NCBI GenBank assembly: GCA_964458085.1
Contig: CAYWFF010000001.1
Coordinates: 890 to 64,889 of the forward strand
Length of the DNA stretch: 64,000 nucleotides
Direction: 5' to 3'
Origin: an uncultured Gammaproteobacteria bacterium
GTDB lineage: Bacteria; Patescibacteriota; Microgenomatia; UBA8517
The position numbers were made by a program, and so were the translations under genes. Shown piece by piece: positions 1-64,000 of the stretch (within the stretch, counting starts at the first letter, position 1; every line of letters starts with the position of its first letter). The notes beneath the pieces are model-generated. The model was not told where the DNA came from. It did not search any database and saw only the letters and a list, made by a program, of their open reading frames with translations.

Positions 1-140
1 ACAGAGCAACGCCTGTATAACCGCCCAAGCTCTAGCTAGTTAGATTCCAAAAACAAGTAATTAAGCAAAAAAGTAATCAGTAATTATGAGCTTTCAAATT
101 CTAAGTTACTCAATTACCCAAATACTTAATTACAAATCTG

Positions 141-2285
141 TCAAAGTTCGCAAGTCGAAAAACCGCACTGTTTACATTTATAGCACTTTTTATCTTTCTT
201 CAACGGCACATCACAAGTCGGGCACATCTTGACTTCAGATTTCCTGTTTGCTCCTCCAAATTCAAACACCTGATCCTTTTTAGTTCTATCTCGGTAAACC
301 GTCAAACCTTTACAACCCAATTTCCAAGCTAGTACATAAGCTTCTTCAATATCATTAGGAGAAGCAGTTGAGGGCATGTTTATAGTTTTGGTAATTGCAT
401 TATCAGTCCACTTTTGGAAAGCTGCCTGCATTTTGATGTGATCACGCCAGTCGATGTCGTGAGCCACTTTGAAAACACGTTTAATGTCTGTAGGAATTTC
501 TTCTATATCCTGGATACTACCGTGACTTTCTACAATTTTTTGGATTAGGTCCTCTGAATAGATTTTTCTTTCTTTCAATTTTTCAACCAAAGTAGGTACA
601 ATTGTCCGAAGCCGCATGCCTTCCATAACATTTTGTTCATAGGCAAGAGCAAAATAAGGTTCAATCCCGAAAGAAGTCTCGCAAATTACTGCGTTACCGC
701 TTGATGGCGGAAAAGTAAGAAGAGCAACATTTCTAGGTTTTCTCTTTTTATTTGCCCAGATGGAATCAGTGACAAATGGAAACGGTCCTTTTTCATCAGC
801 CAGATCACAAGATGCATCAAATGCAGCAGTGTACATAGTTTTGGTAACTTTTTCAGCTAAATCAAAGGCTTCTTCTGAGTCATATGGAATATCAAGAAGC
901 GCCAAAGCCTCTGCCCAACCCACTGCTCCCATTCCGATCCGCCGGTGATTTCTCACTGCCTGCTGAACTTCTGAGACAGGAAACCATGACGCATCTATTA
1001 CGTTGTCCATAAGCCTGGTTGCAACTTTTACCACTTCACTTAGATGATCGTGATCAAACTTATTGTCTTTTATAAATTTTGTGAAATTCACATACCCTAA
1101 ATTACAAGATTCAAAAGGGAAAAGAGGTTCTTCCCCGCAAGGATTTGTAGCGGCAATCGGTCCGCGTTTTTTAAGAAGCGGATTTCCGAGTGCAGTTCCT
1201 TTGTTAATTGCAGATAAATTAATAATCCCCGGATCCCCGGTTTGCCAAGCCATTGTTGCCATCAAATCTAAAATGGATTTTGCGTTCACCGTGTTTACAA
1301 CTTCTTTAGTTCTTGGATTTACAAGATCCCAATTTTTACCTTTAAGGGCAGCTTCCATAAAGTCATCAGTAATGCCTACTGAAATATTTGTTTTAGGTAA
1401 ATAACCGTCTGTTTGTTTAGCGGATATAAAGTTAAAAATATCAGGATGGTCAGCGTTAAGTATCGCCATATTGCCCGACTCATATTTTCCCTCCTGCCTG
1501 AAAAGACTGGTCATCAGATCAAACATTTCAATCATTTTGACCGGACCTGCTGCAAGTTCAGGGATCCCACCTACCAAATCCCCCTCAGGCCGGATGTTAG
1601 AGAAATTGTATCCGCAACCCCCTCCGTGTTTTTTAATGAGTGTGGATTTATGCAATATCTCAAAAATATCGTTAATGTCATCTGTCATAGGCCAGACAAA
1701 ACAATTTGCCAACTGAGGAGTTTGCTTGCCTGCGTTTGCGAGAGTCCGGGTTCCGGGTAAAAATTCAAATGACTCCATAATTCCTAAAAACTTACTAAAC
1801 CACTTTTCCTGTTTTGCCTTGGTTTTTTCAACAGAAGAGAGTGTTTTTGCAACACGGGTAAGCATTCCTTTTGGAGATTCTATAATTTTCCCCGCTTTGT
1901 CCCTGCGTAGGTACCTCATCTTTAAAATGTAAAGCGTGTTGTATGAAAGCCCTATGTCGTCTTTTACCCCCAATGCATTTTTATCCTGTTTAATATGTTT
2001 CTTATTTTCTCGGAAGCGTATGTAGGCTTTTGCAGTCTTTGCATGTCCGCGCTCAATTAAAACCTTTTCCACAATTTCTCCGATTTCTGATGTTAAAACC
2101 GCTTCGCCATTCGGATAACGATTGTTGACAAATGCCACAACTTCCCCGGTAATTTGTTCTGCCAAAGTTTTATCACTCCCGCCTACACTTTGGGCAGCAA
2201 GCCAAATACTGGTGAGGATTTTTTCCGGGCTAAAGACTTCTTTTTGGCCGATATTTTTTAGTACTAGTTTTTCTTGTTTTGCCAT
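141..2285 (-). CDS. nrdJ: class II (adenosylcobalamin-dependent) ribonucleotide reductase, paralog 1
   Basis: Active-site NPCGE motif (thiyl Cys-Glu), conserved N-terminal Cys (ANCFVW) and ESCNL Cys, no glycyl-radical motif, C-terminal CxxC...CxxC zinc ribbon; 714 aa. Confidence 0.8.
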   Translation of the reverse strand: MAKQEKLVLKNIGQKEVFSPEKILTSIWLAAQSVGGSDKTLAEQITGEVVAFVNNRYPNGEAVLTSEIGEIVEKVLIERGHAKTAKAYIRFRENKKHIKQDKNALGVKDDIGLSYNTLYILKMRYLRRDKAGKIIESPKGMLTRVAKTLSSVEKTKAKQEKWFSKFLGIMESFEFLPGTRTLANAGKQTPQLANCFVWPMTDDINDIFEILHKSTLIKKHGGGCGYNFSNIRPEGDLVGGIPELAAGPVKMIEMFDLMTSLFRQEGKYESGNMAILNADHPDIFNFISAKQTDGYLPKTNISVGITDDFMEAALKGKNWDLVNPRTKEVVNTVNAKSILDLMATMAWQTGDPGIINLSAINKGTALGNPLLKKRGPIAATNPCGEEPLFPFESCNLGYVNFTKFIKDNKFDHDHLSEVVKVATRLMDNVIDASWFPVSEVQQAVRNHRRIGMGAVGWAEALALLDIPYDSEEAFDLAEKVTKTMYTAAFDASCDLADEKGPFPFVTDSIWANKKRKPRNVALLTFPPSSGNAVICETSFGIEPYFALAYEQNVMEGMRLRTIVPTLVEKLKERKIYSEDLIQKIVESHGSIQDIEEIPTDIKRVFKVAHDIDWRDHIKMQAAFQKWTDNAITKTINMPSTASPNDIEEAYVLAWKLGCKGLTVYRDRTKKDQVFEFGGANRKSEVKMCPTCDVPLKKDKKCYKCKQCGFSTCEL

Positions 2286-2327
2286 AAAACTGGTTTAGTT
2301 CAATCGTTATAAAAAACTCTTACTTTT

Positions 2328-4670
2328 CTAGATTTTGCATTTGCTCCAACCGCATTCTTTGCAAGTCACACAACCGCCTTCAAATTCAACAACCCCTCCG
2401 CATTCCGGACACTCTTTTTCGTCGTAAACTTCAACTTGTGCAATTGCCTGACCTGTTAATTTTTTAGACGAAGCTTTCTGTTTAATGCCGGCATTTAAAA
2501 CCTGATCATCTTTACTGCCGTCCCGATAAATAGTAATTCCTTTACAACCCAATTTCCATGCTAAAAGATAGGCTTTTTTAACATCACCAACCGTTGCTGA
2601 ATTTCTGAAATTAACCGTTTTTGAAACTGAATTATCGGCATAGCGTTGGAAAGCTCCTTGTATCCGAACATGCCACTCAGGGTCAATATCGTGAGTTGTA
2701 ACAAAAACTTTCTGGATATCTTGGGGTATTTCTTTCATGCCTTGAATCGACCCGTGGTTTTCTGCTATTTTTGCAATTAATTCTTTTGAATATAAACCCC
2801 GCTCTTTTAAAACCGCTTCAAAATTAGGCTCTACATAGAAAAGCGACGCAGTTGAGCGGTTTTTGGAGTCTTCGTTGTAAAAGGACCGTCTGGTATATAC
2901 AAGTGCAAACAAAGGTTCAATCCCAGAAGTTGTATTTCCGATCATTGAAACAGTACCGGTGGGTGCAATTGTAATCATGGTGCAATTTCTGTATTTTTCA
3001 GCAGATCCTTTATAGGTTGATATATCCCAATTAGGGAAAACGCCTCGGGTCTTTGCTAATTCAAGTGACGCATCCTCAGCGTTTTTCTTCACAAATTTTG
3101 CAATTTTGTCGGCAATTCTAACGCCTTCCGCAGTGTTGTAACCCACGCCCATTTTAAATAAAACTTCAGCAAAACCGATCATTCCAACTCCTATTTTCCG
3201 GTTGCCGTATTTAACCAGCCGCTCTGTTTCTGTCAAAACATAGGCATTTACTTCAATCATATTGTCCAAAAACCGAACGACGGTTTTAACGGTTTGTGCC
3301 AAATCGTCCCAATCCATTTCATAGCTTCCGTTCTGTTTCACCAAGTGACTGGCCAAGTGGACAGAAGTCAGGTTGCAGGATTCATACGGCAGTAAAGGCT
3401 GTTCTCCGCAGGGGTTTGTAGCATCCAGTTTTCCCAAAGTTGGCGTGAAATTATCCTCTTCCATCCTATCAAGAAATATCATTCCCGGATCTCCAGTTTT
3501 CCACGCGTGTTCACAAATATCATCAAAGAGTTTTTTCGCTCTGACGGATTTTACCGTAATACCGTTTCTGGGATTCACCAGATTAAAACGTTTATCAGAC
3601 ACTACGGCGTCCATAAATTCGTTGGTTACACCGACTGAAATATTAAAGTTCTTCATCAAACCATCCTGATCTTTAACTGAGATAAATTCATAAATATCGG
3701 GATGTTCAACATTGAGTATTCCCATATTTCCGCCGTGCCTTTTTGCACCCTGAACTATTTTTGAAAGTGCTGCAGAATATACCTGCAGAAAATCAACCGG
3801 TCCTGAAGCGGCGTTGGGAATATTTCTTACTTTATCTCCTTTAAATCTGATTTGACTGAAATTAAATCCTGTCCCACCATAATTCTTCTGAATTAGTGCA
3901 GCGTCTCCCAATGTTTTAAAAATTGCACCTATTGAGTCCGTTACCGGTAAAACAAAACAGGGAGACAATTGCTGAAGGCAAGCTTCATTTCCCGCTTCAT
4001 ACAAAGCACTTCTGGTACACACAAATTTAAAACGCGCCATTTTGTCAAAAAATATTCTGGCAACCTGTTCAACCAGCTTTTCGTCCCCCCAGGTAATCTC
4101 CGCTTTTGCCAAGTGTTTTGCTACCCGCCAAAATATTTGACCCGGAGTTTCCAGAAGATCCCCGCTTGAGTCCTGTTTGGAACATCGGGAAACCAACGTG
4201 AGTTTAGCGTTTTCTGTCATTTTAGGTTCCCACATTTTATAAGAAGATTTTTTTGCACTTAGCTTTCTCTCTTTAAAGAGAATGTAATATTTTGCAGCTT
4301 TGAAGTATCCCGCTTCAGCTATAATCGGTTCTACAATGTCCCGGATTTTTTTGGTAGTAATTGTCTCCTTGTCGATTTCTGAAAGAATAATGTAAACTTT
4401 TTTAAAGATGTCCTTTGCGGTTTTTTGACTGTATGTCTTAGTGTCTTTGCCGACGAGAATTATACTTTTACTTAGTTTTTGTAAACTGAATTTTTCTTTA
4501 TCCCCTGTACTTTTGATTACCGTTTCTATTTTCAAGTGAGGCAGTGAAGCTGCCGAACTGCTTATTTTTAAATCACCATAACTAACAGTGGCTAACATTT
4601 CACCCGGAGGGCTGCCTCTACCGTTTGTTGATTTTTGGAGGTTTTTTAAACTGCCGTTATTTTTTTTCAT
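2328..4670 (-). CDS. nrdJ: class II ribonucleotide reductase, paralog 2
   Basis: NPCGEQPLLPYESCNL motif block, conserved Cys set, C-terminal Cys4 ribbon; 780 aa; diverged from paralogs 1 and 3. Confidence 0.8.
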   Translation of the reverse strand: MKKNNGSLKNLQKSTNGRGSPPGEMLATVSYGDLKISSSAASLPHLKIETVIKSTGDKEKFSLQKLSKSIILVGKDTKTYSQKTAKDIFKKVYIILSEIDKETITTKKIRDIVEPIIAEAGYFKAAKYYILFKERKLSAKKSSYKMWEPKMTENAKLTLVSRCSKQDSSGDLLETPGQIFWRVAKHLAKAEITWGDEKLVEQVARIFFDKMARFKFVCTRSALYEAGNEACLQQLSPCFVLPVTDSIGAIFKTLGDAALIQKNYGGTGFNFSQIRFKGDKVRNIPNAASGPVDFLQVYSAALSKIVQGAKRHGGNMGILNVEHPDIYEFISVKDQDGLMKNFNISVGVTNEFMDAVVSDKRFNLVNPRNGITVKSVRAKKLFDDICEHAWKTGDPGMIFLDRMEEDNFTPTLGKLDATNPCGEQPLLPYESCNLTSVHLASHLVKQNGSYEMDWDDLAQTVKTVVRFLDNMIEVNAYVLTETERLVKYGNRKIGVGMIGFAEVLFKMGVGYNTAEGVRIADKIAKFVKKNAEDASLELAKTRGVFPNWDISTYKGSAEKYRNCTMITIAPTGTVSMIGNTTSGIEPLFALVYTRRSFYNEDSKNRSTASLFYVEPNFEAVLKERGLYSKELIAKIAENHGSIQGMKEIPQDIQKVFVTTHDIDPEWHVRIQGAFQRYADNSVSKTVNFRNSATVGDVKKAYLLAWKLGCKGITIYRDGSKDDQVLNAGIKQKASSKKLTGQAIAQVEVYDEKECPECGGVVEFEGGCVTCKECGWSKCKI

Positions 4671-4709
4671 AAATATAACTAATCACTAAATACTAAAACT
4701 CACCTGTCG

Positions 4710-7172
4710 TCAACACTCTGAATATCCGCAACCATGACATGTTTTGCAACCCATTTCGTGTACTAAAGTTGCGTTTCCGCATGAAGGGCACATATCTGCC
4801 TGTTTTGTAACTAATTCCATTTGAGCAGGAACTGCTTGCTCTTGTAAAGGAAGAGTCTGCTGCTCCTCGGCATAGCTGTTTCCGTTGCCGTTTATAGCAT
4901 GAGGGTCTTGTTTCTCTTTACCCGAAAGCATTCCCATATCCATAGCAAGCGCTTTTGCTATAGCATCGGGAAGCGATAGTATTTTCTCTGATCCGAAACC
5001 TACTGTCCGAGCTCCCCCAATACCCATAAGCTGATCGATTATAAATACTGCCCGCTCTCTCGTGCTTAGGTTGCTGCCGAATCTCAATGATTTCGAAATT
5101 AACCTGCCTAAAGCTTCCGCCATAGCCTGAACATCACTCCCCGCACGGCCGATATTTATAAACAACTCAACCGGCGCTCCCGTCTCATCGTGGTTAACTG
5201 TAATAAACGCCGTCCCCACCGGAGTTTTCAGGCGATAAGTTGCGCCAATTACTTTAGTGGGGCGAATCCAATTGTAGGACTTTTGCAATTCGCCATTTAC
5301 GTTTTCGGGTGAAATTTCACTTTTACCTGCTTCTTTACCTTTAGAGCTTTCGTCTGCCCTGATTAATGTTCCCTCACGCGATCCTTCTCGCATATAAGAA
5401 ATTCCCTTACATCCCGTTTCGTAAGCAAGTTCATATAGTTTTTTAACATCGTCCACGCTGTGAGTTTTTGGCGCGTTTACGGTTTTACTAATGGAAGAAT
5501 CGGTATAATGCTGAATTAATGATTGAATTTGTACATGCTCCGCAGGAGTTAAATCATCAGCAACAACAAAATATTCCGGCATAGTTTCAGTTCCGTTTTC
5601 ATCAACCCACTCCTGATATAACGGGTGGTACATAGTTCTCTCGCCTAGTCGATCCTTTTGGATATAAGAAAAAGAAAAGACCGGTTCTATTCCAGATGAT
5701 GCTCCTGCTAAAAGCGCAATTTTCCCGGTCGGTGCTTCAGTCAGGATAAGTGCATTTCTTATCCCGTGTTTTTTAATATTTTTCCGAATGCCTTGAGGCA
5801 TGGTCCTCATAAATCCGCTGGCAAGAAACTTGTCTGCCATGAACTGCGGGAAAGCCCCTTTTTCCTTTGCCAGATCCACTGACGTTTCATAAGCGACATC
5901 CCGAAGCGTCCGGTAAATTTTTTCAATCACTTCAAGAGACTTCTTGGATCCATAGCGAATTTTCATTTTTATAAGAGCGTCAGCTAAACCCAAAGTTCCC
6001 AGCCCAATACGTCTCTCACGCGCCTGAACTTCCTCTATTTCGGGATATAAATATTTCTCGGCATCAACTGCATTATCCAGGAACCGCACTCCTGAGCGGA
6101 CAACATCAGAAAACTCTTTATAGTCAAAAAGACCCCCGGAGACAAATGAGGAAAGATTGATTGAGCTTAAATTACAAACACCCCACGCAGGTAATCCCTG
6201 TTCGCCGCAAGGGTTTGTAGCAATGTTTTTTTCAAAGTACCAGGTGTTGTTCATTTCGTTGTATCTATCCATGAAGACTACTCCCGGTTCAGCCGAAGCC
6301 CAAGCAGAGTTACAAATTTTGTCCCATAGATAGCGGGCTTTTTCTGTTTTATACACCCTTACAGGGTGGCCTTTAGATTCCCAGTCGGACATATCTCCCT
6401 GCCAGTCTGTCCGGTAGTGAGGTGAGTCGGTATCCGGGAATTTAAGATCCCAATTGGCATCACTTTTTACAGCCTTCATAAAAGAATCTGAGACACAAAC
6501 GCTTAAATTTGCTCCTAAAATTTTCCCCTGTTCTTTTTTGACAGTAATAAATTCCTCCAAATCAGGATGCCAATCCCACAACATAATCATAAGAGCTCCT
6601 CTTCTGGTCCCTCCCTGTTGAATAATGTCATGAGCAGCCACAGAATAAATATTTGCCCAGCTAACTGCTCCCGAACTTGTACCATTAACTGACTTTAAAT
6701 AAGATCCACGCGGCCGCAGGCTTGAGAGATTAAAACCAACTCCTCCGCCCCGAGCACTTATCTCAGTCATTTGTTCAAGTGTTTTAATTATGCCTTTTCT
6801 GGTATCTTCGGGACTAGGTATTACAAAACAGTTAATCATAGTCGTGTCAGTACCTGTTCCTGCGGTTGTCAAAAATCGGCCTGCGGGACAGAATCTAAAA
6901 TCAGTCATTGCATCAAAGAACTTTGCTTCCCATTCTTTTTTCAACTTTGGCGTTTTTTCTACTTGAGCAAGAGCTTTGGCGACTCTTTTCCACATTTGCT
7001 CTGGATATTTTTCAAGCGGGCTGCCGACTTCGTCTTTCAAGGAATAGCGGTCAAGGAACAGTTTCTGTCTTATACCGGAAAGCTCGGTTCCATTGTCGAG
7101 TTCAAAATAATACCGGTTGGAGCCTGAATATGCTTTTCTTTTTGTTTTTTTTGCAGAACTTTGTAGTTGCAT
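4710..7172 (-). CDS. nrdJ: class II ribonucleotide reductase, paralog 3
   Basis: NPCGEQGLPAWGVCNL motif block, conserved Cys set, C-terminal Cys4 ribbon; 820 aa. Confidence 0.8.
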   Translation of the reverse strand: MQLQSSAKKTKRKAYSGSNRYYFELDNGTELSGIRQKLFLDRYSLKDEVGSPLEKYPEQMWKRVAKALAQVEKTPKLKKEWEAKFFDAMTDFRFCPAGRFLTTAGTGTDTTMINCFVIPSPEDTRKGIIKTLEQMTEISARGGGVGFNLSSLRPRGSYLKSVNGTSSGAVSWANIYSVAAHDIIQQGGTRRGALMIMLWDWHPDLEEFITVKKEQGKILGANLSVCVSDSFMKAVKSDANWDLKFPDTDSPHYRTDWQGDMSDWESKGHPVRVYKTEKARYLWDKICNSAWASAEPGVVFMDRYNEMNNTWYFEKNIATNPCGEQGLPAWGVCNLSSINLSSFVSGGLFDYKEFSDVVRSGVRFLDNAVDAEKYLYPEIEEVQARERRIGLGTLGLADALIKMKIRYGSKKSLEVIEKIYRTLRDVAYETSVDLAKEKGAFPQFMADKFLASGFMRTMPQGIRKNIKKHGIRNALILTEAPTGKIALLAGASSGIEPVFSFSYIQKDRLGERTMYHPLYQEWVDENGTETMPEYFVVADDLTPAEHVQIQSLIQHYTDSSISKTVNAPKTHSVDDVKKLYELAYETGCKGISYMREGSREGTLIRADESSKGKEAGKSEISPENVNGELQKSYNWIRPTKVIGATYRLKTPVGTAFITVNHDETGAPVELFINIGRAGSDVQAMAEALGRLISKSLRFGSNLSTRERAVFIIDQLMGIGGARTVGFGSEKILSLPDAIAKALAMDMGMLSGKEKQDPHAINGNGNSYAEEQQTLPLQEQAVPAQMELVTKQADMCPSCGNATLVHEMGCKTCHGCGYSEC

Positions 7173-7175
7173 ATT

Positions 7176-7616
7176 TTAATCTTTTATTGCTTTGGCAAAA
7201 TCTTCAAGGTCTTCAAATTCCAAGTACACACTGGCAAATCTAAGCCAAGCCACTCTGTCCACTTTCTTTAATCTTTTTAAAACAGCACGACCGATCGCTT
7301 TTGAGGATACTTCTTCTTTCTCTTTTCTAAGCATCTCCCGCTCGACAGAATCAATCACAGAATTAATAAAATCGAGAGGAAGCGGCCGTTTTTCAACCGC
7401 TCTCAAAATCCCGCGTTTCACTTTTTCTCTGTCAAAAAGTTCCCGTCTGCCATCTTTTTTAATTACCCATATACCGTTGCCTTTAACCGTTTCATAAGTA
7501 GTAAAACGCTTTTTGCACTTAATACATTCTCGTCTTCTTCGTATGCTATGACCTTCGTCCCCTGAGCGAGATTCCAATACTTGCGTATTGGCAGTTGCAC
7601 AAAACGGACATTTCAT
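7176..7616 (-). CDS. nrdR: transcriptional repressor NrdR (zinc ribbon + ATP-cone)
   Basis: N-terminal MKCPFC...CIKCKKRF zinc ribbon followed by ATP-cone-like region; 4 bp upstream of nrdJ paralog 3, same strand. Confidence 0.85.
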   Translation of the reverse strand: MKCPFCATANTQVLESRSGDEGHSIRRRRECIKCKKRFTTYETVKGNGIWVIKKDGRRELFDREKVKRGILRAVEKRPLPLDFINSVIDSVEREMLRKEKEEVSSKAIGRAVLKRLKKVDRVAWLRFASVYLEFEDLEDFAKAIKD

Positions 7617-7706
7617 AAATTTTTTATAAGTAATTAATATTAAATGTTAAAACACCTGTACCATAAGTAAATTTATCAAAAACCTCTTTCACAGGTGTAA
7701 ACAAAA

Positions 7707-7752
7707 GTCACTATTGGTAGCGACAGAAACAATGATTAAACACTAGATGTGT
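7707..7752. promoter_or_regulatory. two palindromes about 30 bp apart upstream of nrdR (candidate NrdR-box pair)
   Basis: GTCACTAttggTAGCGAC (7707-7724) and ACACTAGATGTGT (7740-7752), centres about 30.5 bp apart; resembles tandem NrdR-box geometry but sequence deviates from the acaCwAtATaTwGtgt consensus. Confidence 0.25.
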
Positions 7753-7929
7753 AAAGTCAACTACTAAGATATACGTCAAAACATATCACTACAAGCACAA
7801 CGTCAGCCTAAAAAAAGCAATAAATTAAACTTCTTTTTCCGCGAAAAAACAATTCAGGTTAAAGCGGTTATAATGCGATAAATTGGGGGTAAATCTATGA
7901 GGTAATTATTTTAACAAAAGTAAAGTTAA

Positions 7930-8556
7930 TTACCAGTTATAAGGGTTTTCCGGTGGTTCCATTCCTTCTTCAGCCATTGCTACACGAACTCCTTGATAAA
8001 TAACTTTGGGATAGCTAGCCGAGCTCACAAGAGCTGCCTGTAAATCTCCGGTAACACTTTCACTCATAGCATCAATTATTTCCGCATGCTTGAGCGATGC
8101 AGTTGCAAGCGTTGTAAGAAACTCTTTCACTTCCCTACCGGCTTTTCTGTTTTCTTCTTCTTTCAAAAATGCCCGTTCCAGATATTTTTCAGCTTTTGAC
8201 AGGGTAGAAATTGCGAGTTCAGTTTTACCTTTTTCTAAAAGCTTTATACTTGACACCAATCGCTTATCTGCAAAAAGTAAAAGCAGTTCTGCTTCCCTTT
8301 CCGGATTTGAAGTTGAAGCAAGCCACAATTGATCGCGTATTACTTTTATGGACCACCAAGGAGAATCAGGAAGAACTTTCCCCGGATTGGGAAATCCATA
8401 CTCAACCGGATTTTCGTTTTTACTGATTATCAGCGTTTCCTGAAGCGGAAAGTCATATTGGACAGCCGCCGATCTGAAGACTGATATAAAAAGTATAACA
8501 AAAGCTAAAGACACTAGAGTAAGTACAAGCAATAATTTACGGAGCATTAGGTACAC
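7930..8556 (-). CDS. hypothetical membrane-anchored protein
   Basis: N-terminal hydrophobic segment then soluble domain; no motif recognised. Confidence 0.4.
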   Translation of the reverse strand: MYLMLRKLLLVLTLVSLAFVILFISVFRSAAVQYDFPLQETLIISKNENPVEYGFPNPGKVLPDSPWWSIKVIRDQLWLASTSNPEREAELLLLFADKRLVSSIKLLEKGKTELAISTLSKAEKYLERAFLKEEENRKAGREVKEFLTTLATASLKHAEIIDAMSESVTGDLQAALVSSASYPKVIYQGVRVAMAEEGMEPPENPYNW

Positions 8557-8598
8557 TTATGGTAGATTTGGATATTAAAAATGTCAAGGAAGGTCCGG

Positions 8599-9255
8599 TC
8601 AGCGAAAAAGCATTATCGGCCATTCCCAAAAAATATGAAGTAGGATGGATGCCGTAACATTTTTAGTTCTGGCAAATACAAAAGCAGACCCTATACCGAA
8701 AATTGTCGTCAATATTAGAAATATAATTGAAGTGTTGGTATCGATATCAAACCAAAAAAGAGTAATAGGAATATGAATCAACCCCCAAACAACGCTGGTG
8801 GCAAGATTTGCTACCCATTCATTCGAGAGGGCATGCCAAACCCTGTTAAAAATAAAACCGCGAAAAACAATTTCCTCTGAAATGGCTGTTGCAAGAGACA
8901 GCCCTATTGAAACAAAAAAGAGCTTATCTCCTACATTTGCCCCAAAATCAAATTCTTGATACTTTATATAATTGACAAAAACTCCCTCAATTGCAAATAT
9001 AAGCCCTAATCCGATTGACAAATATATAGCAGGGAATAAGTTTTTTGAAGTTATCCCAATGGTTTCCAGAGAGGAATGTTCTTTTTTTAGAAAATAAATG
9101 ACCGGAGTCAGCCATAAAATAGGTTTAACAACAAGTTCTTCGATTTCGACCGGTAATTTAAACAACAACCTGTAAAAGCCCCAAAATACCAGTATATAAG
9201 CCGCGAGCAAAGTGGCGTGTTTTATGGCGGTTTCTTTTTTGGGCATTTTACTCAA
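8599..9255 (-). CDS. CPBP-family intramembrane metalloprotease (CAAX protease-like)
   Basis: Multi-TM with EEIVFRGFIF (EExxxR), and HIFWEW (His motif) characteristic of CPBP/Abi family. Confidence 0.6.
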   Translation of the reverse strand: MSKMPKKETAIKHATLLAAYILVFWGFYRLLFKLPVEIEELVVKPILWLTPVIYFLKKEHSSLETIGITSKNLFPAIYLSIGLGLIFAIEGVFVNYIKYQEFDFGANVGDKLFFVSIGLSLATAISEEIVFRGFIFNRVWHALSNEWVANLATSVVWGLIHIPITLFWFDIDTNTSIIFLILTTIFGIGSAFVFARTKNVTASILLHIFWEWPIMLFR

Positions 9256-9773
9256 TCAGGCTGCATATTAATTGTACACTCTTTATAAGCAAAATCTATT
9301 GCATGGACAACATCTTTAACCCTAGTCTGAGCTTCCATTAAAGAAACTGCATTTGCTTCATTCGGAAACCAATGAAAAAGAAGATTGCGGGACATTTTCC
9401 ATGTTTCCCACAGTTCTTTTGCCAATGCCTGCCCTCCACAGTAACGTTCAATTTTTTCATATACACTCTCTTCATTAGGATCCTTTTCAAGAGAAGGATT
9501 GAGTGCCCGGCCGATTCTGAAACGTTTACCGTCATATTCGCCTTTAGTGATAAACCCCATATCCAAAAAGAACTTTTTCAAAAATCCTTCATAAGCTTTT
9601 GCTGCAGGAAAAACAATAAAAGAATAGTCATGAAATTCTTCATCCCACCTTTCTACCCTGTCACAAAGAATTAAGGATTCTTTTAAGAGTTCCTGAAGAT
9701 CGTGCGCAATATAGGTCCACCACTGTCTTTTTTCCAAATCCTGTATATCGTACATAGTGTTATTGTAGCCCAA
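9252..9773 (-). CDS. hypothetical protein
   Basis: 173-aa ORF overlapping neighbours by 4 and 14 bp, consistent with operon; no motif recognised. Confidence 0.4.
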   Translation of the reverse strand: MGYNNTMYDIQDLEKRQWWTYIAHDLQELLKESLILCDRVERWDEEFHDYSFIVFPAAKAYEGFLKKFFLDMGFITKGEYDGKRFRIGRALNPSLEKDPNEESVYEKIERYCGGQALAKELWETWKMSRNLLFHWFPNEANAVSLMEAQTRVKDVVHAIDFAYKECTINMQPD

Positions 9774-10275
9774 TTGTAATTGAAATTGCAGTAGTTTCTG
9801 ATTTCGGAGTCAGACCGATAAAACCTGTATAGTGACAGGAAAGAGATCTGTCGATGCACCACAACGCTTTGAGCGATTCATCAGAAACTGTTTTTTTAAT
9901 TGAAGCTATATATGTTTCGGAGGAGTCTGATATTTCCATTTCCCACCCTGCTTCCGGCAGTACCTGAGAGTAATAGGATGATACTTTTGACAATTCGTCA
10001 GGGCTTTCCAAAACGACCGACATACCTATTGACCCTTTCGCTTCGCTGCTCCATGAACTTACTATTGTTGCTCCTGGATATATCGGCAGATCTTTGGGAA
10101 ATTGGAGAGGTATCCTTTTTTCATTGTCTTGCGTGACTGGCGCGTCACTCTGGGAAGAAGGTAAACTCTCCGTTGGCATACTGTCTGAAGTGAAAATAAG
10201 TTTATATACCAATATGCCGAGTAAAACGAAAACAAAAATTGTTATGATAAAAATAATGCTTTTCCTGCTTCGCAT
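9760..10275 (-). CDS. hypothetical membrane-anchored secreted protein
   Basis: N-terminal TM/signal-anchor, Ser-rich linker. Confidence 0.4.
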   Translation of the reverse strand: MRSRKSIIFIITIFVFVLLGILVYKLIFTSDSMPTESLPSSQSDAPVTQDNEKRIPLQFPKDLPIYPGATIVSSWSSEAKGSIGMSVVLESPDELSKVSSYYSQVLPEAGWEMEISDSSETYIASIKKTVSDESLKALWCIDRSLSCHYTGFIGLTPKSETTAISITIGLQ

Positions 10276-10370
10276 ACATTACTATAACATGACCATTTGT
10301 ATTCCAACTGCCTTTTTGGCAATAAACCTAAGATGCAAAAAAGATAAATCTCTCATATAATTTGTAGGCG

Positions 10371-12704
10371 ATGAAGAAAACAAGAAATAAAGGGTTAAAC
10401 TCTGTTTCGACTGAAGTTAAAAAACGAACCACTAAAAAGCAGGTAAAAAAAGTTACGGCTCAAAGACGAAAAGGAATTTTCACTTTCTTCCGGCGGAAAA
10501 AGAAAAAAAAGGACAATCAGATGTTGTCTCCAAAAGCACGAAAGATATATAACATTAAACGGGTAATATTTTTAAGCGTAGTTTTAGGCAGTTTCCTCTG
10601 GTTATTCTGGGGTGTACCTCTTCCGACACAACTATCATCCCAGCAAATTCCGGTTTCAACGAAACTGTTTGACCGCAACGGAGAACTTCTTTATGAAATA
10701 TATGCTGATAAGAGAAGCACGCCGGTGAAACTTGAAGAAATGCCTCCCTATATAGAGCAGGCTACAATTGCAATTGAAGACAAGGATTTTTACCGCCATT
10801 ACGGTGTCTCTTTCACCGGTATCGCCAGGGCTGCATACAACATAGCCTTCAAACAAAAACTTCAGGGCGGTTCGACATTAACCCAACAATTAGTAAAAAA
10901 CGCCTTACTTACTCCTGAGAGAACCTTAAGGCGTAAAGTTCGCGAACTTGCACTTACTCTTTTTGTGGAAACAATTTATTCCAAGCAAAAAATCATGGAT
11001 CTTTATCTAAATCAAATGCCTTACGGCGGAACTGCGTATGGAATCGGTGCAGCAAGCGAACTTTACTTTGCCAAATCAGCCAAAGATCTTTCACTTGCTG
11101 AAGCAAGTTTACTGGCAGGACTCTTAGCTTCACCGTCCCGCTATTCTCCTTTCGGCTCTCGTCCGGAACTTGCAAAAGACAGGCAATCTATTGTTTTAAG
11201 AAGAATGGTCGAAGACGGCTACATTTCCCAAGAAGAAGCAGATAATGCAATTGAAGAAGAATTGAAGTTTGCCAAAATTGATAATTTGAAAGCCCCCCAC
11301 TTTGCACTCTGGGTAAAAGAACAATTAGCAGAAAAATACGGTGAAGCGACTGTCGAGCGGGGCGGTTTAAGAGTAACAACAACACTTGATTTATCACTTC
11401 AAAATTTTGCACAAGACGCTGTAGCATCTGAAGTGGCTGAACTAATTGATTTCAATGTGGGTAACGGTGCAGCTTTGGTTACCCGTCCGCAAACCGGAGA
11501 AATATTGGCAATGGTTGGCTCAAAAGATTATTTTGCAACGGATGAAGACGGCCAGGTAAACATCATTTTTGCCCATCGCCAACCCGGATCATCTATAAAG
11601 CCATTGAACTATGCACTTGCAATCGAAGAAAAAAAGATAACTCCGGCAACCATCTTCGCTGATGTCCCCACCTGCTTTATAGTCTTTGGGGCATCTCCCT
11701 ATTGCCCTAAAAATTATGATGGTGGCTTTCATGGTGGCGTAGCAGCCCGTTTTGCTTTAGGTAATTCGTACAATATTCCTGCTGTTCGAACACTTGCTTT
11801 AAACGGTATTGAAAACTTTATGGATTTTGCAACTAAACTGGGTATATCCACTTTTACCGATCCTTCACGCTACGGTTTGTCGCTCACTCTCGGAGGCGGT
11901 GAAGTTATGCCGTATGACATGACACAAGCTTTCGGGACATTTGCCAACGGCGGCGTTAGACAACCGCTTATTCACATTCTAAAGGTAACCGACTGGCGCG
12001 GTAAAGTCCTGGAAGAAACAAAACTTGACGAATTAGAAGGCGAGCGAGTTCTTTCGCAGGGAACCGCATTCTTAATTTCTCATATTCTCCATGACAACAA
12101 TGCCCGAATTGCTGCATTTGGGTCAAATTCACTTCTTAATGTTAAGGGGCATCCTGAAGTATCTGTCAAAACAGGAACTACAAACGACAGAAGGGACAAC
12201 TGGACAATAGGTTTCACCCGCCACGCCGTAGTTACCGTGTGGGTAGGCAATAATGACAATAGTTCTATGTCAGGAGCAGTTTCGGGCGTGTCAGGAGCCT
12301 CTCCGATTTGGAACACAATTATGCAAAAAACTCTGGATAGAGTCGAAACCGGAATATATAGTGAAGAAGATAAAGAACATGGATGGCCGAGACAGCCGAA
12401 AGACGTGGTGGGACGAGAGGTGTGCGCATCAACTGGAATCATTCCTCGGGAAGGTGAAAGCTGCGGTACACGCTTTGAATATTTCCTGGCAGACTACCTG
12501 CCCACCGAATTTAAAGGTGGTATACAGGATGTCCACTTTGATAAAACTACAGGTGGTTTTATTAACGAACAAACACCACCAGAAAATATCGAAGTACGTC
12601 AAAATAGCGTCATGTATGATCCCCTGGGAACTTTTCTCTGTGTCGACTGCGGAATACCGTCATCTTCTCAGTCGGCAACTATTCGTTACCCTTTAGAAAA
12701 CTAA
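10371..12704 (+). CDS. class A penicillin-binding protein (transglycosylase + transpeptidase)
   Basis: Lys-rich cytoplasmic tail, TM, GT51 motif GGSTLTQQLVKN, transpeptidase SSIKP (SxxK), SYN (SxN-like), KTGTT; 777 aa. Confidence 0.85.
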   Translation: MKKTRNKGLNSVSTEVKKRTTKKQVKKVTAQRRKGIFTFFRRKKKKKDNQMLSPKARKIYNIKRVIFLSVVLGSFLWLFWGVPLPTQLSSQQIPVSTKLFDRNGELLYEIYADKRSTPVKLEEMPPYIEQATIAIEDKDFYRHYGVSFTGIARAAYNIAFKQKLQGGSTLTQQLVKNALLTPERTLRRKVRELALTLFVETIYSKQKIMDLYLNQMPYGGTAYGIGAASELYFAKSAKDLSLAEASLLAGLLASPSRYSPFGSRPELAKDRQSIVLRRMVEDGYISQEEADNAIEEELKFAKIDNLKAPHFALWVKEQLAEKYGEATVERGGLRVTTTLDLSLQNFAQDAVASEVAELIDFNVGNGAALVTRPQTGEILAMVGSKDYFATDEDGQVNIIFAHRQPGSSIKPLNYALAIEEKKITPATIFADVPTCFIVFGASPYCPKNYDGGFHGGVAARFALGNSYNIPAVRTLALNGIENFMDFATKLGISTFTDPSRYGLSLTLGGGEVMPYDMTQAFGTFANGGVRQPLIHILKVTDWRGKVLEETKLDELEGERVLSQGTAFLISHILHDNNARIAAFGSNSLLNVKGHPEVSVKTGTTNDRRDNWTIGFTRHAVVTVWVGNNDNSSMSGAVSGVSGASPIWNTIMQKTLDRVETGIYSEEDKEHGWPRQPKDVVGREVCASTGIIPREGESCGTRFEYFLADYLPTEFKGGIQDVHFDKTTGGFINEQTPPENIEVRQNSVMYDPLGTFLCVDCGIPSSSQSATIRYPLEN

Positions 12705-12743
12705 TTCTTCACTATTTCCGTCAAGGCTGATATAATAGTCAAA

Positions 12744-15686
12744 GTGGCTCCAGCCCGGAATAATTTATCAGATGAAAAATATGCCCCCTCACCTGTCGAG
12801 ACAAGTCTTTATCTAATAAAAAGACTCCTGGTTTTTATTGGTAGCCCACTTTATCATGTCACTTTTATCTTCCTTAAACTAATCTCTAACGGATTTATTA
12901 TTACAGGACTATATCTTACTAGCATGATACGCCATATAAATAAATCTATTTCCAAACTTGGCTCTTGGCAGGAGCTTTTTAAAAAATCAGGGCTCGAAAA
13001 AACATTAAAAGATGTTAAAAAACCTGCAGTATCAGAAGTGTTGGAAAAAATGGAAACTCCTTTTGAAGTCTTTAGCCGCATTCTCAGAACGCAGATATAT
13101 TTGCTTAATCGAAAAAATTACAAATATCATAAATATTTTGCCAAAAGTTTATCTTCAGTTTCAATATCTTTAAAATCATCCCCTAAAAACACCGTTTTTA
13201 GAAATACGTTTCGTAATCTTATCAAAGTCTGGCATGACTTCTATTCAGCTATAAATCCTGTATTTTTTCGGATTAGTAAAATCAGCAAATTAAAAGTTAA
13301 GGAATTCCATACCACATTACTGCCACACATTTCCCGCAAAAAAGGGTCGGTTTCACAAAATTTCGGTAATATTTTCCACATAATTCCTGCCCACACCAAA
13401 AGAGTAAAGAATACGTTTAACTTTTGGAGCAAAAAAGGCATAGAAAAAAGTACCACAGTTAAACAACAGGTCAGGAAAAATATAGTAAAAACCGGAAAAA
13501 TACTTAATCCTTTTTTCGTTCTTTCAATTTTTTGGCTAAAATGGAAATTACTTTTTACCCGTATTCCCAGGTTTCCCCGAATTAACTTCAGAAGATCAAT
13601 TCTTCTAATTGCATCGTTTTTATTGGTTGTGACTTCGATTTCCTTAGCACTATATCTGTCTTGGGTTTACCTGACTATTGATTTACCGTCCCCCAACGAA
13701 CTATCAACTAGAAAAATTGACGTAACTACTAAAATATTTGACAGAAACGGACTACTTCTTTACAAAGTCTATGCTGATGAAAACAGAACTCCGGTAAAAC
13801 TTTCCGAAATTCCCAGGCACGTCATCACTTCAACTCTTGCAATAGAAGATTCGGAGTTCTACTCTCATCCGGGATTTTCTATCAGAGGCATCCTACGCTC
13901 TGCTAAACGCAATATTGAGCGCGGAGAACTAACAGGCGGATCAACTATAACCCAGCAGTTAGTAAAAAATACCCTTCTTTCCTCTGAAAAAACTTTTACC
14001 CGAAAAATCAGAGAGCTTATTTTGGCGGTACAGGTCGAGTTGAATTATTCAAAAGACGAAATATTAGAAATGTATTTATCTGAAGTTTCCTACGGAGGCA
14101 CTGCTTACGGTATTCAGGAGGCATCAAGAATGTATTTTGATAAAGATGTCGGAGAATTAACCATCGCTGAAGCCGCTCTCTTAGCAGGAATTCCCAGAAG
14201 CCCTACTAACTATTCACCTTTTGGTGTCCACCCGGAAACAGCTGCAGCCCGGCAAAAAGAGGTTTTACGGCTAATGGAAATAAACGGTTATATATCCAAA
14301 AAAGAGAAGGGTGAAGCAGAGGCGGAAAAACTAGTCTATGCGAAAAATGTTGTTGACATAAAAGCACCGCATTTTGTGATGTATGTTAGAGAAAAGTTGG
14401 AAAAAAAATACGGTAAAGAAGTAGTTGCTAAAGGAGGCCTCCAGATTGTTTCAACACTAGACTATGAAATTCAGACTATGGCTGAAAAAATAGTAGCGGA
14501 AGAAGCTGCAAAACTCGAAAAGCTTCACGCCACAAACGCCGGAGCAATCATTATGAATCCGAAAAACGGTGAGATCCTGGCAATGGTAGGTTCGAAAGAT
14601 TATTTTGCAACCGAACAGGACGGAAACGTAAATGTCACAACAGCTCTGCGTCAGCCAGGATCCTCTATTAAAATAGTTAATTACGCTTATGCTCTATCTC
14701 ATGGTTTTACGCCATCTTCTGTTATCGCAGACATACCTACATCTTTTTCCGTAGAAGGACAGCCGGCTTATGTACCGAAAAACTATGACGGCGGCTTTCG
14801 GGGAAATATAACTCTAAGAAGCGCACTTGCTGAATCACGAAACATTCCGGCAGTTAAAATCCTAGAATCTTACGGAGTTTCCCAAATGCTTCAGCTTGGA
14901 CAAAAAATGGGGATAACAACCTGGAACGATCCTTCCCGTTACGGCCTATCTTTAACTTTAGGCGGAGGCGAAGTTAAACTAATTGATCTGGCCCGAGTTT
15001 ACGCAACAGTTGCCAATTACGGCAAACGCCCTGAACTGACATCTGTAATATCTGCTGTAAATTATAAAGGCAAAACCTTAATAGACAATCGCTGTATCGA
15101 AAAATCTCCGTTAATTGCTGAAGCCAATGCTTCCGAAACCATTGCCTCAGCATCTGCGGTACGAACTGAACCCGCCACCGAGTGCGGAGGCGAACAAGTA
15201 CTGGAACCCGCAGTTGCCTATTTGCTCATTGATATATTAAAAGATAATTCAGCACGGACACCTGCGTTCGGATCAAATTCGCTTCTGGTAATTCCCAATC
15301 ATCCTGAAGTGGCGGTTAAAACCGGAACCAGCAATGATTTGAGGGATAATTTGACGGTCGGTTTTAACCAGGATTATTTGGTTGCGGTTTGGGTTGGCAA
15401 CAACGACAACACACCCATGGCACGTGTTGCTTCAGGCGTTACGGGTGCAACACCTATTTTTAACCGGATTATGACAACATTACTATCAGACAAAACTGCC
15501 AGGGAGTGGACAGCTCCACCGGGTGTTGTCCATATTTCAATTTGCAGTATTACGGGAACTCTTCCATGTGAGGGATGTCCCACCAAAACTGAATGGTTTT
15601 TGGACAATAATAAACCACAAAACCATTGTTCACCGGAATATTTTAAACGTAAAGAGAGCGGAGACAGAATCGCCCGGGAAAGATGA
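12744..15686 (+). CDS. class A penicillin-binding protein paralog; about 290-aa low-complexity N-terminal extension (true start uncertain)
   Basis: GGSTITQQLVKN, SSIKI, SRN, KTGTSND motifs; TM only at about residue 290; N-terminal region is K/I/F-rich. Confidence 0.7.
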   Translation: MAPARNNLSDEKYAPSPVETSLYLIKRLLVFIGSPLYHVTFIFLKLISNGFIITGLYLTSMIRHINKSISKLGSWQELFKKSGLEKTLKDVKKPAVSEVLEKMETPFEVFSRILRTQIYLLNRKNYKYHKYFAKSLSSVSISLKSSPKNTVFRNTFRNLIKVWHDFYSAINPVFFRISKISKLKVKEFHTTLLPHISRKKGSVSQNFGNIFHIIPAHTKRVKNTFNFWSKKGIEKSTTVKQQVRKNIVKTGKILNPFFVLSIFWLKWKLLFTRIPRFPRINFRRSILLIASFLLVVTSISLALYLSWVYLTIDLPSPNELSTRKIDVTTKIFDRNGLLLYKVYADENRTPVKLSEIPRHVITSTLAIEDSEFYSHPGFSIRGILRSAKRNIERGELTGGSTITQQLVKNTLLSSEKTFTRKIRELILAVQVELNYSKDEILEMYLSEVSYGGTAYGIQEASRMYFDKDVGELTIAEAALLAGIPRSPTNYSPFGVHPETAAARQKEVLRLMEINGYISKKEKGEAEAEKLVYAKNVVDIKAPHFVMYVREKLEKKYGKEVVAKGGLQIVSTLDYEIQTMAEKIVAEEAAKLEKLHATNAGAIIMNPKNGEILAMVGSKDYFATEQDGNVNVTTALRQPGSSIKIVNYAYALSHGFTPSSVIADIPTSFSVEGQPAYVPKNYDGGFRGNITLRSALAESRNIPAVKILESYGVSQMLQLGQKMGITTWNDPSRYGLSLTLGGGEVKLIDLARVYATVANYGKRPELTSVISAVNYKGKTLIDNRCIEKSPLIAEANASETIASASAVRTEPATECGGEQVLEPAVAYLLIDILKDNSARTPAFGSNSLLVIPNHPEVAVKTGTSNDLRDNLTVGFNQDYLVAVWVGNNDNTPMARVASGVTGATPIFNRIMTTLLSDKTAREWTAPPGVVHISICSITGTLPCEGCPTKTEWFLDNNKPQNHCSPEYFKRKESGDRIARER

Positions 15687-15687
15687 T

Positions 15688-16767
15688 TTAATTTGTACTT
15701 TTACTTTGGGCTTCAAATACAATTTCTGATAGCTTGGGAAGTACTTCATCCGCTTCTTTTTCTACAATTCCTTTACTCATAACAACCACTGCATAAGGTT
15801 TGCTACTGAAAACGATTCCTGCGTCGTTCACCACACGGACTTCGCGACCGAATTTATGAGCAATGGTAATTGAATCCGGAATTCCTTTAGGCAGCCAGTT
15901 TTCAAAATTGGTATCTGTTAAAAATCCCAACAATTCATCTCTATGTTCTAAAGTTAATATTTCGCCTTTATACAAAATCCGGAAAAATTGGCCAATGTCA
16001 TTTGGTGTAGTTGCATTATCGGAAAGGGACGTTTCATACATTCCAATTCTGGAAAGCGTTTCGTCAATAACCTTTTCTCCCACAATCCGTTTTAATGCAG
16101 CATATGCAGTATTGTCTGATTCTTTACCCATTAATTCTAAAAGTTCGCGATAAGTAAATTTCGTACCGTTTGGCCTCGTGCTTATTGAACCCGCACCTCC
16201 CCGTTTGTCCTGTGCTTCCAGTCGATATATTTCATTTAAACTCAATGTCCCTTTTTCAACTTCCCTGTAAACCGTTGCCATGAGAGGAAGTTTAATTAAA
16301 GATGCTGCCTCAAATTCTTCAGTTTCATACAGTCCATAATCATTTCCGTCAGTGAGGTCTACCACATACACTCCATATATCCCCGAATAATTATTAGTCA
16401 CCTCCCTTATTTTTTGCAACGTTTCATGACCGGCCTGACCAGGAGAATCACCTTCAATAATATATTTTTCTTCACCTAAAAAAGGTAAAGATGATAAGTT
16501 AAGCCTCGGTAGTTTTGGAACTTTCCAACCGCGGGAAGAGAGGGATAAGACAGAAGAGACGCTTGCTGTTAATAAAAGTAAACCAAAAATGATTCCCCGC
16601 TCTTTTATACCCCAAGGTTTTTTCAGTTCTTTGCGAGCACGTTTGTTTTCTGATTTTAAGTCTTTAAATTCTTTGGATTTGGGAAGCTTTTTTTTGGGAA
16701 GAACATCTTCCAATTCTTCTTCAAGTTCTTCAGGTTCTTTGGTTTTCTTTTTTTTGAAAAATCCCAT
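15688..16767 (-). CDS. class A beta-lactamase-family serine hydrolase, membrane-anchored
   Basis: K/E-rich N-terminus + TM, then ASLIK (SxxK), ESDN (SDN), HKFG (KxG-like) motifs. Confidence 0.5.
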   Translation of the reverse strand: MGFFKKKKTKEPEELEEELEDVLPKKKLPKSKEFKDLKSENKRARKELKKPWGIKERGIIFGLLLLTASVSSVLSLSSRGWKVPKLPRLNLSSLPFLGEEKYIIEGDSPGQAGHETLQKIREVTNNYSGIYGVYVVDLTDGNDYGLYETEEFEAASLIKLPLMATVYREVEKGTLSLNEIYRLEAQDKRGGAGSISTRPNGTKFTYRELLELMGKESDNTAYAALKRIVGEKVIDETLSRIGMYETSLSDNATTPNDIGQFFRILYKGEILTLEHRDELLGFLTDTNFENWLPKGIPDSITIAHKFGREVRVVNDAGIVFSSKPYAVVVMSKGIVEKEADEVLPKLSEIVFEAQSKSTN

Positions 16768-16887
16768 GGCTCATTGTAACAGATTTATTTTTTCAATCCG
16801 AAGCTGAACCCTTAAGGTTTAAAAGTATTCATTAGAATTACGTCAAAAAAAATATCCGACTACACACAATGCTGTTATAATATTACT

Positions 16888-17625
16888 GTGGAAAACAATT
16901 CCGATTTTTCTGCAACACCAGAGACAACACAAACAAAACTTTCCAAATCTTTCAAAGCAGTCCAACAGACCCTTGGAATAAGAAGCAAGGTGGACCAAAT
17001 AGCTCTAATTCAGTCTGACCAGTACGATGCTTTACCTGTAGCAACCAAAAGCATAGTTACCGGAAAAGTAAGTTCGATAGTCCACATTCCTCCATTCTCG
17101 ACAGAAGCCGGTAACCCAGATTATCCATTAACCCACGAGCTAGCTCATATCGCATTAATTGATTCAGGAATTCCAACTACAAAACTTGGCATGATAATTG
17201 AAGAAGGGCTGGCTGAAAACATTGCTTTACAAACTGCTCCTGGAGAGTTCCGTAAACGTGTCCTAAAAGAAATAAGTATACTGTCACCGAATTTTGAAGA
17301 AACTGTAAAAAAAGAATTGGCTGGAAACGATGCTGAAAATTTATACATCGGTGGCGGTATTGACCGCCATGATGGTACAGCAAAACTTTATACCATTACC
17401 CACATTGTCGGGACAAATTTCATTGCGCATGTATTGAAAGATAAAATATCCGCTTGGCCTGTAATTATACAAAATCCACCCACAGCTGAAGAATTATGCT
17501 ATCCGGAAAAATATCTGGAGAAAATGCTTGAAAAGATAGAGGCTTATTTACCAGAGACAATCATACCAAAAGAAATAGCTTTGGCCTCAACCGACATTAC
17601 CCATCCGGATAACCGGATAATATAA
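16888..17625 (+). CDS. hypothetical protein with HExxH motif
   Basis: LTHELAHIAL contains HExxH; otherwise unrecognised. Confidence 0.35.
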   Translation: MENNSDFSATPETTQTKLSKSFKAVQQTLGIRSKVDQIALIQSDQYDALPVATKSIVTGKVSSIVHIPPFSTEAGNPDYPLTHELAHIALIDSGIPTTKLGMIIEEGLAENIALQTAPGEFRKRVLKEISILSPNFEETVKKELAGNDAENLYIGGGIDRHDGTAKLYTITHIVGTNFIAHVLKDKISAWPVIIQNPPTAEELCYPEKYLEKMLEKIEAYLPETIIPKEIALASTDITHPDNRII

Positions 17626-17745
17626 ATTACTTTTTAACATTTTCCCTCAAAACCCCTTTACATTTAGCTACTTCGAAAAAAACAGGAAGGAAGAGACTTT
17701 AAAATAAATGGGGTTCAGCAGATTACCCTCAAAATTTGTAAATAC

Positions 17746-18990
17746 TTAACTTTTCTTCGGGCGAATTAATATTTTTCCGTCTACGCTTTGTTTTGCCTCA
17801 ATTGTACTTGTACTTATTCCTGATATTTTTCCAATTTCATCTTTTTCAAAAAGTTCGGACACACTGTCTTTAAAGTTTTGCAGACCAATCTCTGCCTCTT
17901 GATCAGATATGGTTTGAGGAAGTGTCAGTCCTTTGATTCCGAATTTAAAAGCTAAAGCCTTATATAAAGATTCTAATTCCTGCTGAGGAGTCTGATCACC
18001 AATTTTTTCCCACTCTGTATCGACAATTCTAACTTCGCCTGATTCAGTAATCATGATATTTTCCCATCCTTTAGCAGTCACCAGATCTCCGTGAACTCTT
18101 TGCCCTCTTACGTGGTACTCGGCAACCTTGTCTAGTAGCTGCTGCCCCTGATCTTTTGTAAGCATCCCAACCATAGCTCGATGTTCAAGATCTTCTTGTA
18201 TTACAGCAACTTTTTCTTCATTAATTCCTGATAAGGTGTCCGAACTTTTTATGCCATGATGTGTGGGATTTTGACGCATTTCTCGAATTTGCTTTTCGAT
18301 CTTATCCATTTTTTCCTGGATTATCTCACTAACTTTTCTGCCTTTTATTTTTTCCATCTTATAACCATTAACAATTGCGCCTTCAAATACAGGAAGGCCT
18401 CCAGCACCATTCATCTTGCGCATAAATTCAACTTCAAAGTAAGAAAATGCAGAATTTGGTTCGTTAAACACTTTTGCGACTGAATCCTCCCCTGCGCTAT
18501 AGACATTTGACCATTTTCCACCCGCAAGCCTATCCCCATACATTTCCCTTACCTGTGAATAAAAGGCTGTTTGTTCTGTAGGTAGATTTAAGGTTGGCAT
18601 ACCACCTTCAAATGTCTCCCCAGCTCTAAGCGGCCGATATTCTTCCATCTGCTGTTCTTTACCTGTAGTTTTTTCCTCACTAAAGTTGTCCCACTTATTT
18701 AAGTCATCTGTTCCCTCTTGCGGGACGAATGGTTCTTTTGGTTCCGCCACCGGCTGCTGCATGGCCATGATATCCTCCGGAGTAAGCTTAGACATTTGGG
18801 TAAGTATGTCATTAGGAGGCTCTTCTTCTTTTCTAAATCGCCCAGCCAAGTCATCCAGCCACTTTTTCCCTCGTGCGGTTAAGCGACTCAAACTGTTAGG
18901 CTGTTTTTCAGCTGGCAGTTCAGGTTTCTGAATTCGTTCTCCTTTTATCTCAGTTACTGGAGTTTCCACTTGGTCTAGATCATCTGTCAT
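17746..18990 (-). CDS. acidic protein with C-terminal atypical kinase-like motif
   Basis: HGDLVTAKGWENIMI...IVDTEW resembles the HGDLxxxNIl catalytic loop + DFG-like Asp of RIO/Kdo-kinase/APH-like folds; rest is acidic, low complexity. Confidence 0.35.
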   Translation of the reverse strand: MTDDLDQVETPVTEIKGERIQKPELPAEKQPNSLSRLTARGKKWLDDLAGRFRKEEEPPNDILTQMSKLTPEDIMAMQQPVAEPKEPFVPQEGTDDLNKWDNFSEEKTTGKEQQMEEYRPLRAGETFEGGMPTLNLPTEQTAFYSQVREMYGDRLAGGKWSNVYSAGEDSVAKVFNEPNSAFSYFEVEFMRKMNGAGGLPVFEGAIVNGYKMEKIKGRKVSEIIQEKMDKIEKQIREMRQNPTHHGIKSSDTLSGINEEKVAVIQEDLEHRAMVGMLTKDQGQQLLDKVAEYHVRGQRVHGDLVTAKGWENIMITESGEVRIVDTEWEKIGDQTPQQELESLYKALAFKFGIKGLTLPQTISDQEAEIGLQNFKDSVSELFEKDEIGKISGISTSTIEAKQSVDGKILIRPKKS

Positions 18991-19355
18991 GGTGTGGCTA
19001 CTTTCTTATTAACTACTTTTTCTAAATACTCCTGCATTTTTTGGTGGGCTTCTTCAAACTTCTGCTGTTTTACTAAACCGTCTACCTCTGTCATCACTAC
19101 TGGTTTCTCCACATTTTCATATTCGGCTATATGTTTATTTACAATTGCCGCCAGCTCATAAAATTCATCATCAAGCATTAGGACAATTTCCTGAAGTTTA
19201 TCTTCAGGAGTACTCTGCGGAAGGGCTTGCAAAACAAACTTTGCAATTTGCGAAGCTCTAGCCAGGCCCATTTCCTGATTTTCTAGTTTTTCGATGAGAA
19301 GCCCGGCAATTTCAGTTTCCAGTTTTTCTAATTCTAAGTTTGGTTGTGTAATCAT
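18987..19355 (-). CDS. hypothetical acidic protein
   Basis: ORF overlaps downstream gene by 4 bp (operon). Confidence 0.35.
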   Translation of the reverse strand: MITQPNLELEKLETEIAGLLIEKLENQEMGLARASQIAKFVLQALPQSTPEDKLQEIVLMLDDEFYELAAIVNKHIAEYENVEKPVVMTEVDGLVKQQKFEEAHQKMQEYLEKVVNKKVATP

Positions 19356-19399
19356 AAAGCTATTAAATCTAAAGTATTGTGTTTTGTTAAAACTTAAAC

Positions 19400-20446
19400 T
19401 TATTCTCCAGAAGTAACCAGGTGGTTTGGTTTTAAATTTTCAACTATTTTTTCCGCCTTACGGATGTGAAGATAATGTTCTCGAGCTTTTTTATAGGCAT
19501 CTGGATTACGAAACAGTCTTTGAGTTTCCTCATCTACAAAATCAGCGGTTTTATTCTTAGTTTCTATATTTTGCGATGTCTCGGCAACATACTTTCCAGC
19601 CATAATTTGATTTAATTTGTCTAATCTTGCTGCCTCATTCACCACGGCATTTAAAGTATGTAATTCATCTGGAGTTATGTTCTGGAAATTCCTATTTACC
19701 GCTTGTTCTGCTAGTGCCGTCAATTCATGTATTGACTTAGCTTCATCAAGTACCGGTTCCAACTCTTCCTTTCTTCTTCTTAACTCTTCATTTTGTAGTC
19801 TTCTGTAAGCACTAACCCAATCCTTAGGCGGAGGTATAACTTCGTTATGTGTATCGTCTGGCAGATCTTCAAATTGCTCAGCTTCCATACCATAAACAAA
19901 ATAAGCGCTGTCAGCTTCCTCATTTACCTCTTCCATCAAAGTCTGAAAAGCTTCAGTCGGAGTAAGTGTAGCAATTTCTCTTAGTACTTCCTCCTCATCC
20001 GGAATCATTGTCTCGGTAAAAGCTTTTTTCAAAGGTTCGCCCCGGACACGTTTCAGAAACTCAATAGCTTCCGGAGTAGCACCAGACTTTCCAAAAATTT
20101 CAGAAGCCTCTTCTTCATACTGCTCTGGATTGTCTGAACTTAGCCAATTCCACACTGTTTCACTGTCTTTTAAAGGATTGTTATTTTCATAGACTGCATC
20201 TTCCAGACGCTTCAACAATTGCTGTAATCCACTTTTGTCAGTCCGAGCTATATCTATTAAACTTTGCAGTTCATCTAAATATCGATTATTAAACCGATCT
20301 GTAACTTCAGCGATCGCATTTTGAGTACCTTTCATAATTTCTCCCGGAGTCAAATGTACAATTTCTTTAGAACTTTCTTGTCCACCAGTAATTTCAGTAT
20401 CTTGTGCCATGTTTCTAATTGTTATATTTGCTATCCTATCCGTCAA
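19400..20446 (-). CDS. hypothetical acidic cytoplasmic protein
   Basis: 348-aa ORF heading three-gene operon. Confidence 0.4.
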   Translation of the reverse strand: MTDRIANITIRNMAQDTEITGGQESSKEIVHLTPGEIMKGTQNAIAEVTDRFNNRYLDELQSLIDIARTDKSGLQQLLKRLEDAVYENNNPLKDSETVWNWLSSDNPEQYEEEASEIFGKSGATPEAIEFLKRVRGEPLKKAFTETMIPDEEEVLREIATLTPTEAFQTLMEEVNEEADSAYFVYGMEAEQFEDLPDDTHNEVIPPPKDWVSAYRRLQNEELRRRKEELEPVLDEAKSIHELTALAEQAVNRNFQNITPDELHTLNAVVNEAARLDKLNQIMAGKYVAETSQNIETKNKTADFVDEETQRLFRNPDAYKKAREHYLHIRKAEKIVENLKPNHLVTSGE

Positions 20447-20981
20447 TAACTACAATAATTATATGTTTTTGGGAAATGAAGAAAAGTATCATTTAAATAC
20501 TCTTTTGAAAACAGGACTTTTTGAGAGAGCTGAAATGCTTGAGTATAAAAAAACAAATGAGCTGGCAAAAACACTCATTGAAAAAGCGGACGCGCTAACA
20601 CAGGAAGAATATTCTAAAGTAGTTATGGAAATAATGAAAGATTACGGCTTATATTTTGAATTAACATCTGAAACCAGCGTGGCAGATCTTTTGAGCTATT
20701 TGGCTAATTCAGTTTATGAAAGCGGATATCACCCAAAAGACCAAACCGTTACCTTCCTCGGAAAATCTTTTAAAGATATAAAAATTAAACCCTATCAAGT
20801 GGTTAAGTTTATAAAAACTCAAAAGCTCAATCAGTTGCTAACAGAAGAGCGAGGATTATATCTTCAGGAAGTAAAGATACGAGAAGGTGCCAGCGGATTT
20901 TATCTTTTAAAATATGGTGTTAAGTTTGATAAAAACGAAACAGAATTTCTGAAATTTGTAAAGGGAAAAATTTTTAGTTAA
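20409..20981 (+). CDS. hypothetical protein
   Basis: 190-aa ORF, divergent to 19400-20446 with 38-bp overlap of starts. Confidence 0.35.
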   Translation: MFLIVIFAILSVNNYNNYMFLGNEEKYHLNTLLKTGLFERAEMLEYKKTNELAKTLIEKADALTQEEYSKVVMEIMKDYGLYFELTSETSVADLLSYLANSVYESGYHPKDQTVTFLGKSFKDIKIKPYQVVKFIKTQKLNQLLTEERGLYLQEVKIREGASGFYLLKYGVKFDKNETEFLKFVKGKIFS

Positions 20982-20987
20982 GAAATT

Positions 20988-21974
20988 TTACTGCCTTCTT
21001 TTCTCCCACACATCCGGGTTAACAATGGTGTCCGGTCGCTGGCCGTTGAGGGTATTTAGCACCGCATCCACCGCTTGGTGTCCCATTTTTTCCCTAGCTT
21101 CCCATGTGGCGGAAGCAATATGTGGAGTCAGTATCACGTTTTCCATACCGACAAGTTCGGGATTTATATTGGGCTCATTGTCAAAAACATCAAGCCCGGC
21201 ACCGGCAAGTTTTCCCGACCGAAGCGCATTTACCAAATCATGTTCATCAACGATTGGACCGCGAGCGGTATTTAAAAGAAAGCTTCCCGGTTTCATTTTG
21301 TTAAATGCGTCAATATTCATCATGTGTCGTGTCTCGTCAGTCAAAGGCACGTGGAGTGTCACAAAATCACTCTCCGCCAAAAGTCTATCCATATCAGCAT
21401 ATTCGACTCCAAGTTCCTGCTCTGCTTGCTCATCACGGCTTCGTTTGTAATACAAAACCCGCATATTAAAACCCTTTGAGCGCCTGGCAACCATCGCACC
21501 TATCCGCCCCATACCGACGATTCCCAATGTTTTTCCGATTAGACTTGAACCGATAAATATAGAGGGTTCCCAACCTGAGTAACTTCCCCTTTTGGTTGCT
21601 TCATCTGCTTCCACAATCCTTCGGGCTAAACCTAAAATCAAAGCCCAAGCGTGCTCAGCCACCGCTTCGTTAACCTCATCTGACGGAGTGTTTGAAATTA
21701 CAATTCCCCTCTCTGTTGCATCTTCTACTTTAATATTGTCAAAGCCAACCGCGTAGTTTGATACAACTTTCAATTGCGGTCCAATAGCATCCAATACTTC
21801 TCCGTCAATTTTATCGGTTAGTAAAGACAATAAAGCATCTGCTCCCTGCGCTTTTTCCAGAAGTTCTTCCGCAGTTAGTGGTCTGTCAAATTCGGAAACC
21901 ATTATTTCGTGCCCTGAATTGTATAGCTTTTCAAGGGAGGTTCCGGGAATTTTGCGGGTTACAACAATTTTCAT
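20988..21974 (-). CDS. D-isomer-specific 2-hydroxyacid dehydrogenase (glycerate/hydroxypyruvate reductase-like)
   Basis: NAD-binding GIVGMGRIGAMVARR, catalytic-domain layout of the D-2-hydroxyacid DH family. Confidence 0.8.
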   Translation of the reverse strand: MKIVVTRKIPGTSLEKLYNSGHEIMVSEFDRPLTAEELLEKAQGADALLSLLTDKIDGEVLDAIGPQLKVVSNYAVGFDNIKVEDATERGIVISNTPSDEVNEAVAEHAWALILGLARRIVEADEATKRGSYSGWEPSIFIGSSLIGKTLGIVGMGRIGAMVARRSKGFNMRVLYYKRSRDEQAEQELGVEYADMDRLLAESDFVTLHVPLTDETRHMMNIDAFNKMKPGSFLLNTARGPIVDEHDLVNALRSGKLAGAGLDVFDNEPNINPELVGMENVILTPHIASATWEAREKMGHQAVDAVLNTLNGQRPDTIVNPDVWEKRRQ

Positions 21975-22054
21975 TAACTCCAGTCTACAAATTATTGAGA
22001 CTTACTGCAAGATGTTTGGAGAAAAAAATTAAGTAAGGTAAAATATACTTAACA

Positions 22055-23821
22055 ATGACTGAATCAGCACCCGGGAAAAATAATGTAAGTAGAAGAGATT
22101 TTTTAAAAGTAGCTGCAACAACTGCAGCTGCATTAGGTGCTGATGTGTTGAGAAGAACTACAGGAATAGATGCAAATACATTCGCCGCTGAAGCCGCTGG
22201 ACTTGAACCTCAGGTAACTTTACCTCCTAATACGGAAATCGATACTGTAGTTACATACGGTGTAAGAACGGAAAACAATGAAACCAAACTCGAACCTTTA
22301 GATTATATACAGTGCAGGCAAGTAATAGATTATTTTAATGGACTTAAAGCAGAACTAGATCCTAGAAAACGCATCACAATGGATATAGTCTCAGAAACTA
22401 CTTATAAAAATTTCACACTCGGACCAGATGATCCGAGAACAATTCAAGCTTATTACGGTGATGTACATGAAGCAAAAAACAGCATTTATGATGAGGGTAA
22501 AAAACTACTTGAAAATGTAACATTAGATGAACAGTTTGAGGGTGTAGAATTTCGAAACGTATTAATTGTAGTTAGAGATGATATTTTTCCGGAACCACCC
22601 GAATCTCACCATTTAGGATTTATAGATCCAAACAACCCAGGACCGTATTTATACGTAGATGGCTGGCGGGGACGTGTCGGTGAACTGTCCGAACCAAGAT
22701 CAAGTGACTATTGGATTGATGCTTTACAAGCAGATGGCTCCAGACTTCATGAGGGTTGTCATTTAACAGAAGATCTACCTGACGATTATTTAATAGACTA
22801 TGATTACAATTTAACAGGAACACAAAATTTATTACGTTTTATACAAGATAAGAAGTACCCAAATGGCGACAAGCGAATAGCTGAAATTGTTGGTGTAAAT
22901 GTAGAAGAAATAGAAGTTCATCTTATTCAAAAAATTGAATTACAAAAAAACCAAGCTGAGAAAAACACCTCGGCAAATGTTGATCCATTCAGAGGTGTAC
23001 CAACCGAGTGGAGAAAATATTTTGTTAATCAACGGATTGGCCCCCCGGGCACAACCCCCGATCCTGACGGTTCCACTATAATGAGTGAGGCATCGCAAAT
23101 GAAGATAAGCAGATATGCAATGTATGTGCAATTGAACCGTATTAGAGAAGGCAAGATGCATGATCTTACTTATACTAAACCAGAAATATACGGAATTCCT
23201 CCCTTAATAGCAGAAGAAAATTACTTGAATGTTGGGACTGCTTTAAATGGTCAACAATTTGAAATATATCGATCAGAAGGTGATTATGGTGATAGACATT
23301 TTGAAAGAATTCTAAATGGTAGTGTTGAGGATGGAAAAATTAATATACAAAACCCTTGGTCTGATCCGAACCTATTAGTAAACGTACAGGGGCGGGATAT
23401 GATTCCTGAATACCGAAGTCTTCTTTTTATAAAAGTTATCGGTAGTGATCCAGATAATCCAAAGTGGATATATATGGATGCCCGGTCGTTTTTTGAAGCA
23501 TATATTAAACATCACAAAACTAAAGCAGTAGAATTTACCCATATTCCTCTGGCAGATAAAAACTCAATATTCCAAACTCACGATTGGGCAAGTCATGGGA
23601 ATACGAGAGTTTATCAAGAAGCTACCTTAACCTCCACACCTCTTCCAGCAACTGAAACTCCACAATTTACAGTTACACAAACACCACCCGCCAGCACTGG
23701 TACACAAACTGCAACAGTCACGGAACAACCAACTGTTCAACCGCCAATTTCTGCAACTCCGACTCCACTGAGGCAACGATTGGAGAAAATATTTATACCA
23801 CTTTTAAAGAAAGGAAGATAA
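22055..23821 (+). CDS. Tat-signal secreted protein of unknown function with Thr/Pro-rich C-terminus
   Basis: SRRDFLKVAATTAAALGA twin-arginine motif; C-terminal TPxTxT low-complexity. Confidence 0.5.
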   Translation: MTESAPGKNNVSRRDFLKVAATTAAALGADVLRRTTGIDANTFAAEAAGLEPQVTLPPNTEIDTVVTYGVRTENNETKLEPLDYIQCRQVIDYFNGLKAELDPRKRITMDIVSETTYKNFTLGPDDPRTIQAYYGDVHEAKNSIYDEGKKLLENVTLDEQFEGVEFRNVLIVVRDDIFPEPPESHHLGFIDPNNPGPYLYVDGWRGRVGELSEPRSSDYWIDALQADGSRLHEGCHLTEDLPDDYLIDYDYNLTGTQNLLRFIQDKKYPNGDKRIAEIVGVNVEEIEVHLIQKIELQKNQAEKNTSANVDPFRGVPTEWRKYFVNQRIGPPGTTPDPDGSTIMSEASQMKISRYAMYVQLNRIREGKMHDLTYTKPEIYGIPPLIAEENYLNVGTALNGQQFEIYRSEGDYGDRHFERILNGSVEDGKINIQNPWSDPNLLVNVQGRDMIPEYRSLLFIKVIGSDPDNPKWIYMDARSFFEAYIKHHKTKAVEFTHIPLADKNSIFQTHDWASHGNTRVYQEATLTSTPLPATETPQFTVTQTPPASTGTQTATVTEQPTVQPPISATPTPLRQRLEKIFIPLLKKGR

Positions 23822-23875
23822 CTCAAGTTATTAAACTCGATGGTTACAGTGTCTTAGAGAGAATTCAAAGGTGAA

Positions 23876-24871
23876 CTACAACTCACTCACTCCCACGCCA
23901 CAGCTTTTGGCACGCTCCAGCCATTCAGGCATTTTTTCCTCGGTTAAAAGTCCCTTTTGCGGTCCCATGTAGCCTATAACCGAAGATGCGTTAACTGCAC
24001 CCCATACCAAGGCTTCTTCCAAAGGTTTGCCTTTTATTAGAGCCGCAATCATACCCGAACCAAAAGAATCCCCTGCTCCGGTCCGCTCGTAAGCATCAAT
24101 AGGAAGTGCTCCTGCCCGTAAAAACCTTTCACCGTCATACACAAATGAGCCATTGCTGCCGTCTGTAATTACGGACACCTTGGGCCCCATCTGACTCATA
24201 GCGCTTAAAAGCTCTCTGTCCTTGTCGTGAGAGTCACCAAATCCTGTTATTTTTTCAGCTTCTTGCCTGTTTACGTACACTAAATAAGTTGATTCCAAAA
24301 CCGGTTTTATGGTTTCAATTCCTGCCCTTAGCTGCCTACTTCCGGGATTAAAAGCTAATTTAGTTTCAGGATGCGTCTTAGCCCAGCGGGAAAGTTTTAG
24401 GTAAAAATCTTCAAATCCTTCTGCCATGGAAGTCAAATATACCCAAGGAACTAGAGGAAAGTCCTCAGGAAACTGATATTCTTTTTTGGCATGGTAAGTG
24501 AAAATTGTCCGCTCCCCCGAATAAACGACTACGGTCGAATAATTGGACTCTACTCCGTCAAGCATACGGGTGTAAACCAGATCAACCCCTTCGTCCCGTA
24601 ATTGATCGTATATATTTCTTCCGGTTGTGTCTCCTCCTAAACTTGATAAAATTCCGGTTTTGATACCTAAACGGGCTGCACCAACTGCGTTATTTGCTGC
24701 ATTTCCCCCAACAGAAAAGTCCAGAGTGCGCACAGGAATTTTGTCGCCGTAAGAAAAACAAATTAGACAATCTTTATCATTGAGTTGACACAAAGCTTCA
24801 CTTTCAGTAGGAGTAATGTATACATCCATCGTCGCATCCCCAACGGATAAAAGTTCCAGATCTGTTGTCAT
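23876..24871 (-). CDS. PfkB-family carbohydrate kinase
   Basis: GAGDSFGSGMIAAL (PfkB signature 2), GG motif near N-terminus. Confidence 0.7.
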   Translation of the reverse strand: MTTDLELLSVGDATMDVYITPTESEALCQLNDKDCLICFSYGDKIPVRTLDFSVGGNAANNAVGAARLGIKTGILSSLGGDTTGRNIYDQLRDEGVDLVYTRMLDGVESNYSTVVVYSGERTIFTYHAKKEYQFPEDFPLVPWVYLTSMAEGFEDFYLKLSRWAKTHPETKLAFNPGSRQLRAGIETIKPVLESTYLVYVNRQEAEKITGFGDSHDKDRELLSAMSQMGPKVSVITDGSNGSFVYDGERFLRAGALPIDAYERTGAGDSFGSGMIAALIKGKPLEEALVWGAVNASSVIGYMGPQKGLLTEEKMPEWLERAKSCGVGVSEL

Positions 24872-24890
24872 ATTCTATACTACCACGAAG

Positions 24891-25961
24891 TTACTCGTTC
24901 TCTAAAGAAATGTTATATTTCCCCTCTCTGGCCAGAGAATTTAGTTTTACCCGTTTTAGGAAAGCTTGTTGGGAATTTTCTCTATTTTCCTCTTTCCCTT
25001 GCCAGGTTGAAAGAACCGGTTCCTGAAGTGCGCGCCCGAAAGAAAAACTTATTTGCCAAGGCGTATCTGCTTTGTTTTTATTAATTTCATTCAAGTATAA
25101 AGTGGAGTCTTCTGGTGTTAAACCTCCGGACAAAAAGACTACCCCGGGAACTTGCGCAGGAACTGAACGGGTTAAGGTGTGGAGAGTCAACTCGGCAATT
25201 TCTTCTAAAGTTGCTTTACTTTGGTTTTCTTTACCTGAAACAATCATATTTACCTTCAAAAGCATGCCTTCATAGATTACTTTATGATCTTCAAGAGATG
25301 CGAATAGGGTTTTTAAAACCGCAGTAGTCACTTCTTCGCATCTGCCTATATCGTGATCTCCATCCATTAGAATTTCAGGCTCGACAATTGGCACCAGTAC
25401 TGCTTCTTGAGACAACGCAGCAAAACGGGACAGTAATTCGACGTTTGAATTTATACAAGTTAATGTCGGAATTCCTGCTCCTACCGTAATAACTGCCCGC
25501 CATTTTGTGAAAGCCGCGCCCAGGGAAACATATTCTGATAGTCTCTCGCGAAGTCCGTCTATTCCTTCAGTTATCTTTTCATCTGGAAAAAATGCCAAAT
25601 CGACCGTCCCTTTGTCCACTTTGATTCCGGGAAGAATTCCACGCTCATGAAGATACTGAGGAATAGGTTTACCATAAGTTGTCGTTTGTCTAATAGTTTC
25701 ATCAAAAAGAATTACCCCGCTGATGTATTTTTCCATTTCAGGAGTTGTAAGCAATAAATCTCTGTATTTTCTTCTCGATTCTTCAGTTGATTCAATTCCG
25801 ATTTTGTCAAACCGCTTTTTGATGGAAGGAAAACTCTCATCGGCAGCTAGAATTCCTCTACCCTCGGCAACTAATTGTTTGGCAACTGAAATCAATTTAT
25901 CTTTGTCCATAGCAGTTAGTTTAAAGTAGCATGCGGCAGTTGAAATTACAATCTCCTCCAC
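24891..25961 (-). CDS. fba: class I fructose-bisphosphate aldolase
   Basis: GRGILAADES...ISGVILFDETIRQ matches class I FBA N-terminal block. Confidence 0.7.
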   Translation of the reverse strand: MEEIVISTAACYFKLTAMDKDKLISVAKQLVAEGRGILAADESFPSIKKRFDKIGIESTEESRRKYRDLLLTTPEMEKYISGVILFDETIRQTTTYGKPIPQYLHERGILPGIKVDKGTVDLAFFPDEKITEGIDGLRERLSEYVSLGAAFTKWRAVITVGAGIPTLTCINSNVELLSRFAALSQEAVLVPIVEPEILMDGDHDIGRCEEVTTAVLKTLFASLEDHKVIYEGMLLKVNMIVSGKENQSKATLEEIAELTLHTLTRSVPAQVPGVVFLSGGLTPEDSTLYLNEINKNKADTPWQISFSFGRALQEPVLSTWQGKEENRENSQQAFLKRVKLNSLAREGKYNISLENE

Positions 25962-25973
25962 TGATAATGAAGT

Positions 25974-26438
25974 ATGGCAAAAGAACCAGAGATAATAACA
26001 GTAGTCAAAGCGAAACGGTCAATATTCGATTATTTTAAACCTAAGAAAAAAAGAGCTGACAAAAAACCTAAACCCAAAAAGCTTCCCAAAGCAACGGTTT
26101 TTATTGAAACAAAGAAAGTAAGTCCGGCAATTTCCAAAGAAGCACCTTTGTCTACTAAGGTAGTTTCTAATCCCGTACAACCACCGCAACCCACCAAAAA
26201 AACTAATGTGTCTAAAAAGGCTAAGGCAAAAGATAATACTTTACCGAAAGCGGTGCCTAAGTTAGAAAAAGTTAAAACACTCTCAACTACACAAAATGTT
26301 GCTCCCCGCACAGACGGTATCGTGGTCGGTCACATTAAACCTGTTAGCAAATTACCAGTAATTGTAGTGACGCTGTTTATCCTTTTTGTTATGTTTTCAA
26401 TACTTATTTACCTCGTAATTCAAAATACCATTTCCTAA
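25974..26438 (+). CDS. Lys-rich protein with C-terminal TM anchor
   Basis: Lys/Pro-rich, C-terminal hydrophobic helix. Confidence 0.4.
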   Translation: MAKEPEIITVVKAKRSIFDYFKPKKKRADKKPKPKKLPKATVFIETKKVSPAISKEAPLSTKVVSNPVQPPQPTKKTNVSKKAKAKDNTLPKAVPKLEKVKTLSTTQNVAPRTDGIVVGHIKPVSKLPVIVVTLFILFVMFSILIYLVIQNTIS

Positions 26439-26479
26439 ACTTCGCTTGAAATGAATAACATTTCTGACTACACTACCCT

Positions 26480-26893
26480 ATGACCACCATCCCCGAATCG
26501 GAATATGGCTTTCTGTTTCACTATTACCGGGCTGAAGTATACCGTGAGTCAAATTGGCGAAGCAGACTCGATGTTACCACCAATTGGGCCATTGTCACAA
26601 CCGCTGCAATTATTTCCTTTGCGTTCGGAGAACCACGTGTTCCTCATACAATAATTTTAGTAAACTACTTGCTAATCTGGTTTTTCCTCTATTTAGAAGC
26701 AAGAAGATACAGATATTACACAATGCTTCGCGAGAGGACTCGTGCCCTGGAAAAAGAACTCTTTGCACCTATTTTTTCCGGTACAAACATTAAAAACCTT
26801 GACGTAGAAAAGTGGCAGCATGCAGTTTCTGACGATTTACAAAAACCACATGTCCATATGTCAAAAGCCGAAGCAATAGCCTGGCGGATGTAA
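26480..26893 (+). CDS. hypothetical membrane protein
   Basis: two predicted TM helices. Confidence 0.4.
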   Translation: MTTIPESEYGFLFHYYRAEVYRESNWRSRLDVTTNWAIVTTAAIISFAFGEPRVPHTIILVNYLLIWFFLYLEARRYRYYTMLRERTRALEKELFAPIFSGTNIKNLDVEKWQHAVSDDLQKPHVHMSKAEAIAWRM

Positions 26894-27118
26894 CATAATT
26901 ATATTATGCTTTTTATCTTTTTATTTTTAGTTTGGATAACGAAAATCCGGGCATATCCGGTTGACGCTATAGACTTAGAGCAAATGTTTGAAAACGCAAG
27001 ACTTTCTTTCATTCCGGGAGGTTTGGTGTTCGCTGTTTTTTCGATTTTTCTTACTATAACTATTGCCTTTGCAATCTATATTCCCAGACATTCTGAGGTG
27101 GATGATCTTCCTTAAGAT

Positions 27119-27616
27119 CTAAACAATCTGTTTTCGAAGTATAAATGGTGAAACAAGTCCGCCTAAACCTAACAGTGTAAGCATTACGGTGGGGAGCCCA
27201 AATCCTGCATCAGGGAGCTGATCGGTTGCGGTGGTTGTTCCGGTGGAGTTTTCGATACCAGTGTCTGCCGGCACATCACTTCCGGTAGTTAATGTAAAAC
27301 TATACAATCCGCCAGTTGGAGATGAAAGAGCTACGCTGTGGTCCCCTTCCGTAAGGGTCGTAGCATAACTCCAGTTTCCTCCGGTGTCTGCGGAAGTTGT
27401 TGCCGACACATCATCTATAACTATAGTTACTACTTCTGACGCAGTTGTTGTTCCAGTTAAAACTACATTTGTACTTGTATACCACCAATGGGAATATTTA
27501 GCTCCACTTGTATCCAAGCCACCGATTGCAGTAAGGGTCAAGTCGGCAGCGAAAGCGGCGTGGGGAAAAAGTAGAAAAACAACAAGAAAAACTGAAATGA
27601 TTCTGGACAGATGCAT
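27119..27616 (-). CDS. secreted Thr-rich surface protein with LPDAG + hydrophobic + RK C-terminal sorting-signal-like tail
   Basis: signal peptide, T/S-rich repeats, C-terminus QLPDAGFGLPTVMLTLLGLGGLVSPFILRKQIV. Confidence 0.45.
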   Translation of the reverse strand: MHLSRIISVFLVVFLLFPHAAFAADLTLTAIGGLDTSGAKYSHWWYTSTNVVLTGTTTASEVVTIVIDDVSATTSADTGGNWSYATTLTEGDHSVALSSPTGGLYSFTLTTGSDVPADTGIENSTGTTTATDQLPDAGFGLPTVMLTLLGLGGLVSPFILRKQIV

Positions 27617-27697
27617 TACTTATTATTACGGAAGTTTAAACACCTTGTCAATGGAGCAACAAATTAGCAAATGAAAGAAGTTGTATTATTGGTATTG

Positions 27698-28699
27698 TTA
27701 TTCTGAAGTGTTTTTCCGGGTAATAACTTTCCTTACTTTCTCTTCGATGCGTTCTGCCGTAAGTCCATACTTCTCCCACAATTCTTCAGGTTTACCTGAT
27801 TCACCAAATGAGTCCTGCATCCCTACAAATTCCATAGGCGTAGGCTCCCGTTTTACTAATAATTCTGCAACTGTACTCCCCAATCCGCCACTTACTTGAT
27901 GCTCTTCGACAGATACTACTGCACCAGTTCGTCTGGCAACTGAAAGAATTGTTTCTTCATCAAGTGGTTTAACGGTGTGACTATTCACTACAAGCACTTC
28001 TATTCCTTGCTCTTCCAACAAATGTGCAGCTTTCAAAGCTTCAGACAATAGTGGTCCACAGGCAACTATAGCTGCCTGAGGACTAGCAGACTGCCAATAA
28101 ATTTCAGCTTTACCGATTTCAAATGGGGTTTCTTCAGTTGTCATTACAGCGGTTTTTTCGCGAGCAAGCCTTATATAAGAAGGCTTGCCGTTGTCAGCGA
28201 TTGCAATTGTTGCTTTTTTCGCCTCTATTGCGTCGCAAGGAACAACAACAATCACATTAGGCAACACCCGCATCAAAGCAATGTCTTCTAGCGCTTGATG
28301 TGTTGCGCCGTCCGGACCAACGGAAACTCCGGAATGGGAACCCACAATTTTGACTGGCATTTCGTTAAGCGCAACAGTAGTTCTAATCTGCTCCCAGTTT
28401 CTCCCCGGAGAAAAAGTGGCGTATGAAGCTATAAAAGGGATTTTTCCAACTGCTGCCATTCCTGCAGCAACTGTAACTAATGCCTGTTCCGCAACCCCAA
28501 CCTCAATAAACCTTTCGGGAAATTCCTTGCGAAATAAATCCATTTTCGTGCTTTCAGTCAGATCAGCACACAAGGCAATCACCTGTTCGTTCCGCTTCCC
28601 CGTTTCCACCAAACCTTCCCCAAACCCCTGGCGGGTAGGTACCAAGTCCACTTCTGAAGTGAAAATTCTTTCTGATAACAAAAGATTCTTGTTTAACAT
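27698..28699 (-). CDS. transketolase, C-terminal subunit
   Basis: Pyr/C-terminal domain similarity; adjacent to N-terminal subunit. Confidence 0.85.
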   Translation of the reverse strand: MLNKNLLLSERIFTSEVDLVPTRQGFGEGLVETGKRNEQVIALCADLTESTKMDLFRKEFPERFIEVGVAEQALVTVAAGMAAVGKIPFIASYATFSPGRNWEQIRTTVALNEMPVKIVGSHSGVSVGPDGATHQALEDIALMRVLPNVIVVVPCDAIEAKKATIAIADNGKPSYIRLAREKTAVMTTEETPFEIGKAEIYWQSASPQAAIVACGPLLSEALKAAHLLEEQGIEVLVVNSHTVKPLDEETILSVARRTGAVVSVEEHQVSGGLGSTVAELLVKREPTPMEFVGMQDSFGESGKPEELWEKYGLTAERIEEKVRKVITRKNTSE

Positions 28700-28702
28700 A
28701 AT

Positions 28703-29545
28703 TTATTCGTATTCCGATTGTATCTTCCCTCCCAAACTTCTCAAATTCTGCAATGCATCAATTGCGTCCCCCAGGTCAGGTGGCTTTCCGTGCCACTCAG
28801 GCAAGTTCTCCATAAATTCGACTCCCTTCCCCGGAATTGTCCGGCAAATTACAGCAACCGGATTGACATGAATTGCGCGTGCCTCGTTTGCTGCATCTAT
28901 AATTGCCTCGATATTGTGACCGTCTATTTCCAACACCGTCCAGTTAAATGCTTCATACTTTGCCCGTAAAGGCTCGAGAGGCATCACATCTTCTGTATAG
29001 CCGTCAATTTGAATGTTATTACGGTCAATAAACATTGTTAAATTAGCCAAATTGTATTTACCGGCAAAAAGAACCGCTTCCCAATGATTTCCTTCCTGAT
29101 GCTCTCCGTCTGAAGTTACTGCATAAACTCTGTTAGTTTTGCCGTCCATCCTTAAGCCGTAGGCCATTCCCGAAGCTTGTGCTAAACCAGAGCCTAAGGG
29201 ACCTGAAGTTGTTTCAATTCCTGGGAGTTTGGTACGTTCAGGATGACCTTGAAGTCTTGTGCCTAACTTCCGGAGAGTTAACAATTCCGATATGGGAAAA
29301 TAGCCGGCATGGGCAAGTGTCGCATAAAGTACTGGAGTGATGTGTCCGCAGGAAAGCACCAATCGGTCACGTTCTTCCCACATTGGCTCATCAGGATTAT
29401 GCTTTAAAATGTTAAAATACAAAGCAGTAAACACGTCTGCCATCCCCAAAGGCCCTGCAGAATGCCCGCTTCCTGCTTCTAAAAGCATTTTGACAATATC
29501 CTGTCTTATTTCGTTGGCTCTACTCTCGAGTTCCTGTGTTGTCAT
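28703..29545 (-). CDS. transketolase, N-terminal (TPP-binding) subunit
   Basis: GHSAGPLGMADV..., TPP-binding GDGE..EGN motif; split transketolase arrangement. Confidence 0.85.
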   Translation of the reverse strand: MTTQELESRANEIRQDIVKMLLEAGSGHSAGPLGMADVFTALYFNILKHNPDEPMWEERDRLVLSCGHITPVLYATLAHAGYFPISELLTLRKLGTRLQGHPERTKLPGIETTSGPLGSGLAQASGMAYGLRMDGKTNRVYAVTSDGEHQEGNHWEAVLFAGKYNLANLTMFIDRNNIQIDGYTEDVMPLEPLRAKYEAFNWTVLEIDGHNIEAIIDAANEARAIHVNPVAVICRTIPGKGVEFMENLPEWHGKPPDLGDAIDALQNLRSLGGKIQSEYE

Positions 29546-29581
29546 ATTTAGCGAATTAAAATAGTTCTACCAATTTAGTAA

Positions 29582-29598
29582 AGAATATTAAATATTCT
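29582..29598. promoter_or_regulatory. perfect 8-1-8 palindrome AGAATATTaAATATTCT upstream of transketolase genes
   Basis: direct reading; lies 37-53 bp upstream of the 28703-29545 start on its strand. Confidence 0.3.
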
Positions 29599-29655
29599 AG
29601 CCCGATAAAAAGTGTGTTTCCTTTGTGTTTATTTCCAACTTTACAAAACCATATT

Positions 29656-29699
29656 ATTCGTAGCTATTCGTATCATTCGTACTCATTCGTAGATTAGTA
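29656..29699. repeat. four to five tandem about 10-bp phased repeats of ATTCGTA
   Basis: ATTCGTA at 29656, 29666, 29675, 29685 and degenerate ATTAGTA at 29693. Confidence 0.55.
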
Positions 29700-29705
29700 T
29701 CATTA

Positions 29706-30356
29706 TTAAGTCATGAATGCTTTCTCACTACACACCTTGCAATGGCTGTGGTCTATTTTTTGAAGTTTGTGTTCAAACTTTTGAATAGTAGGCAAAACAT
29801 CCTCTCGTCTTTCGACAATCTCAAATGAATTCATTTCCTGATAATCTATGTTCATGTTCCGCTTTATAGCGTCAACAATTTCGTGCCAGAAGTCTCCATA
29901 GAGAATAAACGGTTTATGGTGTCCATGATAAAGTTTGGACAGAACCCAAGCTGTCCCGAATTCGCTTAAAGTACCAGATCCGCCTTTAAAAATAATAAAC
30001 ATATCCGCATGTTCCAGAAGTTTAAACATTCGCTCAATATAGTTTGTTGTCTTTATTTCATCAGTAGTAATATTTCTGACATACCGACCTTCAAATCCCG
30101 GTGCGTCTTTCGGATAAAAAGTCACGGAAATGGTTTCCCCATGTACTGCTGCAGCTCCTTGGGTGGCTGCATACATCACTCCCGGGCCGCCGCCATTTAC
30201 AATCGTAAAGCCTTCTAATGAAAGCTCCTTTGCCAATTCATAAGCGTCTTTAAAAACGGGATCTGTTTCAGGTATGTTTGCATCCCCGAAAAAAGCAATA
30301 TTTTTTAAAAGCGGGCGCGGAAAAGGAACGGAACTTGCTTTGGTTTTCTCACCCAT
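29706..30356 (-). CDS. LOG-family protein (TIGR00730 Rossmann-fold nucleotide-binding)
   Basis: GGGPGVM and KGGSGTLSEF (PGGxGTxxE) motifs. Confidence 0.7.
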   Translation of the reverse strand: MGEKTKASSVPFPRPLLKNIAFFGDANIPETDPVFKDAYELAKELSLEGFTIVNGGGPGVMYAATQGAAAVHGETISVTFYPKDAPGFEGRYVRNITTDEIKTTNYIERMFKLLEHADMFIIFKGGSGTLSEFGTAWVLSKLYHGHHKPFILYGDFWHEIVDAIKRNMNIDYQEMNSFEIVERREDVLPTIQKFEHKLQKIDHSHCKVCSEKAFMT

Positions 30357-31002
30357 GAAGTTTTATCTCCTTTTCAAATTCTTCCAAGTTAGTTTTTAGA
30401 TCCCTTTCAAAAAGCCTTATACCAATAGCCAATTCATCTGCTCCTGCTTCGACAATTTCCTTAGCATTTTCCGGGGTGATACCGATATCGGAAATTATGG
30501 AAAACGGAGTATCATCTTTTTTACGTAATTCATTTAATTCCTTTATTTTACCTAAAGCCCTTTTGTCAAAAGGCTGTCCGCCGAATCCTGCCGAGCCGTT
30601 AAGAATCAAAACCGTATCAAGATCAGTCAAGATTTCCTTGTCTAGAGCGCCCAGCGGAGTTTCAATATCCAAAGCAAGTCCTACTTTGCAGCCAGTTGCT
30701 TGGACTTTACCAATAAACTCTATCTGGCTTTCCATCATTTCAATTTGACCAATTATTCGCTCCGCCATACCTCGCACACAGCGCTCTACCCAGTCGATAG
30801 GGTTTCTAACCATTAAATGGTAATCAAGTCTGAGGGAACTTTCGAGATCAGAAAAAACTGACGGATCAACTGTTTTATTGGCTGCAAATTCACCATCAAT
30901 AATATCAATTTGGAACTTTTCAACTAAGTCCTCGCACTGTTCAATCCAGTTTTTAATTTCATTAGGATCGTTTGAAATAGGTGATGGGATAATTATCGCC
31001 AT
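30349..31002 (-). CDS. rpe: ribulose-phosphate 3-epimerase
   Basis: DIIDGEF, DYHLMV, NGSAGFGGQPF motif blocks. Confidence 0.7.
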   Translation of the reverse strand: MAIIIPSPISNDPNEIKNWIEQCEDLVEKFQIDIIDGEFAANKTVDPSVFSDLESSLRLDYHLMVRNPIDWVERCVRGMAERIIGQIEMMESQIEFIGKVQATGCKVGLALDIETPLGALDKEILTDLDTVLILNGSAGFGGQPFDKRALGKIKELNELRKKDDTPFSIISDIGITPENAKEIVEAGADELAIGIRLFERDLKTNLEEFEKEIKLHG

Positions 31003-31478
31003 AGTAAGGAAAATGTTTCCAAAGCTTTGTGTTGGGTTGTCTCAAAATGAGTCTCAGGTCGTTTTTCCATAACCAAACTCATGGCCTCAGCAACACTCAT
31101 TTCTTTATAGCGAATAAGGTAAGCCGCAACAAGTGTCGGGCTTCTTCCATGGCCATTTCTGCAGTGAACGTAAATGATGTTCCCATTCTCAACCGCTTCG
31201 TGAATAAGTGTGGTTCCAATTCGAAGTTGATCCGGACTCGGCGCGTCACCATCAACAACAGGAAGCCAAGCATACATATCAATATCATCAGGTGGTGTTT
31301 CTTTTTTCTCGGCTGCCAGATTAATCTCCAAACAAACACCAAGTTTTTTAAATTCATCTGCGTGGAAGGTACACTCTCTTCCGGTACAGAAGTCCGACCC
31401 TACATAAATCTGTTCAGTTATTTGCGAATAGTCAAAAGTGTGTTCATCGTTTCTACCATGTGGTTCCGGCTTATCCAT
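30993..31478 (-). CDS. dual-specificity / Tyr protein phosphatase
   Basis: VHCRNGHGRSPTLVAAYLI = HCx5R(S/T) P-loop. Confidence 0.6.
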   Translation of the reverse strand: MDKPEPHGRNDEHTFDYSQITEQIYVGSDFCTGRECTFHADEFKKLGVCLEINLAAEKKETPPDDIDMYAWLPVVDGDAPSPDQLRIGTTLIHEAVENGNIIYVHCRNGHGRSPTLVAAYLIRYKEMSVAEAMSLVMEKRPETHFETTQHKALETFSLLWR

Positions 31479-31480
31479 AT

Positions 31481-32599
31481 TTACTTTGTTTGAAATGAAA
31501 GTGTTAAAGGATCTGTTGGAGCTTTTGACGAATCAAGAGTTCTACCTACCCTAATTACCTGTTCGACAAGCCGGTTTGCATAACCCCATTCATTATCATA
31601 CCAAGCAAAAACTTTCACCATATTTCCCGCAACCACTTGCGTTAAAGAAAGGTCAACTATTGTCGACTCGCTTCTGCCGATAATATCGCTTGATACTAAA
31701 GGTTCCTCAGAAACTGCAAGTATTCCCTTGTATAAGGGGTTTTCCGATGCTTCAGTAAAAGCTTGATTAACCAGTTCAGGAGTCACATTTTGTCTCAAAA
31801 GTAAAGTAAAGTCAGTAATTGACCCCGTTGCCGTTGGGACCCTTAGAGACATTCCGTCAAACAGCCCTTTAAGCTCAGGAATGGTTTCTGTCGTCGCAAT
31901 CGCAGCGCCGGTTGTGGTGGGAATGATATTTTCTGCTGCCGCCCGTGCACGCCGTAAATCCTTGTGGGAATTATCCTGCAAATTCTGATCATCGGTGTAG
32001 CTATGGACCGTGGTCATCATTGCTTTATCGATACCGAATTTAGCATGCATAACGGCAGCAACGGGTGCTACACAATTTGTGGTACAGGAAGCATTCGATA
32101 AAACATCAATTCCGTCTCCGTCACTGTCTCCTTTATATTCATTTACACTTAAAACGAAGGTGCCTACATTTCCTCCCTTTGAAGGTGCAGACAAAACAAC
32201 CCTTTTAGCTCCTCCCAAAGCATGTTTTTTAGCATCTTCTTCTTTGGTAAAGGCACCGGTTGCTTCAATTACCACGTTGGCTTCGTATTTACCCCAAGGT
32301 ATTTTTGCAGGGTCCCTCTGGGCAAGAACCGCTACCTGTTTTCCGTCTGCTTTCAAATACCCTATTAGGGGATCTTCATCGGTCGCTTCTTTTGCATCCT
32401 TCACTTTTTCCCACTTAACATCTTTTTCAAATTTCCGATACATTGTGTCATGGTTAACCAAGTATGCCCATCCATCCACATTCATGGATCCGGATGTATT
32501 TAAAACAGTAATATCTAATTCAGAAGTATGTTTCAGAATCCAAATTCGAAATGCTATCCGTCCTATTCGTCCAAAACCATTTATTCCCACTTTTATCAT
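31481..32599 (-). CDS. gap: glyceraldehyde-3-phosphate dehydrogenase
   Basis: MIKVGINGFGRIGR NAD motif, SNASCTTNCVAP catalytic Cys motif. Confidence 0.85.
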   Translation of the reverse strand: MIKVGINGFGRIGRIAFRIWILKHTSELDITVLNTSGSMNVDGWAYLVNHDTMYRKFEKDVKWEKVKDAKEATDEDPLIGYLKADGKQVAVLAQRDPAKIPWGKYEANVVIEATGAFTKEEDAKKHALGGAKRVVLSAPSKGGNVGTFVLSVNEYKGDSDGDGIDVLSNASCTTNCVAPVAAVMHAKFGIDKAMMTTVHSYTDDQNLQDNSHKDLRRARAAAENIIPTTTGAAIATTETIPELKGLFDGMSLRVPTATGSITDFTLLLRQNVTPELVNQAFTEASENPLYKGILAVSEEPLVSSDIIGRSESTIVDLSLTQVVAGNMVKVFAWYDNEWGYANRLVEQVIRVGRTLDSSKAPTDPLTLSFQTK

Positions 32600-32603
32600 A
32601 CTT

Positions 32604-32657
32604 TTAGCGTATACAATTTTATGCTTATTGACAATAGCATACGGTGCTTAGCGTATA
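32604..32657. promoter_or_regulatory. direct repeat TTAGCGTATA (x2, 44 bp apart) plus TTGACA/TATAAT-like hexamers in gap / glycosyltransferase divergent region
   Basis: TTAGCGTATA at 32604-32613 and 32648-32657; TTGACA 32628-32633 and TATAAT 32654-32659 (spacer 20 bp, too long for a canonical promoter). Confidence 0.3.
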
Positions 32658-32672
32658 ATCAAAAGAGCCGAA

Positions 32673-33788
32673 ATGGAAAAATCAGCAAAAAAAGTTCTAG
32701 TTCTCACCACCAAGTGGGGACATCTTAGTATTGCACGCGCAGTTTACGATGCTTTAGACAATTCATCCTGTCAAGCGGTGGTGGAACAAATTGCAGTTGA
32801 AAAACTGTCTGATCATTCGTATACCACTGTTTACCGCCTCTTCCCTCATATGTGGAAGGTCCCTTTTCGATTAGCGGAAAAGGAAAGAATCGGTAAGCTG
32901 ACTAAAAAGTATTTAAAACATACTTACCGAAAAAAAGTTGCCGAATTGATTAAGCTTCATGAACCAGACATTGTTATTAATACATATTTCGGATTAAACC
33001 CGGTGCTTGAAATGTATGCCGAGAAAGGATTGCCTGTATTTAACATCGTTGCCAATCCCAGAACGTTCAGTAAACTGGAATTAAGCAATAAACTTGTGAA
33101 TTTGCTGTTTGATAGCAAGGCAATAAAGGATGCCGTAAAACTGGGAATTGCAAAACAAAAGTGTGTTCAGGCTGGATGGTTTGTCCGAAAAGAATTTCAG
33201 GAGTCATATAACAAAATAGAAATTAGAAAATCCTTAAAAATGAACTCTGCCGTATTTACTGTTTGTATAGTTGGCGGAAGCGACGGCATTTACAGCATTC
33301 TGAAAGTTCTCCCTGCATTTATAAAATCTCCCGAACCTGTACAGGTGGTTTTTGTGGCCGGTAATAATACCCAACTTTTAAGGGCAGTCAATGGCTTTAA
33401 AAAACTGGCTGAATCTGAGACAAATCACAAAACAACACTTATTCCTATCGGCTTTACCCATGAGCTTGATTTATATTTAAAAGCATCGGATCTCGTCGTC
33501 GGAAAAGCCGGACCAAACCTTCTTTTTGAAACCGCAGCAACACACACTCCCTTCTTTGCAGTAACCCACATTACAGGCCAAGAAGACGGAAATTTAGAAA
33601 TATTAAAAAAATTAAAACTCGGGATAGTTGAGGAAAACCCGGTTAAAGCTGTTCGATTAATTCGCCACATTCTTAAAAAACCTAGTTACCTTAACCGGTT
33701 CACGAAATCCGTAGATAAAATGTCGTCTTACAATAAGTTAGCTGCAGCAAAACTTGTGAGTTTACTAGAGGAAGAAAGAGACAACTAA
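32673..33788 (+). CDS. glycosyltransferase (GT28-like: MurG / MGDG-synthase fold)
   Basis: GT-B-like two-domain layout; weak motif support. Confidence 0.4.
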   Translation: MEKSAKKVLVLTTKWGHLSIARAVYDALDNSSCQAVVEQIAVEKLSDHSYTTVYRLFPHMWKVPFRLAEKERIGKLTKKYLKHTYRKKVAELIKLHEPDIVINTYFGLNPVLEMYAEKGLPVFNIVANPRTFSKLELSNKLVNLLFDSKAIKDAVKLGIAKQKCVQAGWFVRKEFQESYNKIEIRKSLKMNSAVFTVCIVGGSDGIYSILKVLPAFIKSPEPVQVVFVAGNNTQLLRAVNGFKKLAESETNHKTTLIPIGFTHELDLYLKASDLVVGKAGPNLLFETAATHTPFFAVTHITGQEDGNLEILKKLKLGIVEENPVKAVRLIRHILKKPSYLNRFTKSVDKMSSYNKLAAAKLVSLLEEERDN

Positions 33789-33793
33789 TCTTT

Positions 33794-34810
33794 CTAATTG
33801 TTGTTTACTAAAGCTTCAATTCCCGGAAGTGCTTTGTGAGCCAGAAATTCAAGCATTGCACCTCCACCGACTGAAATCCAATCAAATTTTTCAGTCAACC
33901 TTAAAAGTTTTAACGCAGCTTCAGTGTCTCCACCTCCTGCCACTTTAAATGCTGATGAGCCAGCGACAGCCTTAAATACTCGTTCAGTTCCCTGCCTGTG
34001 ACCTTCTTCTTCAAACCTACCAATTGGTCCACCAACCACAATTGTCTGGGCGTTTTTAATAACTTCTTCAAATTTTTCAACTGAATGGAGCGTAATGTCT
34101 TCTTTGTCAGGCAGAAGTTTTGCAATCAACACTTTGTCATCATTTTCGTACAGCCCCTGAAATTCAATAATTTCAGGTAGTCTCCCAGCTACCAATATAG
34201 TGTCACTAAAGTTTTTAAAAGGCTCAATATATGCTAATTTATCTTCTTTTAGCCCACTAAGTATGATTATTACAGGACGCTTTGGATTATCAAATACTTT
34301 GCTCAAGTTTTCCACTTCTTGCACCATACGCGGACCAGCAGCATGAGGCAAAAGTTTAGGCAAACCGACTATAGACGCATGCTTCCGGTGAGAAATGCCA
34401 AATGCTTCGTTAACGTATAAATCTCCAAGTGAAGCCAGCTTTTGAGTAAACTGTTCATCGTTTAACACCTCCCCCGCCTCAAACCTCAAGTTTTCCAATA
34501 AGCAAATTCTTGCATCGGGCAGTGTTTCGGGAGTGACTTCAGTGACAAAAGATACTTGTTCTCCAACAAGATTAGTTAACATTGTTGCAACCGGTTCCAT
34601 ACTAAATTCCATATCTCTACCCTCAGGTCTTCCGCGGGTACCCAGAATAATAATTCTGTCTGGGTTTTTTGCCAGTATTGTTCGGACGGTATCGGCAAGC
34701 ACCTGGAGTCGTAAACTGTTTTCTGACTCAACGTCAGTATCTCCCCGAAGAAGTACTGGTTTGCCACTTAAATCAAGTGTTTCAATTCCTGGCAGATTCA
34801 TATTCGGCAA
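33794..34810 (-). CDS. pgk: phosphoglycerate kinase (compact)
   Basis: N-terminal LDLSGKPVLLRGD (cf. LDLxGKRVLxRVDFN), C-terminal GGGDT and GGGA hinge motifs; 338 aa. Confidence 0.7.
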   Translation of the reverse strand: MPNMNLPGIETLDLSGKPVLLRGDTDVESENSLRLQVLADTVRTILAKNPDRIIILGTRGRPEGRDMEFSMEPVATMLTNLVGEQVSFVTEVTPETLPDARICLLENLRFEAGEVLNDEQFTQKLASLGDLYVNEAFGISHRKHASIVGLPKLLPHAAGPRMVQEVENLSKVFDNPKRPVIIILSGLKEDKLAYIEPFKNFSDTILVAGRLPEIIEFQGLYENDDKVLIAKLLPDKEDITLHSVEKFEEVIKNAQTIVVGGPIGRFEEEGHRQGTERVFKAVAGSSAFKVAGGGDTEAALKLLRLTEKFDWISVGGGAMLEFLAHKALPGIEALVNNN

Positions 34811-35234
34811 CTTTTTCTAATCTTTGTATGTATTTATCTTCATTTGAAAATTTGGTAGTTAGAAATGTGTCCACGATCGCGTGCGCAACCTCCAAATTAA
34901 CATAATCAGCACCGAGCGCAAGTATATTTGCATTATTGTGTTCCCGAGCTTTTTTCGCCATTTCAACTGAAGTTGCAACCGCAGCCCTAATTCCTTTCAC
35001 TTTATTGGCAGCTATTGCTTCACCGTTTCCGGAACGACCTAAAACAATTCCAAGAGCCTTTTTATCTTTTGCTATCTTTTCGGCTAAAGGAATAACAAAG
35101 TCGGAATAGTCATCGTCTTTTACAAATTCTAAATTCCCCAGATCGCTGACGTCATACTTTTTCCCTTCCAAATATTTTTGTATGTTCTCTTTGAGAAACC
35201 ATCCCCCATGATCTGATGCCAGGTAAATTTTCAT
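34782..35234 (-). CDS. rpiB: ribose-5-phosphate isomerase B
   Basis: MKIYLASDHGG N-terminus, about 150 aa. Confidence 0.8.
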   Translation of the reverse strand: MKIYLASDHGGWFLKENIQKYLEGKKYDVSDLGNLEFVKDDDYSDFVIPLAEKIAKDKKALGIVLGRSGNGEAIAANKVKGIRAAVATSVEMAKKAREHNNANILALGADYVNLEVAHAIVDTFLTTKFSNEDKYIQRLEKVAEYESARN

Positions 35235-35314
35235 AAAATTAAAACGTCTCTAAAAAATCCGATAAACGTAGTCCATAATGTCATTAGTCGCCAGCTCCGA
35301 TTGCCTTAAATTAT

Positions 35315-35974
35315 TTATTTTTTAAATCCATTTATCAGTTCTCGAAGTTCTTTCTCGGGATCACCTGCTTTAACGATGCCCGTTGCTATTGCTATACCCT
35401 GAGCTCCAAGCTTTAAGCTGGTTGCAACATCCTCCACAGTGTGCACCCCAGCTCCCACTATAAGCGGAATATTGACCGCTTGTGCAATTGTTGCTGCTTT
35501 GACAATAACATCCGGCCTTGCGGTAGCAACGGAACGTGTAGTACTGCCCACCAATTCAGGTGGCTCATACGCAAGGTAGGTAGGTTTAAAACGAACAACT
35601 ACATCAAGTTCATCAGTATCAGCAGCAAATATAAGTGTTTCCAGCCCCACCTGTTTTGCTCTGGTTACTGCTTTAGATAAATCTTCAAACTGGAAGAATT
35701 TTTTCTCTGAGTGGTTTAAGAAAGTCCCCGAAGCACCATCCTCTTTTACTGCTTCTGCAATTACTGAACCGGTGTGTGCTCCGAATTCTACAGGGTCAAT
35801 ATGCTGTGCCCAAACTGTTTCTGACACGCTGCTGACTTCTTTGATGTCTCCTGACTGAACAACCGGAATTATGGGAATGCCGGTTTCTTCCGACACTTTG
35901 ACAAGAACTTGTGAAAGTTTAACTGCATCTTGTCCTGTCCCTTCGGGATAAGCTTTGAAATTAACAAATATCAT
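35315..35974 (-). CDS. tpiA: triosephosphate isomerase, short archaeal-type
   Basis: MIFVNFKAYPEGTG start (cf. archaeal MxIVNFKxY), 219 aa, flanked by glycolytic genes. Confidence 0.55.
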   Translation of the reverse strand: MIFVNFKAYPEGTGQDAVKLSQVLVKVSEETGIPIIPVVQSGDIKEVSSVSETVWAQHIDPVEFGAHTGSVIAEAVKEDGASGTFLNHSEKKFFQFEDLSKAVTRAKQVGLETLIFAADTDELDVVVRFKPTYLAYEPPELVGSTTRSVATARPDVIVKAATIAQAVNIPLIVGAGVHTVEDVATSLKLGAQGIAIATGIVKAGDPEKELRELINGFKK

Positions 35975-36225
35975 GGAGCCAATTTAAAAACGGTTTGCAA
36001 CTTACCCTTATCAAAACCTACTATTGTCTCTTTAGAACCGTCTTCTCTCTCGACGACAGTAAAAGGAACCCCCATAAATCCATGGGAGTCTGCCATCATC
36101 ACCTTTTGCGCATCCGGATCCTGATCGACTAATTTTTCTGTAAAAGGAATATTTTTACCGGTTAAATAGTCCATCATTAATTTACAGTAAGGACAGGTTG
36201 TTGTTGCAAAAACAGTAACTATCAT
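35971..36225 (-). CDS. glutaredoxin-like (NrdH-like) small redoxin
   Basis: TTCPYC CxxC motif, 84 aa thioredoxin fold size. Confidence 0.55.
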   Translation of the reverse strand: MIVTVFATTTCPYCKLMMDYLTGKNIPFTEKLVDQDPDAQKVMMADSHGFMGVPFTVVEREDGSKETIVGFDKGKLQTVFKLAP

Positions 36226-36237
36226 ATAGTTATTAAG

Positions 36238-36972
36238 TCATTGTATAGCGTAACCAAGGCGAAATGCAATTTCAAACATAAAAGCATTGACATATTTATA
36301 GGTATCAGTCAAAAGCAAAATACCCATTCCGATAAGTAATAACCCTGTTAAATTCTGTAAAATATGCAGCATTCTTTGTGACCTTATTTTTTTTGTAATA
36401 TGTATTACTCCCAAACTTGTAAGAATAAACGGAACAGACATTCCGAGTGCATAAAAAAACAACAATAAAGCACCGTTTAATACTGTCGCTTGTACTGCTG
36501 CAAGCGTAAATATAGCACCCAGGACCACCCCCACACAAGGCGACCAGGTAACAGCAAACAAAACTCCAAATAAAAATGCATGCCCGCGAAGTTTAGTTTT
36601 TAAGGGGTGGGGAATTAAGTTCCACTCTCCGGTAAGCCACGGAATTTTAATTATTCCTAACTGCTGAATTCCTAAAATCACAATAAATAATCCGCCCGCT
36701 TGTTGTAATGAACCCTGATACAAACGCAGTACGCTCCCCCAACTTGCAGCTGTTGCTCCCAAAATCACAAATACAGTAGTAAATCCGATAACAAAATTTG
36801 CTGTCAACCAAACAACTCTCAAATTAATTTTGCTTTTATTTACAGCCTTACTGGGTATAGCGTCTCCTGTGATAAAACTAATATATAAAGGTAGCAGCGG
36901 CACGACGCACGGAGCTAAAAATGATGTGATCCCTGCCACAAATGCAACCGGAAGAGAAATGTCAAACATCAT
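36238..36972 (-). CDS. ccdA: cytochrome c biogenesis / thiol-disulfide transporter CcdA (DsbD-like TM domain)
   Basis: LAPCVVPLLPLYISF and WSPCVG motifs with paired Cys in TM helices. Confidence 0.7.
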   Translation of the reverse strand: MMFDISLPVAFVAGITSFLAPCVVPLLPLYISFITGDAIPSKAVNKSKINLRVVWLTANFVIGFTTVFVILGATAASWGSVLRLYQGSLQQAGGLFIVILGIQQLGIIKIPWLTGEWNLIPHPLKTKLRGHAFLFGVLFAVTWSPCVGVVLGAIFTLAAVQATVLNGALLLFFYALGMSVPFILTSLGVIHITKKIRSQRMLHILQNLTGLLLIGMGILLLTDTYKYVNAFMFEIAFRLGYAIQ

Positions 36973-37004
36973 TTAAGTATACCCGAAGTTGTAATTTTAA
37001 AATA

Positions 37005-37559
37005 TCAGAATGAGCCTTGCAGCAAGATGTTTTGCGGTTTATTGTCCGGTGTTTTATCCCGGGACACTATTACCTGAGTAAAACCTGAAAGGTCGAGCGT
37101 GTTTTGATAGTCTACAATATACCCTCCCTTGGCAATCTGAAGAGTTCCCATATAGACAACTTCATACTCGTCCTGGTCTTCTGTTCCTCTTGTTAACCAA
37201 GCATGATATGGCTTCCCGTCTGCCGGGTCAGGCAAATCGGCAAGCACCGTACTATCAAAACGATTATTTTCATATTTTTTAGTAGCAATAGCAGAACCGT
37301 TTCCCCCTGACACATCTTTTAGTTCAGCTTTATCCACATTTTCAGGAAGAGTTACCCTGAATCTTTCCTGAATATTTTGTTCTATTCCCTGAACGAAAGG
37401 AGAGGGGCTCGGAGTCAGAGAATTTGATACCTGAATTTTGTTGTTATTTACCCGTTGCCAAAGATACCACCCTGCAGCACCCGCAACTACCAAAAGCACA
37501 ACTACTATGAGTATCCTTCTCACTAGGCAGAGAATATCATGCTCACAACATGGTGTCAA
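37005..37559 (-). CDS. hypothetical membrane-anchored protein
   Basis: single N-terminal TM. Confidence 0.4.
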   Translation of the reverse strand: MTPCCEHDILCLVRRILIVVVLLVVAGAAGWYLWQRVNNNKIQVSNSLTPSPSPFVQGIEQNIQERFRVTLPENVDKAELKDVSGGNGSAIATKKYENNRFDSTVLADLPDPADGKPYHAWLTRGTEDQDEYEVVYMGTLQIAKGGYIVDYQNTLDLSGFTQVIVSRDKTPDNKPQNILLQGSF

Positions 37560-37624
37560 TTCTGCTCAACCAAAAAAACACATACTGTATATTCCGCATA
37601 TTTACCGATTTTTTACCGCAAGCC

Positions 37625-37813
37625 TCAGCGAAGTTTCATATAAACACCAAAAAGTGCTAATACAGAAGCTACCAAAAGCCATTGTGTTGAGGCTAGCCAA
37701 ATATCGGTTCCCATATATCCGATTCCTGACAATACGACTGCAACAGCCGCACCTCCCATTAAAATTTGAGAAAAATTAGACATATCACCACCTGTTTCCT
37801 TCTTTTTTGCCAT
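37625..37813 (-). CDS. small membrane protein
   Basis: 62 aa, two hydrophobic helices. Confidence 0.3.
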   Translation of the reverse strand: MAKKKETGGDMSNFSQILMGGAAVAVVLSGIGYMGTDIWLASTQWLLVASVLALFGVYMKLR

Positions 37814-37842
37814 TTATATCACCTCCTTTACAAATACCCTTA

Positions 37843-38169
37843 TTAAGACTCGCTAGAGTGTTCCCACTTTTCTGCGTTTTCTAAAATATCACCTTTTTTA
37901 AAGAGTATTGCAGAAAGTACCTCTTCCCACTTTGGAAGTTTTCGTATTACCCATGCCAGGTCTATTGCAAAATGTTCCATTTCTTCTTCCTGTGCGTGGC
38001 GCATAATTTCTGCAACCTCCTTGTCTTTTGTTGCAGCAATCCGCTGTTCATACCATGAAATCGCTTCTGCTTCTTCTGTTAGGGAAGTTATAATCCGTGC
38101 AAAATCCCTGGTTTTGTCGTCCATTTCTTCCGCCGGTTCATGATACTGGTTAAATCCCATACTGCTCAC
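37843..38169 (-). CDS. ferritin-like / rubrerythrin-like domain protein
   Basis: acidic helical protein with EEEMEH and ExxH-like metal-site residues; adjacent to VIT1 gene. Confidence 0.45.
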   Translation of the reverse strand: MSSMGFNQYHEPAEEMDDKTRDFARIITSLTEEAEAISWYEQRIAATKDKEVAEIMRHAQEEEMEHFAIDLAWVIRKLPKWEEVLSAILFKKGDILENAEKWEHSSES

Positions 38170-38172
38170 CTC

Positions 38173-38700
38173 CTAGCTTAAGACATAAGTTTGTAAGAAA
38201 TATCCTAAAGAATATGATACAAACGACGCAAATCCGCCGACAAATAAAGTTTCAAAACCGCTATGGATTTTATTTTTTCCCGTGTAGTTTGCCCTAAGCA
38301 CTCCAACATAGAAAAGGGAGATCATAACGAAAATAAATGAGTACATGAATGTAGACGGAAAGTTAAAAATATATGGTACTAATGGTATAAGTCCTGCCGT
38401 ATTAAATGCCGCAAACATAATCGCACCATGTTTAAAAGGAGCGTTAGTCGGCTCATCCCCATCACCCGACTTTTCCTCATATTCCAATTCGCTTTTTACC
38501 CCCAAATAACTTCCTGAGGCCATTGAAATACTGTCTGCCAAAACATTTGCAAATCCTAAAATCAGAACAGTCGTATAAGGCAAGTGAGCACCTGCTGCTC
38601 CGGCAATAATTGCAAACGTTGTTACCAACCCGTCACTTGCAGCAAAAACAGCATCACCCAAAAGGGATGCGCGCTCATGGAGTTTTGAAAGTCTGGGCAT
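38173..38700 (-). CDS. VIT1/CCC1-family iron/manganese transporter
   Basis: AASDGLVTTFAIIAGAAGA signature, 5 TM. Confidence 0.6.
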   Translation of the reverse strand: MPRLSKLHERASLLGDAVFAASDGLVTTFAIIAGAAGAHLPYTTVLILGFANVLADSISMASGSYLGVKSELEYEEKSGDGDEPTNAPFKHGAIMFAAFNTAGLIPLVPYIFNFPSTFMYSFIFVMISLFYVGVLRANYTGKNKIHSGFETLFVGGFASFVSYSLGYFLQTYVLS

Positions 38701-38765
38701 TCATTCATCTTAGCTTTCAAATGTTCTACTTGTAAATAGCCTAAGGATTGTAATATGATGACTCA

Positions 38766-38899
38766 GGTTGTGTTCAAGGAATACGGTCAAATCCGTAGCT
38801 GTACCGCAACTGTAACCTTTCGATTTTCGAAGGGAAGCCAGAAAACTAACAACCGCTGCCAAATTTATATTGCTTTTGGCGTATCCCGAGTAGGAAAAT
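38766..38899 (+). ncRNA. cobalamin (B12) riboswitch, copy 1
   Basis: AAGGAAUACGGUCAAAUCCGUAGCUGUACCGCAACUGUAACC ... GGGAAGCCAG core matches the B12-element pattern (GGGAAg-ACGGUG-AAUCCg-AGCnG-CCGCnACUGUaA; GGGAAG box); conserved AUCCCGAGNAGGAA segment overlapping the RBS of 38900. Confidence 0.75.
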
Positions 38900-39340
38900 A
38901 TGAAAAAGATAATAATTATCCTTCTAGCACTCTCCTCTTTAGTTGTTGCTTTATTTGTATGGCAAAATCTCACCATAAAAAACTCCCCAGTCGGAACTAA
39001 TTCCCAAGTATCAAATATGCCCGATACTAATACTCTATCGGCTAGCGTCTTAATTGATTACGGAGACACCCAAAGCCCAGAGTACCCCCTTAACTTGGCT
39101 GAAACCACAAATGCTTTTGATGCGCTCCTGTTTGCGGCAGAAAAAGAAGGTAAAGAAATAAAAAGTACACAATATGATTTTGGGGTCTTTATTGAAACAG
39201 TCGGCAGTATGGAAAGCTCAGCCGAAAAAGCCTGGATTTATTTTGTGAATGGCAACTCCGGTCAAGTTGCAGCTGATCAATATGAATTAAATGAAGGCGA
39301 CAAGATAGAGTGGAAATTCATAGCACCCACGGACAATTAA
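38900..39340 (+). CDS. small secreted protein, possible B12-binding (DUF4430/transcobalamin-like) uptake component
   Basis: signal peptide + about 110-aa domain; directly downstream of cobalamin riboswitch 1. Confidence 0.4.
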   Translation: MKKIIIILLALSSLVVALFVWQNLTIKNSPVGTNSQVSNMPDTNTLSASVLIDYGDTQSPEYPLNLAETTNAFDALLFAAEKEGKEIKSTQYDFGVFIETVGSMESSAEKAWIYFVNGNSGQVAADQYELNEGDKIEWKFIAPTDN

Positions 39341-39347
39341 CTTAAAA

Positions 39348-39974
39348 ATGAAAAGATCCCAAACTTACACACCCTTTGCGAAACGCCTTGTAATTGGTCT
39401 TTTTGTTATTGCTTTTTTAGAACGAGTAATATTTGATCTGGGTGCGAATGTTGAACTTGTTACGGCTGCTTTCATACTTGGTAGTGCTTACTTGGGAAGA
39501 AATCAGGTTTTATGGTTAGTTTTGGTTCTTATGGTTTCCACAGACCTTTTACTGGGAAACACAAATATATTTCTTTTTACCTGGAGCGGTTTTCTCGTTC
39601 CGGCATTTTTTGCTGGAGGCTTAACTAAAAAACTTATGAGGTTTATCAAACACTCCAAAGTCCGCTTTCCCAATAAATTACTGAAGGGTATAGCACTCAC
39701 TTCCCTAGGATTAACTTCCAATCTCTTTTTCTTCTTTTGGACTAATTTTGGAGTATGGCTTTTGGACTCTTACGGCATGTATGCAAATGATTTCGAAGGG
39801 CTTATGCTTTGTCTTATAAACGGCCTGCCCTTCTTGCGCTCACAAATACTAAGTACTCTTATCTTTATTCCCGTTTTCGCTATAGCAGTAGAAATCTCCA
39901 CTCTTCCTGTCTTCAAACTATTGACCAATAAATTGCTGTTTTCCAATAATTTCAAAGTTCTGGTCAAAAATTAG
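39348..39974 (+). CDS. integral membrane protein, possible ECF-type S component for cobalamin (CbrT-like)
   Basis: 208 aa, about 6 TM; co-transcribed position after riboswitch-controlled secreted protein. Confidence 0.4.
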   Translation: MKRSQTYTPFAKRLVIGLFVIAFLERVIFDLGANVELVTAAFILGSAYLGRNQVLWLVLVLMVSTDLLLGNTNIFLFTWSGFLVPAFFAGGLTKKLMRFIKHSKVRFPNKLLKGIALTSLGLTSNLFFFFWTNFGVWLLDSYGMYANDFEGLMLCLINGLPFLRSQILSTLIFIPVFAIAVEISTLPVFKLLTNKLLFSNNFKVLVKN

Positions 39975-39977
39975 AGA

Positions 39978-40103
39978 GATTGTGTTTAAGGAACTACGGT
40001 GTAAATCCGTGACTGTGCCGCAACTGTAACCCTTCGATTTTCGAAGGGAAGTCAGAAAACTAACAATTCTCTTCGTATATAAGCAACCATCCCGAGCAGG
40101 AAC
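39978..40103 (+). ncRNA. cobalamin (B12) riboswitch, copy 2
   Basis: near-identical core to copy 1 (AAGGAACUACGGUGUAAAUCCGUGACUGUGCCGCAACUGUAACCC...GGGAAGUCAG) and the same AUCCCGAGCAGGAA segment before ATG at 40104. Confidence 0.75.
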
Positions 40104-40928
40104 ATGACGTACAGCGAACACAAAGAACTCCCTCATATTACTACCTGCCGTTTTTTGGAAACTTGGCAAGGCATAAATCCCAACCGTTTAATCGCCGAAC
40201 TAATATCAGTAAACAATGAAACACATAGGAATCCTGACCCTTATCATTTCAGTTTGAGACAGGGAAAATTGATAGATCCCGAAACTGGAAAACCTATAAC
40301 TGATTTTATTTCTGATGGGGTTGAGTTAGAGGTAGTTTTAAAATTACAGGATTGGGCTAACAAAAAAGATGCAGGCCTCGCCTATTGGGTAAGCCCGAGA
40401 CTTGTGGATGTATATCCAAGTGAAAAGTTAATCATTCACAGAATCGCATATACTCTGACCGGCGAAAAAATTGTTTTGAATAGTGCAATTCTTTTTGAAG
40501 CAGAACTTGATAACCCCGAAACTCTTAGGGATACACTTTTTGAATCAGATGATACAGAAGAAAATATTCTTAAGTTATTGGCTTGGGTTCAGGAAGTGTC
40601 AGGAGAAGCAGTGAATTTAACTTCTCACAAAACACATAAAGACCAGGCTCAGTACTTTGCCAAACAAATCATAAATGGGGTGGATCATTCCCAGATTATT
40701 CAAGAAATGCTTCAAACAGGATTTTTAGGTGAATTCTCAATCAGTTGTAAGACGGTAAATAACCCAGCCAGTTTTTCAAATTATATTCTCTCCCGAGCTG
40801 CAATAAATTCTATCGAGACTAGTGAAGGAAAGTATGTAGAAAAATGTGGCAATTGCGGAAAAGAAATTAAAGCAGTTATCAGAAAAGGCTATAAATGCAG
40901 CTGCGGAGGTGTATATGAGGGCTGCTAA
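40104..40928 (+). CDS. uncharacterised cytoplasmic protein with C-terminal Cys4 zinc ribbon, under cobalamin-riboswitch control
   Basis: 274 aa, no TM, C-terminal CGNCGKEIKAVIRKGYKCSCGG; no known adenosyltransferase/Cob motifs seen. Confidence 0.5.
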   Translation: MTYSEHKELPHITTCRFLETWQGINPNRLIAELISVNNETHRNPDPYHFSLRQGKLIDPETGKPITDFISDGVELEVVLKLQDWANKKDAGLAYWVSPRLVDVYPSEKLIIHRIAYTLTGEKIVLNSAILFEAELDNPETLRDTLFESDDTEENILKLLAWVQEVSGEAVNLTSHKTHKDQAQYFAKQIINGVDHSQIIQEMLQTGFLGEFSISCKTVNNPASFSNYILSRAAINSIETSEGKYVEKCGNCGKEIKAVIRKGYKCSCGGVYEGC

Positions 40929-40954
40929 TCAATCTGGATTACACCAACCCGCCC

Positions 40955-40985
40955 TGGTATAATACCTTTGCAAATTCAATTTGCA
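40955..40985 (+). promoter_or_regulatory. extended -10 (TGGTATAAT) followed by 17-bp palindrome TGCAAATTcAATTTGCA upstream of tRNA
   Basis: TGGTATAAT at 40955-40963; perfect 8-1-8 palindrome at 40969-40985. Confidence 0.35.
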
Positions 40986-41072
40986 CGCACATTAAATTTA
41001 AGCATTAAGCATAAAAGTTGTAAGCAATAAATTCTAAAATCTGACAGCAATTTGCTAATTGCTTTTTAACAA

Positions 41073-41385
41073 TCCCCGGTAGCTCAGTGGTAGAGCAGGA
41101 AGCTGTGAAGTGACGCAGCCTTCAACAGAGATGTTGAAGAGAAAATTGGGTGAATTGCGGGAAGCCTAAAGCTAAAGCTAAGGTAATCCGCAGCCAAGAC
41201 CTATTTGATATTATCAAACAGGTAAGGTTCAGAGACTAGGTGATTACACCCAGAGTCGAGTCTGACTCGACGAGAGCGCCCAACACCCTACCCTTTTAGG
41301 AAGGGTGATGAGATAGTCCACGCTATATGGAAACATATGGATCAGTGTAACTTCAAGGTCGTAGGTTCGAGCCCTACCCGGGGAG
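41073..41385 (+). tRNA. tRNA-Asn(GUU) interrupted in the anticodon loop by a group I intron
   Basis: exon 1 41073-41106 (UCCCCGG UA GCUC AGUGGUA GAGC A GGAAG CUGU) + exon 2 41348-41385 (UAA CUUCA AGGUC GUAGG UUCGAGC CCUAC CCGGGGA G); 7-bp acceptor, U1-A72, G73, body closely resembles bacterial tRNA-Asn; splice junction chosen by exon-terminal U / intron-terminal G and P1 pairing GCUGU/GCAGC. Confidence 0.7.
41107..41347 (+). ncRNA. group I self-splicing intron (241 nt)
   Basis: canonical core elements readable: P (GAAUUGCGGGAAG), Q (AAUCCGCAGCC), R (GGUUCAGAGACUAG), S (AGAUAGUCC); terminal G; 5' exon ends in U. Confidence 0.75.
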
Positions 41386-42876
41386 CACATTAGTACGATA
41401 TTCTGGCAAAAGCAGTACATCGTAAGGTTTTTTGAGGCGAAAATCGAGTTTTCCGTCTTTCAAAATAAGGTTCTCACCGAGGTCGAGAATCAAATCACGT
41501 TTTTCTTCCTTTGTCCCATTCTCCAATCTTTCTTTAGCTGAAAACGCATTATCGAGATATCGTGTGCACATTTCCAACCAAGTATCGGCTGAGTAATCAT
41601 TATCTTCCAACTTTTCTTTGATAGACTTTTTCTCATTGAGAAGTTCTGACTTCTGCTCCAGAAACTCTTCCTTAGTTAGTTCTTGATCTGCTCTCATCCT
41701 GACCAGATACTTAATTCGAGTTTGGATGGCATTATATTGATTCTGTAAATATCTTGCTCGTTTGGAAAACTTTTCTACTTCTTCTTGGTATTTGGCTTTG
41801 AATAACTCAATACCTAATTTCCATGTCTCTTCATCAATCTTGATCTGCACCATGTTTTCGAGCAGAAGTTTTTCTAATCTTTTGCCTGTTATTGCTTGTT
41901 GTTTGCAAATACCTCTTCTGTGAGTGCAATGGTGGTAAGTATAGACAACTGTTCTGTTGGTACGTTTGAAATACTTTGTTTTGACTGTTGTTGTGATTTG
42001 GCAGCCACAATCGCCACAAGTAATCAATCCGTTATAGGTATGCTCCCATACTTTCAATTTAGGCCGAGAACGGAGTTGTAATGCCATTTGCACATCCTCA
42101 AACAACTTCTTGGTTATTAGTGGTTCATACGTACCTTCAAACAACTCGCCATTATGGTGGAAGTATCCATAATAAACTATGCAGTTTAGAATGTTGTGTA
42201 CATGGCTTTTACTGATTTTCTTACCTCGCTTAGTTCGTAATCCTTTATCGTAAAGATGTTTGGCAATCTTTGAGAGGGGGTTACCTTCTTTCGCCATTTG
42301 AAAAGCCTGTTGAATCAATGGGCCTTCAAACGGATGTGGCCTCATAATTCGTTGTCCTCGAATACCAAAGCCTTCATATCCAACTATAGCTGGTCTGGGA
42401 TACTCACCACGTTCGCACTTATGATTTAGTCCTCGTTTTACGTTTTGACTTAGATTTCTTGAATACTGATTAGCCATCCCAAAGTGGATTTGCAGAATCA
42501 GGTGATCTGATTCCTGTGTATAGACAGAACCAGTTGCTGTTCTAATTTCCTTGAGCACACCATCTTGGAGGAGTTGTAAGATCATTCCTCCTTCTTCTGG
42601 ATTACCACAAAGACGATCTTCTTTCCAACAAAGAAAAGCATTTGCTTTTCCAGTCTTTATCAACTGGATTGCCTTATCAAAGTCTGGTCTGTTGTGAGGC
42701 TTGAAAGCTGATCTACTCTCAGAGAATCGGTATTTGACTCTGAGTCCTTCTCGTTTTTCAACCTTTACATTTTCAGCATGTTGATCTTTGAGAGAAGCTA
42801 CTTGTCGCTCTTTCGCTTCGGACGATTTGCGACCATATTCTATATGCACAATTTCATTATCTATACTCATATTCAT
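41374..42876 (-). CDS. large serine recombinase (integrase)
   Basis: N-terminal YGRKSSEAKERQ catalytic Ser motif, recombinase domain, C-terminal CGDCGC...HHC zinc ribbon + coiled coil; 500 aa. Confidence 0.8.
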   Translation of the reverse strand: MNMSIDNEIVHIEYGRKSSEAKERQVASLKDQHAENVKVEKREGLRVKYRFSESRSAFKPHNRPDFDKAIQLIKTGKANAFLCWKEDRLCGNPEEGGMILQLLQDGVLKEIRTATGSVYTQESDHLILQIHFGMANQYSRNLSQNVKRGLNHKCERGEYPRPAIVGYEGFGIRGQRIMRPHPFEGPLIQQAFQMAKEGNPLSKIAKHLYDKGLRTKRGKKISKSHVHNILNCIVYYGYFHHNGELFEGTYEPLITKKLFEDVQMALQLRSRPKLKVWEHTYNGLITCGDCGCQITTTVKTKYFKRTNRTVVYTYHHCTHRRGICKQQAITGKRLEKLLLENMVQIKIDEETWKLGIELFKAKYQEEVEKFSKRARYLQNQYNAIQTRIKYLVRMRADQELTKEEFLEQKSELLNEKKSIKEKLEDNDYSADTWLEMCTRYLDNAFSAKERLENGTKEEKRDLILDLGENLILKDGKLDFRLKKPYDVLLLPEYRTNVLPG

Positions 42877-42908
42877 CTACTTATAATTTTAGCAAAGTAA
42901 CAGCCTCA

Positions 42909-43457
42909 TTACAGTGATGGTTCCTCCTTATTACTCTCTCCTAAACTCTCCTCTATATCTCTAATATCTTCCTCAGATAAACCCAATTCACCCATAGAAG
43001 GAAAATTAGAGCTTTGAGGGCTGTTTTGAGATGACTTCCTTTGCATTTCTGCAATAAAATAATCCTCTTTTTCAATTTGTGTATGCAAGGTTGCAAATAA
43101 TTCTTTCATTATTGATTCAGGGAACTTAGCAAAGATTTTGATCCACTCTTTTTCAAAAGCATAATAATTGGTAATGATGGTCAGTCCATTTTTTTCGCTG
43201 AGAAGTCCCAATTTGATAAGTTCTTTACGCCTTCTATGAACTGTTGAAATACTACAGTTCCACGCTTTGGCTAATACTTGATCGTCACGGATGATTACTC
43301 TGTAATTTTCGTGTCTTCGATCAAAATCAGCTTGCATAACAAAGGCAATATAAGCACCTAACTGAGTAAAACCAAAATCTGGATGATTGAGAAGGAATTG
43401 GACACCTCGAAGAACCGAAATGTATCCGATAAAATTAGGTTTGTATTGAATCTTCAT
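42909..43457 (-). CDS. putative HTH DNA-binding protein
   Basis: CSISTVHRRRKELIKLGLL helix-turn-helix-like segment. Confidence 0.35.
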   Translation of the reverse strand: MKIQYKPNFIGYISVLRGVQFLLNHPDFGFTQLGAYIAFVMQADFDRRHENYRVIIRDDQVLAKAWNCSISTVHRRRKELIKLGLLSEKNGLTIITNYYAFEKEWIKIFAKFPESIMKELFATLHTQIEKEDYFIAEMQRKSSQNSPQSSNFPSMGELGLSEEDIRDIEESLGESNKEEPSL

Positions 43458-43479
43458 ATCAATCTGTCACAAATATCAA

Positions 43480-43725
43480 TTACCTTTCTGCGAACAAGCG
43501 ATCCTTGAGAAATCGCATGTTCATGCTGTATTGCTTTACAGGCTGTTTGAGTTCTCCAGAAAAATAGGCACTTGTTATTTCTTCTGACCCTTGTGAATCA
43601 AAAACAAACCAGTAGAAGTTTGCTTCTCGCTCAAGTCGAATTAGTTTGATTCCTGCTGTTAGCAAAGCTGCTGCATGGGCTAAATCCTTAGTAAATGTTT
43701 CTTTTGAATTACTGTTTGTTTGCAT
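43480..43725 (-). CDS. hypothetical small protein
   Basis: 81-aa ORF in recombinase-proximal module. Confidence 0.3.
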   Translation of the reverse strand: MQTNSNSKETFTKDLAHAAALLTAGIKLIRLEREANFYWFVFDSQGSEEITSAYFSGELKQPVKQYSMNMRFLKDRLFAER

Positions 43726-43912
43726 ATTCCATCCTCCATCTAAACTTGAATGTATGTTCTACAAATGAAACAAGATTCTCAGCAATGGTGATAACTTCTA
43801 AATCGGAGAGGGGGCGTTGATACTTTGGCTCGTACATTTTTCTGACTTTCTGTTGCAGTTCGTCAGTGAGCCATTTCGGAGCAATGATAGTTTTATTTGA
43901 TTTCTTATTCAT
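43709..43912 (-). CDS. hypothetical small protein
   Basis: 67-aa ORF overlapping previous by 17 bp. Confidence 0.3.
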   Translation of the reverse strand: MNKKSNKTIIAPKWLTDELQQKVRKMYEPKYQRPLSDLEVITIAENLVSFVEHTFKFRWRMEYANKQ

Positions 43913-43921
43913 CTGTTACCC

Positions 43922-44800
43922 TTGCTCGAAAAATTGTTTCCGAGCGATTACACAAAGGGTAACAAGAGAAGAACTCAAAGTAACTTGAGGTTTGGTGTGG
44001 TGGGCATTATTCTTGTTTTAGTAATAGGTGGATGGTACTTGTTCACTTCTCGTAATCAGGTAATGCTTTCAACCGAAGAACAAATAAAGCAATTAGAAGA
44101 AAAAATCGCTTCTGATCCTCAATATCAGGACAGAAGATCACAGACATACAAGGATGCACAGAACCAGTTGTGTTTGTTGAAAGCTCGTCCTACCGATCAA
44201 CGAGAAAAAGCAATTACTTCAATAAAGGCTTTCATTGATGATGAAAATGCCAAGGTTGATTTTTCCTGTGGAGAGTTTAGAAGGCCAGCATTTTTAGGAG
44301 CCTCACAAGCAGAGAGATATTTAGTAGATAACAACGAAATTATCATCAATACAGCTACGAATCATGTCGCTGAGATACCTGTTCAGGATAACTGGGTATA
44401 TCAAAAGGACGGAACACGTTTTGGTAATACATCTTCAAATCTACCCTTATATAGCCAGACAGAGATTGAGGAATTAGCCAAGAACTTTCTGACTAAACAT
44501 TCTCAAGCAATTGGGTCGATTGACCTCTCCTCACTAAAGTTTGAGATTGGCAAGAAGAGCAATGGGACCAGTTCAACAAATTATTTCCTTACTTGGAGTG
44601 GTGAACAGAAAAAAAGGAAATTACCAGAGCCTCAAAAGACATGCAGTAAGGATTTAGCACCAGAAGCAATCCAATACTACGAATCCGATGGAACGCCTTG
44701 TTACACAAATTACGAAGAAAACTATAACCCTCAACTAAGCATTGCATTTACGAACGAAGGGAGGCTTGTCAGTTTTAGTAGTTCTTTGGAGGTAGAGTAA
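43922..44800 (+). CDS. cargo protein 1: N-terminally anchored extracytoplasmic protein
   Basis: single TM (FGVVGIILVLVIGGWYLF) then about 240-aa domain. Confidence 0.4.
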   Translation: MLEKLFPSDYTKGNKRRTQSNLRFGVVGIILVLVIGGWYLFTSRNQVMLSTEEQIKQLEEKIASDPQYQDRRSQTYKDAQNQLCLLKARPTDQREKAITSIKAFIDDENAKVDFSCGEFRRPAFLGASQAERYLVDNNEIIINTATNHVAEIPVQDNWVYQKDGTRFGNTSSNLPLYSQTEIEELAKNFLTKHSQAIGSIDLSSLKFEIGKKSNGTSSTNYFLTWSGEQKKRKLPEPQKTCSKDLAPEAIQYYESDGTPCYTNYEENYNPQLSIAFTNEGRLVSFSSSLEVE

Positions 44801-45949
44801 ATGAAGTTCGGTATTAGAACACCATCACTCAAAAGGAGGATAGCAGCCAGAACATCTTGGAAACGCTTTGTAAGGCACAGTATGGGCTTGAAAGCTCCCA
44901 GAGGGATGGGAATAATAACAAACCCAAAAAAGGCTTTGTATAACAAAGTTTATAACAAGACATCTGTGAGTGTCGATGACTTGCTGAAAGGACATTCTCC
45001 TATTCCAGCAGTACCATCTCTCACACATAAACCAAATATGGAAGAACAACCACAAGCAGGTATACAAATAAACAATACAGGTAACATTATCAGGAGTTCG
45101 AGTCGAGCACTTACAGTTACAAGCAAGAACTTTCAGGAATTGCGACAGCAGATTACTGATATTTACAATCAGAGAGTTGAATTGCTCAAGAAACTGAGTA
45201 ACGCAAAGACTAAATTATTTTTACTTACCACTCTTCACTTTGGAAGCTATCTGTTCATCGTTGGTTTTTTCTACAAGAAAATTGCTGAAACAAGGAAGGC
45301 ACAGCAGGAAGTTGTCAAAGAATTAGAGAAACAAGTTTCCGAGACATTTGTGAAGTTGACTTTTGCAGACAAATCTCAATTAGAGAAAAGTTGGCTCAAT
45401 TGTATTGATGCTTTCAAAGAACTAATGAGTAGCGAGAAGATATGGGATATTACTTATGCTGAAAATGTGAATAGAGCACAGGCAAGAACAGTAGCCCAGA
45501 CAGCAACCAAACGTACTCCTATCACCAAAACTGAAAGGAATCTTGAGTTCATCAAGAGCGATTTGCCGTTCTTATTTCTTCCAAATGAAAATGGCCCAGA
45601 CCTATTTTTCTTTCCAACCTTTCTCCTTCTTTTCAAAGACAATCAGGAGTTTGGTATTTTCGACCTGAAAGAAATCAAAGCCAACATGAAATTATCAGGA
45701 TACATTGAGGAGGAGGGTGTTCCGAAGGACACTGAAATCATTCAACACACTTGGAAAAAGGCAAACAAAGATGGATCAATGGACAAGCGATTCAAAGGCA
45801 ATTATCAAATCCCAGTAGTGAAGTACGGAGATGTCACTTTTGAATCGGAGGGTGGTCTTGAGGAGTCATTCATGTTTAGCAACTTTGATGCTTTTACTGA
45901 TTTTTCAAAGACCTACGAATACCATGTTTCCTTATTAGGAAAACTCTAA
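44801..45949 (+). CDS. cargo protein 2: basic N-terminus, coiled coil, single mid-protein TM
   Basis: start overlaps stop of previous gene; TM LFLLTTLHFGSYLFIVGFFY. Confidence 0.4.
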   Translation: MKFGIRTPSLKRRIAARTSWKRFVRHSMGLKAPRGMGIITNPKKALYNKVYNKTSVSVDDLLKGHSPIPAVPSLTHKPNMEEQPQAGIQINNTGNIIRSSSRALTVTSKNFQELRQQITDIYNQRVELLKKLSNAKTKLFLLTTLHFGSYLFIVGFFYKKIAETRKAQQEVVKELEKQVSETFVKLTFADKSQLEKSWLNCIDAFKELMSSEKIWDITYAENVNRAQARTVAQTATKRTPITKTERNLEFIKSDLPFLFLPNENGPDLFFFPTFLLLFKDNQEFGIFDLKEIKANMKLSGYIEEEGVPKDTEIIQHTWKKANKDGSMDKRFKGNYQIPVVKYGDVTFESEGGLEESFMFSNFDAFTDFSKTYEYHVSLLGKL

Positions 45950-45951
45950 TT

Positions 45952-46713
45952 ATGTTTGGATTATTCAATAAGGCTAAGTTCTCCAGTGACGATGAAGCCT
46001 CTACAGCCCTTATGCGTATCTCCAGTATGGGTTTTGGAAGTGAGCAGGACTTCGCAAAAGATAACATGCTCAAGGTTCTGGCTGAAGTCGAACAGTACGC
46101 CAGCAATTTACAGAATCCGAAACTGGCTTATTGGTTAGGCATTGCGTGGAGAAACTTTACTGCTTGGCATATTCGAGGTGAGGATAGAAAAGAATATCTG
46201 GATAAAGCAGTGTTCTACTTTGATAAGGCCTTACAACTCTCAAAAGATACTTTACCAATTCAACTTCCACTTGAGAAACGACATAATGCCGATTACTTGG
46301 ACCAAATTGATATTGCTGGAGAGTTAGGGCACATGCTCGTTGAAGATGCTCCTATACGTGACTTGGATCGAGCAGAAAAGGTACTGCAATTCGTTTTTGA
46401 TAACACAGAGGAATACGAACCATGCCTCTGTGCCTATGCAGAGCTGTTTTATAAGCGTGGTGACTATGAGATATCTGCTGAGATCGGACTCAATATCAGC
46501 GACAGGTGTGCAAAGTCCCCAGAATGGAAGGATGATCCACCACCTGCACCATTGGGCATTGTTGGCAGTGCTTATAGGGCGTTAGCAAAACAGGCAAAGA
46601 AAGAGGGCAAAACCAACGAAGCAATCAAATGGTTCAAGAAAATGAAGGATTTGAAAGTCGCTTCCGACAATGATTTGAAAATCTTGGAAAAGCTGAAATC
46701 TGCTGGCCTATAA
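45952..46713 (+). CDS. cargo protein 3: soluble helical (TPR-like) protein
   Basis: 253-aa ORF 3 bp after previous. Confidence 0.4.
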   Translation: MFGLFNKAKFSSDDEASTALMRISSMGFGSEQDFAKDNMLKVLAEVEQYASNLQNPKLAYWLGIAWRNFTAWHIRGEDRKEYLDKAVFYFDKALQLSKDTLPIQLPLEKRHNADYLDQIDIAGELGHMLVEDAPIRDLDRAEKVLQFVFDNTEEYEPCLCAYAELFYKRGDYEISAEIGLNISDRCAKSPEWKDDPPPAPLGIVGSAYRALAKQAKKEGKTNEAIKWFKKMKDLKVASDNDLKILEKLKSAGL

Positions 46714-46759
46714 CTCTAATTGAAGTCTGTATCAAGTCTTGGTATAATTCCGATCAAAT

Positions 46760-47200
46760 ATGGCAGAACGACTACCAGCACCGATTAGTCCAGTTGACGC
46801 AATAAGATCAAGGGCTTTTATGGAAAGTTATATCAGGGTCATTCCATCTTTGATTCCTCCTGCAATTATGAATGAAGCACAGTCAATCGTTGCAGCTCAT
46901 AGGCCTGAAGGGGTGCTACCTGGCGAAGAACCTGTTTGTATGGCAGGTTTGAAGCCAAAAGATCACGGCTTTCTCAATGGTTTACATTTACGATCTAAGG
47001 ATGAGCAAAGAAAGATTTTTGCACAGAAAAGATCGGAGTATGCTGGTGACCCAGTAGCCCAGCAACAGATTGATGTTTACGATGGCGATACTGAGTACCA
47101 TGTCAAGATGAGGGAGTTTAGTGATGCTTTGAAATCAGGTAATTCCCAGAAGGAAGCAGAGTTAGACGCTTGGTTCAAGGAACATTATCCAAACATATAA
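46760..47200 (+). CDS. cargo protein 4: hypothetical
   Basis: 146-aa ORF. Confidence 0.35.
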   Translation: MAERLPAPISPVDAIRSRAFMESYIRVIPSLIPPAIMNEAQSIVAAHRPEGVLPGEEPVCMAGLKPKDHGFLNGLHLRSKDEQRKIFAQKRSEYAGDPVAQQQIDVYDGDTEYHVKMREFSDALKSGNSQKEAELDAWFKEHYPNI

Positions 47201-47201
47201 T

Positions 47202-48821
47202 TCAGTTGGCAAATGTGGGCGTGTAGTTATTTGACATAAGAAACTCTCGATAATAGTTTCCCACATAGTCAGTTAGTGCGAGCCAAGTATCACTTATCCG
47301 AACTAGCCTCAAATTTTCAAGTACTTTGAAGGCATCGGTATAAGTAACATTTACAACTTCTTTATCTTTTATCCAGATTTTGCATGCAAACCATCTTAAG
47401 AACTGTTTTTTCTCCTTTTTATTAAATGCTTTATATAGCTTGGGTAATTGCTTTAAGAATTTAATAATAGTATCTATTTTCTTGTCATCCAAGTTAGCTG
47501 AAGGCTTGGAAAGCTTTGCAATATCAGCCTCTACGGATTTAAGTTCATCCTTCAAAGGTAAATACTTCTTTTCAATTCTATCTTGAGGCATTACTTCTGC
47601 AATCATCTGATCTTCAAGTTTGTCCATTTTCTTTTCTATCACTGCTTTTCGGTCTTTCAGTGCCTTTGTTCGTGATGGAATATCATCTCCTTGTTCTTTC
47701 ATAACCTCTTCGAGCTCAGTTCTCAAGCCCTTGAAAAATCTCTCATCAAACTTGATGTTAGCCATAAACTTTTCTAATTGCTTATGAACTTTATCCATCG
47801 GAGCATAGGATTGTTTGCAAACCTTTCCTTTTCTTGAACCTAGACATCGATAATACTTAAAAACCCTTCCATCTGGTTTGACGTGTTGCTCACCAGACAT
47901 AAGAGTTCCACATTCATCACAAAAGACCAATCCTGCAAGAAACCAATTGTGTTTTCTTGACCTGTCAGCACCTTTGTTATGTTTAGCTAAGATTGCCTTA
48001 GACTTTTCTATATCTTCCATTGTTACTATTGATTTATGTTTACCGTCATACATTTTCCCACAATATAACACCTTTCCAGCATAGCGTACATCAGTAAGTA
48101 TTCTGTGAATATTGCTGGAACTAACTCTTTTTCCGTTCTTGGTTCTAAAGCCTTCTTGATACATTTCTTCTTCAAGGGAATAGATGGAGTGATTACCTGT
48201 ATGAAATCTTCTGAAAATTTCTTTAATAAAGTAGACTCTTTCTTTATCAATTTTCCAGGCAACGCCTTTTTTATAAGAGTTTAGATATCCAATGACTGCA
48301 ACTCCTGGTTGAAAACCTTTCTCTGCAAGTGCTACCATTGTTCTTTTTGTCTTCTGTCCTGTTATTTCCCTTTGAAGCTGATTTGCTCCAGCCATTACTA
48401 AGTCCACAAATTTACCAACTGGATCATCACCAAAGTTAGGTTGTTGTGTGGCTATTAGTTCAACACTGTGTTTTTTAAGAAACGATTTTACAGCTAAATG
48501 GTCTTGTGCATCTCTTGCGAATCTATCTGTTTCCTCTAACAAAACAATATCAACATCCTTATCTTTCTCACATCGCTCAAGCATTCTTGTAAATTCTGGC
48601 CTACCAGTTGTACTACCACCACTCTTGCCTCCGTCTTTATAGATTTCTAATATTCTCCAGTTATGTTCTCTTGCATATTTAACCAACCTATCTACTTGAT
48701 CATCTAGAGAATGTCCTTCCCGAACCTGTCTATCTGTGCTTACTCTTGCGTATATTAGACAGCTTTTGATTCTAGCTTGATCTTCTATATGAGAAATATT
48801 TGTTGTATATGTCATTTTCAA
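47202..48821 (-). CDS. large serine recombinase (second copy, distinct sequence)
   Basis: IYARVSTDRQ catalytic motif, recombinase domain, CDECG...YYRC zinc ribbon, C-terminal coiled coil; 539 aa. Confidence 0.8.
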   Translation of the reverse strand: MKMTYTTNISHIEDQARIKSCLIYARVSTDRQVREGHSLDDQVDRLVKYAREHNWRILEIYKDGGKSGGSTTGRPEFTRMLERCEKDKDVDIVLLEETDRFARDAQDHLAVKSFLKKHSVELIATQQPNFGDDPVGKFVDLVMAGANQLQREITGQKTKRTMVALAEKGFQPGVAVIGYLNSYKKGVAWKIDKERVYFIKEIFRRFHTGNHSIYSLEEEMYQEGFRTKNGKRVSSSNIHRILTDVRYAGKVLYCGKMYDGKHKSIVTMEDIEKSKAILAKHNKGADRSRKHNWFLAGLVFCDECGTLMSGEQHVKPDGRVFKYYRCLGSRKGKVCKQSYAPMDKVHKQLEKFMANIKFDERFFKGLRTELEEVMKEQGDDIPSRTKALKDRKAVIEKKMDKLEDQMIAEVMPQDRIEKKYLPLKDELKSVEADIAKLSKPSANLDDKKIDTIIKFLKQLPKLYKAFNKKEKKQFLRWFACKIWIKDKEVVNVTYTDAFKVLENLRLVRISDTWLALTDYVGNYYREFLMSNNYTPTFAN

Positions 48822-48840
48822 TACTTTTTCATAACTTTAA

Positions 48841-48925
48841 TGGCCGCCTGGTGAGCTCAACCCAATTGGTATGGATTGTCCAGACGGCCATCAAAAAAAC
48901 CAATTGGTTGTTGAACTCAATTTAA
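48841..48925. promoter_or_regulatory. imperfect inverted repeat (TGGCCGcCTGG / CCAGAcGGCCA) around a core with GAGCTC and CCAATTGG palindromes, upstream of recombinase 2; candidate att/regulatory site
   Basis: arms at 48841-48851 and 48880-48890; second CCAATTGG at 48900-48907. Confidence 0.3.
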
Positions 48926-48950
48926 TTGAAGCATAAATGTCAAATATTTG

Positions 48951-50546
48951 TCAACTCGCTCTTGCTTCAATATCTTCAAGCTCATTTTGAACCCATTCTT
49001 GGTTAACTTCAATGTCTTTGTTTAGCAAATACTTTTCTTTATTTTCTAATTCAAATTCCCAATGTCCCATTTCAACCGCCCGAAAAGTCTGAAGTATACT
49101 TTCCACATCTGAATTGTGTGTGTTAATAAACAATTCAATTTCACTTTTAGCTCGTTCAATAGTTCCAAAGGGATTTTTGGGATTACTGCTTAATAGCTCT
49201 CCATCATAATGATTATCACTAATTGTTTCTGTTAAAGCTATTCTTTCCTTTATCTCTTTAATTTTGTTTGTGGCATTAGTCACAAATTCTATAAGTGCAT
49301 CTTCATAATCTTTTTTGGATATTTTTACGTCTGCCATATCGCTTTTAAACCAATCTTTGTTTACTTTTACAGGTAACAAAGTAGTCAAAATTGTTACTAT
49401 AAATGATTGCTGTTGTCGGTATCTTTTAATAAGATATTCATCATGAGGGGAGGAGACAACAATAGCTTGTCTGCTTCTTTCTTCTTTTTCTGTAAGGTTT
49501 ATATCCCCTGGATATACAATACCCTTTGTGTCAGTGTACCTTAGCTCTATGCAGTCTTCACTTAGAGGGTTATAGCCTCTATCTTTTTCTCCAGGCTCTC
49601 CAGCATATTTCTGATATCTTCTATCCCAATCATAATAACTTCCAGCCTCAATACCTTCCACCTCTTTGATACTCCACTTTTTAGCTTTACGATCATAATG
49701 TCTAATCTTTCCTGTTGCTTTAACAAGCTCACCATCGATGACTGCTTTTTTTATCCTCTCTTTTTGTTCATCTATAGCTTTTTGCCAAGTTTCATACTCT
49801 TTCTTGCTTGGTTTTTCTAATGCATGTGCTTTTTCTTTTAGAACAATATCTTTAAGCTCATCATCTGACTTACCAACATACTCTTTATACTCTTTCCAAA
49901 GATAAGGCTCTTCACCTATCTTGTCTTTGAATCTCTTATAATTATCTGCTCCGTTTTTTAATCTATTTGTAGCTTTACTTATCAGCTCTTCTTTAGTTTT
50001 CCCATATCTGTCCATCCACCATAAATATTCATCCAAAAGTTCAAATTCTTCGTCTAGCTTTTCTTTTACTTTCAGCTTGTAGAATGCTTCTTGTTTGGCC
50101 AAACCATGCCTCCCATCTATTTGTAAAACCTCTTTTTTAATGGATTTTTTTGCCCTTTTAATCGCTTCGTTATATTCAGTTTTTGTCACAATTACAGGAA
50201 TATTTTCAACATACTCAATTGCTTTATTTAGAATTGGAGATATCGAAAGCAGATAAGTTAAAGGTGAAATTTGTTTTTTATATAAGTTTAATTCTAATAA
50301 AAGAATTTCAATTGTCGGTAGAAGTCTAGTCCACACTTCTTCTTTAAGGGAAATGTAGAAATTATATTTTTCAACTTGTTCATTTGGGCATGCTGAAACA
50401 ATAGTCTTTATTTGACTCTGAACCTCTGGAGGGAGCTCACCATTATTTACCTTGTCAAATGCTTCCATTTGAAGTTTGACTATTAGCTTTGCTCTTTCTT
50501 TTGGTGTCATGAATATAGACACTTTGTTTATATTTAGGTTTCTCAT
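48951..50546 (-). CDS. hypothetical protein (element-encoded)
   Basis: 531-aa K/E-rich ORF. Confidence 0.4.
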   Translation of the reverse strand: MRNLNINKVSIFMTPKERAKLIVKLQMEAFDKVNNGELPPEVQSQIKTIVSACPNEQVEKYNFYISLKEEVWTRLLPTIEILLLELNLYKKQISPLTYLLSISPILNKAIEYVENIPVIVTKTEYNEAIKRAKKSIKKEVLQIDGRHGLAKQEAFYKLKVKEKLDEEFELLDEYLWWMDRYGKTKEELISKATNRLKNGADNYKRFKDKIGEEPYLWKEYKEYVGKSDDELKDIVLKEKAHALEKPSKKEYETWQKAIDEQKERIKKAVIDGELVKATGKIRHYDRKAKKWSIKEVEGIEAGSYYDWDRRYQKYAGEPGEKDRGYNPLSEDCIELRYTDTKGIVYPGDINLTEKEERSRQAIVVSSPHDEYLIKRYRQQQSFIVTILTTLLPVKVNKDWFKSDMADVKISKKDYEDALIEFVTNATNKIKEIKERIALTETISDNHYDGELLSSNPKNPFGTIERAKSEIELFINTHNSDVESILQTFRAVEMGHWEFELENKEKYLLNKDIEVNQEWVQNELEDIEARAS

Positions 50547-50548
50547 GA

Positions 50549-50923
50549 TTATTTTCTTTTTACGGTCTTTCGTTGCATAAGAATACTTTCAATCATTTCA
50601 ATACGGCCATCTAAGTTTGCTGTTTCCATGGCTTTTAATGTATGGCTGCAAATATAAGCAATTGTGTTGGCTACATTAGGAGGTATAGAGCCGTTCCTTA
50701 CTCCATTTATAGTTTCCTCAAGAATCTCAACAACATCACTTGGCGTTTTTACATCTCGTTCTGGTAAAGATAATCTATCTCTTTTCGATGATTTTCCTCC
50801 TTTAACCACAGCCAAACTATGATCTTCTTTAGTGTCTGGGTTGTGAGCAAAGCAATAGTTCGATTTTTTCATAGCATTAGCACCACACCTTTCTCCGTTA
50901 GTTTTTGTATAAGTACATTTCAT
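50549..50923 (-). CDS. hypothetical protein with N-terminal Cys/His cluster
   Basis: MKCTYTKTNGERCGANAMKKSNYCFAH. Confidence 0.35.
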   Translation of the reverse strand: MKCTYTKTNGERCGANAMKKSNYCFAHNPDTKEDHSLAVVKGGKSSKRDRLSLPERDVKTPSDVVEILEETINGVRNGSIPPNVANTIAYICSHTLKAMETANLDGRIEMIESILMQRKTVKRK

Positions 50924-51435
50924 AAATTTCCTCCTTGTTTATTAGCAACTCTAATGGGGGTAGGGGGTAACTCTTCCTTCTTAGACCACTCGCAATCCTG
51001 TCCAAATATTTCCTTTACTGTGTCTAACAATTGATTTTCATCCATAAAATAAAGCATTTCTCGCTTTCTTCCTTCGTCTTCAATTCTTTCAATAAGTTTT
51101 AATGCTGCCTCGAATTTTTTAACTTTCTCTTTTTTCTCATCATCGTCAAGCAACGTTCTTTCTCCGATTTCTTTATCAAGAGTATCTGCAAACGTTTTAG
51201 CTTCTACATATCTTTCTAATAGAATCTCACCTGGCCATTCTTGTAAATATCTAACATCTTTATATTTTGCCTCGTTTTCAGCTTGTTCTATCAAGTCTGT
51301 CAGCCTTTTTTCAAGTGTTGCAATTGTTTCCATGCGTGCTCCTGCTTTTTTTGCTACCTTTATGTTTGATTTTGCCTGTTTAATAGCCTTGTTTAACTCA
51401 GTAGACATCTTTGTTGACGATTGGTAGACGTTCAT
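50920..51435 (-). CDS. hypothetical coiled-coil protein
   Basis: 171-aa ORF. Confidence 0.35.
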   Translation of the reverse strand: MNVYQSSTKMSTELNKAIKQAKSNIKVAKKAGARMETIATLEKRLTDLIEQAENEAKYKDVRYLQEWPGEILLERYVEAKTFADTLDKEIGERTLLDDDEKKEKVKKFEAALKLIERIEDEGRKREMLYFMDENQLLDTVKEIFGQDCEWSKKEELPPTPIRVANKQGGNL

Positions 51436-51638
51436 GTTTATTTAATCCTCCTTGTTTTCGGAACAAATTGATAATTCGGGTAGACGTTAGTATTTATAGA
51501 GATATACAAGAAGCACTCACCAAAATGACATCTGCCTACTAGTATTTGTCTAGAAACCGTAATGTCTACCACTTTTCTTGTTTTATCCCTATTTTTAGGT
51601 GTATTTGTTGTTTTCATATGTCTACCTAATGTCTACCC
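51422..51638. repeat. array of GGTAGACG / CGTCTACC motifs (2 in one orientation, 3 in the other)
   Basis: tGGTAGACG 51422, gGGTAGACG 51468, aATGTCTACC 51561, ATGTCTACC 51618, ATGTCTACCC 51629. Confidence 0.45.
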
Positions 51639-53881
51639 AAACATCTCTAGATTGGGAATTCCATATCTGCGTAATAAATCTTTGACAATGCTGACTTTGA
51701 CTTTATACCTACAATAACCTCTTACTTTTCTTCCTCTTATACCAAATCTTTTAAGTGCTGCACCTACACCTCTACTGGTAAAGTACTGTCTTTGATCTAT
51801 TTCAAGATATTCGCTTGCTTTATCTTTTATCTCTTTGTTTTCAAGTTCTACTGTTTCCTGTTGACCAACAAGTTCTCTTAATGCAATTAGGACTGCGGAG
51901 TCAAAATCATCAAGGTCGACACTAGAGGTTTCTTCTGCTCTTCTTATTGCCTCATCTCTTATGTTTTCAAAAGTTCCTGGAAGCTCTGTATCTATTATTT
52001 TTGCAATAGAGAGTAGGGGTTTCCAAAGCTCGTTTTGGCGGTTAAGTAATGCGTTTACTTTAGAATCTGAGCTATATATTTTTGCTATCTTTTCGGAATA
52101 ATCCAGTGAAAATGAGTATAAAAGATTTCTTAGATAACTCCAGTCTTCAGACCCTTCTGTAACAGCGGTATTTCCTTTATCTGGGTTATTGGTTCTTACC
52201 ATTGTTAGGGTAATTGACCTGTCTTCTAACACATCATCAAGTCCTGATATGTTGGCAATGGCTTTAGGGCTATAGATTTCAAACGCCTCAATATCAAAGT
52301 TGCCTTTTTTGTTTTTTGTGGTTCTGTATGCAGGTGCTCCTCTTTTGTAGCCTGAATTTAACAATTCCCTTAATTCTTGTTTTCTTGTCTTATCTGAAAG
52401 CTGTTCACCTTCATCAAGTGCCAGTGTCGGTCTTTTTGCTTCAACCAATCTAAAGAGCACTGCAGGAGAGATATTACTTGATATGATTGCGTTAAATGCT
52501 AATTTTTCAATAATAAGAAGTGTTTTGGTTTTTCCACTTCGTTTTACTCCAACAAGGTATAAATACGGATACGCATCAAAAACAGGGAAACAATATGTTC
52601 CCATCAGCCAAAGAGCAATAATATCTGCATCATTCTCATCTCTGAAATCTACAAATTTTTTTAACACTTCTTTTATTTCTATAAAGGCAAGGGAAGGAGA
52701 AACTTTATCTTTATTGACTAGAAACTTGTTAATATCTTCTACTTTCCATCTCTGAATGTTGTTTGGAACAAGTGATACGTCACGTAGACTGTATGTCTTA
52801 TTTTCAAAATCTATATAACCATGTCGGTTTTTGTCTATTCCAACTTGTTTATTGCTAGTAATTACAACTACAGCTTTAGATTTCTCATCATCTACTTGAA
52901 CTGGTAGCTCGAATGTATAAAACAATTTGCTGTCTTTATAGTCTACGGCAGGATGAATTTTCGAATCTGACTCTTCATTTAGTAGCTTCACTTTAGGTTT
53001 ATGAGACTTAGCTTCATCAAGCAATTTTTGAAAGTCATCAGCAGAATGTCCTTGCTTCACAAAAAAGTCTGTTAAGTCTACTTTTTCTTCACCGTTTTTA
53101 GGAAGTTTAACAATCCTGGCTCTGTCACCAATAAAACTTGCTACTTTTTTAGCACCTGATACACCTGCTTCATCAGTATCAAAACAAATATATATTTGTT
53201 TTACACTTTCGAACTCTTTTACCCACTCTTTTTTAAAAGTACTTGCACCTGCAGTACTGCTTACGGAAGGAAAGCCGTTTTGCGTGGCTATTATAGCGTC
53301 AAACTCACCTTCACAGATAACTATGTAGGAATGGTTATTCTCTAGTGCCACACTATTAAAGATCGAGGCTTTACCACCTTTTTCATTCCAATATTTTTGT
53401 CCCTTATTCTTTTTTGGATCACGGCGGTGACGAAGGTTTACTAAAACATTATTAACAAACACGGGAAGTACGATACTTTCTCCATCCCATCCGATTCTAA
53501 ACTTGTTTATGGTTTCTTCAGTAAGTCCACGCTCTTTGAGTAAATACTCTTTTATACTGTTGGGTATGTTTTGATGATAGTTGTCAACATTTTTAATGCT
53601 AAAGTTTTTTTTCTTTAGCTTTACTTTATATTCAATTCCCCTGTTAATTACCTGTTTTTCAAGTTGAGGCAGGTTATTATCTCCAAGTTTTTCAGTTATG
53701 TTCTGCCAACTGCCTTTAGCTCCACAGCGATGACAAATATAACATCCATCAGCGTTGTTGATATATAAATGCTTTTTTTATCATCACAGAATAAGCATTG
53801 TATTTGTGCTTCTTTGCCTTCGGACACAATTTTGTGTGGTATACTTTTTGCTGACAAGTATTGTTCTACGTTTTGATACAT
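51633..53881 (-). pseudogene. DnaG-type primase (zinc-binding + Toprim) fused to P-loop NTPase, frameshifted within an A7 homopolymer (about 53773-53779)
   Basis: Toprim VICEGEFDAIIATQNGF and Walker A GVKRSGKTKT in 51633-53462 ORF; upstream in-frame extension encodes ...KKHLYINNADGCYICHRCGAKG up to a TAA at 53778-53780; the 53696-53971 ORF in another frame encodes ...QCLFCDDKKSIYI; joining at the A-run restores a CxxC-x16-CxxCHxCG primase zinc ribbon. Confidence 0.6.
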
Positions 53882-53931
53882 AAGTCTTGGCGGAGGAGAG
53901 GAAGGGTTAGTCCCTCTCCTCCAAAGAAAAA

Positions 53932-54333
53932 CTATTTTTTGGCTGGCATTACTTTTGATATGTCCTGCCAACCTTGTTCATCTCCTGGTCGGTCTTCAAC
54001 CAGAATTTGACAATTTGTCTCCACTAACTCCTCAAGGTCAACCTCTTCACTTGGACTAGGTTCTCTGCCTAATAATGCAGTTACTATACGAAACAGTTTT
54101 GAACTGGTATCAGGTGTTTTACCTTTTGTGAGCTTTGCAGAAGCTGCAAGAGAGCGTTTTGTACCTTCTTGTTCTCCAGAGTTAATTTCAAACTCTAAAA
54201 GAACATAAGAACCATATTTACCCTCCTCTTTATGCTCCCATCCAGTGAATTTTGCAGGATACACTCCTACAGGAATTGGTTCTGGAGCTTGTGGCTCTTT
54301 AACAGTAAATTTTCCTTCAGCCATTGCCGTCAC
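53932..54333 (-). CDS. hypothetical protein
   Basis: 133-aa ORF. Confidence 0.35.
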   Translation of the reverse strand: MTAMAEGKFTVKEPQAPEPIPVGVYPAKFTGWEHKEEGKYGSYVLLEFEINSGEQEGTKRSLAASAKLTKGKTPDTSSKLFRIVTALLGREPSPSEEVDLEELVETNCQILVEDRPGDEQGWQDISKVMPAKK

Positions 54334-54646
54334 CTCCTTTCGATGGCTCTTGATCTAATAAATCTGATGATTGTTCTTCTGGACGTAAGAGTTGTGTAGC
54401 CTTTACTGATATTGCAGTCTGGATTTTTTCTCCAACCTTTTCATTTATGGGGTAGAAGATAGGAATCTGCTTTCCATTCTTAAGAACCTTTGTTGGATAT
54501 ACGCACCTGAACCCTGAACCATCTCTTTTGGTGAAGACTGCGATATTTCCTACGAAATATTTACTGTCTAACACACAGCTTGCAAAAAATGTTAGTCCTC
54601 CTTTTGCTTTAATCGGTAATAGTTCTATTTCAGTTATTTTTGTCAT
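54317..54646 (-). CDS. spoVG: SpoVG-family nucleic-acid-binding protein
   Basis: ITEIELLPIKAKGGLTFFASCVLDSKYFVGNIAVF...FRCVYPTK...IFYPINEKVGEKIQTAI follows the SpoVG pattern (VTDVRL..GxxRAxASITLDxEFVVHDIRVI..FVAMPS...HPIN). Confidence 0.55.
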   Translation of the reverse strand: MTKITEIELLPIKAKGGLTFFASCVLDSKYFVGNIAVFTKRDGSGFRCVYPTKVLKNGKQIPIFYPINEKVGEKIQTAISVKATQLLRPEEQSSDLLDQEPSKGGDGNG

Positions 54647-54878
54647 ACTTTTTTACCTCCTCTTCAGCAAGTTTTCTGTCATACCACTCAAGCAGAAGTT
54701 CTGCTAGTGGCCTAAATGATCCACTTGCGGTCTCAATTTCTTTCTTCTTTATTTTCTGGACTTCTTGTCCAACAATTTTTTTAAACTTTTTAGTATTCAT
54801 TGTTTCACTTATTCACTACTTGACTGTTTATAGAGTAAAGGAGGAAAAGTGAAAATATAGGTAAAGTACTGAAGTAAA

Positions 54879-54984
54879 AATGAAGATTTTGGTTCACTGT
54901 AGAATAGATGATTTTATTGATGAGCGTAAAGTATGAAGATTTCGGTTCAAATTTTTATCTTCATCCGATCAAAATATGAAGCTT
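54879..54984. repeat. iteron-like direct repeats ATGAAGATTT(T/C)GGTTCA x2 (+ partial third)
   Basis: copies at 54879-54897 and 54932-54949, partial at 54975-54984; between 614-aa gene and SpoVG gene. Confidence 0.4.
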
Positions 54985-56827
54985 AGTTTATATCTATCTT
55001 ATATGACCCTTTATAAAAACCTTTTGCTTTATTGATCTCTATTTTTCCGTTAACTTCAGGGAAATTTCGCTTTAAACCGTCAAGTATTAACCTTCTTATT
55101 TTTGGTGCATATTCTACTCCCTCTCTTACTTTTCGTGTACTGGAGTAGCTATTTTTTTGTGACAGATTCCATATTGTTACCATTCGCTTTTTTTCAACTC
55201 TAACATTTTCAACAAATTCTTTAAAAACTTTAAACCAAGGAGTGTTAATTGACACTGGCTTAGAAAACCCTAATCCAGGATAGTGTATCTTAGCTTGGTT
55301 TCTGGATTCTCTAATTATAGTAATTTTATCAAACTTAGCTATCGTGCCTTGATCGTTAAAATCTTCATCTCCTTGGTTTGATTCTGTGATAGTTTCTTCG
55401 TCAGTTGTGTCAGTTGGTACATCAATGTTTTGTTTTCCTGACCTTAATTCCCACAGTATCTCGCTTAATAAAGTTTCCTTTGTATCTCTTATTGGAAAAG
55501 TAGCATAAACCCTATTTGGCTCTATAAGATTAGGTATTTTCGCTGACATGTCCATAGCCTGTCTCACACTATCCAGGAAGCCGTTCGGAAGTTCAAACTG
55601 AAATCTCTTCGCTATTTCATTTAACTCTTTTTGTATATTCTGGTAGGGTACTAATGAACGTTGGATATCAGGCATCATTTCTGAAATTCTCTTTTCAACC
55701 AGTCCACTCATTTTCTGCATCTCCTTGTACAAACCCATCCTAGATAAAATATAGCGGTGTAGCCGTTTTAGCCATGTCTCGAATTTTTTTCGATTAAGAT
55801 ATACAGTTGCTCTACCCTCTACAATTGAATTAATCTCAGATCTATAAATATCGCTAATGGCATCGTCTTTAGGAAAATAGTATTCTTTGTTAATTTCATA
55901 TACACCTGCAGCTATTCGAGTTATGTTGTAGTGAGCCCACCAAACAGTATTTTCTCTTATCTTTTTAAACTTTTCCCATTCTTTATGTGCTGCTGAATAT
56001 TCTTTAAATAGTTTTGGAGTATTAGTATCTTGAATTAAATGCTTTTTTATAAGATTCCTTTTACCTTCGTTCACAAATCTTTCTATTAGCTCTCTATAAG
56101 GTGTGTAAAAGTAGTCCAATTCTTCATCGAAGAAGGACGTTTCTAAATCTTGTATTCTTGCTTTTAGTTGAGCTATTTGGCTAATAAAAGGACTAGTTGG
56201 ATCATCCTTGAGTCCTGCCCTGGCTGCTTTTCCTAGCAAGTCTTTAGAAAGAGGAACAAGTTTGTTGTAAAATTCATTTCTTTTATCTCTATAGCTTGCC
56301 AAGTCTTTCTGAGAATCATCTTTTAATGAAGCTAGCAAGGACGATAACACATCACTCTCAATTAGATACTTTCCGTAATCAGCTAATTTAATAAAAAATT
56401 GGTCTTCTTTTTGTTCTTCAGTTATTTCTTCATATTTTGTTTCTAAGTCAGAAATTAAAGTTTCAGCGAACTCCTTCTTACTTATTTGGATTTTAGTCTT
56501 ATCATTCGGAGAGTATTTTTTATATACCTCATCGAATTTGGGTTGGAGGATTTCAAGATCAAACTCTCTTGCATTATCCCATTGGAATTCGAGGCCGTAA
56601 CGTTCGCTCTCACTGCGTTTTGTAATTATCTTAATTGCTCCTAATTCTTGAAGTTTTTTTAAAATAGCAATTTTTCTTCTCCTGGGTATTATGCCTACTC
56701 CGACAACTTTTCCAATTACAAATTTAACAGGTTTACCTTTTTCTGTAGCTAAAGCCTCTTCTTTAATCTTTTGTAGGATTTCCCACACTTGTTCATTAAA
56801 TTTTTCTTCAGGGTCACTTTTTCCCAC
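54983..56827 (-). CDS. hypothetical large protein (possible replication initiator)
   Basis: 614-aa K/E-rich ORF next to iteron-like repeats; no motif recognised. Confidence 0.35.
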   Translation of the reverse strand: MGKSDPEEKFNEQVWEILQKIKEEALATEKGKPVKFVIGKVVGVGIIPRRRKIAILKKLQELGAIKIITKRSESERYGLEFQWDNAREFDLEILQPKFDEVYKKYSPNDKTKIQISKKEFAETLISDLETKYEEITEEQKEDQFFIKLADYGKYLIESDVLSSLLASLKDDSQKDLASYRDKRNEFYNKLVPLSKDLLGKAARAGLKDDPTSPFISQIAQLKARIQDLETSFFDEELDYFYTPYRELIERFVNEGKRNLIKKHLIQDTNTPKLFKEYSAAHKEWEKFKKIRENTVWWAHYNITRIAAGVYEINKEYYFPKDDAISDIYRSEINSIVEGRATVYLNRKKFETWLKRLHRYILSRMGLYKEMQKMSGLVEKRISEMMPDIQRSLVPYQNIQKELNEIAKRFQFELPNGFLDSVRQAMDMSAKIPNLIEPNRVYATFPIRDTKETLLSEILWELRSGKQNIDVPTDTTDEETITESNQGDEDFNDQGTIAKFDKITIIRESRNQAKIHYPGLGFSKPVSINTPWFKVFKEFVENVRVEKKRMVTIWNLSQKNSYSSTRKVREGVEYAPKIRRLILDGLKRNFPEVNGKIEINKAKGFYKGSYKIDIN

Positions 56828-56990
56828 TTCTTCAATACCTTTCTTGGCAGGTATTTTACCATTTTTTCGATCTCAATCTTTAGCATTATTTGTATTATAC
56901 AAAGCCGTTCTTTTTTCTTGATACAGATAACTTTACAAAATCTGTTTTTCCATATGATTTAAGAATTAATTTTTTATACAATTAAAATCA

Positions 56991-57932
56991 ATGTTGGTAT
57001 CTATTTTAATCTTCTGCTTTGCATTCGCACTTCTTTGGGTTGGTTCTGGATTGGCAATCTCTGCTGTTACCAGGCTTTCAAGAAGCTTTAGGATGTCAGG
57101 TTTTTCAACCTCTTTTTTAATGCTTGGCCTCTTTACCTCGTTTTCCGAAATTGCCGTTGGTGTTAATGCATTTATTGATAAAGAACATGAAATATTTGTG
57201 GGTAACTTGATAGGAAGCTCGGTAGTGGTATTTCTTTTTATCACCCCCTTATTAGCCTTTTTAGGGAGAGGACTTAAGCTAAACCATAATTTTTCGTACA
57301 AGGATTTGATATCAGCTCTTTTTGTAATTGGCATGCCTGCACTTCTTAGTTTAGATAGACGCATAGGTATTATCGATGCAATAGTTTGTGTTTCTATTTA
57401 TTCATACTTTTTTTATATGAGAGACCGTGGGTTCAAATCAATCAGAAAGATAGTTTCCATTAAATTAACTAACACTCAACTTCATCTGCAATTATTAAAG
57501 ATACTTACAGGTATAGGTCTTCTACTTTATGCAAGCAATCTATTGGTAACCCAAACAGTTGTTTTAGGAGAAAGTCTTAATATCTCTACCTTTTTTATAA
57601 GCCTGCTTGTTATATCAGTTGGAACTAATATTCCTGAAATAGCTGTAGCGATTCGTTCGGTTTTAGCTCACAAGAACGATATAGCATTTGGTAACTATGT
57701 AGGATCTTCTGCCCTCAATACCTTAGAGCTTGGAGTTCTTACCTTGGGAACAAGAGGAACAATTCATCTCACACAAAGCTCACCGTTCAGTCTGGTAATT
57801 TTCCTTATAGGACTTGGAGTTTTTGCATATCTTGCAAAAAGTAAAAACGACCTATCGCGAAATGAGGCAAAAATTCTATTGCTTTTCTATTTTGCATTTA
57901 TAACATTTGAGGTAATAAAAGCGGTTGAATAA
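56991..57932 (+). CDS. CaCA-family cation/Ca2+ antiporter
   Basis: two alpha-repeat motifs GNLIGSS and GNYVGSSALN in a 10-TM layout. Confidence 0.7.
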   Translation: MLVSILIFCFAFALLWVGSGLAISAVTRLSRSFRMSGFSTSFLMLGLFTSFSEIAVGVNAFIDKEHEIFVGNLIGSSVVVFLFITPLLAFLGRGLKLNHNFSYKDLISALFVIGMPALLSLDRRIGIIDAIVCVSIYSYFFYMRDRGFKSIRKIVSIKLTNTQLHLQLLKILTGIGLLLYASNLLVTQTVVLGESLNISTFFISLLVISVGTNIPEIAVAIRSVLAHKNDIAFGNYVGSSALNTLELGVLTLGTRGTIHLTQSSPFSLVIFLIGLGVFAYLAKSKNDLSRNEAKILLLFYFAFITFEVIKAVE

Positions 57933-57990
57933 ATGATTCAGTCAAAATTTTGGTTTGGTATATAAACTTAGTATACAATCTTAGTAGGTT

Positions 57991-59679
57991 ATGGATATCT
58001 TTACAGAAATCAGTTTAATAATACTTTTAGTGACAGTTGTTTCTTTCATAATGAAGTTATTAAAGCAGCCTTTTATTGTTGGATATATTTTGTCTGGAAT
58101 AATAGCTGGTCCATATTTTCTTAATCTACTTCATTCAGAAGAAAATATTGAGTTTTTCTCAAAAATAGGAATAACTATATTGCTTTTTATTGTGGGTATT
58201 CACCTTAGTCCCAAAGTGATAAAAGAAACAGGTAAAGCCTCACTTGTAACAGGATTAGGGCAGGTTCTTTTTACTTCAGTAGTTGGTTATGGGATCTGTA
58301 GGCTTCTTGGTTTTGACAACACAACTTCTATTTATATAGCTACTGCCTTAACTTTCAGTAGCACAATTATAATTCTAAAACTTTTAACCGACAAAGGAGA
58401 TATGGATAAGTTGTATGGAAAGATTTCAGTCGGATTTTTACTTGTCCAGGATTTGGTTGCAACCTTTGCTTTAATAATCGTATCCACACTGGCAAGAACC
58501 AATGGAGGAAGCCTGTTTTCGGTATTAGGATTTCTTACACTGAAAGGAATCTTATTAGGAGTTTTGATTGCAATAGTAAGTATTAAAATTTTGCCAAGAC
58601 TATCAAAAAGCATTGCCTCAGCGCAGGAGCTATTGTTCATATTTTCTATTGCTTGGGGTATGATTCTGGCCTCAATCTTCTATAAGCTTGGTTTTTCCAT
58701 TGAAATTGGAGCATTGGTTGCAGGAGTTGCTCTTTCCACAACACCTTTCGCTTACGAAATAGCCTCAAGACTTAAACCTCTAAGAGACTTTTTTATTCTT
58801 TTGTTTTTTATTCTGTTGGGATCTCAGATGGTACTTGATACCATCCCACAAATACTTGTTCCTTCGATAATAATGTTTTTGTTAGTTTTTGTTGGAAATC
58901 CTGCCATAGTAATACTCTTGATGAACCTTCTTGGATACAAAAGAAAAACAGGTTTTATGGCAGGCCTTACCGTTGCCCAAATTGGTGAGTTTTCTTTGAT
59001 TTTTGCGAGTATGGGGGTCGCTGTCGGACATGTATCAGAAGAAATACTTTCTCTTGTCACCTTAGTCGCACTTTTGACAATTGCCTCCTCAACTTACCTT
59101 ATTTTATATTCAGAAAAGATTTACGCATGGACTGAAAGAGCAATTAAGCTTCTTGAAGTAAGAAAAGTACAGTTTGAGAAGCAAGTTTCCTCACAAGAAA
59201 ACCACGAAGTAATTCTTTTTGGCTACGACAGAGTGGGGAGCGACTTTGTAAAAGCAATCCAAAAACTTGGGAAAAGTTTTGTGGTAGTTGACTATAACCC
59301 TGAAGCAATAGAACGACTTAAAAAAGAAGACTTGCCTTTCGCATATGGAGACGCTGATGATGTAGAGTTCTTAGAGGACTTAAACATATCGCAGGCAAGG
59401 CTTATAATATCAACAATACCAGATGTGGATACGAATAAACTGTTGGTAGAGAAATTACACCATGCCAATCCAAAAGCAGTGAGCATTGTTCTTTCTCATA
59501 ACGCTAAAGAGACATTGGAGCTTTATGACAAAGGAGCAAGTTATGTGATTACGCCAATATATTTAGGAGCTCAATATGCCTCACATATGATTACTAAACA
59601 CGGTCTTGATGCAAAAAGCTTTGAAGAAGAAAAGCAACGTCATTTGCAGCATCTGTCAAAAAGAGTCGATATACTCTGA
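57991..59679 (+). CDS. CPA2 (Kef-type) cation:proton antiporter with C-terminal RCK/TrkA-N domain
   Basis: 12-TM Na+/H+ exchanger region followed by Rossmann VILFGYDRVG. Confidence 0.75.
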   Translation: MDIFTEISLIILLVTVVSFIMKLLKQPFIVGYILSGIIAGPYFLNLLHSEENIEFFSKIGITILLFIVGIHLSPKVIKETGKASLVTGLGQVLFTSVVGYGICRLLGFDNTTSIYIATALTFSSTIIILKLLTDKGDMDKLYGKISVGFLLVQDLVATFALIIVSTLARTNGGSLFSVLGFLTLKGILLGVLIAIVSIKILPRLSKSIASAQELLFIFSIAWGMILASIFYKLGFSIEIGALVAGVALSTTPFAYEIASRLKPLRDFFILLFFILLGSQMVLDTIPQILVPSIIMFLLVFVGNPAIVILLMNLLGYKRKTGFMAGLTVAQIGEFSLIFASMGVAVGHVSEEILSLVTLVALLTIASSTYLILYSEKIYAWTERAIKLLEVRKVQFEKQVSSQENHEVILFGYDRVGSDFVKAIQKLGKSFVVVDYNPEAIERLKKEDLPFAYGDADDVEFLEDLNISQARLIISTIPDVDTNKLLVEKLHHANPKAVSIVLSHNAKETLELYDKGASYVITPIYLGAQYASHMITKHGLDAKSFEEEKQRHLQHLSKRVDIL

Positions 59680-60048
59680 AACTTTTCTTTTCAGTTCTTT
59701 ATTTAGTGATTTTCTAACTGAGTCTTCATCAATATTAGATTTGCCGATCATAAAGTGGTCATATATCGGTTTAAGATGCTGAGGTATATAGTTTCTCAAA
59801 TATGGATGCAGAAGCCTTTGTTTGAACAAGACGGTTATTGCATTATAGAAAAGCAATAGAAAAACAGAGAAAAGACCCCAATTTATATACGCTAACAATA
59901 CTGTAGAAACAAAGAAGATTATTCCTATACTGCCTGCAACTCTCAATGTCTTAAAACTTTTATGAACAGACCGGAAGTTGGCAAACGATAAACTAATTAT
60001 GGACAAGAAATAAAGACACCACCAATATAAGGAAAATAAACTTTCCAT
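59656..60048 (-). CDS. hypothetical membrane protein
   Basis: 130 aa, 3 hydrophobic helices. Confidence 0.35.
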   Translation of the reverse strand: MESLFSLYWWCLYFLSIISLSFANFRSVHKSFKTLRVAGSIGIIFFVSTVLLAYINWGLFSVFLLLFYNAITVLFKQRLLHPYLRNYIPQHLKPIYDHFMIGKSNIDEDSVRKSLNKELKRKVSEYIDSF

Positions 60049-60330
60049 TTTCTTAATATTAGTATAACATTTTCTATCTTTTATTAGAAAAAACGAGCTG
60101 TCTGTAGTCAGTCAAAATATTTTATTTTAGTCTAATATGGTGCAAGATGGTATAATATTTGCAAACTAGCGTGAAGAGTGCGGACTTTTAAGCTCACTAA
60201 CTGTTCGGATAATATCCCATAGACGGAGCAAAGGAACTCTAGCAATAAATTAAAACATGGCAATTAGTGTTTAATATAACCACTTTATAATTCTTACATA
60301 CTCCAATAGAATGTCTGTTAATATATCAAT

Positions 60331-60942
60331 ATGAGCAAACCAAAAGTTACAAGCGGACTAACAATATCTTTGGATGGTTATGGTGCAGGGTTAAACCAAA
60401 CTTTTGAAAATCCCTTTGGTGACAACTTTAGTTCAAACCTACTAGATCGGTGGATGTTTGAAGAGCCTGAAAAGCAAAAACACACAAAAGAGATAGACGC
60501 TATCCTCGATGCTAGCGCCTTCATTATGGGTAGTAATATGTTTGGCCCTAAAGACAGGAGAGATAAGACAAAGTGGAAAGGGTGGTGGGGAGACAATCCA
60601 CCCTATCATGCACCTGTATTTGTTCTTTCCCATAAGGAACTAGAACCGATAAAAATGGAGGGTGGTACAACTTTTTACTTTGTAACTGACGGTGTTGAGT
60701 CAGCACTTTCAAAAGCAAAAGAGGCTGCTGGAAATCGAAATGTAAAGATCATGGGGGGAGCTAATACAATCAACCAATATTTGGCAGCGGGGTTGATTGA
60801 TGAACTTTGGCTACATATTGCTCCAGTAACTGTTGGCAAAGGGACACGATTGTTTGAAAATGTACCCAACCTCAAGCTTGAACCGATTGAGGTTAGCGGA
60901 ACCAATGTAGTGACACACATCAAATACAGGGTTTTGAAGTAG
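60331..60942 (+). CDS. dihydrofolate-reductase-family reductase (RibD C-terminal domain type)
   Basis: TISLDGYGAG start and NADPH-binding GGANT.. layout. Confidence 0.65.
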   Translation: MSKPKVTSGLTISLDGYGAGLNQTFENPFGDNFSSNLLDRWMFEEPEKQKHTKEIDAILDASAFIMGSNMFGPKDRRDKTKWKGWWGDNPPYHAPVFVLSHKELEPIKMEGGTTFYFVTDGVESALSKAKEAAGNRNVKIMGGANTINQYLAAGLIDELWLHIAPVTVGKGTRLFENVPNLKLEPIEVSGTNVVTHIKYRVLK

Positions 60943-60960
60943 GATCTTCTGTCAATTAAA

Positions 60961-61076
60961 CTGCTGGCCCCTACTTCTCCATTTCTTCCTTTAACCGATT
61001 AATGAACCTGATATCCTCAAAAGCCTTAAATATACGCACGAATTGACTGGTTATATTAACGTTACGATCCTCGAGT
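60961..61076. repeat. diverged about 110-bp repeat, copy A (second copy 62262-62395)
   Basis: shared blocks TTAAT-AACCTGA-TCCTCA, GAATTGAC-GG, ATATTAA--T--CGATCCT; minus-strand reading of copy A gives a 34-codon open frame (LEDRNVNITSQFVRIFKAFEDIRFINRLKEEMEK*) without a start. Confidence 0.45.
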
Positions 61077-61125
61077 ACTTAAACAAGCTCAGCAGTTACG
61101 CTAAAAATTTGTTAAAGTAACTATT

Positions 61126-61581
61126 GTGAAATCAAAAACACATAACCTAAAGAGGATGGATAATGTTGGTATCGTCGTAGATTCCCTTGATAAAGCCATC
61201 GCTTTTTTCACCGAACTTGGCATGAGCCTTGAAGGAAGAACCATGGTTGAAGGAGAATGGGCAGGACGCGTTACCGGACTTGGCAACCAGCTTGTTGAAA
61301 TTGCCATGATGGTTACTCCCGACGGCCACAGCCGAATTGAGCTTTCTCGATTCATCGTCCCTCCTACAGTTGCTGATAATCGTTATTCTCCCGTAAACTC
61401 TCTCGGCTACCTCCGAGTAATGTTCACGGTAGGCAACATCAACGACACTCTCGCCCGACTCCTAAAGCGTGGAGCTCAACTCGCAGGTGAAGTAGTTACA
61501 TACAAGGACTCATATAGATTGTGCTACATACGTGGTCCCGGAGGACTCCTTATAGGGCTAGCACAACAACTCGAAAATTAA
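61126..61581 (+). CDS. VOC-family (glyoxalase/bleomycin-resistance fold) protein
   Basis: 151 aa, paired beta-alpha-beta-beta-beta layout. Confidence 0.55.
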   Translation: MKSKTHNLKRMDNVGIVVDSLDKAIAFFTELGMSLEGRTMVEGEWAGRVTGLGNQLVEIAMMVTPDGHSRIELSRFIVPPTVADNRYSPVNSLGYLRVMFTVGNINDTLARLLKRGAQLAGEVVTYKDSYRLCYIRGPGGLLIGLAQQLEN

Positions 61582-61609
61582 CCTTCATCGGAAAATGATT
61601 TAAAATATT

Positions 61610-61834
61610 TTATTTCTTTAATTCCCCCGGTTCACGATGCTCAACTTTTAGAATTAAATTTGATTTAATACCCGCAACTGCCGGTAACAAATGATTGAGT
61701 ACTTGTTCCGCTGTCATTCGCAACTTCTTGCCGCGTGCCGAAATTTTCAGCCATCCCTTTTTATCTTTGTAGTACTTTTCGGTGAAATTCTTCGTCCCCA
61801 TGTAAATTATGTAACTGTCGTTTTTCAGATTCAT
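61610..61834 (-). CDS. hypothetical small protein
   Basis: 74-aa ORF. Confidence 0.3.
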   Translation of the reverse strand: MNLKNDSYIIYMGTKNFTEKYYKDKKGWLKISARGKKLRMTAEQVLNHLLPAVAGIKSNLILKVEHREPGELKK

Positions 61835-61882
61835 TATTCTTATTTTAGCATTTCTTAGAGCTGGTTTTGATATACTTTAATA

Positions 61883-62245
61883 ATGAAATCTTACAAGAAT
61901 GTAGATGATTATATTGGCATTTTTCCTAAAGATGTTCAGAATAAACTGAAAGAAATTAGACAAGCCATTAAAGATGAGGCGCCCGAGGCGAGAGAGAAAA
62001 TCAGTTATGGAATTCCTACAGCCACATTAAATGGAAAATATTTCATTTACTTTGCAGGCTTCAAGAATCATGTAAGCGTATATCCAGTTACCCCTGCAAT
62101 CGAAAAATTTGTTAAAGAAATTGACAAATATAGAGCCGGAAAAGGAACTCTCCGGTTCCATCTCGACAAACCTTTACCGATGGTAATAATTCGTAAAGTA
62201 ATCAAAGCTAGGGTTAACGAACATTTAGAATCGGCAATCTCATGA
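61883..62245 (+). CDS. DUF1801 (YdhG-like) domain protein
   Basis: KNVDDYIG...YGIPT...HVSVYP pattern. Confidence 0.5.
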   Translation: MKSYKNVDDYIGIFPKDVQNKLKEIRQAIKDEAPEAREKISYGIPTATLNGKYFIYFAGFKNHVSVYPVTPAIEKFVKEIDKYRAGKGTLRFHLDKPLPMVIIRKVIKARVNEHLESAIS

Positions 62246-62261
62246 CATTATCACCGCTACT

Positions 62262-62395
62262 AGTTCTTTATCCACCTCTTCCCATAATTGGTTAATAAAC
62301 CTGAATTCCTCAGATATTCTGATATATTCGCATGAATTGACCGGCTAAAGCGCACCGCAGTGCAGACTTTCACAATATTAATTTCACGATCCTTT
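62262..62395. repeat. diverged about 110-bp repeat, copy B (with about 27-bp insertion containing GCACcgcaGTGC mini-hairpin)
   Basis: aligns with 60961-61076; copy B reading frame is broken by stops. Confidence 0.45.
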
Positions 62396-62458
62396 TAAAA
62401 AAGGATTAATGGGTCCCAAAATTGCTTTATTTTAGTTAGGGATTATAATTAAATCGAT

Positions 62459-62863
62459 ATGTTACAAGGTTTTAAACAGTTTATACTCAAAGGTAACGTT
62501 GTAGATTTGGCAGTAGGTGTAGTTGTCGGCGTTGCATTCGGTTCAGTAGTGACTGCTCTTGTAGAAGACATTATTACCCCAATAATTGGAGTGTTTGGCG
62601 GTACACCTGATTTTTCATCATTAAGTTTTACTATAAACAACAGCGAATTTTTTATCGGTCATTTTATTAATGCACTTCTTTCATTTGTCATTATTTCAGC
62701 TGTTATTTACTTTTTTGTGGTGATACCGATGAATAAACTGACGGCAGTTGCAAGAAAAGAGAAACCCGTAGACCCTACTACCAAAAAATGCCCGGAGTGC
62801 TTAAGCATAATTCCGCTTGAAGCGAAACGATGTGCATATTGCACTTCGGCTCAGAAAAAATAA
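62459..62863 (+). CDS. mscL: large-conductance mechanosensitive channel MscL with C-terminal Cys4 zinc ribbon
   Basis: KGNVVDLAVGVVVGVAFG pore-helix signature; C-terminus CPECLSIIPLEAKRCAYC replaces usual helical bundle. Confidence 0.8.
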   Translation: MLQGFKQFILKGNVVDLAVGVVVGVAFGSVVTALVEDIITPIIGVFGGTPDFSSLSFTINNSEFFIGHFINALLSFVIISAVIYFFVVIPMNKLTAVARKEKPVDPTTKKCPECLSIIPLEAKRCAYCTSAQKK

Positions 62864-62979
62864 GGATGTCTGTAAATTAAAATCAGTAATTTTAAAGAAA
62901 TTTAGTTTTTACATTTAAACATTTCAAGAATAATTTAAAATAAGTCTAATTTAGATACCCTTTTTGTTATACTTCTCTC

Positions 62980-63402
62980 ATGAATATGTTTAAGCCTACC
63001 ACCTCAACATCTATCAAAGATTATTTTGACCGGCTTCCGGAAGAGAGAAAGGCAACGCTACTCTACTTACACAACTTTATACAAAAAACAGCACCAGCGC
63101 TTAAACCTATTTTTGCTTACAACATGCCGGGGTATGGCACATTTAATAAATACAAAAATTACAAAAAGGAAGTTGTTGATTGGCCGATCGTTGCGTTGGC
63201 GAGCCAAAAATATTATATGAGTATATATATTTGTGCACTTGAGAATGGCCATTATTTAGCCGAAAAACATAAAGGTGATTTGGGGAAAGTAAGTGTCGGC
63301 AAAAGCTGCATCCGCTTCAAAAAGCTGGCTGATTTAAATTTAGACATGCTGGAAAAAATTATTAAACAGGCGGCCAAATCCCCTGGTTTTGGGGGGAATT
63401 AA
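62980..63402 (+). CDS. DUF1801 (YdhG-like) domain protein, second copy
   Basis: IKDYFDRLPEERKATLLYLHNFI...MPGYG pattern. Confidence 0.5.
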   Translation: MNMFKPTTSTSIKDYFDRLPEERKATLLYLHNFIQKTAPALKPIFAYNMPGYGTFNKYKNYKKEVVDWPIVALASQKYYMSIYICALENGHYLAEKHKGDLGKVSVGKSCIRFKKLADLNLDMLEKIIKQAAKSPGFGGN

Positions 63403-63571
63403 CTAAAAAGCGTGTGAACATAAACCGAAATTGAATTTTCTTTAAACACCATAAATTTACACTGGCATATACCTGAATTTTATGAGAACTTTGAATATAC
63501 TCCTAGCTAAAGGAGTGAAGGTTTTCTTAACTGATTATACTTAAGTTATTCTTAAAAAGGATTTTTAACAC

Positions 63572-64000
63572 TATGAAAATTTTAATTATTTACGACTCGA
63601 TGTTCGGCAATACTGAAAAAGTTGCCAATAAAATTGTCCAGAGCTTTCCGGAAAAGGATATAAAGCTAGTACATATTGCAAAGGCAGAACTGAAAGATAT
63701 CGAAAGTTGCGACCTTGCTATCTTTGGCTCCCCCACACACGGAGGTCAGCCGTCGGCTCCTATTTCGGAATTTTTAAAAAAATTGCCGAAAGACGCTCTC
63801 AAAGGTAAATTGGTAGCCGCTTTTGATACTCGCTTTTCCAAAACCGAGCATGGTTTGGGGCTAAAAATGCTTATGAATATGATAGGTTTTGCTGCCGAAA
63901 AAATGCTGACTAATTTAAAAACTAAAGGAGGAAAACCTGTTTTGCCCGGAAAAGGATTTATAGTCAACGACAAAGAAGGCCCGCTATCAAAAGGAGAACT
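63572..64000 (+). CDS. flavodoxin (3'-partial, runs off window)
   Basis: MKILIIYDSMFGNTEKVA (FMN phosphate-binding loop), GSPTHGG; ORF open to window end. Confidence 0.65.

Follow-up and report, generated by a model that had tools for sequence, protein, structure and literature searches.

Ribonucleotide reductase (RNR) is, to our knowledge, the sole route to DNA building blocks. Its loop 2 couples the effector to the choice of substrate and, in dimeric class II enzymes (NrdJ), the specificity site forms at the dimer interface.

Genomes that encode several class II enzymes are already documented: more than one NrdJ is found in 1108 of 24,059 GTDB species genomes (Schell et al. 2021, PMC8365446), and several gene sets per RNR class are relatively common (Lundin 2010, PMC3019208). 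Over 97% of NrdJ sequences carry either a PNSP (NDP) or a PAGR (NTP) apical loop, and the two types are mixed in 69% of multi-NrdJ genomes, for which differing phosphate specificity has been proposed as the selective advantage (PMC8365446). In the nrdRJ operon of Streptomyces coelicolor, nrdR lies directly upstream of nrdJ and is co-transcribed with it, and two palindromic NrdR boxes, spaced by about three helical turns, lie over the promoter (PMC9110341). The adjacent Pseudomonas aeruginosa genes for NrdJa and NrdJb function together, as two halves of one enzyme (PMC4520616), and the dimeric NrdJd of Stackebrandtia nassauensis provides a reference for zinc-finger C-termini (PMC5704485).

Here we describe an operon in which nrdR is followed by three nrdJ genes (J1, J2 and J3), located in a 64-kb window (the whole stretch of DNA analysed, 64,000 nucleotides) from a Woesebacteria-type CPR bacterium with a genome of roughly 1 Mb. 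The locus shares with S. coelicolor nrdRJ the position of nrdR and, putatively, the paired palindromes over the promoter, but it has three nrdJ genes and box sequences unlike the classical consensus. It recalls P. aeruginosa in its adjacent nrdJ-annotated genes, except that here every gene encodes a whole barrel with its own tail. When set against Thermotoga maritima NrdJ (PDB 1XJE/1XJN) and NrdJd, the proteins are alike in barrel, all-alpha domain, NPCGE motif, redox Cys pair and six-Cys zinc finger; they differ from the dimeric NrdJd in being three presumably co-transcribed paralogs and not one enzyme, in the lack of PNSP or PAGR in J2 and J3, in the ATP-cones of J2 and J3 (present in 11.3% of class II sequences), and in the distal phosphate loop and loop 2 of J3. 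As in previously described multi-NrdJ genomes, apical-loop motifs differ between copies, but here all three copies share one putatively NrdR-controlled CPR operon, and only the J1 motif is of known meaning (PMC8365446). The view taken in the original prediction, that one class II RNR normally suffices and triplication is unusual, was overstated (PMC8365446, PMC3019208); what is unusual is the presence of three in a single, putatively NrdR-controlled operon of a CPR genome of about 1 Mb, conserved within the lineage. Our literature search turned up no relevant work on NrdJ in CPR bacteria (Patescibacteria) or on fused or heteromeric forms of NrdJ. We read the locus as a deoxyribonucleotide-supply operon and consider it somewhat probable that its products are co-expressed, specialised class II reductases in a B12-scavenging nucleotide auxotroph.

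Operon layout and family assignment

The four genes lie head-to-tail on the minus strand in the order nrdR-J1-J2-J3 (Table 1). Their lengths and coordinates were exactly as originally stated, but the intergenic gaps are 3, 39 and 42 bp in that order and not 3 to 41 bp. The nrdR product scores 185.9 bits against TIGR00244 (cutoff 124.65). Each of J1, J2 and J3 contains the all-alpha (PF00317) and RNR barrel (PF02867) domains and exceeds the TIGR02504 (NrdJ_Z) equivalog cutoff of 399.95 bits (572.5, 620.6 and 585.4 for J1, J2 and J3, respectively), while falling below the cutoffs both of the class I model TIGR02506 (313, 290 and 320, cutoff 341) and of the monomeric RTPR model TIGR02505 (55-65, cutoff 340). 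For all three, T. maritima NrdJ is the top match of solved structure. Consistent with this assignment, a search of this operon and its orthologues revealed no nrdB-like gene for a radical-generating partner, and the class I Tyr-Tyr radical-transfer dyad is absent: the segments after strand beta-J (J1 GISYMREGS, J2 GITIYRDGS, J3 GLTVYRDRT) each contain a single Tyr. Further RNR classes may be encoded elsewhere in the genome, beyond the 64-kb window.

Table 1. Coordinates of the nrd operon, its upstream elements and the cobalamin riboswitches in the window.
Feature	Position	Strand	Description
nrdR	7176..7616	minus	146 aa; Zn ribbon aa 1-42 and ATP-cone aa 51-136; RRRR motif and R17
J1	4710..7172	minus	820 aa; class II RNR without ATP-cone; apical loop PAGR aa 96-99; loop 2 QQGGTRRGALM; thiyl Cys322
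J1 C-terminus			IscU-like TSCPD domain aa 652-744; six-Cys tail aa 795-820
J2	2328..4670	minus	780 aa; class II RNR; N-terminal ATP-cone aa 50-134; apical loop CTRS aa 218-221; loop 2 QGAKRHGGNM
J2 catalytic features			thiyl Cys421; six-Cys tail aa 754-778
J3	141..2285	minus	714 aa; class II RNR; N-terminal ATP-cone aa 7-96; apical loop PGTR aa 177-180; loop 2 RQEGKYESGNM
J3 catalytic features			distal phosphate loop PPSSGNA aa 526-532; thiyl Cys383; six-Cys tail aa 688-712
Promoter-like site	7732..7760	minus	-35 TTGACT 7760..7755; 17-nt spacer; -10 AATCAT 7737..7732; consensus match only
Putative NrdR box A	7740..7752	minus	palindrome ACACATCTAGTGT within promoter spacer; conserved columns in upstream alignment
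Putative NrdR box B	7709..7722	minus	CGCTACCAATAGTG; pattern CACTAnnnnTAGTG, one mismatch
Cobalamin riboswitch 1	38751..38868	plus	outside operon; DUF6580 membrane-protein gene (39348..39974) about 480 nt downstream
Cobalamin riboswitch 2	39963..40082	plus	followed by 274-aa ORF without Pfam match (feature to 40928)

Promoter and putative NrdR boxes

The promoter-like site upstream of nrdR includes a block, TAGTTGAC, that is invariant in an upstream alignment with three Woesebacteria relatives (L001-L003). Two putative NrdR boxes, also conserved in these relatives, lie on either side of its -10 element, about 31 bp apart (30.5-31, centre to centre), a spacing that fits the three helical turns described for S. 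coelicolor (PMC9110341), and an exact CACTANNNNTAGTG occurs directly upstream of nrdR in three relatives (L001, L081, L082). The classical 16-mer NrdR-box consensus has zero matches when up to 3 mismatches are allowed, and the 14-mer palindrome pattern, at 2 mismatches, is not enriched (19 occurrences in the window against 19.8 expected), so that only position and conservation count for the putative boxes. Together with the tight gaps, the single upstream promoter-like site and the conserved palindromes count in favour of a single operon, in which one transcript would carry nrdR and the three class II RNRs and would be shut off by NrdR as dATP rises. Co-transcription from one promoter speaks against condition-specific isozymes, and it would fit subunits of one complex equally well.

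Catalytic integrity and selective constraint

All three proteins are full-length and, judged on their sequences, apparently catalytically complete and not decayed, as originally suggested. NPCGE occurs at residues 320-324 (J1), 419-423 (J2) and 381-385 (J3), the redox Cys pair (in CFV and CNL motifs) aligns with that of the T. maritima NrdJ structure, and the Cys/Asn/Glu/Cys set of the active site varies little or not at all among 120 homologues of every paralog. The C-terminus, predicted to be a Cys4 ribbon, instead carries six Cys in the array C-x2-C-x9/10-C-x2-C-x2-C-x4-C, which matches (with x4/5 allowed as the last spacing) the zinc finger and redox pair of S. nassauensis NrdJ (Cys920, 923, 933, 936, 939 and 945; PMC5704485) and is kept in 120/120 (J1), 107/120 (J2) and 115/120 (J3) homologues. 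On sequence conservation, each enzyme appears to have what catalysis needs: a thiyl Cys on the finger loop, a redox Cys pair in the active site, and a six-Cys zinc tail of its own by which that pair would be re-reduced. None of J1, J2 or J3 contains an intein or intein remnant; inteins do occur in some J2-like homologues, where they split the finger loop.

These observations bear on whether one or two of the copies are pseudo-enzymes, with the ATP-cone-bearing J2 and J3 acting as regulatory or scaffolding partners. J2 and J3 both depart from the canonical motif at the phosphate site, J3 has also diverged in loop 2 and the distal loop, and a model NrdJ lost its activity when given engineered non-native phosphate-loop motifs (PMC8365446). 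Natural minor motifs such as PSMR and PQGSP are nevertheless active (PMC8365446), and a non-catalytic role would not be expected to preserve the thiyl Cys, Asn, Glu, both redox Cys and six-Cys tail, all of which are essentially invariant in the J2 and J3 lineages. We regard a loss of catalysis in any copy as highly improbable.

Divergence and conservation of the paralogs

Pairwise identity is low (J1/J2 34%, J1/J3 32%, J2/J3 37%). In a neighbour-joining tree, the sampling of which is skewed toward J2-like sequences, J1, J2 and J3 fall into three separate clades, each recovered in 60/60 bootstraps, whereas J2 and J3 are exclusive sisters in 0/60. Deep branching is weak, with J1 and J3 grouped against the rest in 28/60. 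In the comparison that accompanied the tree, J2 has its nearer relatives among PNSP-type enzymes from other phyla (46.6%), ahead of J3 (39%) and J1 (34.5%), and its narrow clade takes in one WWE3 sequence. J3 stands apart as a lineage: in a search of representatives clustered at 50% identity, ordinary single-unit proteins reach about 570 bits, and only four matches score higher. Two of these are J3 orthologues (66% and 77% identical); the other two are fused double enzymes (38-39%), the bit scores of which sum two units. Sequence comparison thus shows the paralogs to be separate, ancient NrdJ lineages.

The deep divergence first noted is thereby borne out. The possibility of near-identical recent duplicates, raised at the outset beside that of missing catalytic residues, is ruled out by the low identities and the separate clades, with J2 and J3 never exclusive sisters. 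The proposal of phage-derived copies was likewise rejected, as the best phage matches in INPHARED are only 37.5-41.5% identical and no close relative of J3 was found in IMG/VR.

The nrdR-J1-J2-J3 order recurs in other Woesebacteria (L001-L003 and the complete genome CP065002.1), and persists across genomes in which synonymous sites are saturated. Values of pN and pS are given in place of dN/dS because of this saturation: pS is 0.78-0.88, and pN is 0.18-0.21 for J1, J2 and J3, equal to that of nrdR. Variant loci in relatives contain J1 only, J1 with a J2-like gene, or J1 with J3, and J1 adjoins nrdR in every relative.

Redundancy has been proposed in general for multiple gene sets of one class (PMC3019208) and would here mean a transient surplus, from horizontal transfer or duplication, awaiting loss. 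Copy number does vary across CPR relatives, and the WWE3 sequence within the J2 clade would fit exchange between lineages of the CPR. We nonetheless consider redundancy very unlikely, given the persistence of gene order despite synonymous saturation, non-synonymous divergence as low as in nrdR, catalytic residues invariant in 120 homologues of each paralog, lineage-specific loops that are 96-100% conserved, and the roughly 7 kb spent on the genes by a genome of roughly 1 Mb. That three presumably co-transcribed enzymes are constrained like their repressor in so small a genome is a strong argument against mere redundancy.

Substrate-site loops, effector loops and ATP-cones

The apical loop is canonical (PNSP or P[ASG]GR) in J1 (PAGR) but not in J2 (CTRS) or J3 (PGTR). 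In an alignment-based census of 120 homologues for each paralog, with positions confirmed against T. maritima NrdJ, the loops were PAGR or PGGR for J1, PGTR or PGSR for J3, and CTRS, CAGK or CSGK for J2. A non-canonical loop does not exclude membership of NrdJ, as the canonical loop is common and not defining, and only for loops of the PNSP and PAGR types has the motif been validated as a guide to specificity. The PG[TS]R loop of J3 resembles the engineered intermediate G68S, while C-x-x-[KS] loops such as that of J2 are absent from the main text of the same study (PMC8365446). Loop 2 is canonical in J1 and lineage-specific in J2 and J3; in J3, both it and the distal phosphate loop are lineage-specific and 96-100% conserved among orthologues.

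Differences extend to the accessory domains. An IscU-like TSCPD domain is present in J1 only, as in long class II C-termini (PMC5704485; bioRxiv 10.1101/2022.04.23.489257). J2 and J3 instead have ATP-cones (PF03477, 42 and 56 bits, respectively), with KSTG as the first strand in J2 and KNIG as that in J3, and with the Arg variable across J3 homologues. Neither has KRDG, which we take to be the canonical nucleotide-binding strand from the residue roles in E. coli NrdA, and regulation of activity by dATP is therefore doubtful for these two cones.

Differences in apical loop, loop 2, ATP-cone and IscU-like domain are each conserved inside their own orthologue group. Of the explanations first put forward, different substrate or effector specificities are the best supported by these sequence features. 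J1 would be the core enzyme, in view of its constant position beside nrdR in relatives, its canonical NTP-type phosphate loop and its IscU-like domain, and J2 and J3 would be accessory specialists. Phosphorylation state, and perhaps base or effector as well, may be the basis on which the three split ribonucleotide reduction, as suggested by the altered apical and distal phosphate loops, the altered loop 2 and the ATP-cones.

Cobalamin context

As members of class II, J1, J2 and J3 are predicted to depend on adenosylcobalamin, and the surroundings of the operon and its orthologues would suit cobalamin scavenging. Two cobalamin riboswitches lie elsewhere in the window (Table 1), and the DUF6580 gene downstream of the first adjoins the nrd operon itself in two relatives (L081 and L085). 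Orthologous operons include DUF4430 genes and, after the RNR genes, a PduO-type adenosyltransferase gene; a PduO- or CobA-type adenosyltransferase adjoins the RNR genes in L002, L081, L085, L086, L088 and L089. CPR bacteria (Patescibacteria) have been described as limited in biosynthesis and reliant on hosts (bioRxiv 10.1101/2025.01.22.634366).

Such a setting, with riboswitch-controlled DUF6580 and with DUF4430 and adenosyltransferase genes in orthologous operons, would also suit specialisation by cofactor or reductant, each paralog using a different scavenged cobamide or electron donor. The contrast between the IscU-like domain of J1 and the short tails of J2 and J3 may be read in this way, and for zinc-tail NrdJ in general no native reductant is known (PMC5704485). 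None of the sequence features examined bears on cobamide selectivity, however, and the conserved differences sit in substrate and effector loops, and we give this explanation little chance of being correct.

Separate enzymes or subunits of one complex

A stronger rival holds that J1, J2 and J3 assemble into one hetero-oligomeric class II RNR, in which J1 pairs with the non-canonical J2, J3 or both, in an asymmetric dimer or a higher oligomer with cooperating active sites, tails and regulatory domains. The genes are tightly packed and presumably co-transcribed, and electron transfer by Cys-rich tails is possible between subunits, with the tail driving higher oligomers (PMC5704485). Rosetta-stone polypeptides provide a further argument: fused double NrdJ proteins from Saccharibacteria, Andersenbacteria and other metagenomic sequences contain two complete NrdJ cores that share a single TSCPD domain and a single zinc tail. 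Examples are the 1376-aa Saccharibacteria ORF of L049, P0363 (1351 aa), P0364 (1600 aa), P0269, P0273, P0274, P0276 and P0344. Unit A of these fusions carries a loop of canonical type (PNSP, PASP or PAGR) and unit B a Cys-first 'CGG' or a PGQ loop, and this pairing of a canonical with a J2-like 'CGG' unit hints at heterodimers. Against this, active site and six-Cys tail are complete in J1, J2 and J3 individually, relatives with J1 alone, J1 and a J2-like gene, or J1 and J3 indicate that no fixed partnership is required, and the fused units, both most similar to J2, are not orthologous to J1 or J3. We therefore treat hetero-oligomerisation as a live rival, possible though on balance unlikely. 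Slightly more doubtful is a bolder pair of alternatives: either tandem CPR NrdJ paralogs belong to a hetero-oligomeric class II RNR that has so far gone unrecognised, with a canonical site coupled to a remodelled phosphate pocket and with the two-barrel fusions of Saccharibacteria and Andersenbacteria as its single-chain form, or J2 or J3 reduces a form of substrate accepted by no known RNR, for example one in a different phosphorylation state.

Implications

Under the preferred reading of three co-expressed specialists, the enzyme set would suit an organism expected to scavenge both ribonucleotides and cobalamin. Why some organisms keep several class II RNRs is a question raised by Schell et al. 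2021 (PMC8365446), and the operon provides a natural test case: its three natural enzymes differ in both substrate-phosphate loops and in the specificity loop, and J3 bears a natural version of an engineered intermediate motif. The J1, J2 and J3 genes are direct material on the evolution of NDP/NTP specificity and allosteric cross-talk, and the existence of fused double-barrel relatives raises the possibility of a quaternary arrangement new to RNR. For the organism itself, the locus suggests that a CPR bacterium invests in turning scavenged ribonucleotides and cobalamin into dNTPs.

Operon layout and family assignment

The four genes, nrdR and the three NrdJ-type class II RNR paralogs J1, J2 and J3, lie on the minus strand at the positions first reported for them, with intergenic gaps of 3, 39 and 42 bp. 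The product of nrdR has a Zn ribbon and an ATP-cone and scores above the cutoff of the NrdR equivalog model. All three paralogs contain PF00317 and PF02867 and exceed the curated cutoff of 400 bits for the NrdJ equivalog TIGR02504 (J1, 572; J2, 621; J3, 585), and do not reach those of TIGR02506 (class I) or TIGR02505 (monomeric RTPR); among solved structures, each is closest to the class II enzyme of Thermotoga maritima. A TSCPD domain is present only in J1, at the C-terminus, and ATP-cones are present only in J2 and J3, at the N-terminus.

Coordinates of the nrd operon and other features in the window
Feature	Coordinates	Strand	Remarks
J3	141..2285	-	714 aa
J2	2328..4670	-	780 aa
J1	4710..7172	-	820 aa
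nrdR	7176..7616	-	146 aa
Putative NrdR box B, CGCTACCAATAGTG	7722..7709	-	palindrome flanking the -10 element
Putative NrdR box A, ACACATCTAGTGT	7752..7740	-	palindrome flanking the -10 element
Promoter-like site	7760..7732	-	
RnlA-like ORF	9252..9773	-	173 aa; sub-threshold matches to RNase LS/RnlA toxin domains (HEPN_RnaseLS, RnlA-toxin_DBD)
Cobalamin riboswitch 1	38751..38868	+	~480 nt upstream of the DUF6580 gene
DUF6580 membrane-protein gene	39348..39974	+	
Cobalamin riboswitch 2	39963..40082	+	precedes the 274-aa ORF
ORF	40104..40928	+	274 aa; no Pfam match
tRNA-Thr(UGU) gene	41073..41386	+	241-nt group I intron in anticodon loop (Rfam RF00028, 119 bits)
Two large serine recombinases and a Toprim/DUF3631 primase-like gene	41374..42876, 47202..48821, 51633..53462	-	beside tRNA-Thr

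Relatedness and origin of the paralogs

Pairwise identities are 34% (J1/J2), 32% (J1/J3) and 37% (J2/J3), and in a neighbour-joining tree of 102 sequences (569 core columns, 60 bootstraps; sampling skewed to J2-like sequences) the homologues of J1, J2 and J3 form three clades, each with 60/60 support. The divergence noted in the original prediction is borne out by these values, which also rule out recent duplication. An exclusive J2+J3 sisterhood appears in 0/60 bootstraps and a deep split of J1+J3 from the rest in 28/60; the mean identity of J2 is higher to enzymes of other phyla with the NDP-type loop PNSP (46.6%) than to J3 (39%) or J1 (34.5%). Judged from these comparisons, the three are ancient lineages.

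A search with J3 of 1.84 billion representatives at 50% identity returned two orthologous representatives (66% and 77% identical), followed by two fused double enzymes at 38-39% identity, whose 840 and 811 bits each sum two units; other matches listed reach at most 45% identity and at most ~570 bits. Among the matches listed, J3 appears as an isolated lineage. The suggestion that some copies are phage-derived found no backing, as the best matches to J1-J3 in the phage collection are just 37.5-41.5% identical and no close relative of J3 was found in IMG/VR.

Catalytic integrity and constraint

In each paralog the first redox Cys (CFV motif), the finger-loop Asn-x-Cys-x-Glu and the second redox Cys (CNL motif) align to T. 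maritima NrdJ, and redox Cys and finger-loop positions are invariant or almost so among 120 homologues per paralog, in agreement with the claim that all three keep NPCGE and the redox Cys residues. A six-Cys array occupies the extreme C-terminus in 120/120 (J1), 107/120 (J2) and 115/120 (J3) homologues. Because this array corresponds to the zinc finger and redox pair by which turnover was shown to proceed in NrdJ of Stackebrandtia (PMC5704485), the tail earlier called a Cys4 ribbon is indeed Cys-rich, with six Cys rather than four. Comparison of the window genes to their orthologues in the L002 and L003 operons shows saturation at synonymous sites (pS 0.78-0.88) and a similar pN for J1, J2, J3 and nrdR (0.18-0.21), indicating that the paralogs are as constrained as the repressor. 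With active-site Cys and tails retained and pN equal to that of nrdR, all three would be, as first proposed, catalytically competent rather than decayed.

The possible intein remnants did not materialise in J1, J2 or J3; inteins exist in some J2-like homologues. By precomputed Pfam annotation, five J2-like proteins (P0296, labelled Pacebacteria, P0308, P0327, P0339 and P0348) carry the intein-splicing domain PF14890, and all except P0327 also carry the LAGLIDADG homing-endonuclease domain PF14528. NPCGE is not contiguous in any of the five, so the intein appears to interrupt or border the catalytic finger loop.

Substrate and effector loops

An apical (phosphate-specificity) loop of PNSP (NDP) or PAGR (NTP) type is found in >97% of NrdJ sequences; more than one NrdJ was counted in 1108/24,059 GTDB genomes, and 69% of multi-NrdJ genomes mix both types (Schell et al. 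2021, PMC8365446). Opposite the T. maritima PNSP, HMMER alignments place PAGR in J1 and PGTR in J3, and an ungapped J2/J3 alignment puts CTRS in J2 at this position. Among 120 homologues of each, the loops include PAGR (66) and PGGR (52) for J1, PGTR (94) and PGSR (23) for J3, and CAGK (41), CTRS (24), CSGK (20), CTTS (9) and VTRS (6) for J2. From its PAGR loop, J1 is predicted to be an NTP reductase. With a hydroxyl residue third and Arg fourth, the J3 motif is in the same state as the G68S single mutant engineered by those authors, in which GTP activity was retained at a reduced level and GDP activity occurred in traces (PMC8365446). The Cys-first loops of J2 do not appear among the motifs that the main text of Schell et al. 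2021 (PMC8365446) covers.

In place of KRDG, the first strand of the ATP-cone has KSTG (J2) or KNIG (J3), and the Arg is not conserved across the J3 lineage, making classical dATP inhibition of J2 and J3 appear doubtful. The distal phosphate loop is APTG in J1 and J2 and PPSSGNA in J3 (most positions 96-100% conserved), and the J3 version bears more resemblance to the PSETSS of class I enzymes. Loop 2, the specificity loop, couples effector to substrate choice; it is the canonical QQGGTRRGALM in J1, QGAKR[HQ]GGNM in J2 and RQEGKYESGNM in J3, where Y, E, S, G, N and M are each 100% conserved. Pure redundancy of the copies is disfavoured, as all three are constrained like nrdR with catalytic residues and loops conserved, and conserved catalytic residues, six-Cys tails and lineage-specific loops likewise weigh against J2 and J3 as pseudo-enzymes.

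Conservation and copy number in relatives

The closest loci, in a Candidatus Woesebacteria MAG (L002) and two 'Gammaproteobacteria'-labelled MAGs (L001, L003), share the order nrdR-J1-J2-J3, with 70-78% identity per orthologue to the window. The L001 and L003 contigs (CAYTOP010000035.1, CAZAUT010000003.1) are titled 'uncultured Gammaproteobacteria' and carry an operon of Woesebacteria type; these labels look wrong. By its orthologues, the window itself would belong to a Woesebacteria-type bacterium. In the complete Woesebacteria chromosome CP065002.1, PBP, Rce1-like and DUF5667 genes precede nrdR-J1-J2-J3, as in the window, and MazG, NUDIX, PduO-type adenosyltransferase, DUF6580 and DUF4430 genes follow. 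At least 10 contigs are common to the J1, J2 and J3 homologue lists when contigs are matched by equal length, a proxy rather than a direct count.

Copy number is variable: Gottesmanbacteria have nrdR-J1 alone, then adenosyltransferase, DUF4430 and DUF6580; a Microgenomates genome (L083) has J1 and a J2-like gene; L088 and L089, two large contigs whose J1/J3 orthologues are preceded by the same genes as in the window, have J1-J3-adenosyltransferase without J2; a CPR (candidate phyla radiation) contig (L086) has three RNRs interleaved with MazG, then Maf and a CobA-type adenosyltransferase; and a Saccharibacteria chromosome (L049) has nrdR and three RNR units. J1 is thus the constant, nrdR-adjacent member, and J2 and J3 are accessory.

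The Gottesmanbacteria loci (L081/L082, 8001-14250), with a single J1-type RNR, PduO-type adenosyltransferase, a 731-aa protein without Pfam match, DUF4430 and DUF6580, look like an RNR and B12-salvage super-operon. House-cleaning pyrophosphatase genes (MazG, NUDIX, Maf) adjoin or interleave multi-RNR operons of other CPR genomes (L085 11762-12622; L086 9205-9567 and 11914-12561), which suggests a linked dNTP-pool sanitation module.

Fused double NrdJ proteins

A 1376-aa ORF of Saccharibacteria OZ246411.1 (L049:9973-14103) encodes two full class II RNR cores, found likewise in the proteins P0363 (1351 aa), P0364 (1600 aa), P0269, P0273, P0274, P0276 and P0344; complete fused proteins span 1351-1600 aa. 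Each core has CFV, NPCGE and KTxN, and a single TSCPD domain and six-Cys zinc tail stand at the very end. The loop is a canonical PNSP, PASP or PAGR in the first unit and a short 'CGG' or 'PGQ' in the second; identity between the units is 43-46%, and both are most similar to J2. Such fusions of two complete cores with one tail, seen in several CPR proteins, lend some support to the main rival explanation, considered less probable, that J1-J3 would be parts of a hetero-oligomer. Three points speak against an obligate complex in the window: every paralog bears a tail of its own, some genomes have J1 only, J1 with a J2-like gene, or J1 with J3, and the fused units are not orthologues of J1 or J3.

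Regulation and B12 context

The promoter-like site is the sole one on the operon strand outside coding regions. The two palindromes are 30.5 bp apart centre to centre, a distance of three helical turns, as required by the NrdR tetramer (PMC9110341). Promoter/palindrome blocks upstream of nrdR are kept in L001-L003, and an exact CACTANNNNTAGTG lies directly upstream of nrdR in L001 and Gottesmanbacteria. The classical 16-mer NrdR-box consensus has no match and the short palindrome pattern is not enriched window-wide, so that autoregulation by NrdR through these putative boxes is inferred.

Adenosylcobalamin (AdoCbl) dependence of J1-J3 is predicted, and is supported by adenosyltransferase genes, which come after the RNR genes in orthologous operons, and by the two cobalamin riboswitches. 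The DUF6580 family, with DUF4430, adjoins nrd operons in other CPR genomes; both the DUF6580 protein and the 274-aa ORF may be B12 uptake components.

Other features of the window

The interrupted tRNA-Thr gene was missed by the default tRNA scan and found by ARAGORN with introns allowed. The adjacent recombinase/primase region resembles one integrated mobile element or two; GC drops from ~0.40 to ~0.34 across ~48-59 kb, where several ORFs have no Pfam match. The 173-aa ORF with sub-threshold RnlA matches is situated two genes upstream of those that neighbour the nrd operon.

A possible division of labour

Earlier work has documented genomes with several NrdJ genes, the mixing of phosphate motifs in a single genome, class II enzymes with ATP-cones, tails of IscU-like and zinc-finger type, and nrdR–nrdJ operons (PMC8365446, PMC3019208, PMC5704485, bioRxiv 10.1101/2022.04.23.489257, PMC9110341). 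The literature searched yielded no description of an operon with three NrdJ genes conserved among CPR bacteria, of the J2 and J3 loop variants or of fused double NrdJ proteins.

The best-supported reading, which we consider somewhat probable, is that labour is divided among three independently competent AdoCbl reductases. A single NrdR-controlled transcript would carry J1, J2 and J3, with J1 as the core enzyme of NTP type and J2 and J3 as accessory enzymes whose phosphate pockets and specificity loops would have been remodelled. Such co-transcription would argue against condition-specific isozymes and for simultaneous, complementary function.

Follow-up and report, generated by a model that had tools for sequence, protein, structure and literature searches.

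A zinc-ribbon protein family of Microgenomates encoded behind its own cobalamin riboswitch: a candidate new component of B12 handling

We describe a 274-residue protein from a small-genome Microgenomates (CPR) bacterium, encoded within a 64,000-nucleotide stretch of DNA (hereafter the window), whose gene lies directly behind a cobalamin riboswitch of its own. The protein family is unnamed and previously undescribed, and is without detectable relatives beyond a generic zinc ribbon. Because a B12 riboswitch precedes the gene in 29 of 30 relatives and no homologs can be recognized, the protein (referred to as the target) is very probably a new, uncharacterized part of B12 handling in these bacteria. 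The riboswitch itself belongs to a known class; what is new is a protein component of the B12 regulon.

Results

The target gene has its own copy of a cobalamin riboswitch

The window holds two cobalamin aptamers close to the target (Table 1): RS2, which lies immediately before the target open reading frame, and a paralog, RS1, which precedes a pair of genes encoding a DUF4430 and a DUF6580 protein. As RS1 is separate and serves as the leader of that pair, the target has a riboswitch copy to itself, in agreement with the first-pass annotation of this DNA. RS2 scores 32.5 bits with Rfam RF00174 (gathering score 31.5; E 1.7e-4), and its B12-box core (GTGCCGCAACTGT) is found at position 40015. 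Taken alone this score is marginal, and we therefore examined the leaders of orthologous genes. These support RS2 in three ways, namely by homologous aptamers before 28 further distinct orthologous loci, by compensatory changes in P4 and P6, and by loop–loop covariation (below). In an alignment of 22 leaders, compensatory double changes are seen in four of the five P4 pairs and in one pair of P6, and the scores of orthologous leaders within Rfam clan CL00101 (RF00174/RF01689) reach 54.6 bits.

Table 1. Features of the window that bear on the target gene and its surroundings.
Feature	Position	Strand	Basis or detail
Three tandem class-II-type ribonucleotide reductase (NrdJ) paralogs	141..7172	-	Pfam RNR barrel, ATP-cone, TSCPD
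NrdR	7176-7616	-	Directly upstream of the NrdJ paralogs
Syntenic block upstream of the target	35971-38700	-	Glutaredoxin/NrdH-like CPYC protein 35971-36225; EncFtn-like ferritin 37843-38169; VIT1 iron transporter 38173-38700
Paralogous cobalamin riboswitch RS1	38751..38868	+	Rfam, 35.9 bits
RS1 expression platform, CCCGAGUAGGA	38885-38895	+	
DUF4430 protein	38900..39340	+	Pfam PF14478, E 2e-13; N-terminal hydrophobic segment (by eye)
DUF6580 protein	39348..39974	+	Pfam PF20221, E 1.9e-21; hydrophobic throughout
Cobalamin riboswitch aptamer RS2, own to the target gene	39963..40082	+	Rfam RF00174, B12-box core
Expression platform hairpin UCC-CGAGCA-GGA, uCCCGAGCAGGA	40090..40101	+	3' arm is the Shine-Dalgarno sequence
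Target open reading frame, 274 aa	40104-40928	+	ATG start
N-terminal alpha/beta domain and helical segment, residues 1-205	40104..40718	+	AlphaFold model (pLDDT 82.4), conservation
Cys215 codon	40746..40748	+	Family-wide conservation
C-terminal zinc ribbon (C248, C251, C265, C267), then terminal Cys274	40830..40925	+	
tRNA-Asn(GUU), interrupted	41073-41385	+	Exons about 41073-41106 and 41348-41385
Large serine recombinase, 500 aa	41374-43457 and onward	-	The 3' ends of this gene and tRNA-Asn overlap

The riboswitch is retained across orthologous loci

Counting the window, a cobalamin aptamer lies directly upstream of the gene in 29 of the 30 distinct loci examined. On the coding strand it scores at or above the Rfam gathering threshold in the window and in L001-L005, L016, L020, L042, L044 and L045, and just below this threshold, though correctly placed, in L006, L007, L011 and L013; four distant members of the family (22-29% protein identity) keep the aptamer. 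A B12-box pattern, G[TC][AG][AC]CGC[AT]AC[CT]GT, occurs at most 300 nt upstream of the gene in 24 of 25 nucleotide-distinct loci (to which the window is additional) and nowhere else on either strand of the 390 kb of those loci. L007 carries a separate Rfam aptamer before a DUF4430 gene, the variant core of which is missed by this pattern.

The sole exception among the 30 is L009 (identical with L010, L014 and L021), whose 90-nt leader contains no aptamer. The leader of this group (about 4911-5000) displays a TTGACA promoter-like site and an altered but related element ahead of the ATG, TCCCATAGCGGGAAAC. The MAG of this group and two others bear NCBI titles of "uncultured Gammaproteobacteria", which look like mislabels.

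Loop–loop covariation fits a kissing-loop translational switch

The platform hairpin of RS2 ends 2 nt ahead of the target ATG and is present in the MFE fold, with a stem of 3 bp and the ribosome-binding site in its 3' arm. Across orthologs the element (YCC-GAGCA-GGA) is nearly invariant, and 23 of 25 loci have it 1-12 nt ahead of the ATG. The L5 triplet (B12-box core positions 2-4) can pair with the middle three nucleotides of the hairpin loop (L13), and the two triplets covary in four Watson–Crick combinations: UGC/GCA (24 leaders), UAC/GUA (RS1, a compensatory change relative to RS2), and UAA/UUA and UUC/GAA (the two riboswitches of L007). The hairpin stem covaries too, reading CUC...AGA in L019 and L033. 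Covariation between L5 and the hairpin loop fits a kissing-loop translational OFF switch, for which the OFF direction and the ligand would follow by analogy with characterized relatives.

In those relatives, the env8-type class II cobalamin riboswitches reportedly described by Johnson and co-workers in 2012, the ligand is said to stabilize an L5–L13 kissing loop by which the ribosome-binding site is masked. RS2 resembles this type (RF01689, "AdoCbl-II") in its short aptamer with a B12 box and in its small downstream hairpin, which holds the ribosome-binding site and presents a loop complementary to L5; many of the orthologous leaders exceed the gathering threshold of RF01689. RS2 differs from the env8 type by a P6 hairpin insertion, by its better score with RF00174, and by a platform (CCCGAGCAGGA) that is lineage-specific and nearly invariant.

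We observe that the platform sequence, CCCGAG(C/U)AGGA, hardly varies among 38885-38895, 40091-40101 and all orthologous leaders, which span divergent Microgenomates and two aptamer subtypes (UUGUGUUUAAGGAA... and AUUGGUGAAU...). Such near-invariance, judged from the sequences, suggests a strong constraint beyond plain base pairing.

An undescribed protein family with an invariant loop cysteine

The 27 close homologs of the target are all unnamed and lack Pfam domains. An exhaustive profile search (membership cut-off E<=1e-3) places the family at about 276 clusters at 50% identity, again all unnamed, with uniform lengths (about 262-345 aa) and with hosts among Microgenomates, Woesebacteria and Patescibacteria MAGs; neither domain fusions nor informative names were found among these 276 clusters or by the profile search of a 5.8-billion-protein set. 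The target has no match in Pfam at E<=1, nothing meaningful in NCBIfam and nothing in PHROG; as a single sequence it matches no PDB sequence, and the family profile finds only eL43-type zinc ribbons there (E 6e-5). Homology to known families, sought with the target and 109 diverse members in Pfam, NCBIfam and PHROGs, was rejected save for the generic zinc ribbon.

The fold neighbors of the modeled target show weak PAS-like similarity only, with structural scores that, for PAS domains, fall within noise. A long hydrophobic segment is absent (as read from the sequence, with no predictor), and the protein appears soluble. Residue conservation was computed over alignments of 158 and 109 sequences. 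Of the conserved polar and aromatic residues in the N-terminal domain, E39 is invariant among the 109 sequences, E74, W95, S97, P98, K108 and R142 are at least 90% conserved, and D45, W84, Y104, K122 and N126 are well conserved too. Beyond this domain, C215 and C265 are invariant in the same alignment (A2) and G209, C248, C251 and C267 reach at least 90%. Cys215, which is also 100% conserved in the 158 sequences, sits in a flexible loop (residues 215-219, pLDDT below 50 in the AlphaFold model) following the motif GFLGxxSISC, which in the target gives the pattern G209-x4-S214-C215.

The C-terminal region contains a C4 zinc ribbon (C248-x2-C251-x13-C265-x1-C267), with its strands modeled at residues 243-247 and 254-259, and in most family members a fifth cysteine lies at the C-terminus or no more than two residues from it. 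The first-pass annotation had taken the ribbon to be the only motif in the protein; the ribbon stands, but the invariant Cys215 and the C-terminal Cys274 had been missed. The same annotation proposed a candidate novel cobalamin-related function, to be abandoned if the protein proved homologous to a known non-B12 family or if orthologs had lost the riboswitch. No such homology was found in Pfam, NCBIfam, PHROG, the PDB or among the relatives, and linkage is kept in all but one of the distinct loci; the proposal is therefore well supported.

Resemblance to the NrdJ cysteine-rich tail is one of design

The only evident B12-dependent enzymes of the genome are the three tandem NrdJ paralogs of the window, whose presence had been recorded at first pass while their cysteine-rich tails, similar to that of the target, went unnoticed. 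We presume these reductases to be the B12-dependent clients. They comprise 714, 780 and 820 aa, two having ATP-cones and one a TSCPD domain, with NrdR directly upstream; three NrdJ paralogs are unusual for a small CPR genome. All three end in a six-Cys array, C-x2-C-x10-12-C-x2-C-x2-C-G-x3-C. In the cysteine-rich domain of class II reductases four cysteines bind zinc and two shuttle electrons; some bacteria have this domain as a stand-alone protein, NrdJb, and the physiological reductant of the domain is not known (PMC5704485).

The target has six conserved cysteines (the four of the ribbon, the terminal one and Cys215), and recalls the NrdJ cysteine-rich domain of the same genome (TSCPD plus six-Cys array), which also joins a C-terminal zinc ribbon to extra conserved cysteines at the very end of the protein. 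It is unlike this domain in the cysteine spacing of most family members, the NrdJ-like arrangement C-x2-C-x8/9-C-x2-C-x2-C being confined to a minority, with few members matching NrdJ models, and these weakly. The predicted folds also differ—PAS-like for the target, whereas a model of the NrdJ cysteine-rich domain (pLDDT 80.6) has IscU/NifU/SufE and disulfide-reductase interface domains as neighbors. Homology between the two was rejected by profile–profile comparison against 61 domain sequences, which returned a probability of 25% when the ribbon was included and 0.2% once it was left out, a value no higher than that of a reversed control; just 24 ribbon columns align, and the N-terminal 240 residues of the target are without profile similarity to TSCPD (PF12637). 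Given the failed profile match, the 24-column alignment and the different fold neighbors, we regard the resemblance as one of design and not of demonstrable descent.

Gene neighborhood and a presumed B12 regulon

In the window and in L007/L008 the target adjoins the DUF4430 and DUF6580 genes, each unit having its own riboswitch, and in L011/L012 the ortholog adjoins DUF4430 alone. DUF4430 forms the C-terminal domain in vertebrate B12 binders (PMC4350170). We presume the DUF4430 protein to be an extracellular cobalamin binder of the same regulon and the DUF6580 protein to be a membrane component with a putative transport role; matches of both to PDB sequences were uninformative. Most orthologs of the target are monocistronic and lie away from transporter genes. 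It is the family-wide coupling to a B12 switch (of presumptive OFF type), together with the occasional adjacency to DUF4430 and DUF6580, that places the target in a B12 regulon. No conserved operon partner was found other than DUF4430/DUF6580, which only a minority of loci have; the remaining neighbors are convergent genes or housekeeping ones (glycolysis cluster, VIT1, EF-P).

The surroundings of the target contain several further features. The syntenic block upstream runs from a glutaredoxin/NrdH-like CPYC protein through a DsbD/CcdA-like membrane protein to the EncFtn-like ferritin and the VIT1 iron transporter, and both VIT1 and glutaredoxin recur beside distant orthologs (L007, L011, L013, L045 and L046). 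A conserved protein of ~205 aa, hydrophobic over a long central stretch and belonging to no Pfam family, is convergent with target orthologs and overlaps their stop codon by 4 nt (L002 6801-7418, L004 6801-7418, L011 5822-6448, L046 8888-9508 (-)); it is absent from the window, where a tRNA and an integrated element are found instead. This tRNA-Asn, missed by ARAGORN, has its anticodon interrupted by a group I intron of ~241 nt (RF00028, 119 bits), and its exons were deduced from the uninterrupted tRNA-Asn downstream of the L007 ortholog (5910-5986). Group I intron matches (RF00028) also lie just downstream of the L016 and L017 orthologs. Next to the serine recombinase are small unannotated ORFs, and a mobile element or prophage has probably integrated here at the tRNA site, with its edge downstream of the target.

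Discussion

The reading that we tentatively favor is that the target is a cytoplasmic cobalamin-handling protein of a new family, which together with the DUF4430/DUF6580 uptake pair forms a B12 regulon of these Microgenomates. The role we prefer for it, held with somewhat less than even confidence and with its exact chemistry inferred, is cytoplasmic escort or upper-ligand processing through thiolates; we favor this role because an invariant loop cysteine and a terminal cysteine on an apparently soluble protein recall the cobalt–sulfur chemistry of BtuM and MMADHC. Cobalt–sulfur ligation in B12 escorts has precedent in BtuM, a bacterial B12 transporter that decyanates vitamin B12 via a cysteine ligand (PMC6072759), and in MMADHC/MMACHC (CblD/CblC), in which imported cobalamin is received and a cysteine thiolate placed on the cobalt for hand-over or processing (PMC12501144; bioRxiv 10.1101/2023.07.25.550549). 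The target is like the MMADHC/MMACHC trafficking chaperones in proposed principle only (a soluble, cytoplasmic protein with a cysteine thiolate on cobalt), and neither a nitroreductase-like fold nor a match to their family profile was found in it. Its likeness to BtuM lies in the proposed cysteine-based cobalamin chemistry; BtuM is an integral membrane protein, whereas the target lacks a long hydrophobic segment, and no relationship between the two is detectable.

Under the escort and processing model, cobalamin bound to the leader would promote the kissing loop, which would lock the Shine-Dalgarno hairpin and turn translation off (by analogy with env8-type class II switches), such that the protein would be made only when B12 is scarce. 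The N-terminal alpha/beta domain may then form a ligand pocket lined by the invariant acidic (Glu, Asp), basic (Lys, Arg) and aromatic (Trp, Tyr) residues, with Cys215 presented on its flexible loop and the C-terminal cysteine held out by a structural zinc ribbon. The thiols or thiolates of these two cysteines would bind cobalt, or else act on newly imported cobalamin by removing or reducing its upper ligand, and the cofactor, trapped in the cell, could be handed towards the adenosylcobalamin-dependent NrdJ. Cobalamin binding by the target is putative, and its fold is unlike that of any known B12 binder. Several points stand against a cobalamin-handling function: the riboswitch means only that expression responds to B12, a logic that also fits B12-independent substitutes; a pocket of PAS size leaves little room for a corrinoid; the cysteines may have a role that is purely structural or redox; and one locus (L009) is aptamer-less, while most orthologs are monocistronic and not beside transporter genes.

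A bolder proposal, which we think rather unlikely, casts the family as the missing enzyme of B12 activation in Microgenomates and related Patescibacteria—an adenosyltransferase, or a thiol-dependent remover or reductase of the upper ligand, with a new fold—that would convert scavenged cobalamins to adenosylcobalamin for their only ribonucleotide reductases.

That the target is specifically an ATP:cob(I)alamin adenosyltransferase of a new type, supplying adenosylcobalamin to NrdJ where CobA, PduO and EutT are lacking, is a live though unlikely alternative. Three NrdJ-type reductases are indeed encoded in the window, and no Pfam-recognizable adenosyltransferase is present among the 36 window ORFs scanned. 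The first-pass annotation had leaned on the latter point; the observation holds, but the argument drawn from it is weak, because one window alone was inspected and this is a small part of the genome. The invariant Glu/Asp and Lys/Arg residues would, on sequence grounds, suit Mg-ATP binding. Adenosyltransferase genes often reside in B12-riboswitch operons, and EutT-type enzymes are similar in length to the target and need a Cys-rich metal site. Yet the target is without similarity to any of the three known families (PduO PF01923, CobA PF02572 and the EutT models of NCBIfam), just as had been noticed at first pass, and there is no adenosyltransferase among the 25 Pfam families matched by most of the 109 members checked. 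Nor was any nucleotide-binding family matched in Pfam or NCBIfam, and an invariant flexible-loop cysteine is not a trait of known adenosyltransferases.

A B12-sparing or NrdJ-directed factor, be it a thiol redox shuttle mimicking the NrdJ tail or an enzyme bypassing NrdJ when B12 is scarce, seems to us improbable. Control by an OFF riboswitch is a classical mark of B12-independent substitutes, and four zinc-ligand cysteines plus two others parallel the cysteine-rich domain in which the three NrdJ paralogs end; the NrdJ-like spacing in a minority of members and the weak NrdJ-model matches in a few would speak for such a factor as well. Since the only evident B12-dependent enzymes are the NrdJ paralogs, however, and this 274-residue protein is without reductase or kinase features, a B12-independent isozyme seems unlikely. 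Finally, a B12-responsive regulator or nucleic-acid-binding protein, in which a PAS-like sensor would be coupled to a DNA- or RNA-binding zinc ribbon, is very improbable given structural scores within the PAS noise range, no match to a helix-turn-helix or other DNA-binding family, a density of invariant charged residues and an invariant loop cysteine that look catalytic or ligand-binding, and no conserved partner genes downstream of the orthologs.

Full-text literature searches on cobalamin riboswitches in Patescibacteria, the Candidate Phyla Radiation or Microgenomates, and on DUF6580, gave nothing, and the target protein family was not found in the literature searched. The leader of the target offers a compact natural kissing-loop translational switch, as its clear covariation suggests. 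Patescibacteria have tiny genomes and rely on scavenged cofactors, yet in this bacterium it is B12-dependent NrdJ enzymes that supply the precursors of DNA. With a B12 riboswitch nearly always ahead of its genes and a fold that matches none known, the family makes a well-defined and directly testable candidate for a new step of B12 trafficking or activation; if this is true, a new cobalamin-interacting fold would join a short list.

Follow-up and report, generated by a model that had tools for sequence, protein, structure and literature searches.

We identified a tRNA-Asn(GUU) gene at positions 41073-41385 (plus strand) in which a 241-nt group I intron with an IC3-like core and no homing-endonuclease ORF separates U35 from U36, and which is in all likelihood spliced by the standard group I steps (a probability of about 0.9). 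The gene lies in a stretch of 64,000 nucleotides, hereafter the window, for which a sequence-only reading had already proposed such a gene; the letters of 41073-41385 and all of the features described there were recovered. The group I identity, the boundaries 41107-41347, the 35/36 junction and the assignment to Asn(GUU) are supported by the comparative tests described below.

The 5' exon (41073-41106, plus strand) comprises the 5' strand of the acceptor stem, the D arm, the 5' strand of the anticodon stem and nucleotides C32 U33 G34 U35. It reads TCCCCGG-TA-GCTC-AGTGGTA-GAGC-A-GGAAG-CTGT, with 41106 as its last base, and an equivalent 5' half is present in 89 homologous loci. The 3' exon (41348-41385, plus strand) begins at 41348 with U36 A37 A38 and carries the 3' strand of the anticodon stem, the variable loop, the T arm, the 3' strand of the acceptor stem and G73 (TAA-CTTCA-AGGTC-GTAGG-TTCGAGC-CCTAC-CCGGGGA-G). 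When 41106 is joined to 41348, the resulting 72 nt fold as a canonical cloverleaf, which ARAGORN identifies as tRNA-Asn(gtt) while setting the length of the gene at 73 bases, in agreement with the earlier observation that the two halves form a cloverleaf only on removal of 41107-41347. The sole defect is a G27·A43 mismatch at the outer end of the anticodon stem; all other hand-drawn pairs of the exons are standard. The top blastn matches of the spliced sequence in E. coli are annotated tRNA-Asn. G73 and the anticodon are identity elements for AsnRS; G73 is present in the window copy and in nearly all homologues, and the genes of the family start with TCC. A CCA end is not encoded in the window copy, which reads GCAC, and follows G73 in 59 of 81 family loci.

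The intron (41107-41347, plus strand) matches the Rfam group I model RF00028 over 41097-41340 with 119.4 bits (gathering score 50; E-value 1.6e-30), covering model positions 1-253 of 253. This full-length match, from the scan that the sequence-only reading had suggested, is the only group I match in the 64 kb. No ORF of homing-endonuclease size is present in the intron, which is overlapped only by ORFs of 29-58 amino acids. The minimum free energy (MFE) fold of the anticodon arm plus intron has a z-score of -5.6 relative to 200 shuffles and, without guidance, gives P1-P6, P6a, P7.1, P8 and P9; the centroid fold adds P7.2.

To find homologues, we scanned 185,579 GTDB species genomes with a pattern in which the D arm and CTGT are followed, after a gap, by the P3/P4 core. 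The scan yielded 92 loci (L001-L092), 89 of which have the architecture of the window copy. The remaining three were excluded as chance matches (L006; L071, which is an intronless tRNA-Asn; and L085). Intron length in the family is 194-288 nt, and all 18 homologues that were run against RF00028 passed, with 66-109 bits. The family is mostly found in Patescibacteria, chiefly Saccharibacteria. By taxon label, 39 of the 89 loci are Saccharibacteria, including Ca. Saccharimonas aalborgensis (L042), and some 18 belong to further Patescibacteria lineages (Davies-, Roizman-, Berkel-, Peregrini-, Gracili-, Giovannoni-, Wildermuth- and Azambacteria, or genomes labelled just Parcubacteria or Patescibacteria group). 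Chloroflexota account for seven (of which five are Limnocylindria or Limnocylindrales, one is from Anaerolineaceae and one carries the label Chloroflexota alone), three are Omnitrophota and nine are unclassified 'bacterium' metagenome-assembled genomes (MAGs). Ten TPA MAGs are labelled Gammaproteobacteria (L011, L034, L047, L049, L054, L065, L066, L068, L079 and L090), and single TPA MAGs are labelled Planctomycetia, Nevskiaceae and Bacillota. The labels of these TPA MAGs look unreliable, because their tRNA and intron sequences cluster with those of Roizman- and Daviesbacteria: L049, L079, L065 and L090, which we compared by identity, rank beside these two groups. The closest relatives of the window copy are about 72% identical to it (L049, L079 and L067, the last from Roizmanbacteria). 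Together with gene content, these nearest tRNA and intron relatives make the window look Patescibacteria-like rather than cyanobacterial. It has about 39% GC, and its gene content includes nrdJ in three tandem copies, a pair of PBP1 genes, GAPDH and many small genes without known function. Two of its proteins were looked up by exact sequence, and neither has a recorded match. A blastn search with 41060-41400 found no match among PLSDB plasmids and INPHARED phages, and the tRNA-plus-intron pattern found none among IMG/VR viral contigs, so that we see no sign of a phage-borne copy.

We aligned the 81 complete copies (79 distinct sequences), drew P1-P9 by hand on the window sequence and counted pairs. 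With the pseudoknot included, 90.7% of 5,248 cells hold standard pairs, compared with 35-41% when registers are slid by 1-3 columns. Changes on both sides of a pair were seen in 967 cells and at 49 of 75 pairs, and none of 500 shuffles reached the observed values. The anticodon stem, whose strands lie on opposite sides of the intron, likewise covaries in the 81-copy alignment (95.3% paired, changes on both sides at all four pairs).

The structure of the intron (all features on the plus strand) begins with P1 (41102-41119), in which GCUGUG (41102-41107, consisting of exon nucleotides G31-U35 and the first intron nucleotide, G+1) pairs with the internal guide CGCAGC (41114-41119). The U41106·G41115 wobble in this helix marks the 5' splice site. 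P2 (41120-41139) has eight base pairs, all of which show changes on both sides, is present in the MFE fold and is capped by a GNRA loop (L2, GAGA, 41128-41131). The core elements P (41153-41164, AAUUGCGGGAAG), Q (41185-41195, AAUCCGCAGCC), R (41227-41239, GUUCAGAGACUAG) and S (41311-41319, AGAUAGUCC) are all present as the sequence-only reading had described them. The P3-P7 core, which that reading had named as the part on which its proposal would stand or fall, folds throughout the family. P3 (41146-41152 with 41277-41283), for both of whose strands we counted covariation, is 96.9% paired with changes on both sides at five pairs. P4 (41156-41161 with 41187-41192) is invariant and 100% paired; it encloses P5 (41164-41167 with 41181-41184; 74.7% paired), and P4/P5 correspond to elements P and Q. 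P6 (41193-41195 with 41226-41228) was included in the covariation count, and P6a (41199-41202 with 41220-41223), which is accompanied by a distal hairpin, is 95.3% paired with changes on both sides at all four pairs. P7 is formed by 41232-41238, which is part of element R and carries a bulged A41233, and 41314-41319, which is part of element S. This helix is nearly invariant (99.8% paired) and forms a pseudoknot with P3. C41318 pairs with G41234 beside the bulge, and we take this pair, from general knowledge of group I introns, to be the guanosine-binding site.

The region between P7 and the 3' strand of P3 carries an insert of 18-48 nt in 67 of the 81 copies and none in the other 14, and its sequence varies by lineage. 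In the window it consists of two hairpins. The one in the P7.1 position (41239-41250, GGUG-AUUA-CACC) is seen in the MFE fold and, by alignment, is common to the window and eight relatives (L027, L049, L054, L065, L067, L079, L090 and L091). The one in the P7.2 position (41255-41271; seven base pairs, loop CUG; in the centroid fold) is shared with L079 only, where double changes from U-A to C-G and from G-C to A-U keep the helix. P8 (41284-41307) is a hairpin that is 83.3% paired, with changes on both sides at all seven pairs. P9.0 consists of two pairs, A41320-U41346 and C41321-G41345, one of which covaries. P9 (41323-41329 with 41334-41340), all seven pairs of which covary, is capped by a GNRA loop (L9, GAAA, 41330-41333), and the intron ends with G41347. 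A P10 candidate in the window, 41108-41111 with A38-U41 of the 3' exon, is weak, and we rejected a conserved P10 as a feature of the family because the P1 loops of relatives are often only 3 nt long.

The positions of the splice junctions follow from the alignment. Every one of the 79 distinct sequences pairs C32 U33 G34 U35 with GCAG, and the U35·G wobble is likewise found in 79 of 79. The next pair, between the first intron nucleotide and the guide, is CG in 35 sequences, AU in 22, GC in 20 and GU in two. Since this pair is never unpaired and covaries, it fixes the register of P1 and makes U35 the last nucleotide before the 5' splice site. UAA at the 3' border is preceded by a G in 81 of 81 loci, and the P9.0 pair that includes 41321 is CG in 61, UA in 17 and AU in one. 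The exon-end U, the intron-end G and the GCUGU/GCAGC helix noted previously are thus all present, and the junction between positions 35 and 36 holds across the family.

We also scanned metagenome contigs for uninterrupted genes, using the D stem, the anticodon stem and the start of the variable loop of the window copy and allowing GT or TG at positions 34-35. Among the 121 matches listed, from at least 120 contigs (L093-L212), the anticodon loop reads CTGTTAA in 119 and CTTGTAA in none; the remaining two have TTT and also differ in the acceptor stem. For 110 of the matches listed, ARAGORN reports tRNA-Asn(gtt). A variant found on at least three contigs, TCCCCGGTAGCTCAATGGTAGAGCAGGAAGCTGTTAACTTCAAGGTTGTAGGTTCGAATCCTACCCGGGGAG, differs from the predicted ligated product at five of 72 positions, which fall in the D and variable loops and the T arm. 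These matches indicate that the ligated exons are a real tRNA-Asn and that the intron is optional among close relatives. As judged from the matches listed, uninterrupted tRNA-Asn genes with exons nearly identical to those of the window are abundant in metagenomes.

The likely course of splicing can be outlined from general group I chemistry, by which catalysis would reside in the RNA and would be independent of protein. P1 would arise in the folded precursor when the guide at 41114-41119 pairs with 5'-exon nucleotides G31-U35, and the U35·G41115 wobble would thereby come to lie at the active site, which the P3-P7 pseudoknot and the P4-P6 domain make up. The attack after U41106 would come from an exogenous guanosine bound in P7. 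The terminal G41347, positioned by the two base pairs of P9.0, would then replace the guanosine in its binding site, and the freed 3'-OH of U35 would attack after G41347, ligating the exons into the 72-nt tRNA. The ligated tRNA would then still require CCA addition and charging by AsnRS. Given the weak and unconserved P10, it is probably the anticodon stem that does most to keep the exons together.

Because GU occurs at both borders of the intron, a second 241-nt excision (41105-41345) is formally possible, in which splicing after U33 (41104) and after G41345 would yield tRNA-Thr(UGU). Precisely this product is what ARAGORN gives when introns are allowed: the window and many homologues are called tRNA-Thr(tgt) i(33,241), and the shifted boundaries in the window likewise give a U at the exon end and a G at the intron end. 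Within the window, only the register of P1 separates the two products: the wobble is at U41106·G41115, whereas U41104 forms a Watson-Crick pair with A41117. The family is more decisive. The wobble is invariant at U35. In 20 of the 81 homologues, an A or a T stands in place of the G that would have to terminate the intron for tRNA-Thr, and this position instead covaries as part of P9.0. In addition, the tRNA body, with its TCC start and G73, resembles the intronless tRNA-Asn of L071, and CTTGTAA is missing from the 121 listed uninterrupted matches. We consequently rejected a tRNA-Thr(UGU) gene with junctions that comply with group I rules as scarcely credible, and the preference for Asn that had been expressed on the basis of P1 pairing and G73 is borne out.

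Two other explanations accept a tRNA-Asn gene and differ from autonomous splicing of a functional precursor. The locus could be a decayed relic that no longer splices, in which case it would be a tRNA pseudogene and an intact tRNA-Asn would be encoded elsewhere in the genome, of which we view 64 kb. In its favour are the unencoded CCA, the abutting integrated element, with an integrase ORF that extends into the gene's 3' end, and the intronless alleles that are common in related organisms. However, the window copy has the highest RF00028 score of the 19 copies tested, retains every position that is invariant in the family and, apart from G27·A43, has only standard pairs in the drawn structure and no defect in the fold of its exons, which makes decay very unlikely. 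Alternatively, a genuine intron could be removed in vivo with the aid of a protein cofactor or chaperone, for which the hairpins in the P7.1 and P7.2 positions could serve as a binding platform. The presence of a lineage-variable insert in 67 of 81 copies and the weak P10 are compatible with this proposal. In contrast, 14 members have no insert, no candidate cofactor gene is linked to the locus, and the GNRA loops L2 and L9 and the compact, fully paired core resemble those of tRNA introns that splice autonomously. We therefore consider dependence on a protein unlikely and prefer a functional tRNA-Asn(GUU) gene with an intron that splices by the group I pathway.

Group I introns of bacterial tRNA genes are known from tRNA-Leu(UAA), tRNA-fMet(CAU) and tRNA-Ile(CAU) as well as tRNA-Arg(CCU), where they are inserted at 34/35 or 36/37, and tRNA-Asn(GUU) is outside these four hosts. 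The number of different tRNA genes reported as hosts is also four (PMC1995217). A full-text literature search, which was thin on subscription journals so that an earlier description is possible, found no paper that names a group I intron in tRNA-Asn. The tRNA-Asn host and the 35/36 insertion site thus appear to be undescribed so far, while the kind of element is familiar. The closest report (Lui et al. 2021, PMC8172020) is of group I introns that interrupt tRNA genes in CPR genomes, which are probably the same phenomenon; it gives no isotype, junction, structure or distribution, and the accessible part of its supplements contains neither 'intron' nor 'Asn'. Cyanobacterial 'group I introns' of 22-49 nt reported in other tRNAs (PMC5733544) were set aside as irrelevant here.

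The sequence-only reading had compared the junction with that of cyanobacterial tRNA-Leu introns. That comparison is fair, but the window is Patescibacteria-like, and the arrangement belongs to a family of about 90 genomes and is not a single oddity. The intron of Anabaena PCC 7120 tRNA-Leu(UAA) resembles that of the window in several respects: both are compact group I introns (approximately 200-250 nt) that have no ORF and interrupt a bacterial tRNA in its anticodon loop, and both form P1 from nucleotides of the anticodon loop and anticodon stem. The two have core blocks in common (GGGAA.CCUAA, AAUCC..AGCCAAGCC, GGAAGGU.CAGAGACU and GAGA.AGUCC), and an HMM of the family scores 32.5 bits across P4-P7' against an Anabaena IC3 intron sequence, a comparison that serves as a lead only. 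They differ in host and site, which are Leu(UAA) and 34/35 in Anabaena and Asn(GUU) and 35/36 in the window, and in distribution, since tRNA-Leu introns occur in cyanobacteria and plastids and the family described here mainly in Patescibacteria. The 18-48 nt domain between P7 and P3' in the window and most members is also absent from the Anabaena and Azoarcus sequences used for comparison.

Reinhold-Hurek and Shub reportedly described in 1992 the introns of Azoarcus tRNA-Ile(CAU) and Agrobacterium tRNA-Arg(CCU), which are of the IC3 type. These are likewise small tRNA introns of non-cyanobacterial bacteria, with GNRA loops on P2 and P9 and splicing after the U of a P1 wobble, and theirs are self-splicing. 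They are reported to follow U36 (site 36/37), whereas the window intron follows U35 even though position 36 is also a U. The match of the family HMM to the Azoarcus sequence is weak (9.2 bits). Hairpins between the 5' strand of P7 and the 3' strand of P3, in the P7.1/P7.2 position, are shared with IA introns such as that of phage T4 td; in contrast, the window intron looks IC3-like in its size, its tRNA host and the remainder of its core. Phage IA introns are located in protein-coding genes (PMC3984707). By comparison with these IC3 sequences, the core looks IC3-like, being compact with GNRA loops L2 and L9, and the insert between P7 and P3' is atypical.

Genes of this type are a systematic annotation trap for tRNA finders. 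In default mode ARAGORN reports no tRNA in the 64 kb, and in intron mode its call is tRNA-Thr for the window, tRNA-Thr again for about half of the homologues (L001-L092) and Asp or Ala for a few of them, mislabelling the gene because the splice-site rules of group I introns are ignored. tRNAscan-SE 2.0 is not designed for group I introns (PMC8450103). As a consequence, many Patescibacteria MAGs will seem to lack tRNA-Asn or will have it labelled as Thr, with effects on completeness scores and on inferences from codon usage, and the family stands unannotated in about 90 public species genomes. With this intron, the known tRNA hosts of bacterial group I introns rise to five and their insertion positions gain a new one (35/36), and the family provides about 90 natural variants for studying how small ribozymes tolerate peripheral insertions. 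If the split gene is the only tRNA-Asn gene in these reduced genomes, then their translation depends on a ribozyme. More broadly, we would give even odds to the proposal that the family is an undescribed group I clade specific to tRNA-Asn(GUU), with a new site at 35/36 and its own P7-P3' domain, extending through Patescibacteria to Chloroflexota and Omnitrophota. It may split the sole tRNA-Asn gene in these organisms, such that a ribozyme would be needed for AAC and AAU to be decoded and genomes would be scored as having no tRNA-Asn or an extra tRNA-Thr.

Directly 3' of the tRNA gene and convergent with it is a gene for a large serine recombinase (41374-42876, minus strand) that ends 12 nt inside the 3' exon, such that its last four codons and stop codon lie within the T stem and acceptor stem of the tRNA. 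A second large serine recombinase gene (47202-48821, minus strand) adjoins a Toprim/DUF3631 primase-like gene. These, together with 51633-53462 (minus strand), which we list with the two recombinases among the features of putative tandem elements, suggest two integrated elements in tandem at approximately 41.4-57 kb. The GC content drops from about 40% to 33-36% at 48-60 kb, over the second putative integrated element and adjacent cation-exchanger genes.

Homologous recombinase genes are found in the same position and orientation beside intron-containing tRNA-Asn genes in eight other genomes (L003, L011, L012, L017, L026, L057, L079 and L089) and, among the metagenome matches listed (L093-L212), beside intronless tRNA-Asn at 25 of the 57 loci with enough downstream sequence. 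Their occurrence beside both kinds of gene indicates that tRNA-Asn is a recurrent site of integration independent of the intron, and it looks to be a recurrent target of serine integrases. We rejected the adjacent serine integrase as the cause of the intron, its homologues adjoining intronless tRNA-Asn just as often. No repeat of the tRNA 3' end that could represent an att site was found, as is expected of serine integrases. In several relatives (L003, L026 and L089, and also L012 and L079) the recombinase ORF extends in antisense into the 3' exon of the tRNA or all the way through it; in the first three it reaches 7-13 nt into the end of the intron and stops 27-51 nt inside the gene.

Other parts of the window hold further features of note. 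The three tandem genes for B12-dependent ribonucleotide reductases of the NrdJ type (141-7172, minus strand) each give strong matches, and the triplication is unusual. Upstream of genes for DUF4430 and DUF6580 proteins and of a 274-amino-acid ORF without a family match are two cobalamin riboswitches (38751-38868 and 39963-40082, plus strand), which at 35.9 and 32.5 bits pass the Rfam threshold of 31.5 narrowly.

Follow-up and report, generated by a model that had tools for sequence, protein, structure and literature searches.

Why should a tRNA gene be followed by two different large serine recombinase (LSR) genes, and do these belong to one mobile element or to several? Integration into tRNA genes is usually seen as the territory of tyrosine integrases. 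The locus lies in a 64,000-nucleotide stretch of DNA (hereafter the window, meaning the whole stretch analysed), and an earlier note on this DNA had described a single element with two recombinases. We find instead that the island at 41,383–60,229 is two independent integrative elements stacked in tandem at the 3' end of tRNA-Asn(GUU); both have an LSR gene of their own on the side facing the tRNA, and both are of a type that occurs alone at tRNA-Asn elsewhere (A-like in comparison locus L037, B-like in L038 and L039). Element A (5.9 kb) holds the recombinase LSR-500, an HTH_36/DnaD-like protein, a DUF5659 protein and cargo; element B (12.9 kb) holds LSR-539, a primase, an SSB-like and a SpoVG-like protein, several orphans, and cargo that includes two cation transporters. 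The reading as a whole—two stacked elements, crossover in GAGC, B arriving before A, and circles after excision—we consider likely.

The tRNA-Asn target and the junction core

The island begins within the last bases of the target gene:

41073..41385, + strand: tRNA-Asn(GUU) target gene; exons 41073..41106 and 41348..41385, group I intron 41107..41347
41383..41386, no strand: left junction core GAGC (tRNA / element A), i.e., G71-A72-G73 and the next base (junction table)

The group I intron interrupts the gene between U35 and U36 (Rfam RF00028, 119 bits), and because it splits the gene ARAGORN reported zero tRNAs in the window. In-silico splicing of both exons gives a canonical tRNA-Asn, and the identical 3' half is part of tRNA-Asn in 16 intron-less relatives. 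In the window CAC stands in place of the encoded CCA; the LSR-side arm provides the last tRNA bases, and the tRNA body is therefore kept intact. Occupancy of this target is patchy, as an LSR adjoins the tRNA in 5 of 30 genomes with the same tRNA-Asn 3' half. A genome-collection scan found no relatives of the 274-aa upstream protein.

GAGC occurs at 41383–86, 47280–83 and 60226–29, where it marks the island junctions and is the sole sequence common to all three. It was present at every junction examined (the window, L032, L033, L037, L038, L039, L008, L012, L018 and L040), including junctions free of any tRNA (47280 in the window, the boundary between modules 2 and 1 in L032, L033, and L040). 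On the element side of the left junction, GAGCACATTAGTACG... is common to L032 and L037 regardless of the left neighbour. As the earlier note had reported, no long attR copy of the tRNA end lies to the right (the repeat search found no direct repeat of at least 9 nt), because the junctions have only GAGC in common; so small a shared core is normal for serine recombinases.

Two near-identical assemblies, L032 and L033, share 99.98% identity over 18,456 nt and then split exactly at G|GAGC: one continues into the tRNA, the other into a further element, so the tRNA-proximal element is the variable one. We take this difference as a sign of activity, and it indirectly favours the attP × attB recombination with a 2-nt staggered cut expected of an LSR. 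The earlier note held that an unchanged gene order among close relatives, with no compositional break and no empty site anywhere, would speak against an insertion; relatives in fact differ in gene order, and this pair parts at the predicted crossover. Tandem arrays were seen in the window, in L032/L033 and in L040, and the same LSR/tRNA junction is shared by CPR relatives and by relatives among Omnitrophota-labelled MAGs. The host of the island is itself probably a CPR bacterium; a placement in Omnitrophota, suggested by the tRNA half taken alone, was rejected because the protein names indicate Microgenomates/CPR.

Base composition separates the two elements as well. The host left flank has a GC content of 0.401, followed by 0.391 at 41.4–47.3 kb, 0.348 at 47.3–56.9 kb, 0.347 at 56.9–60.0 kb and 0.375 further right. 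The AT-richer stretch of about 15 kb that had been proposed is thus real from 47.3 kb onward and does not extend to 41.4–47.3 kb. The right edge, formerly put tentatively at 56,900, moves to 60,229 on the basis of a 10-nt inverted repeat and GAGC; GC is unchanged at 56.9 kb, and to the right of 60,229 host synteny with L037 picks up again. An AAGC at 56,902, which has a similar-looking site in L038, was considered as the right end of element B and rejected in favour of the site at 60,226: a 4-nt match is at chance level, the resulting tail lacks the family motif and there is no GC shift there.

Several observations count against the two-element reading. The host-side arm past the GAGC core varies between genomes, which is unusual for the attB of an LSR. 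A general test for dyad symmetry gave no significant result for attL, attB or the reconstructed attP(A), whose score was reached by 339 of 2000 shuffles; a dyad inside the right arm of element A is taken as incidental. Neither an empty site nor a circular junction of these elements came to light: a metagenome scan gave no match to the host-specific tRNA half, and metagenome and viral contigs gave none to the attP(A) junction predicted for the circle.

Element A

41374..42876, − strand: LSR-500, element A recombinase, 500 aa (Pfam Resolvase 3e-15, Recombinase 9e-16; phrog_95 integrase 1e-58)
42909..43912, − strand: element A core, i.e., 182-aa HTH_36/DnaD-like, 81-aa DUF5659 and 67-aa proteins (Pfam, PHROGs)
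43922..47200, + strand: element A cargo, i.e., 292-aa, 382-aa (phrog_17982), 253-aa (weak TPR) and 146-aa proteins (Pfam, PHROGs)
47206..47283, no strand: element A right end (P arm) with the second GAGC core, 47280..47283, the A/B junction (homology to L037 and L032)

The LSR genes lie on the opposite strand, and their ORFs therefore cross the junction. In LSR-500 the antisense of the tRNA end encodes the final LPG and stop (...VLPG*). The overlap noticed earlier was put at the stop and the last four codons; the stop and last three (41374..41385) do fall in the tRNA 3' end, while the fourth-last, a Val codon at 41386..41388, covers the CCA-replacing bases. The same stop position and a ...(W/V)LPG* ending recur in L008, L012 and L018. 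The LSR-500 PF00239 domain contains ...YGRKSS..., PF07508 is above its cut-off and Zn_ribbon_recom (PF13408) falls slightly under (24.0 vs 25.3 bits). An exact look-up of LSR-500 returned no record; its homologues number about 1000, at 50–91% identity. Among the best 120 of them, the motif preceding the tail was found in 74, and 67 of these 74 carry tails that are short or of the DSN type, antisense to tRNA. The edge of the mobile DNA shows in a cluster of proteins at ≥90% identity: they agree through ...PEYRTNVL, and past the Leu (GAG) codon their tails part into tRNA-antisense and other kinds.

The order small gene–DUF5659–HTH_36–LSR recurs in L032, L033, L037 and L040, with 80–87% identity between the core of element A and those of L037 and L032. 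The recombinase-side arm is kept in three contexts, and the right arm matches L037 (86% over 81 nt) and L032 (97% over 36 nt) at the far end of their A-like elements, where GAGC follows. In the cargo, the 382-aa gene has a split counterpart within the A-like element of L032 (83–87% identity).

Element B

47202..48821, − strand: LSR-539, element B recombinase, 539 aa (Pfam Resolvase 1e-29, Recombinase, Zn ribbon)
47294..47303, no strand: TTATCCGAAC motif, element B recombinase-side arm, kept in L038 and L039
48951..56827, − strand: element B core genes (Pfam, PHROGs; colinear with L038)
51633..53881, − strand: Toprim/DUF3631 primase; frame change in the A7 run 53773..53779
56991..60048, + strand: element B cargo, i.e., Na/Ca exchanger (313 aa) and CPA2-type cation/H+ antiporter with TrkA_N (562 aa) (Pfam)
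within 56991..60048, − strand: 130-aa membrane protein, element B cargo (Pfam)
60186..60229, no strand: element B right end (P arm), containing GTTCGGATAA (60203..60212) and the third GAGC core (60226..60229)

LSR-539 is, as had been proposed, a second and distinct recombinase, 24% identical to LSR-500. Both PF07508 and PF13408 (34.9 bits) are above cut-off, the catalytic motif reads ...YARVSTDRQ, and each LSR has a full-length ORF that includes the catalytic domain. LSR-539 runs ...DTWL over GAGCCA, and its final 25 residues come from the right end of element A. Its homologues are mostly 512–514 aa and end ...TWLP(G/R/D), most with short or tRNA-antisense tails, and the orthologues in L038 and L039 run into tRNA-Asn. 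An exact look-up of LSR-539 (from its TTG start) gave no record.

The core comprises a 531-aa orphan (p531), 124-aa and 171-aa proteins, the primase, a 133-aa SSB-like protein, a 109-aa SpoVG-like protein (31.3 bits vs a cut-off of 29.6) and a 614-aa modular orphan (p614), which bears out the primase, SpoVG and orphans that the earlier note had named. It has the same gene order as L038 at 40–77% identity, apart from an unrelated large gene at the far end of L038. Given the frame change at the A7 run, element B may be decaying, or a base call may be wrong. The cargo lies inside the att-defined boundary, and its GC (0.347) matches the rest of B; the A-like element of L032 likewise holds a Na/Ca exchanger just within its right end. 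An exact look-up of the exchanger returned no record.

The right end of element B is marked by the inverted repeat. TTATCCGAAC is present once in the window and its reverse complement also once, at 60203; only 1 of 137 GAGC sites (60226) has a 10-nt inverted repeat with the other B arm, the next best having 8, and in the reconstructed attP of element B this repeat lies on either side of the core. The tail predicted for the circular form of element B, LRLWDIIRTVSELK, agrees with the family motif. For the B-like elements of L038 and L039, the 10 kb of sequence available showed no right end.

Proposed integration history and excision

The crossover dinucleotide would fall within GAGC. Element B probably arrived first, and the ORF of LSR-539 would at that time have closed within the tRNA as ...DTWLPG*. 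Element A would then have entered the same tRNA end and displaced B outward, which would have given LSR-539 its 25-residue tail encoded by the right end of A. This order, B then A, is one that we infer, and it lies beyond proof from sequence alone. Element B is probably able to leave only once A has left. After excision the elements may replicate as circles, B with the help of the primase and the SSB-like protein, A with that of the DnaD/HTH_36-like protein.

A further idea is speculative, and we hold it rather unlikely to be correct: the LSR gene may be built across its own attP, such that the free circle gives a conserved C-terminal tail from the other element end and integration swaps this tail for the tRNA-encoded PG*. 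The swap would signal the free versus the integrated state and could bias integration or excision without a separate directionality factor, while stacking would impose last-in, first-out excision. The conserved tail motif is x-L-x-D-hydrophobic-hydrophobic-R-T, with LRLWDIIRTV (B) and ALTDYVGNYY (A) as examples and PVMDHIRTV, RLMDSIRTYY and PLWDAIRTAM among relatives.

Alternative explanations

Four other accounts of the island were weighed. A single composite element of 41.4–60.2 kb, moving together and using its second LSR as cargo or for inversion or resolution, would fit the adjacent, co-oriented modules, both with DUF5659-type or related small genes. We give it only a very slim chance, as the boundary between the modules is precisely a complete right end of A type with GAGC after it, each module type is found alone at tRNA-Asn elsewhere, the ...DTWL of LSR-539 is the signature of a former tRNA junction, and the modules differ in GC (0.391 vs 0.348). 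Hardly better is the prospect that the island is an immobile remnant, with fossil or domesticated LSR genes beside the tRNA and GAGC shared merely as the tRNA end. While the frame change in the B primase and the lack of a circular form or empty site for the host genome in the metagenome and viral collections agree with this, GAGC at tRNA-free junctions, the difference at the core between L032 and L033, patchy occupancy (5/30) and two full-length LSR ORFs with catalytic domains do not. A reversed order, in which A took the tRNA before B entered the distal junction of A (its attR), has a low though appreciable probability: an identical core stands at every junction, and the letters themselves cannot order the events. 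Yet the tRNA arm is the natural partner of LSR-539-type enzymes, since those of L038 and L039 run into it; in L032/L033 it is the tRNA-proximal element that varies; and LSR-539 would have to use the unrelated right arm of A instead of the tRNA arm.

The earlier note had left the choice between a non-phage integrative/replicative element and a degraded prophage. The island is tRNA-abutting mobile DNA with serine recombinases, replication genes and no recognisable virion genes, and we read both elements as replicative integrative elements rather than as degraded prophage. That the island is a degraded or unconventional prophage or a satellite, with the 531-, 614-, 171- and 124-aa orphans as virion or packaging proteins of an unknown virus type or with the elements as satellites that hijack a helper phage, is improbable in our judgement, even though recombinase, primase and small regulators form a satellite-like layout, several element proteins match PHROG families of unknown function, and the function of most B genes is unknown. 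Searches of all element proteins against Pfam and PHROGs found no structural protein, no tailed-prophage (Caudoviricetes) major capsid, portal or terminase, in agreement with the earlier note, and no inovirus-type Zot/pI-like morphogenesis ATPase. The two large orphans, which the note had singled out for comparison with phage structural proteins, gave the same picture: the confident p531 model (pLDDT 90) matched nothing in BFVD or PDB (best E = 0.05, TM below 0.15), and the p614 family has no Pfam domain (34 relatives searched). The primase, LSR-500 and 531-aa families are without relatives in IMG/VR. A degraded prophage is unlikely because core genes are conserved and colinear in relatives—in L038 all but the far-end large gene—and because the p531 fold has no viral or solved match. 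No anti-phage defence system was found, PADLOC giving one marginal match (E = 0.003) among ten proteins.

Relation to known integrative elements

Phage-type LSRs (Bxb1, phiC31, A118, TP901-1) use short att sites with a tiny attP/attB core and no long direct repeat. LSR-500 and LSR-539 resemble them in domain make-up (Resolvase, Recombinase, zinc ribbon and a long helical C-terminal region) and in the small core, GAGC, shared between junctions. They differ in aiming at the very 3' end of a tRNA gene and not at a protein-coding gene or intergenic site, and in having an ORF that spans the crossover site of the enzyme it encodes. Their carriers cannot be recognised as phages, and they occur in CPR and Omnitrophota-labelled MAGs. 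In SSV-type archaeal elements the integrases are tyrosine recombinases with attP inside the integrase gene, which integration cuts in two; here too the crossover lies within the recombinase ORF and integration alters the gene product, but the exchange is limited to residues past the Leu (GAG) codon and spares the enzyme domains.

In tRNA islands with tyrosine integrases (Islander/TIGER, P4-like) the integrase gene adjoins the tRNA 3' end and the element restores the tRNA. The present island shares both features as well as tandem arrays, but its enzymes belong to another superfamily, no displaced tRNA fragment lies distally and only 4 nt are shared; no ORF at 41.4–60.2 kb has a Phage_integrase (tyrosine integrase) domain. 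When islands of that kind use one tRNA repeatedly, the tandem arrays that form have the latest arrival closest to the tRNA (PMC4383910). In a large survey of LSRs, only protein-coding genes were defined as targets, and tRNA is never mentioned (10.1101/2021.11.05.467528). Tycheposons of Prochlorococcus are small replicative integrative elements at tRNAs with primase/helicase genes, ecological cargo and tandem arrays, and 27 of 937 have an LSR in place of the tyrosine recombinase (10.1101/2020.12.28.424599). The elements described here likewise sit at a tRNA, carry a primase and form a tandem array, but occur in another host phylum and have no detected gene families in common with tycheposons. 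They work like a tycheposon, yet are not classed as members: the hallmark deep-branching tyrosine recombinase is absent. No earlier description of such elements was found in the literature searched.

Implications

Two LSR lineages with 24% identity use the same four bases at the end of tRNA-Asn, a pattern that recurs in CPR (Microgenomates-type) genomes and Omnitrophota-labelled MAGs. As far as searchable papers show, this is the first att-level account of such elements from these lineages, which are unculturable and poorly understood. It illustrates how islands grow by stacking and how transporter genes travel with them as cargo. The junction anatomy also accounts for the apparently random C-terminal tails in LSR gene models, which arise because the ORFs continue antisense into the tRNA or run on into an adjacent element. 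LSRs that have a conserved tRNA end as their natural attB would be candidates for engineering genomes at landing sites that many organisms already possess.

The tRNA-Asn Target and Its Group I Intron

The 500-aa large serine recombinase (LSR-500) is encoded antisense to the end of a tRNA gene, as the earlier note had observed, though the tRNA end encodes its stop and last three codons rather than the last four. ARAGORN reported no tRNA here in the window. In Rfam, a group I intron scores 119 bits at 41097..41340, with a tRNA half on either side, and in-silico splicing that follows the group I rule (5' exon ending in U, intron ending in G) joins exons 41073..41106 and 41348..41385 into a canonical tRNA-Asn(GUU), with Thr(UGU) as an alternative spliced reading. 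The exact 3' half recurs in 30 reference genomes, mostly MAGs labelled Omnitrophota, and because in 16 of them it forms part of an uninterrupted tRNA-Asn(GUU) gene, we consider the tRNA-Asn(GUU) identity settled.

41107..41347: group I intron in tRNA-Asn(GUU), between U35 and U36
41374..42876 (-): LSR-500, antisense to the tRNA end

Intron-split tRNA-Asn loci were seen in the window and at compared loci L002, L004, L006, L008, L012, L014, L016, L018, L020, L021, L030, L038, L039, and L040; among the genomes sharing the 3' half, 13 of 30 appear intron-split. Rfam confirms the intron (56–119 bits) in the window, in L038 and L039, and at each of the 11 loci tested among those where ARAGORN had found no tRNA. 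At locus L037, an intron-less tRNA-Asn is flanked directly on its 5' side by a GIY-YIG endonuclease ORF (11545..11877), and in this lineage the same tRNA-Asn frequently carries a group I intron. The L002 contig (JAIWAR010000065.1), binned as “Methanosarcinales archaeon,” contains the same bacterial-type intron-split half as the Omnitrophota MAGs, and its label is probably a binning error. We found no description of an intron in tRNA-Asn in the searchable literature, and such intron-split genes escape standard tRNA finders.

Recombinase Tails Across the tRNA Junction

Among the 30 genomes, five carry an LSR gene antisense just downstream of tRNA-Asn. In three (L008, L012, and L018) the stop matches that of LSR-500 to the base, the protein ending ...WLPG-stop versus ...VLPG-stop in the window, and these C-terminal residues correspond to CCA, GAG, GGG, CCC, and CTA read antisense. 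The second recombinase of the earlier note is present and distinct (LSR-539, 539 aa, 24% identical to LSR-500). Both families end (W/V/M)-L-(P/R)-x, in many cases with D-S-N next, which is what a tRNA acceptor stem and T-loop encode on the antisense strand. Within one LSR-500-type cluster (at least 90% identity), members are identical through ...PEYRTNVL and then continue variously as PG, RD, LE, LD, AS, PR, PREDSNLEPFR, PRLDSNQEPID, and others. Because the tails diverge at this point, the mobile DNA ends at that Leu codon, which corresponds to GAG in the tRNA end.

Tails that do not run into a tRNA have a motif in common, x-L-x-D-hydrophobic-hydrophobic-R-T-..., for which the far end of an element supplies the coding sequence (window 47206..47279 and 60186..60225; homologous proteins P0001, P0057, P0067, P0128, P0146, P0147, and P0150). 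The tail of P0057, a protein only 54% identical to LSR-500, is ALINFVRTYYREIP versus ALTDYVGNYYREFL predicted for the tRNA-proximal element. One tail encodes the motif's Arg as AGG and another as CGA, a hint that constraint may act on the protein rather than the DNA.

About 1000 LSR-500 homologues (50–91% identity) were found, the named ones from Curtissbacteria, Woesebacteria, Pacebacteria, WWE3, and the Microgenomates group. The LSR-539 family is smaller, with Woesebacteria its one named relative; its members are mostly 512–514 aa and end ...TWLP(G/R/D). P0121, on a 93-kb NCBI contig, is the same protein as LSR-539.

Two Elements Stacked on One Site

No long copy of the tRNA end exists, in agreement with the earlier note; the junctions share the 4-nt core GAGC. 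For the tRNA-proximal element (A), the recombinase is 86% identical to its counterpart in L037, where the gene overlaps an intron-less tRNA-Asn, and 91% identical to those in L032 to L036. In L032 the orthologue lies away from the tRNA, separated from it by a second LSR element whose own recombinase overlaps tRNA-Asn. The sequence GAGCACATTAGTACGATATTCTGGCA... follows the A-type recombinase in all three contexts, irrespective of the left neighbor. Window positions 47,206-47,283 (...CGATAATAGTTTCCCACATAGTCAGTTAGTGC-GAGC) match L037 (86% over 81 nt) and L032 (97% over 36 nt), and as these matches sit distal to the A-type recombinase by about 9 kb, ahead of GAGC and then unrelated DNA, we place the right end of element A there, giving the size below.

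Element A (5,897 bp, core to core): LSR-500, HTH_36/DnaD-like protein, DUF5659 protein, 67-aa protein, four cargo genes
Predicted attP(A) junction: ...CAGTTAGTGC-GAGC-ACATTAGTACG...

A general dyad-symmetry test of attP(A) was not significant.

For the distal element (B), LSR-539 reads ...RISDTWL over CCA-GAG at 47,280-47,285, and the 25 residues beyond ...DTWL are encoded by the right end of element A. Its homologues in L038 (73% identical) and L039 (67%) run into an intron-split tRNA-Asn; given this and the family's ...TWLP(G/R/D) endings, element B once lay directly at the tRNA. The recombinase-side arm carries TTATCCGAAC, kept in L038 and L039, and among the window's 137 GAGC sites an exact inverted copy, GTTCGGATAA, precedes only that at 60,226. 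Each arm 10-mer is single-copy in the 64 kb, the next-best inverted repeat being 8 nt. The predicted circular-form tail of LSR-539 (LRLWDIIRTVSELK...) fits the motif of other family members, and synteny with L037 returns to the right of element B (host 74-aa gene, 81% identical). The size below follows from placing the right end at 60,226. In L038 and L039, the elements extend past the 10 kb compared, so that their distal ends fall outside it.

Element B (12,946 bp), cargo: Na/Ca exchanger, CPA2 antiporter with TrkA_N domain, small membrane protein
Predicted attP(B) junction: ...CCCATAGACG-GAGC-CAAGTATCAC...
Predicted tRNA junction for B without A: ...CCCGGG-GAGC-CAAGTATCAC...
Predicted empty-site junction: ...CCCGGG-GAGC-AAAGGAACTC...

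Windowed GC bears out the proposed AT-richer 15 kb from 47.3 kb onward, but not for 41.4–47.3 kb (0.391), where element A is host-like (left flank 0.401). GC is 0.348 at 47.3–56.9 kb, 0.347 at 56.9–60.0 kb, and 0.375 beyond. A right end near 56.9 kb was rejected, as GC does not change there and GAGC at 60,226 fits instead.

Such stacking is recurrent and its tRNA-proximal member variable. L032 and L033, from different sequencing runs, share 99.98% identity across 18,456 nt up to a split exactly between G and GAGC, beyond which L032 has tRNA-Asn and L033 the end of another element. On the 1.13-Mb contig L040, the tail of one family member is not tRNA-encoded; as the stacking model predicted, this member is followed by a second element (DUF5659, HTH_36, LSR core) that reads into an intron-split tRNA-Asn, with GAGC at both junctions. 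In the window, sequence comparison moderately favors B as the first arrival, with A following. Neither an empty site nor a circular junction was recovered for the window genome in metagenome and viral collections. One sequencing run of the source population, SRR9016296, includes a contig with 99.96% identity.

Nature of the Elements

Element B contains the Toprim/DUF3631 primase, SpoVG-like gene, and many orphans described earlier. Apart from a change of frame at the A7 run 53,773-53,779, which takes a -1 shift and may reflect a genuine frameshift, an error in the homopolymer, or slippage, the primase is intact; the L038 orthologue is a single 754-aa ORF. From the recombinase through an SSB-like gene, the core is colinear with L038 (40–77% identity), which argues against the degraded prophage once suggested; the large far-end gene of L038 is unrelated to p614, the 614-aa orphan of element B.

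Like the earlier note, we detected no virion gene, capsid and terminase included, among element proteins (Pfam, PHROGs), and IMG/VR held no relatives of the primase, LSR-500, or the p531 family. The 531-aa orphan p531 has a confident structure model (pLDDT 90, pTM 0.75) that matched nothing in BFVD or PDB (best E = 0.05, TM below 0.15). The modular p614 has 252 representative homologues, and none of the 34 relatives scanned carries a Pfam domain. PADLOC assigned none of the ten proteins examined to a defence system, its one hit being marginal (E = 0.003). We read both elements as replicative and integrative, plasmid-like or tycheposon-like, with a novel virus or satellite as a less probable reading.

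The Na/Ca exchangers of L032 (2398..3369) and the window (56991..57932) are 42% identical; the former lies just inside the right end of the A-like element, directly against it, the latter 2.3 kb from the right end of element B, and the elements otherwise differ. This suggests that cation transporters are recurrent cargo.

Host and Genomic Neighborhood

Each host protein looked up is alone in its 90% cluster, and the only name obtained was Candidatus Blackburnbacteria, from the cluster of the 74-aa flank protein. Together with the names of the LSR homologues, this name points to a probable Microgenomates/CPR host. Elsewhere in the window, three tandem paralogues of adenosylcobalamin-dependent ribonucleotide reductase (class II, NrdJ-type; 714, 780, and 820 aa) occupy 141..7172 (-), and two cobalamin riboswitches (38751..38868 and 39963..40082, +) precede small genes (DUF4430, DUF6580, 274-aa orphan); riboswitches and reductases together suggest a B12-uptake and B12-dependent neighborhood. 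At 10371..15686 (+), two PBP1A-family genes lie side by side and encode bifunctional penicillin-binding proteins of 777 and 980 aa.

Relation to Known Systems

In domain content LSR-500 and LSR-539 are ordinary LSRs, and the lifestyle of the elements resembles that of tRNA-targeting tyrosine-integrase islands and of tycheposons, 27 of 937 of which carry an LSR (10.1101/2020.12.28.424599). Judged against the literature that could be searched, the new features are the target (the terminal GAGC of tRNA-Asn), the convergence upon it of two LSR lineages only 24% identical, a recombinase ORF that spans its own crossover site and so acquires a context-dependent tail, and the stacking of such elements in CPR and Omnitrophota-labelled genomes.
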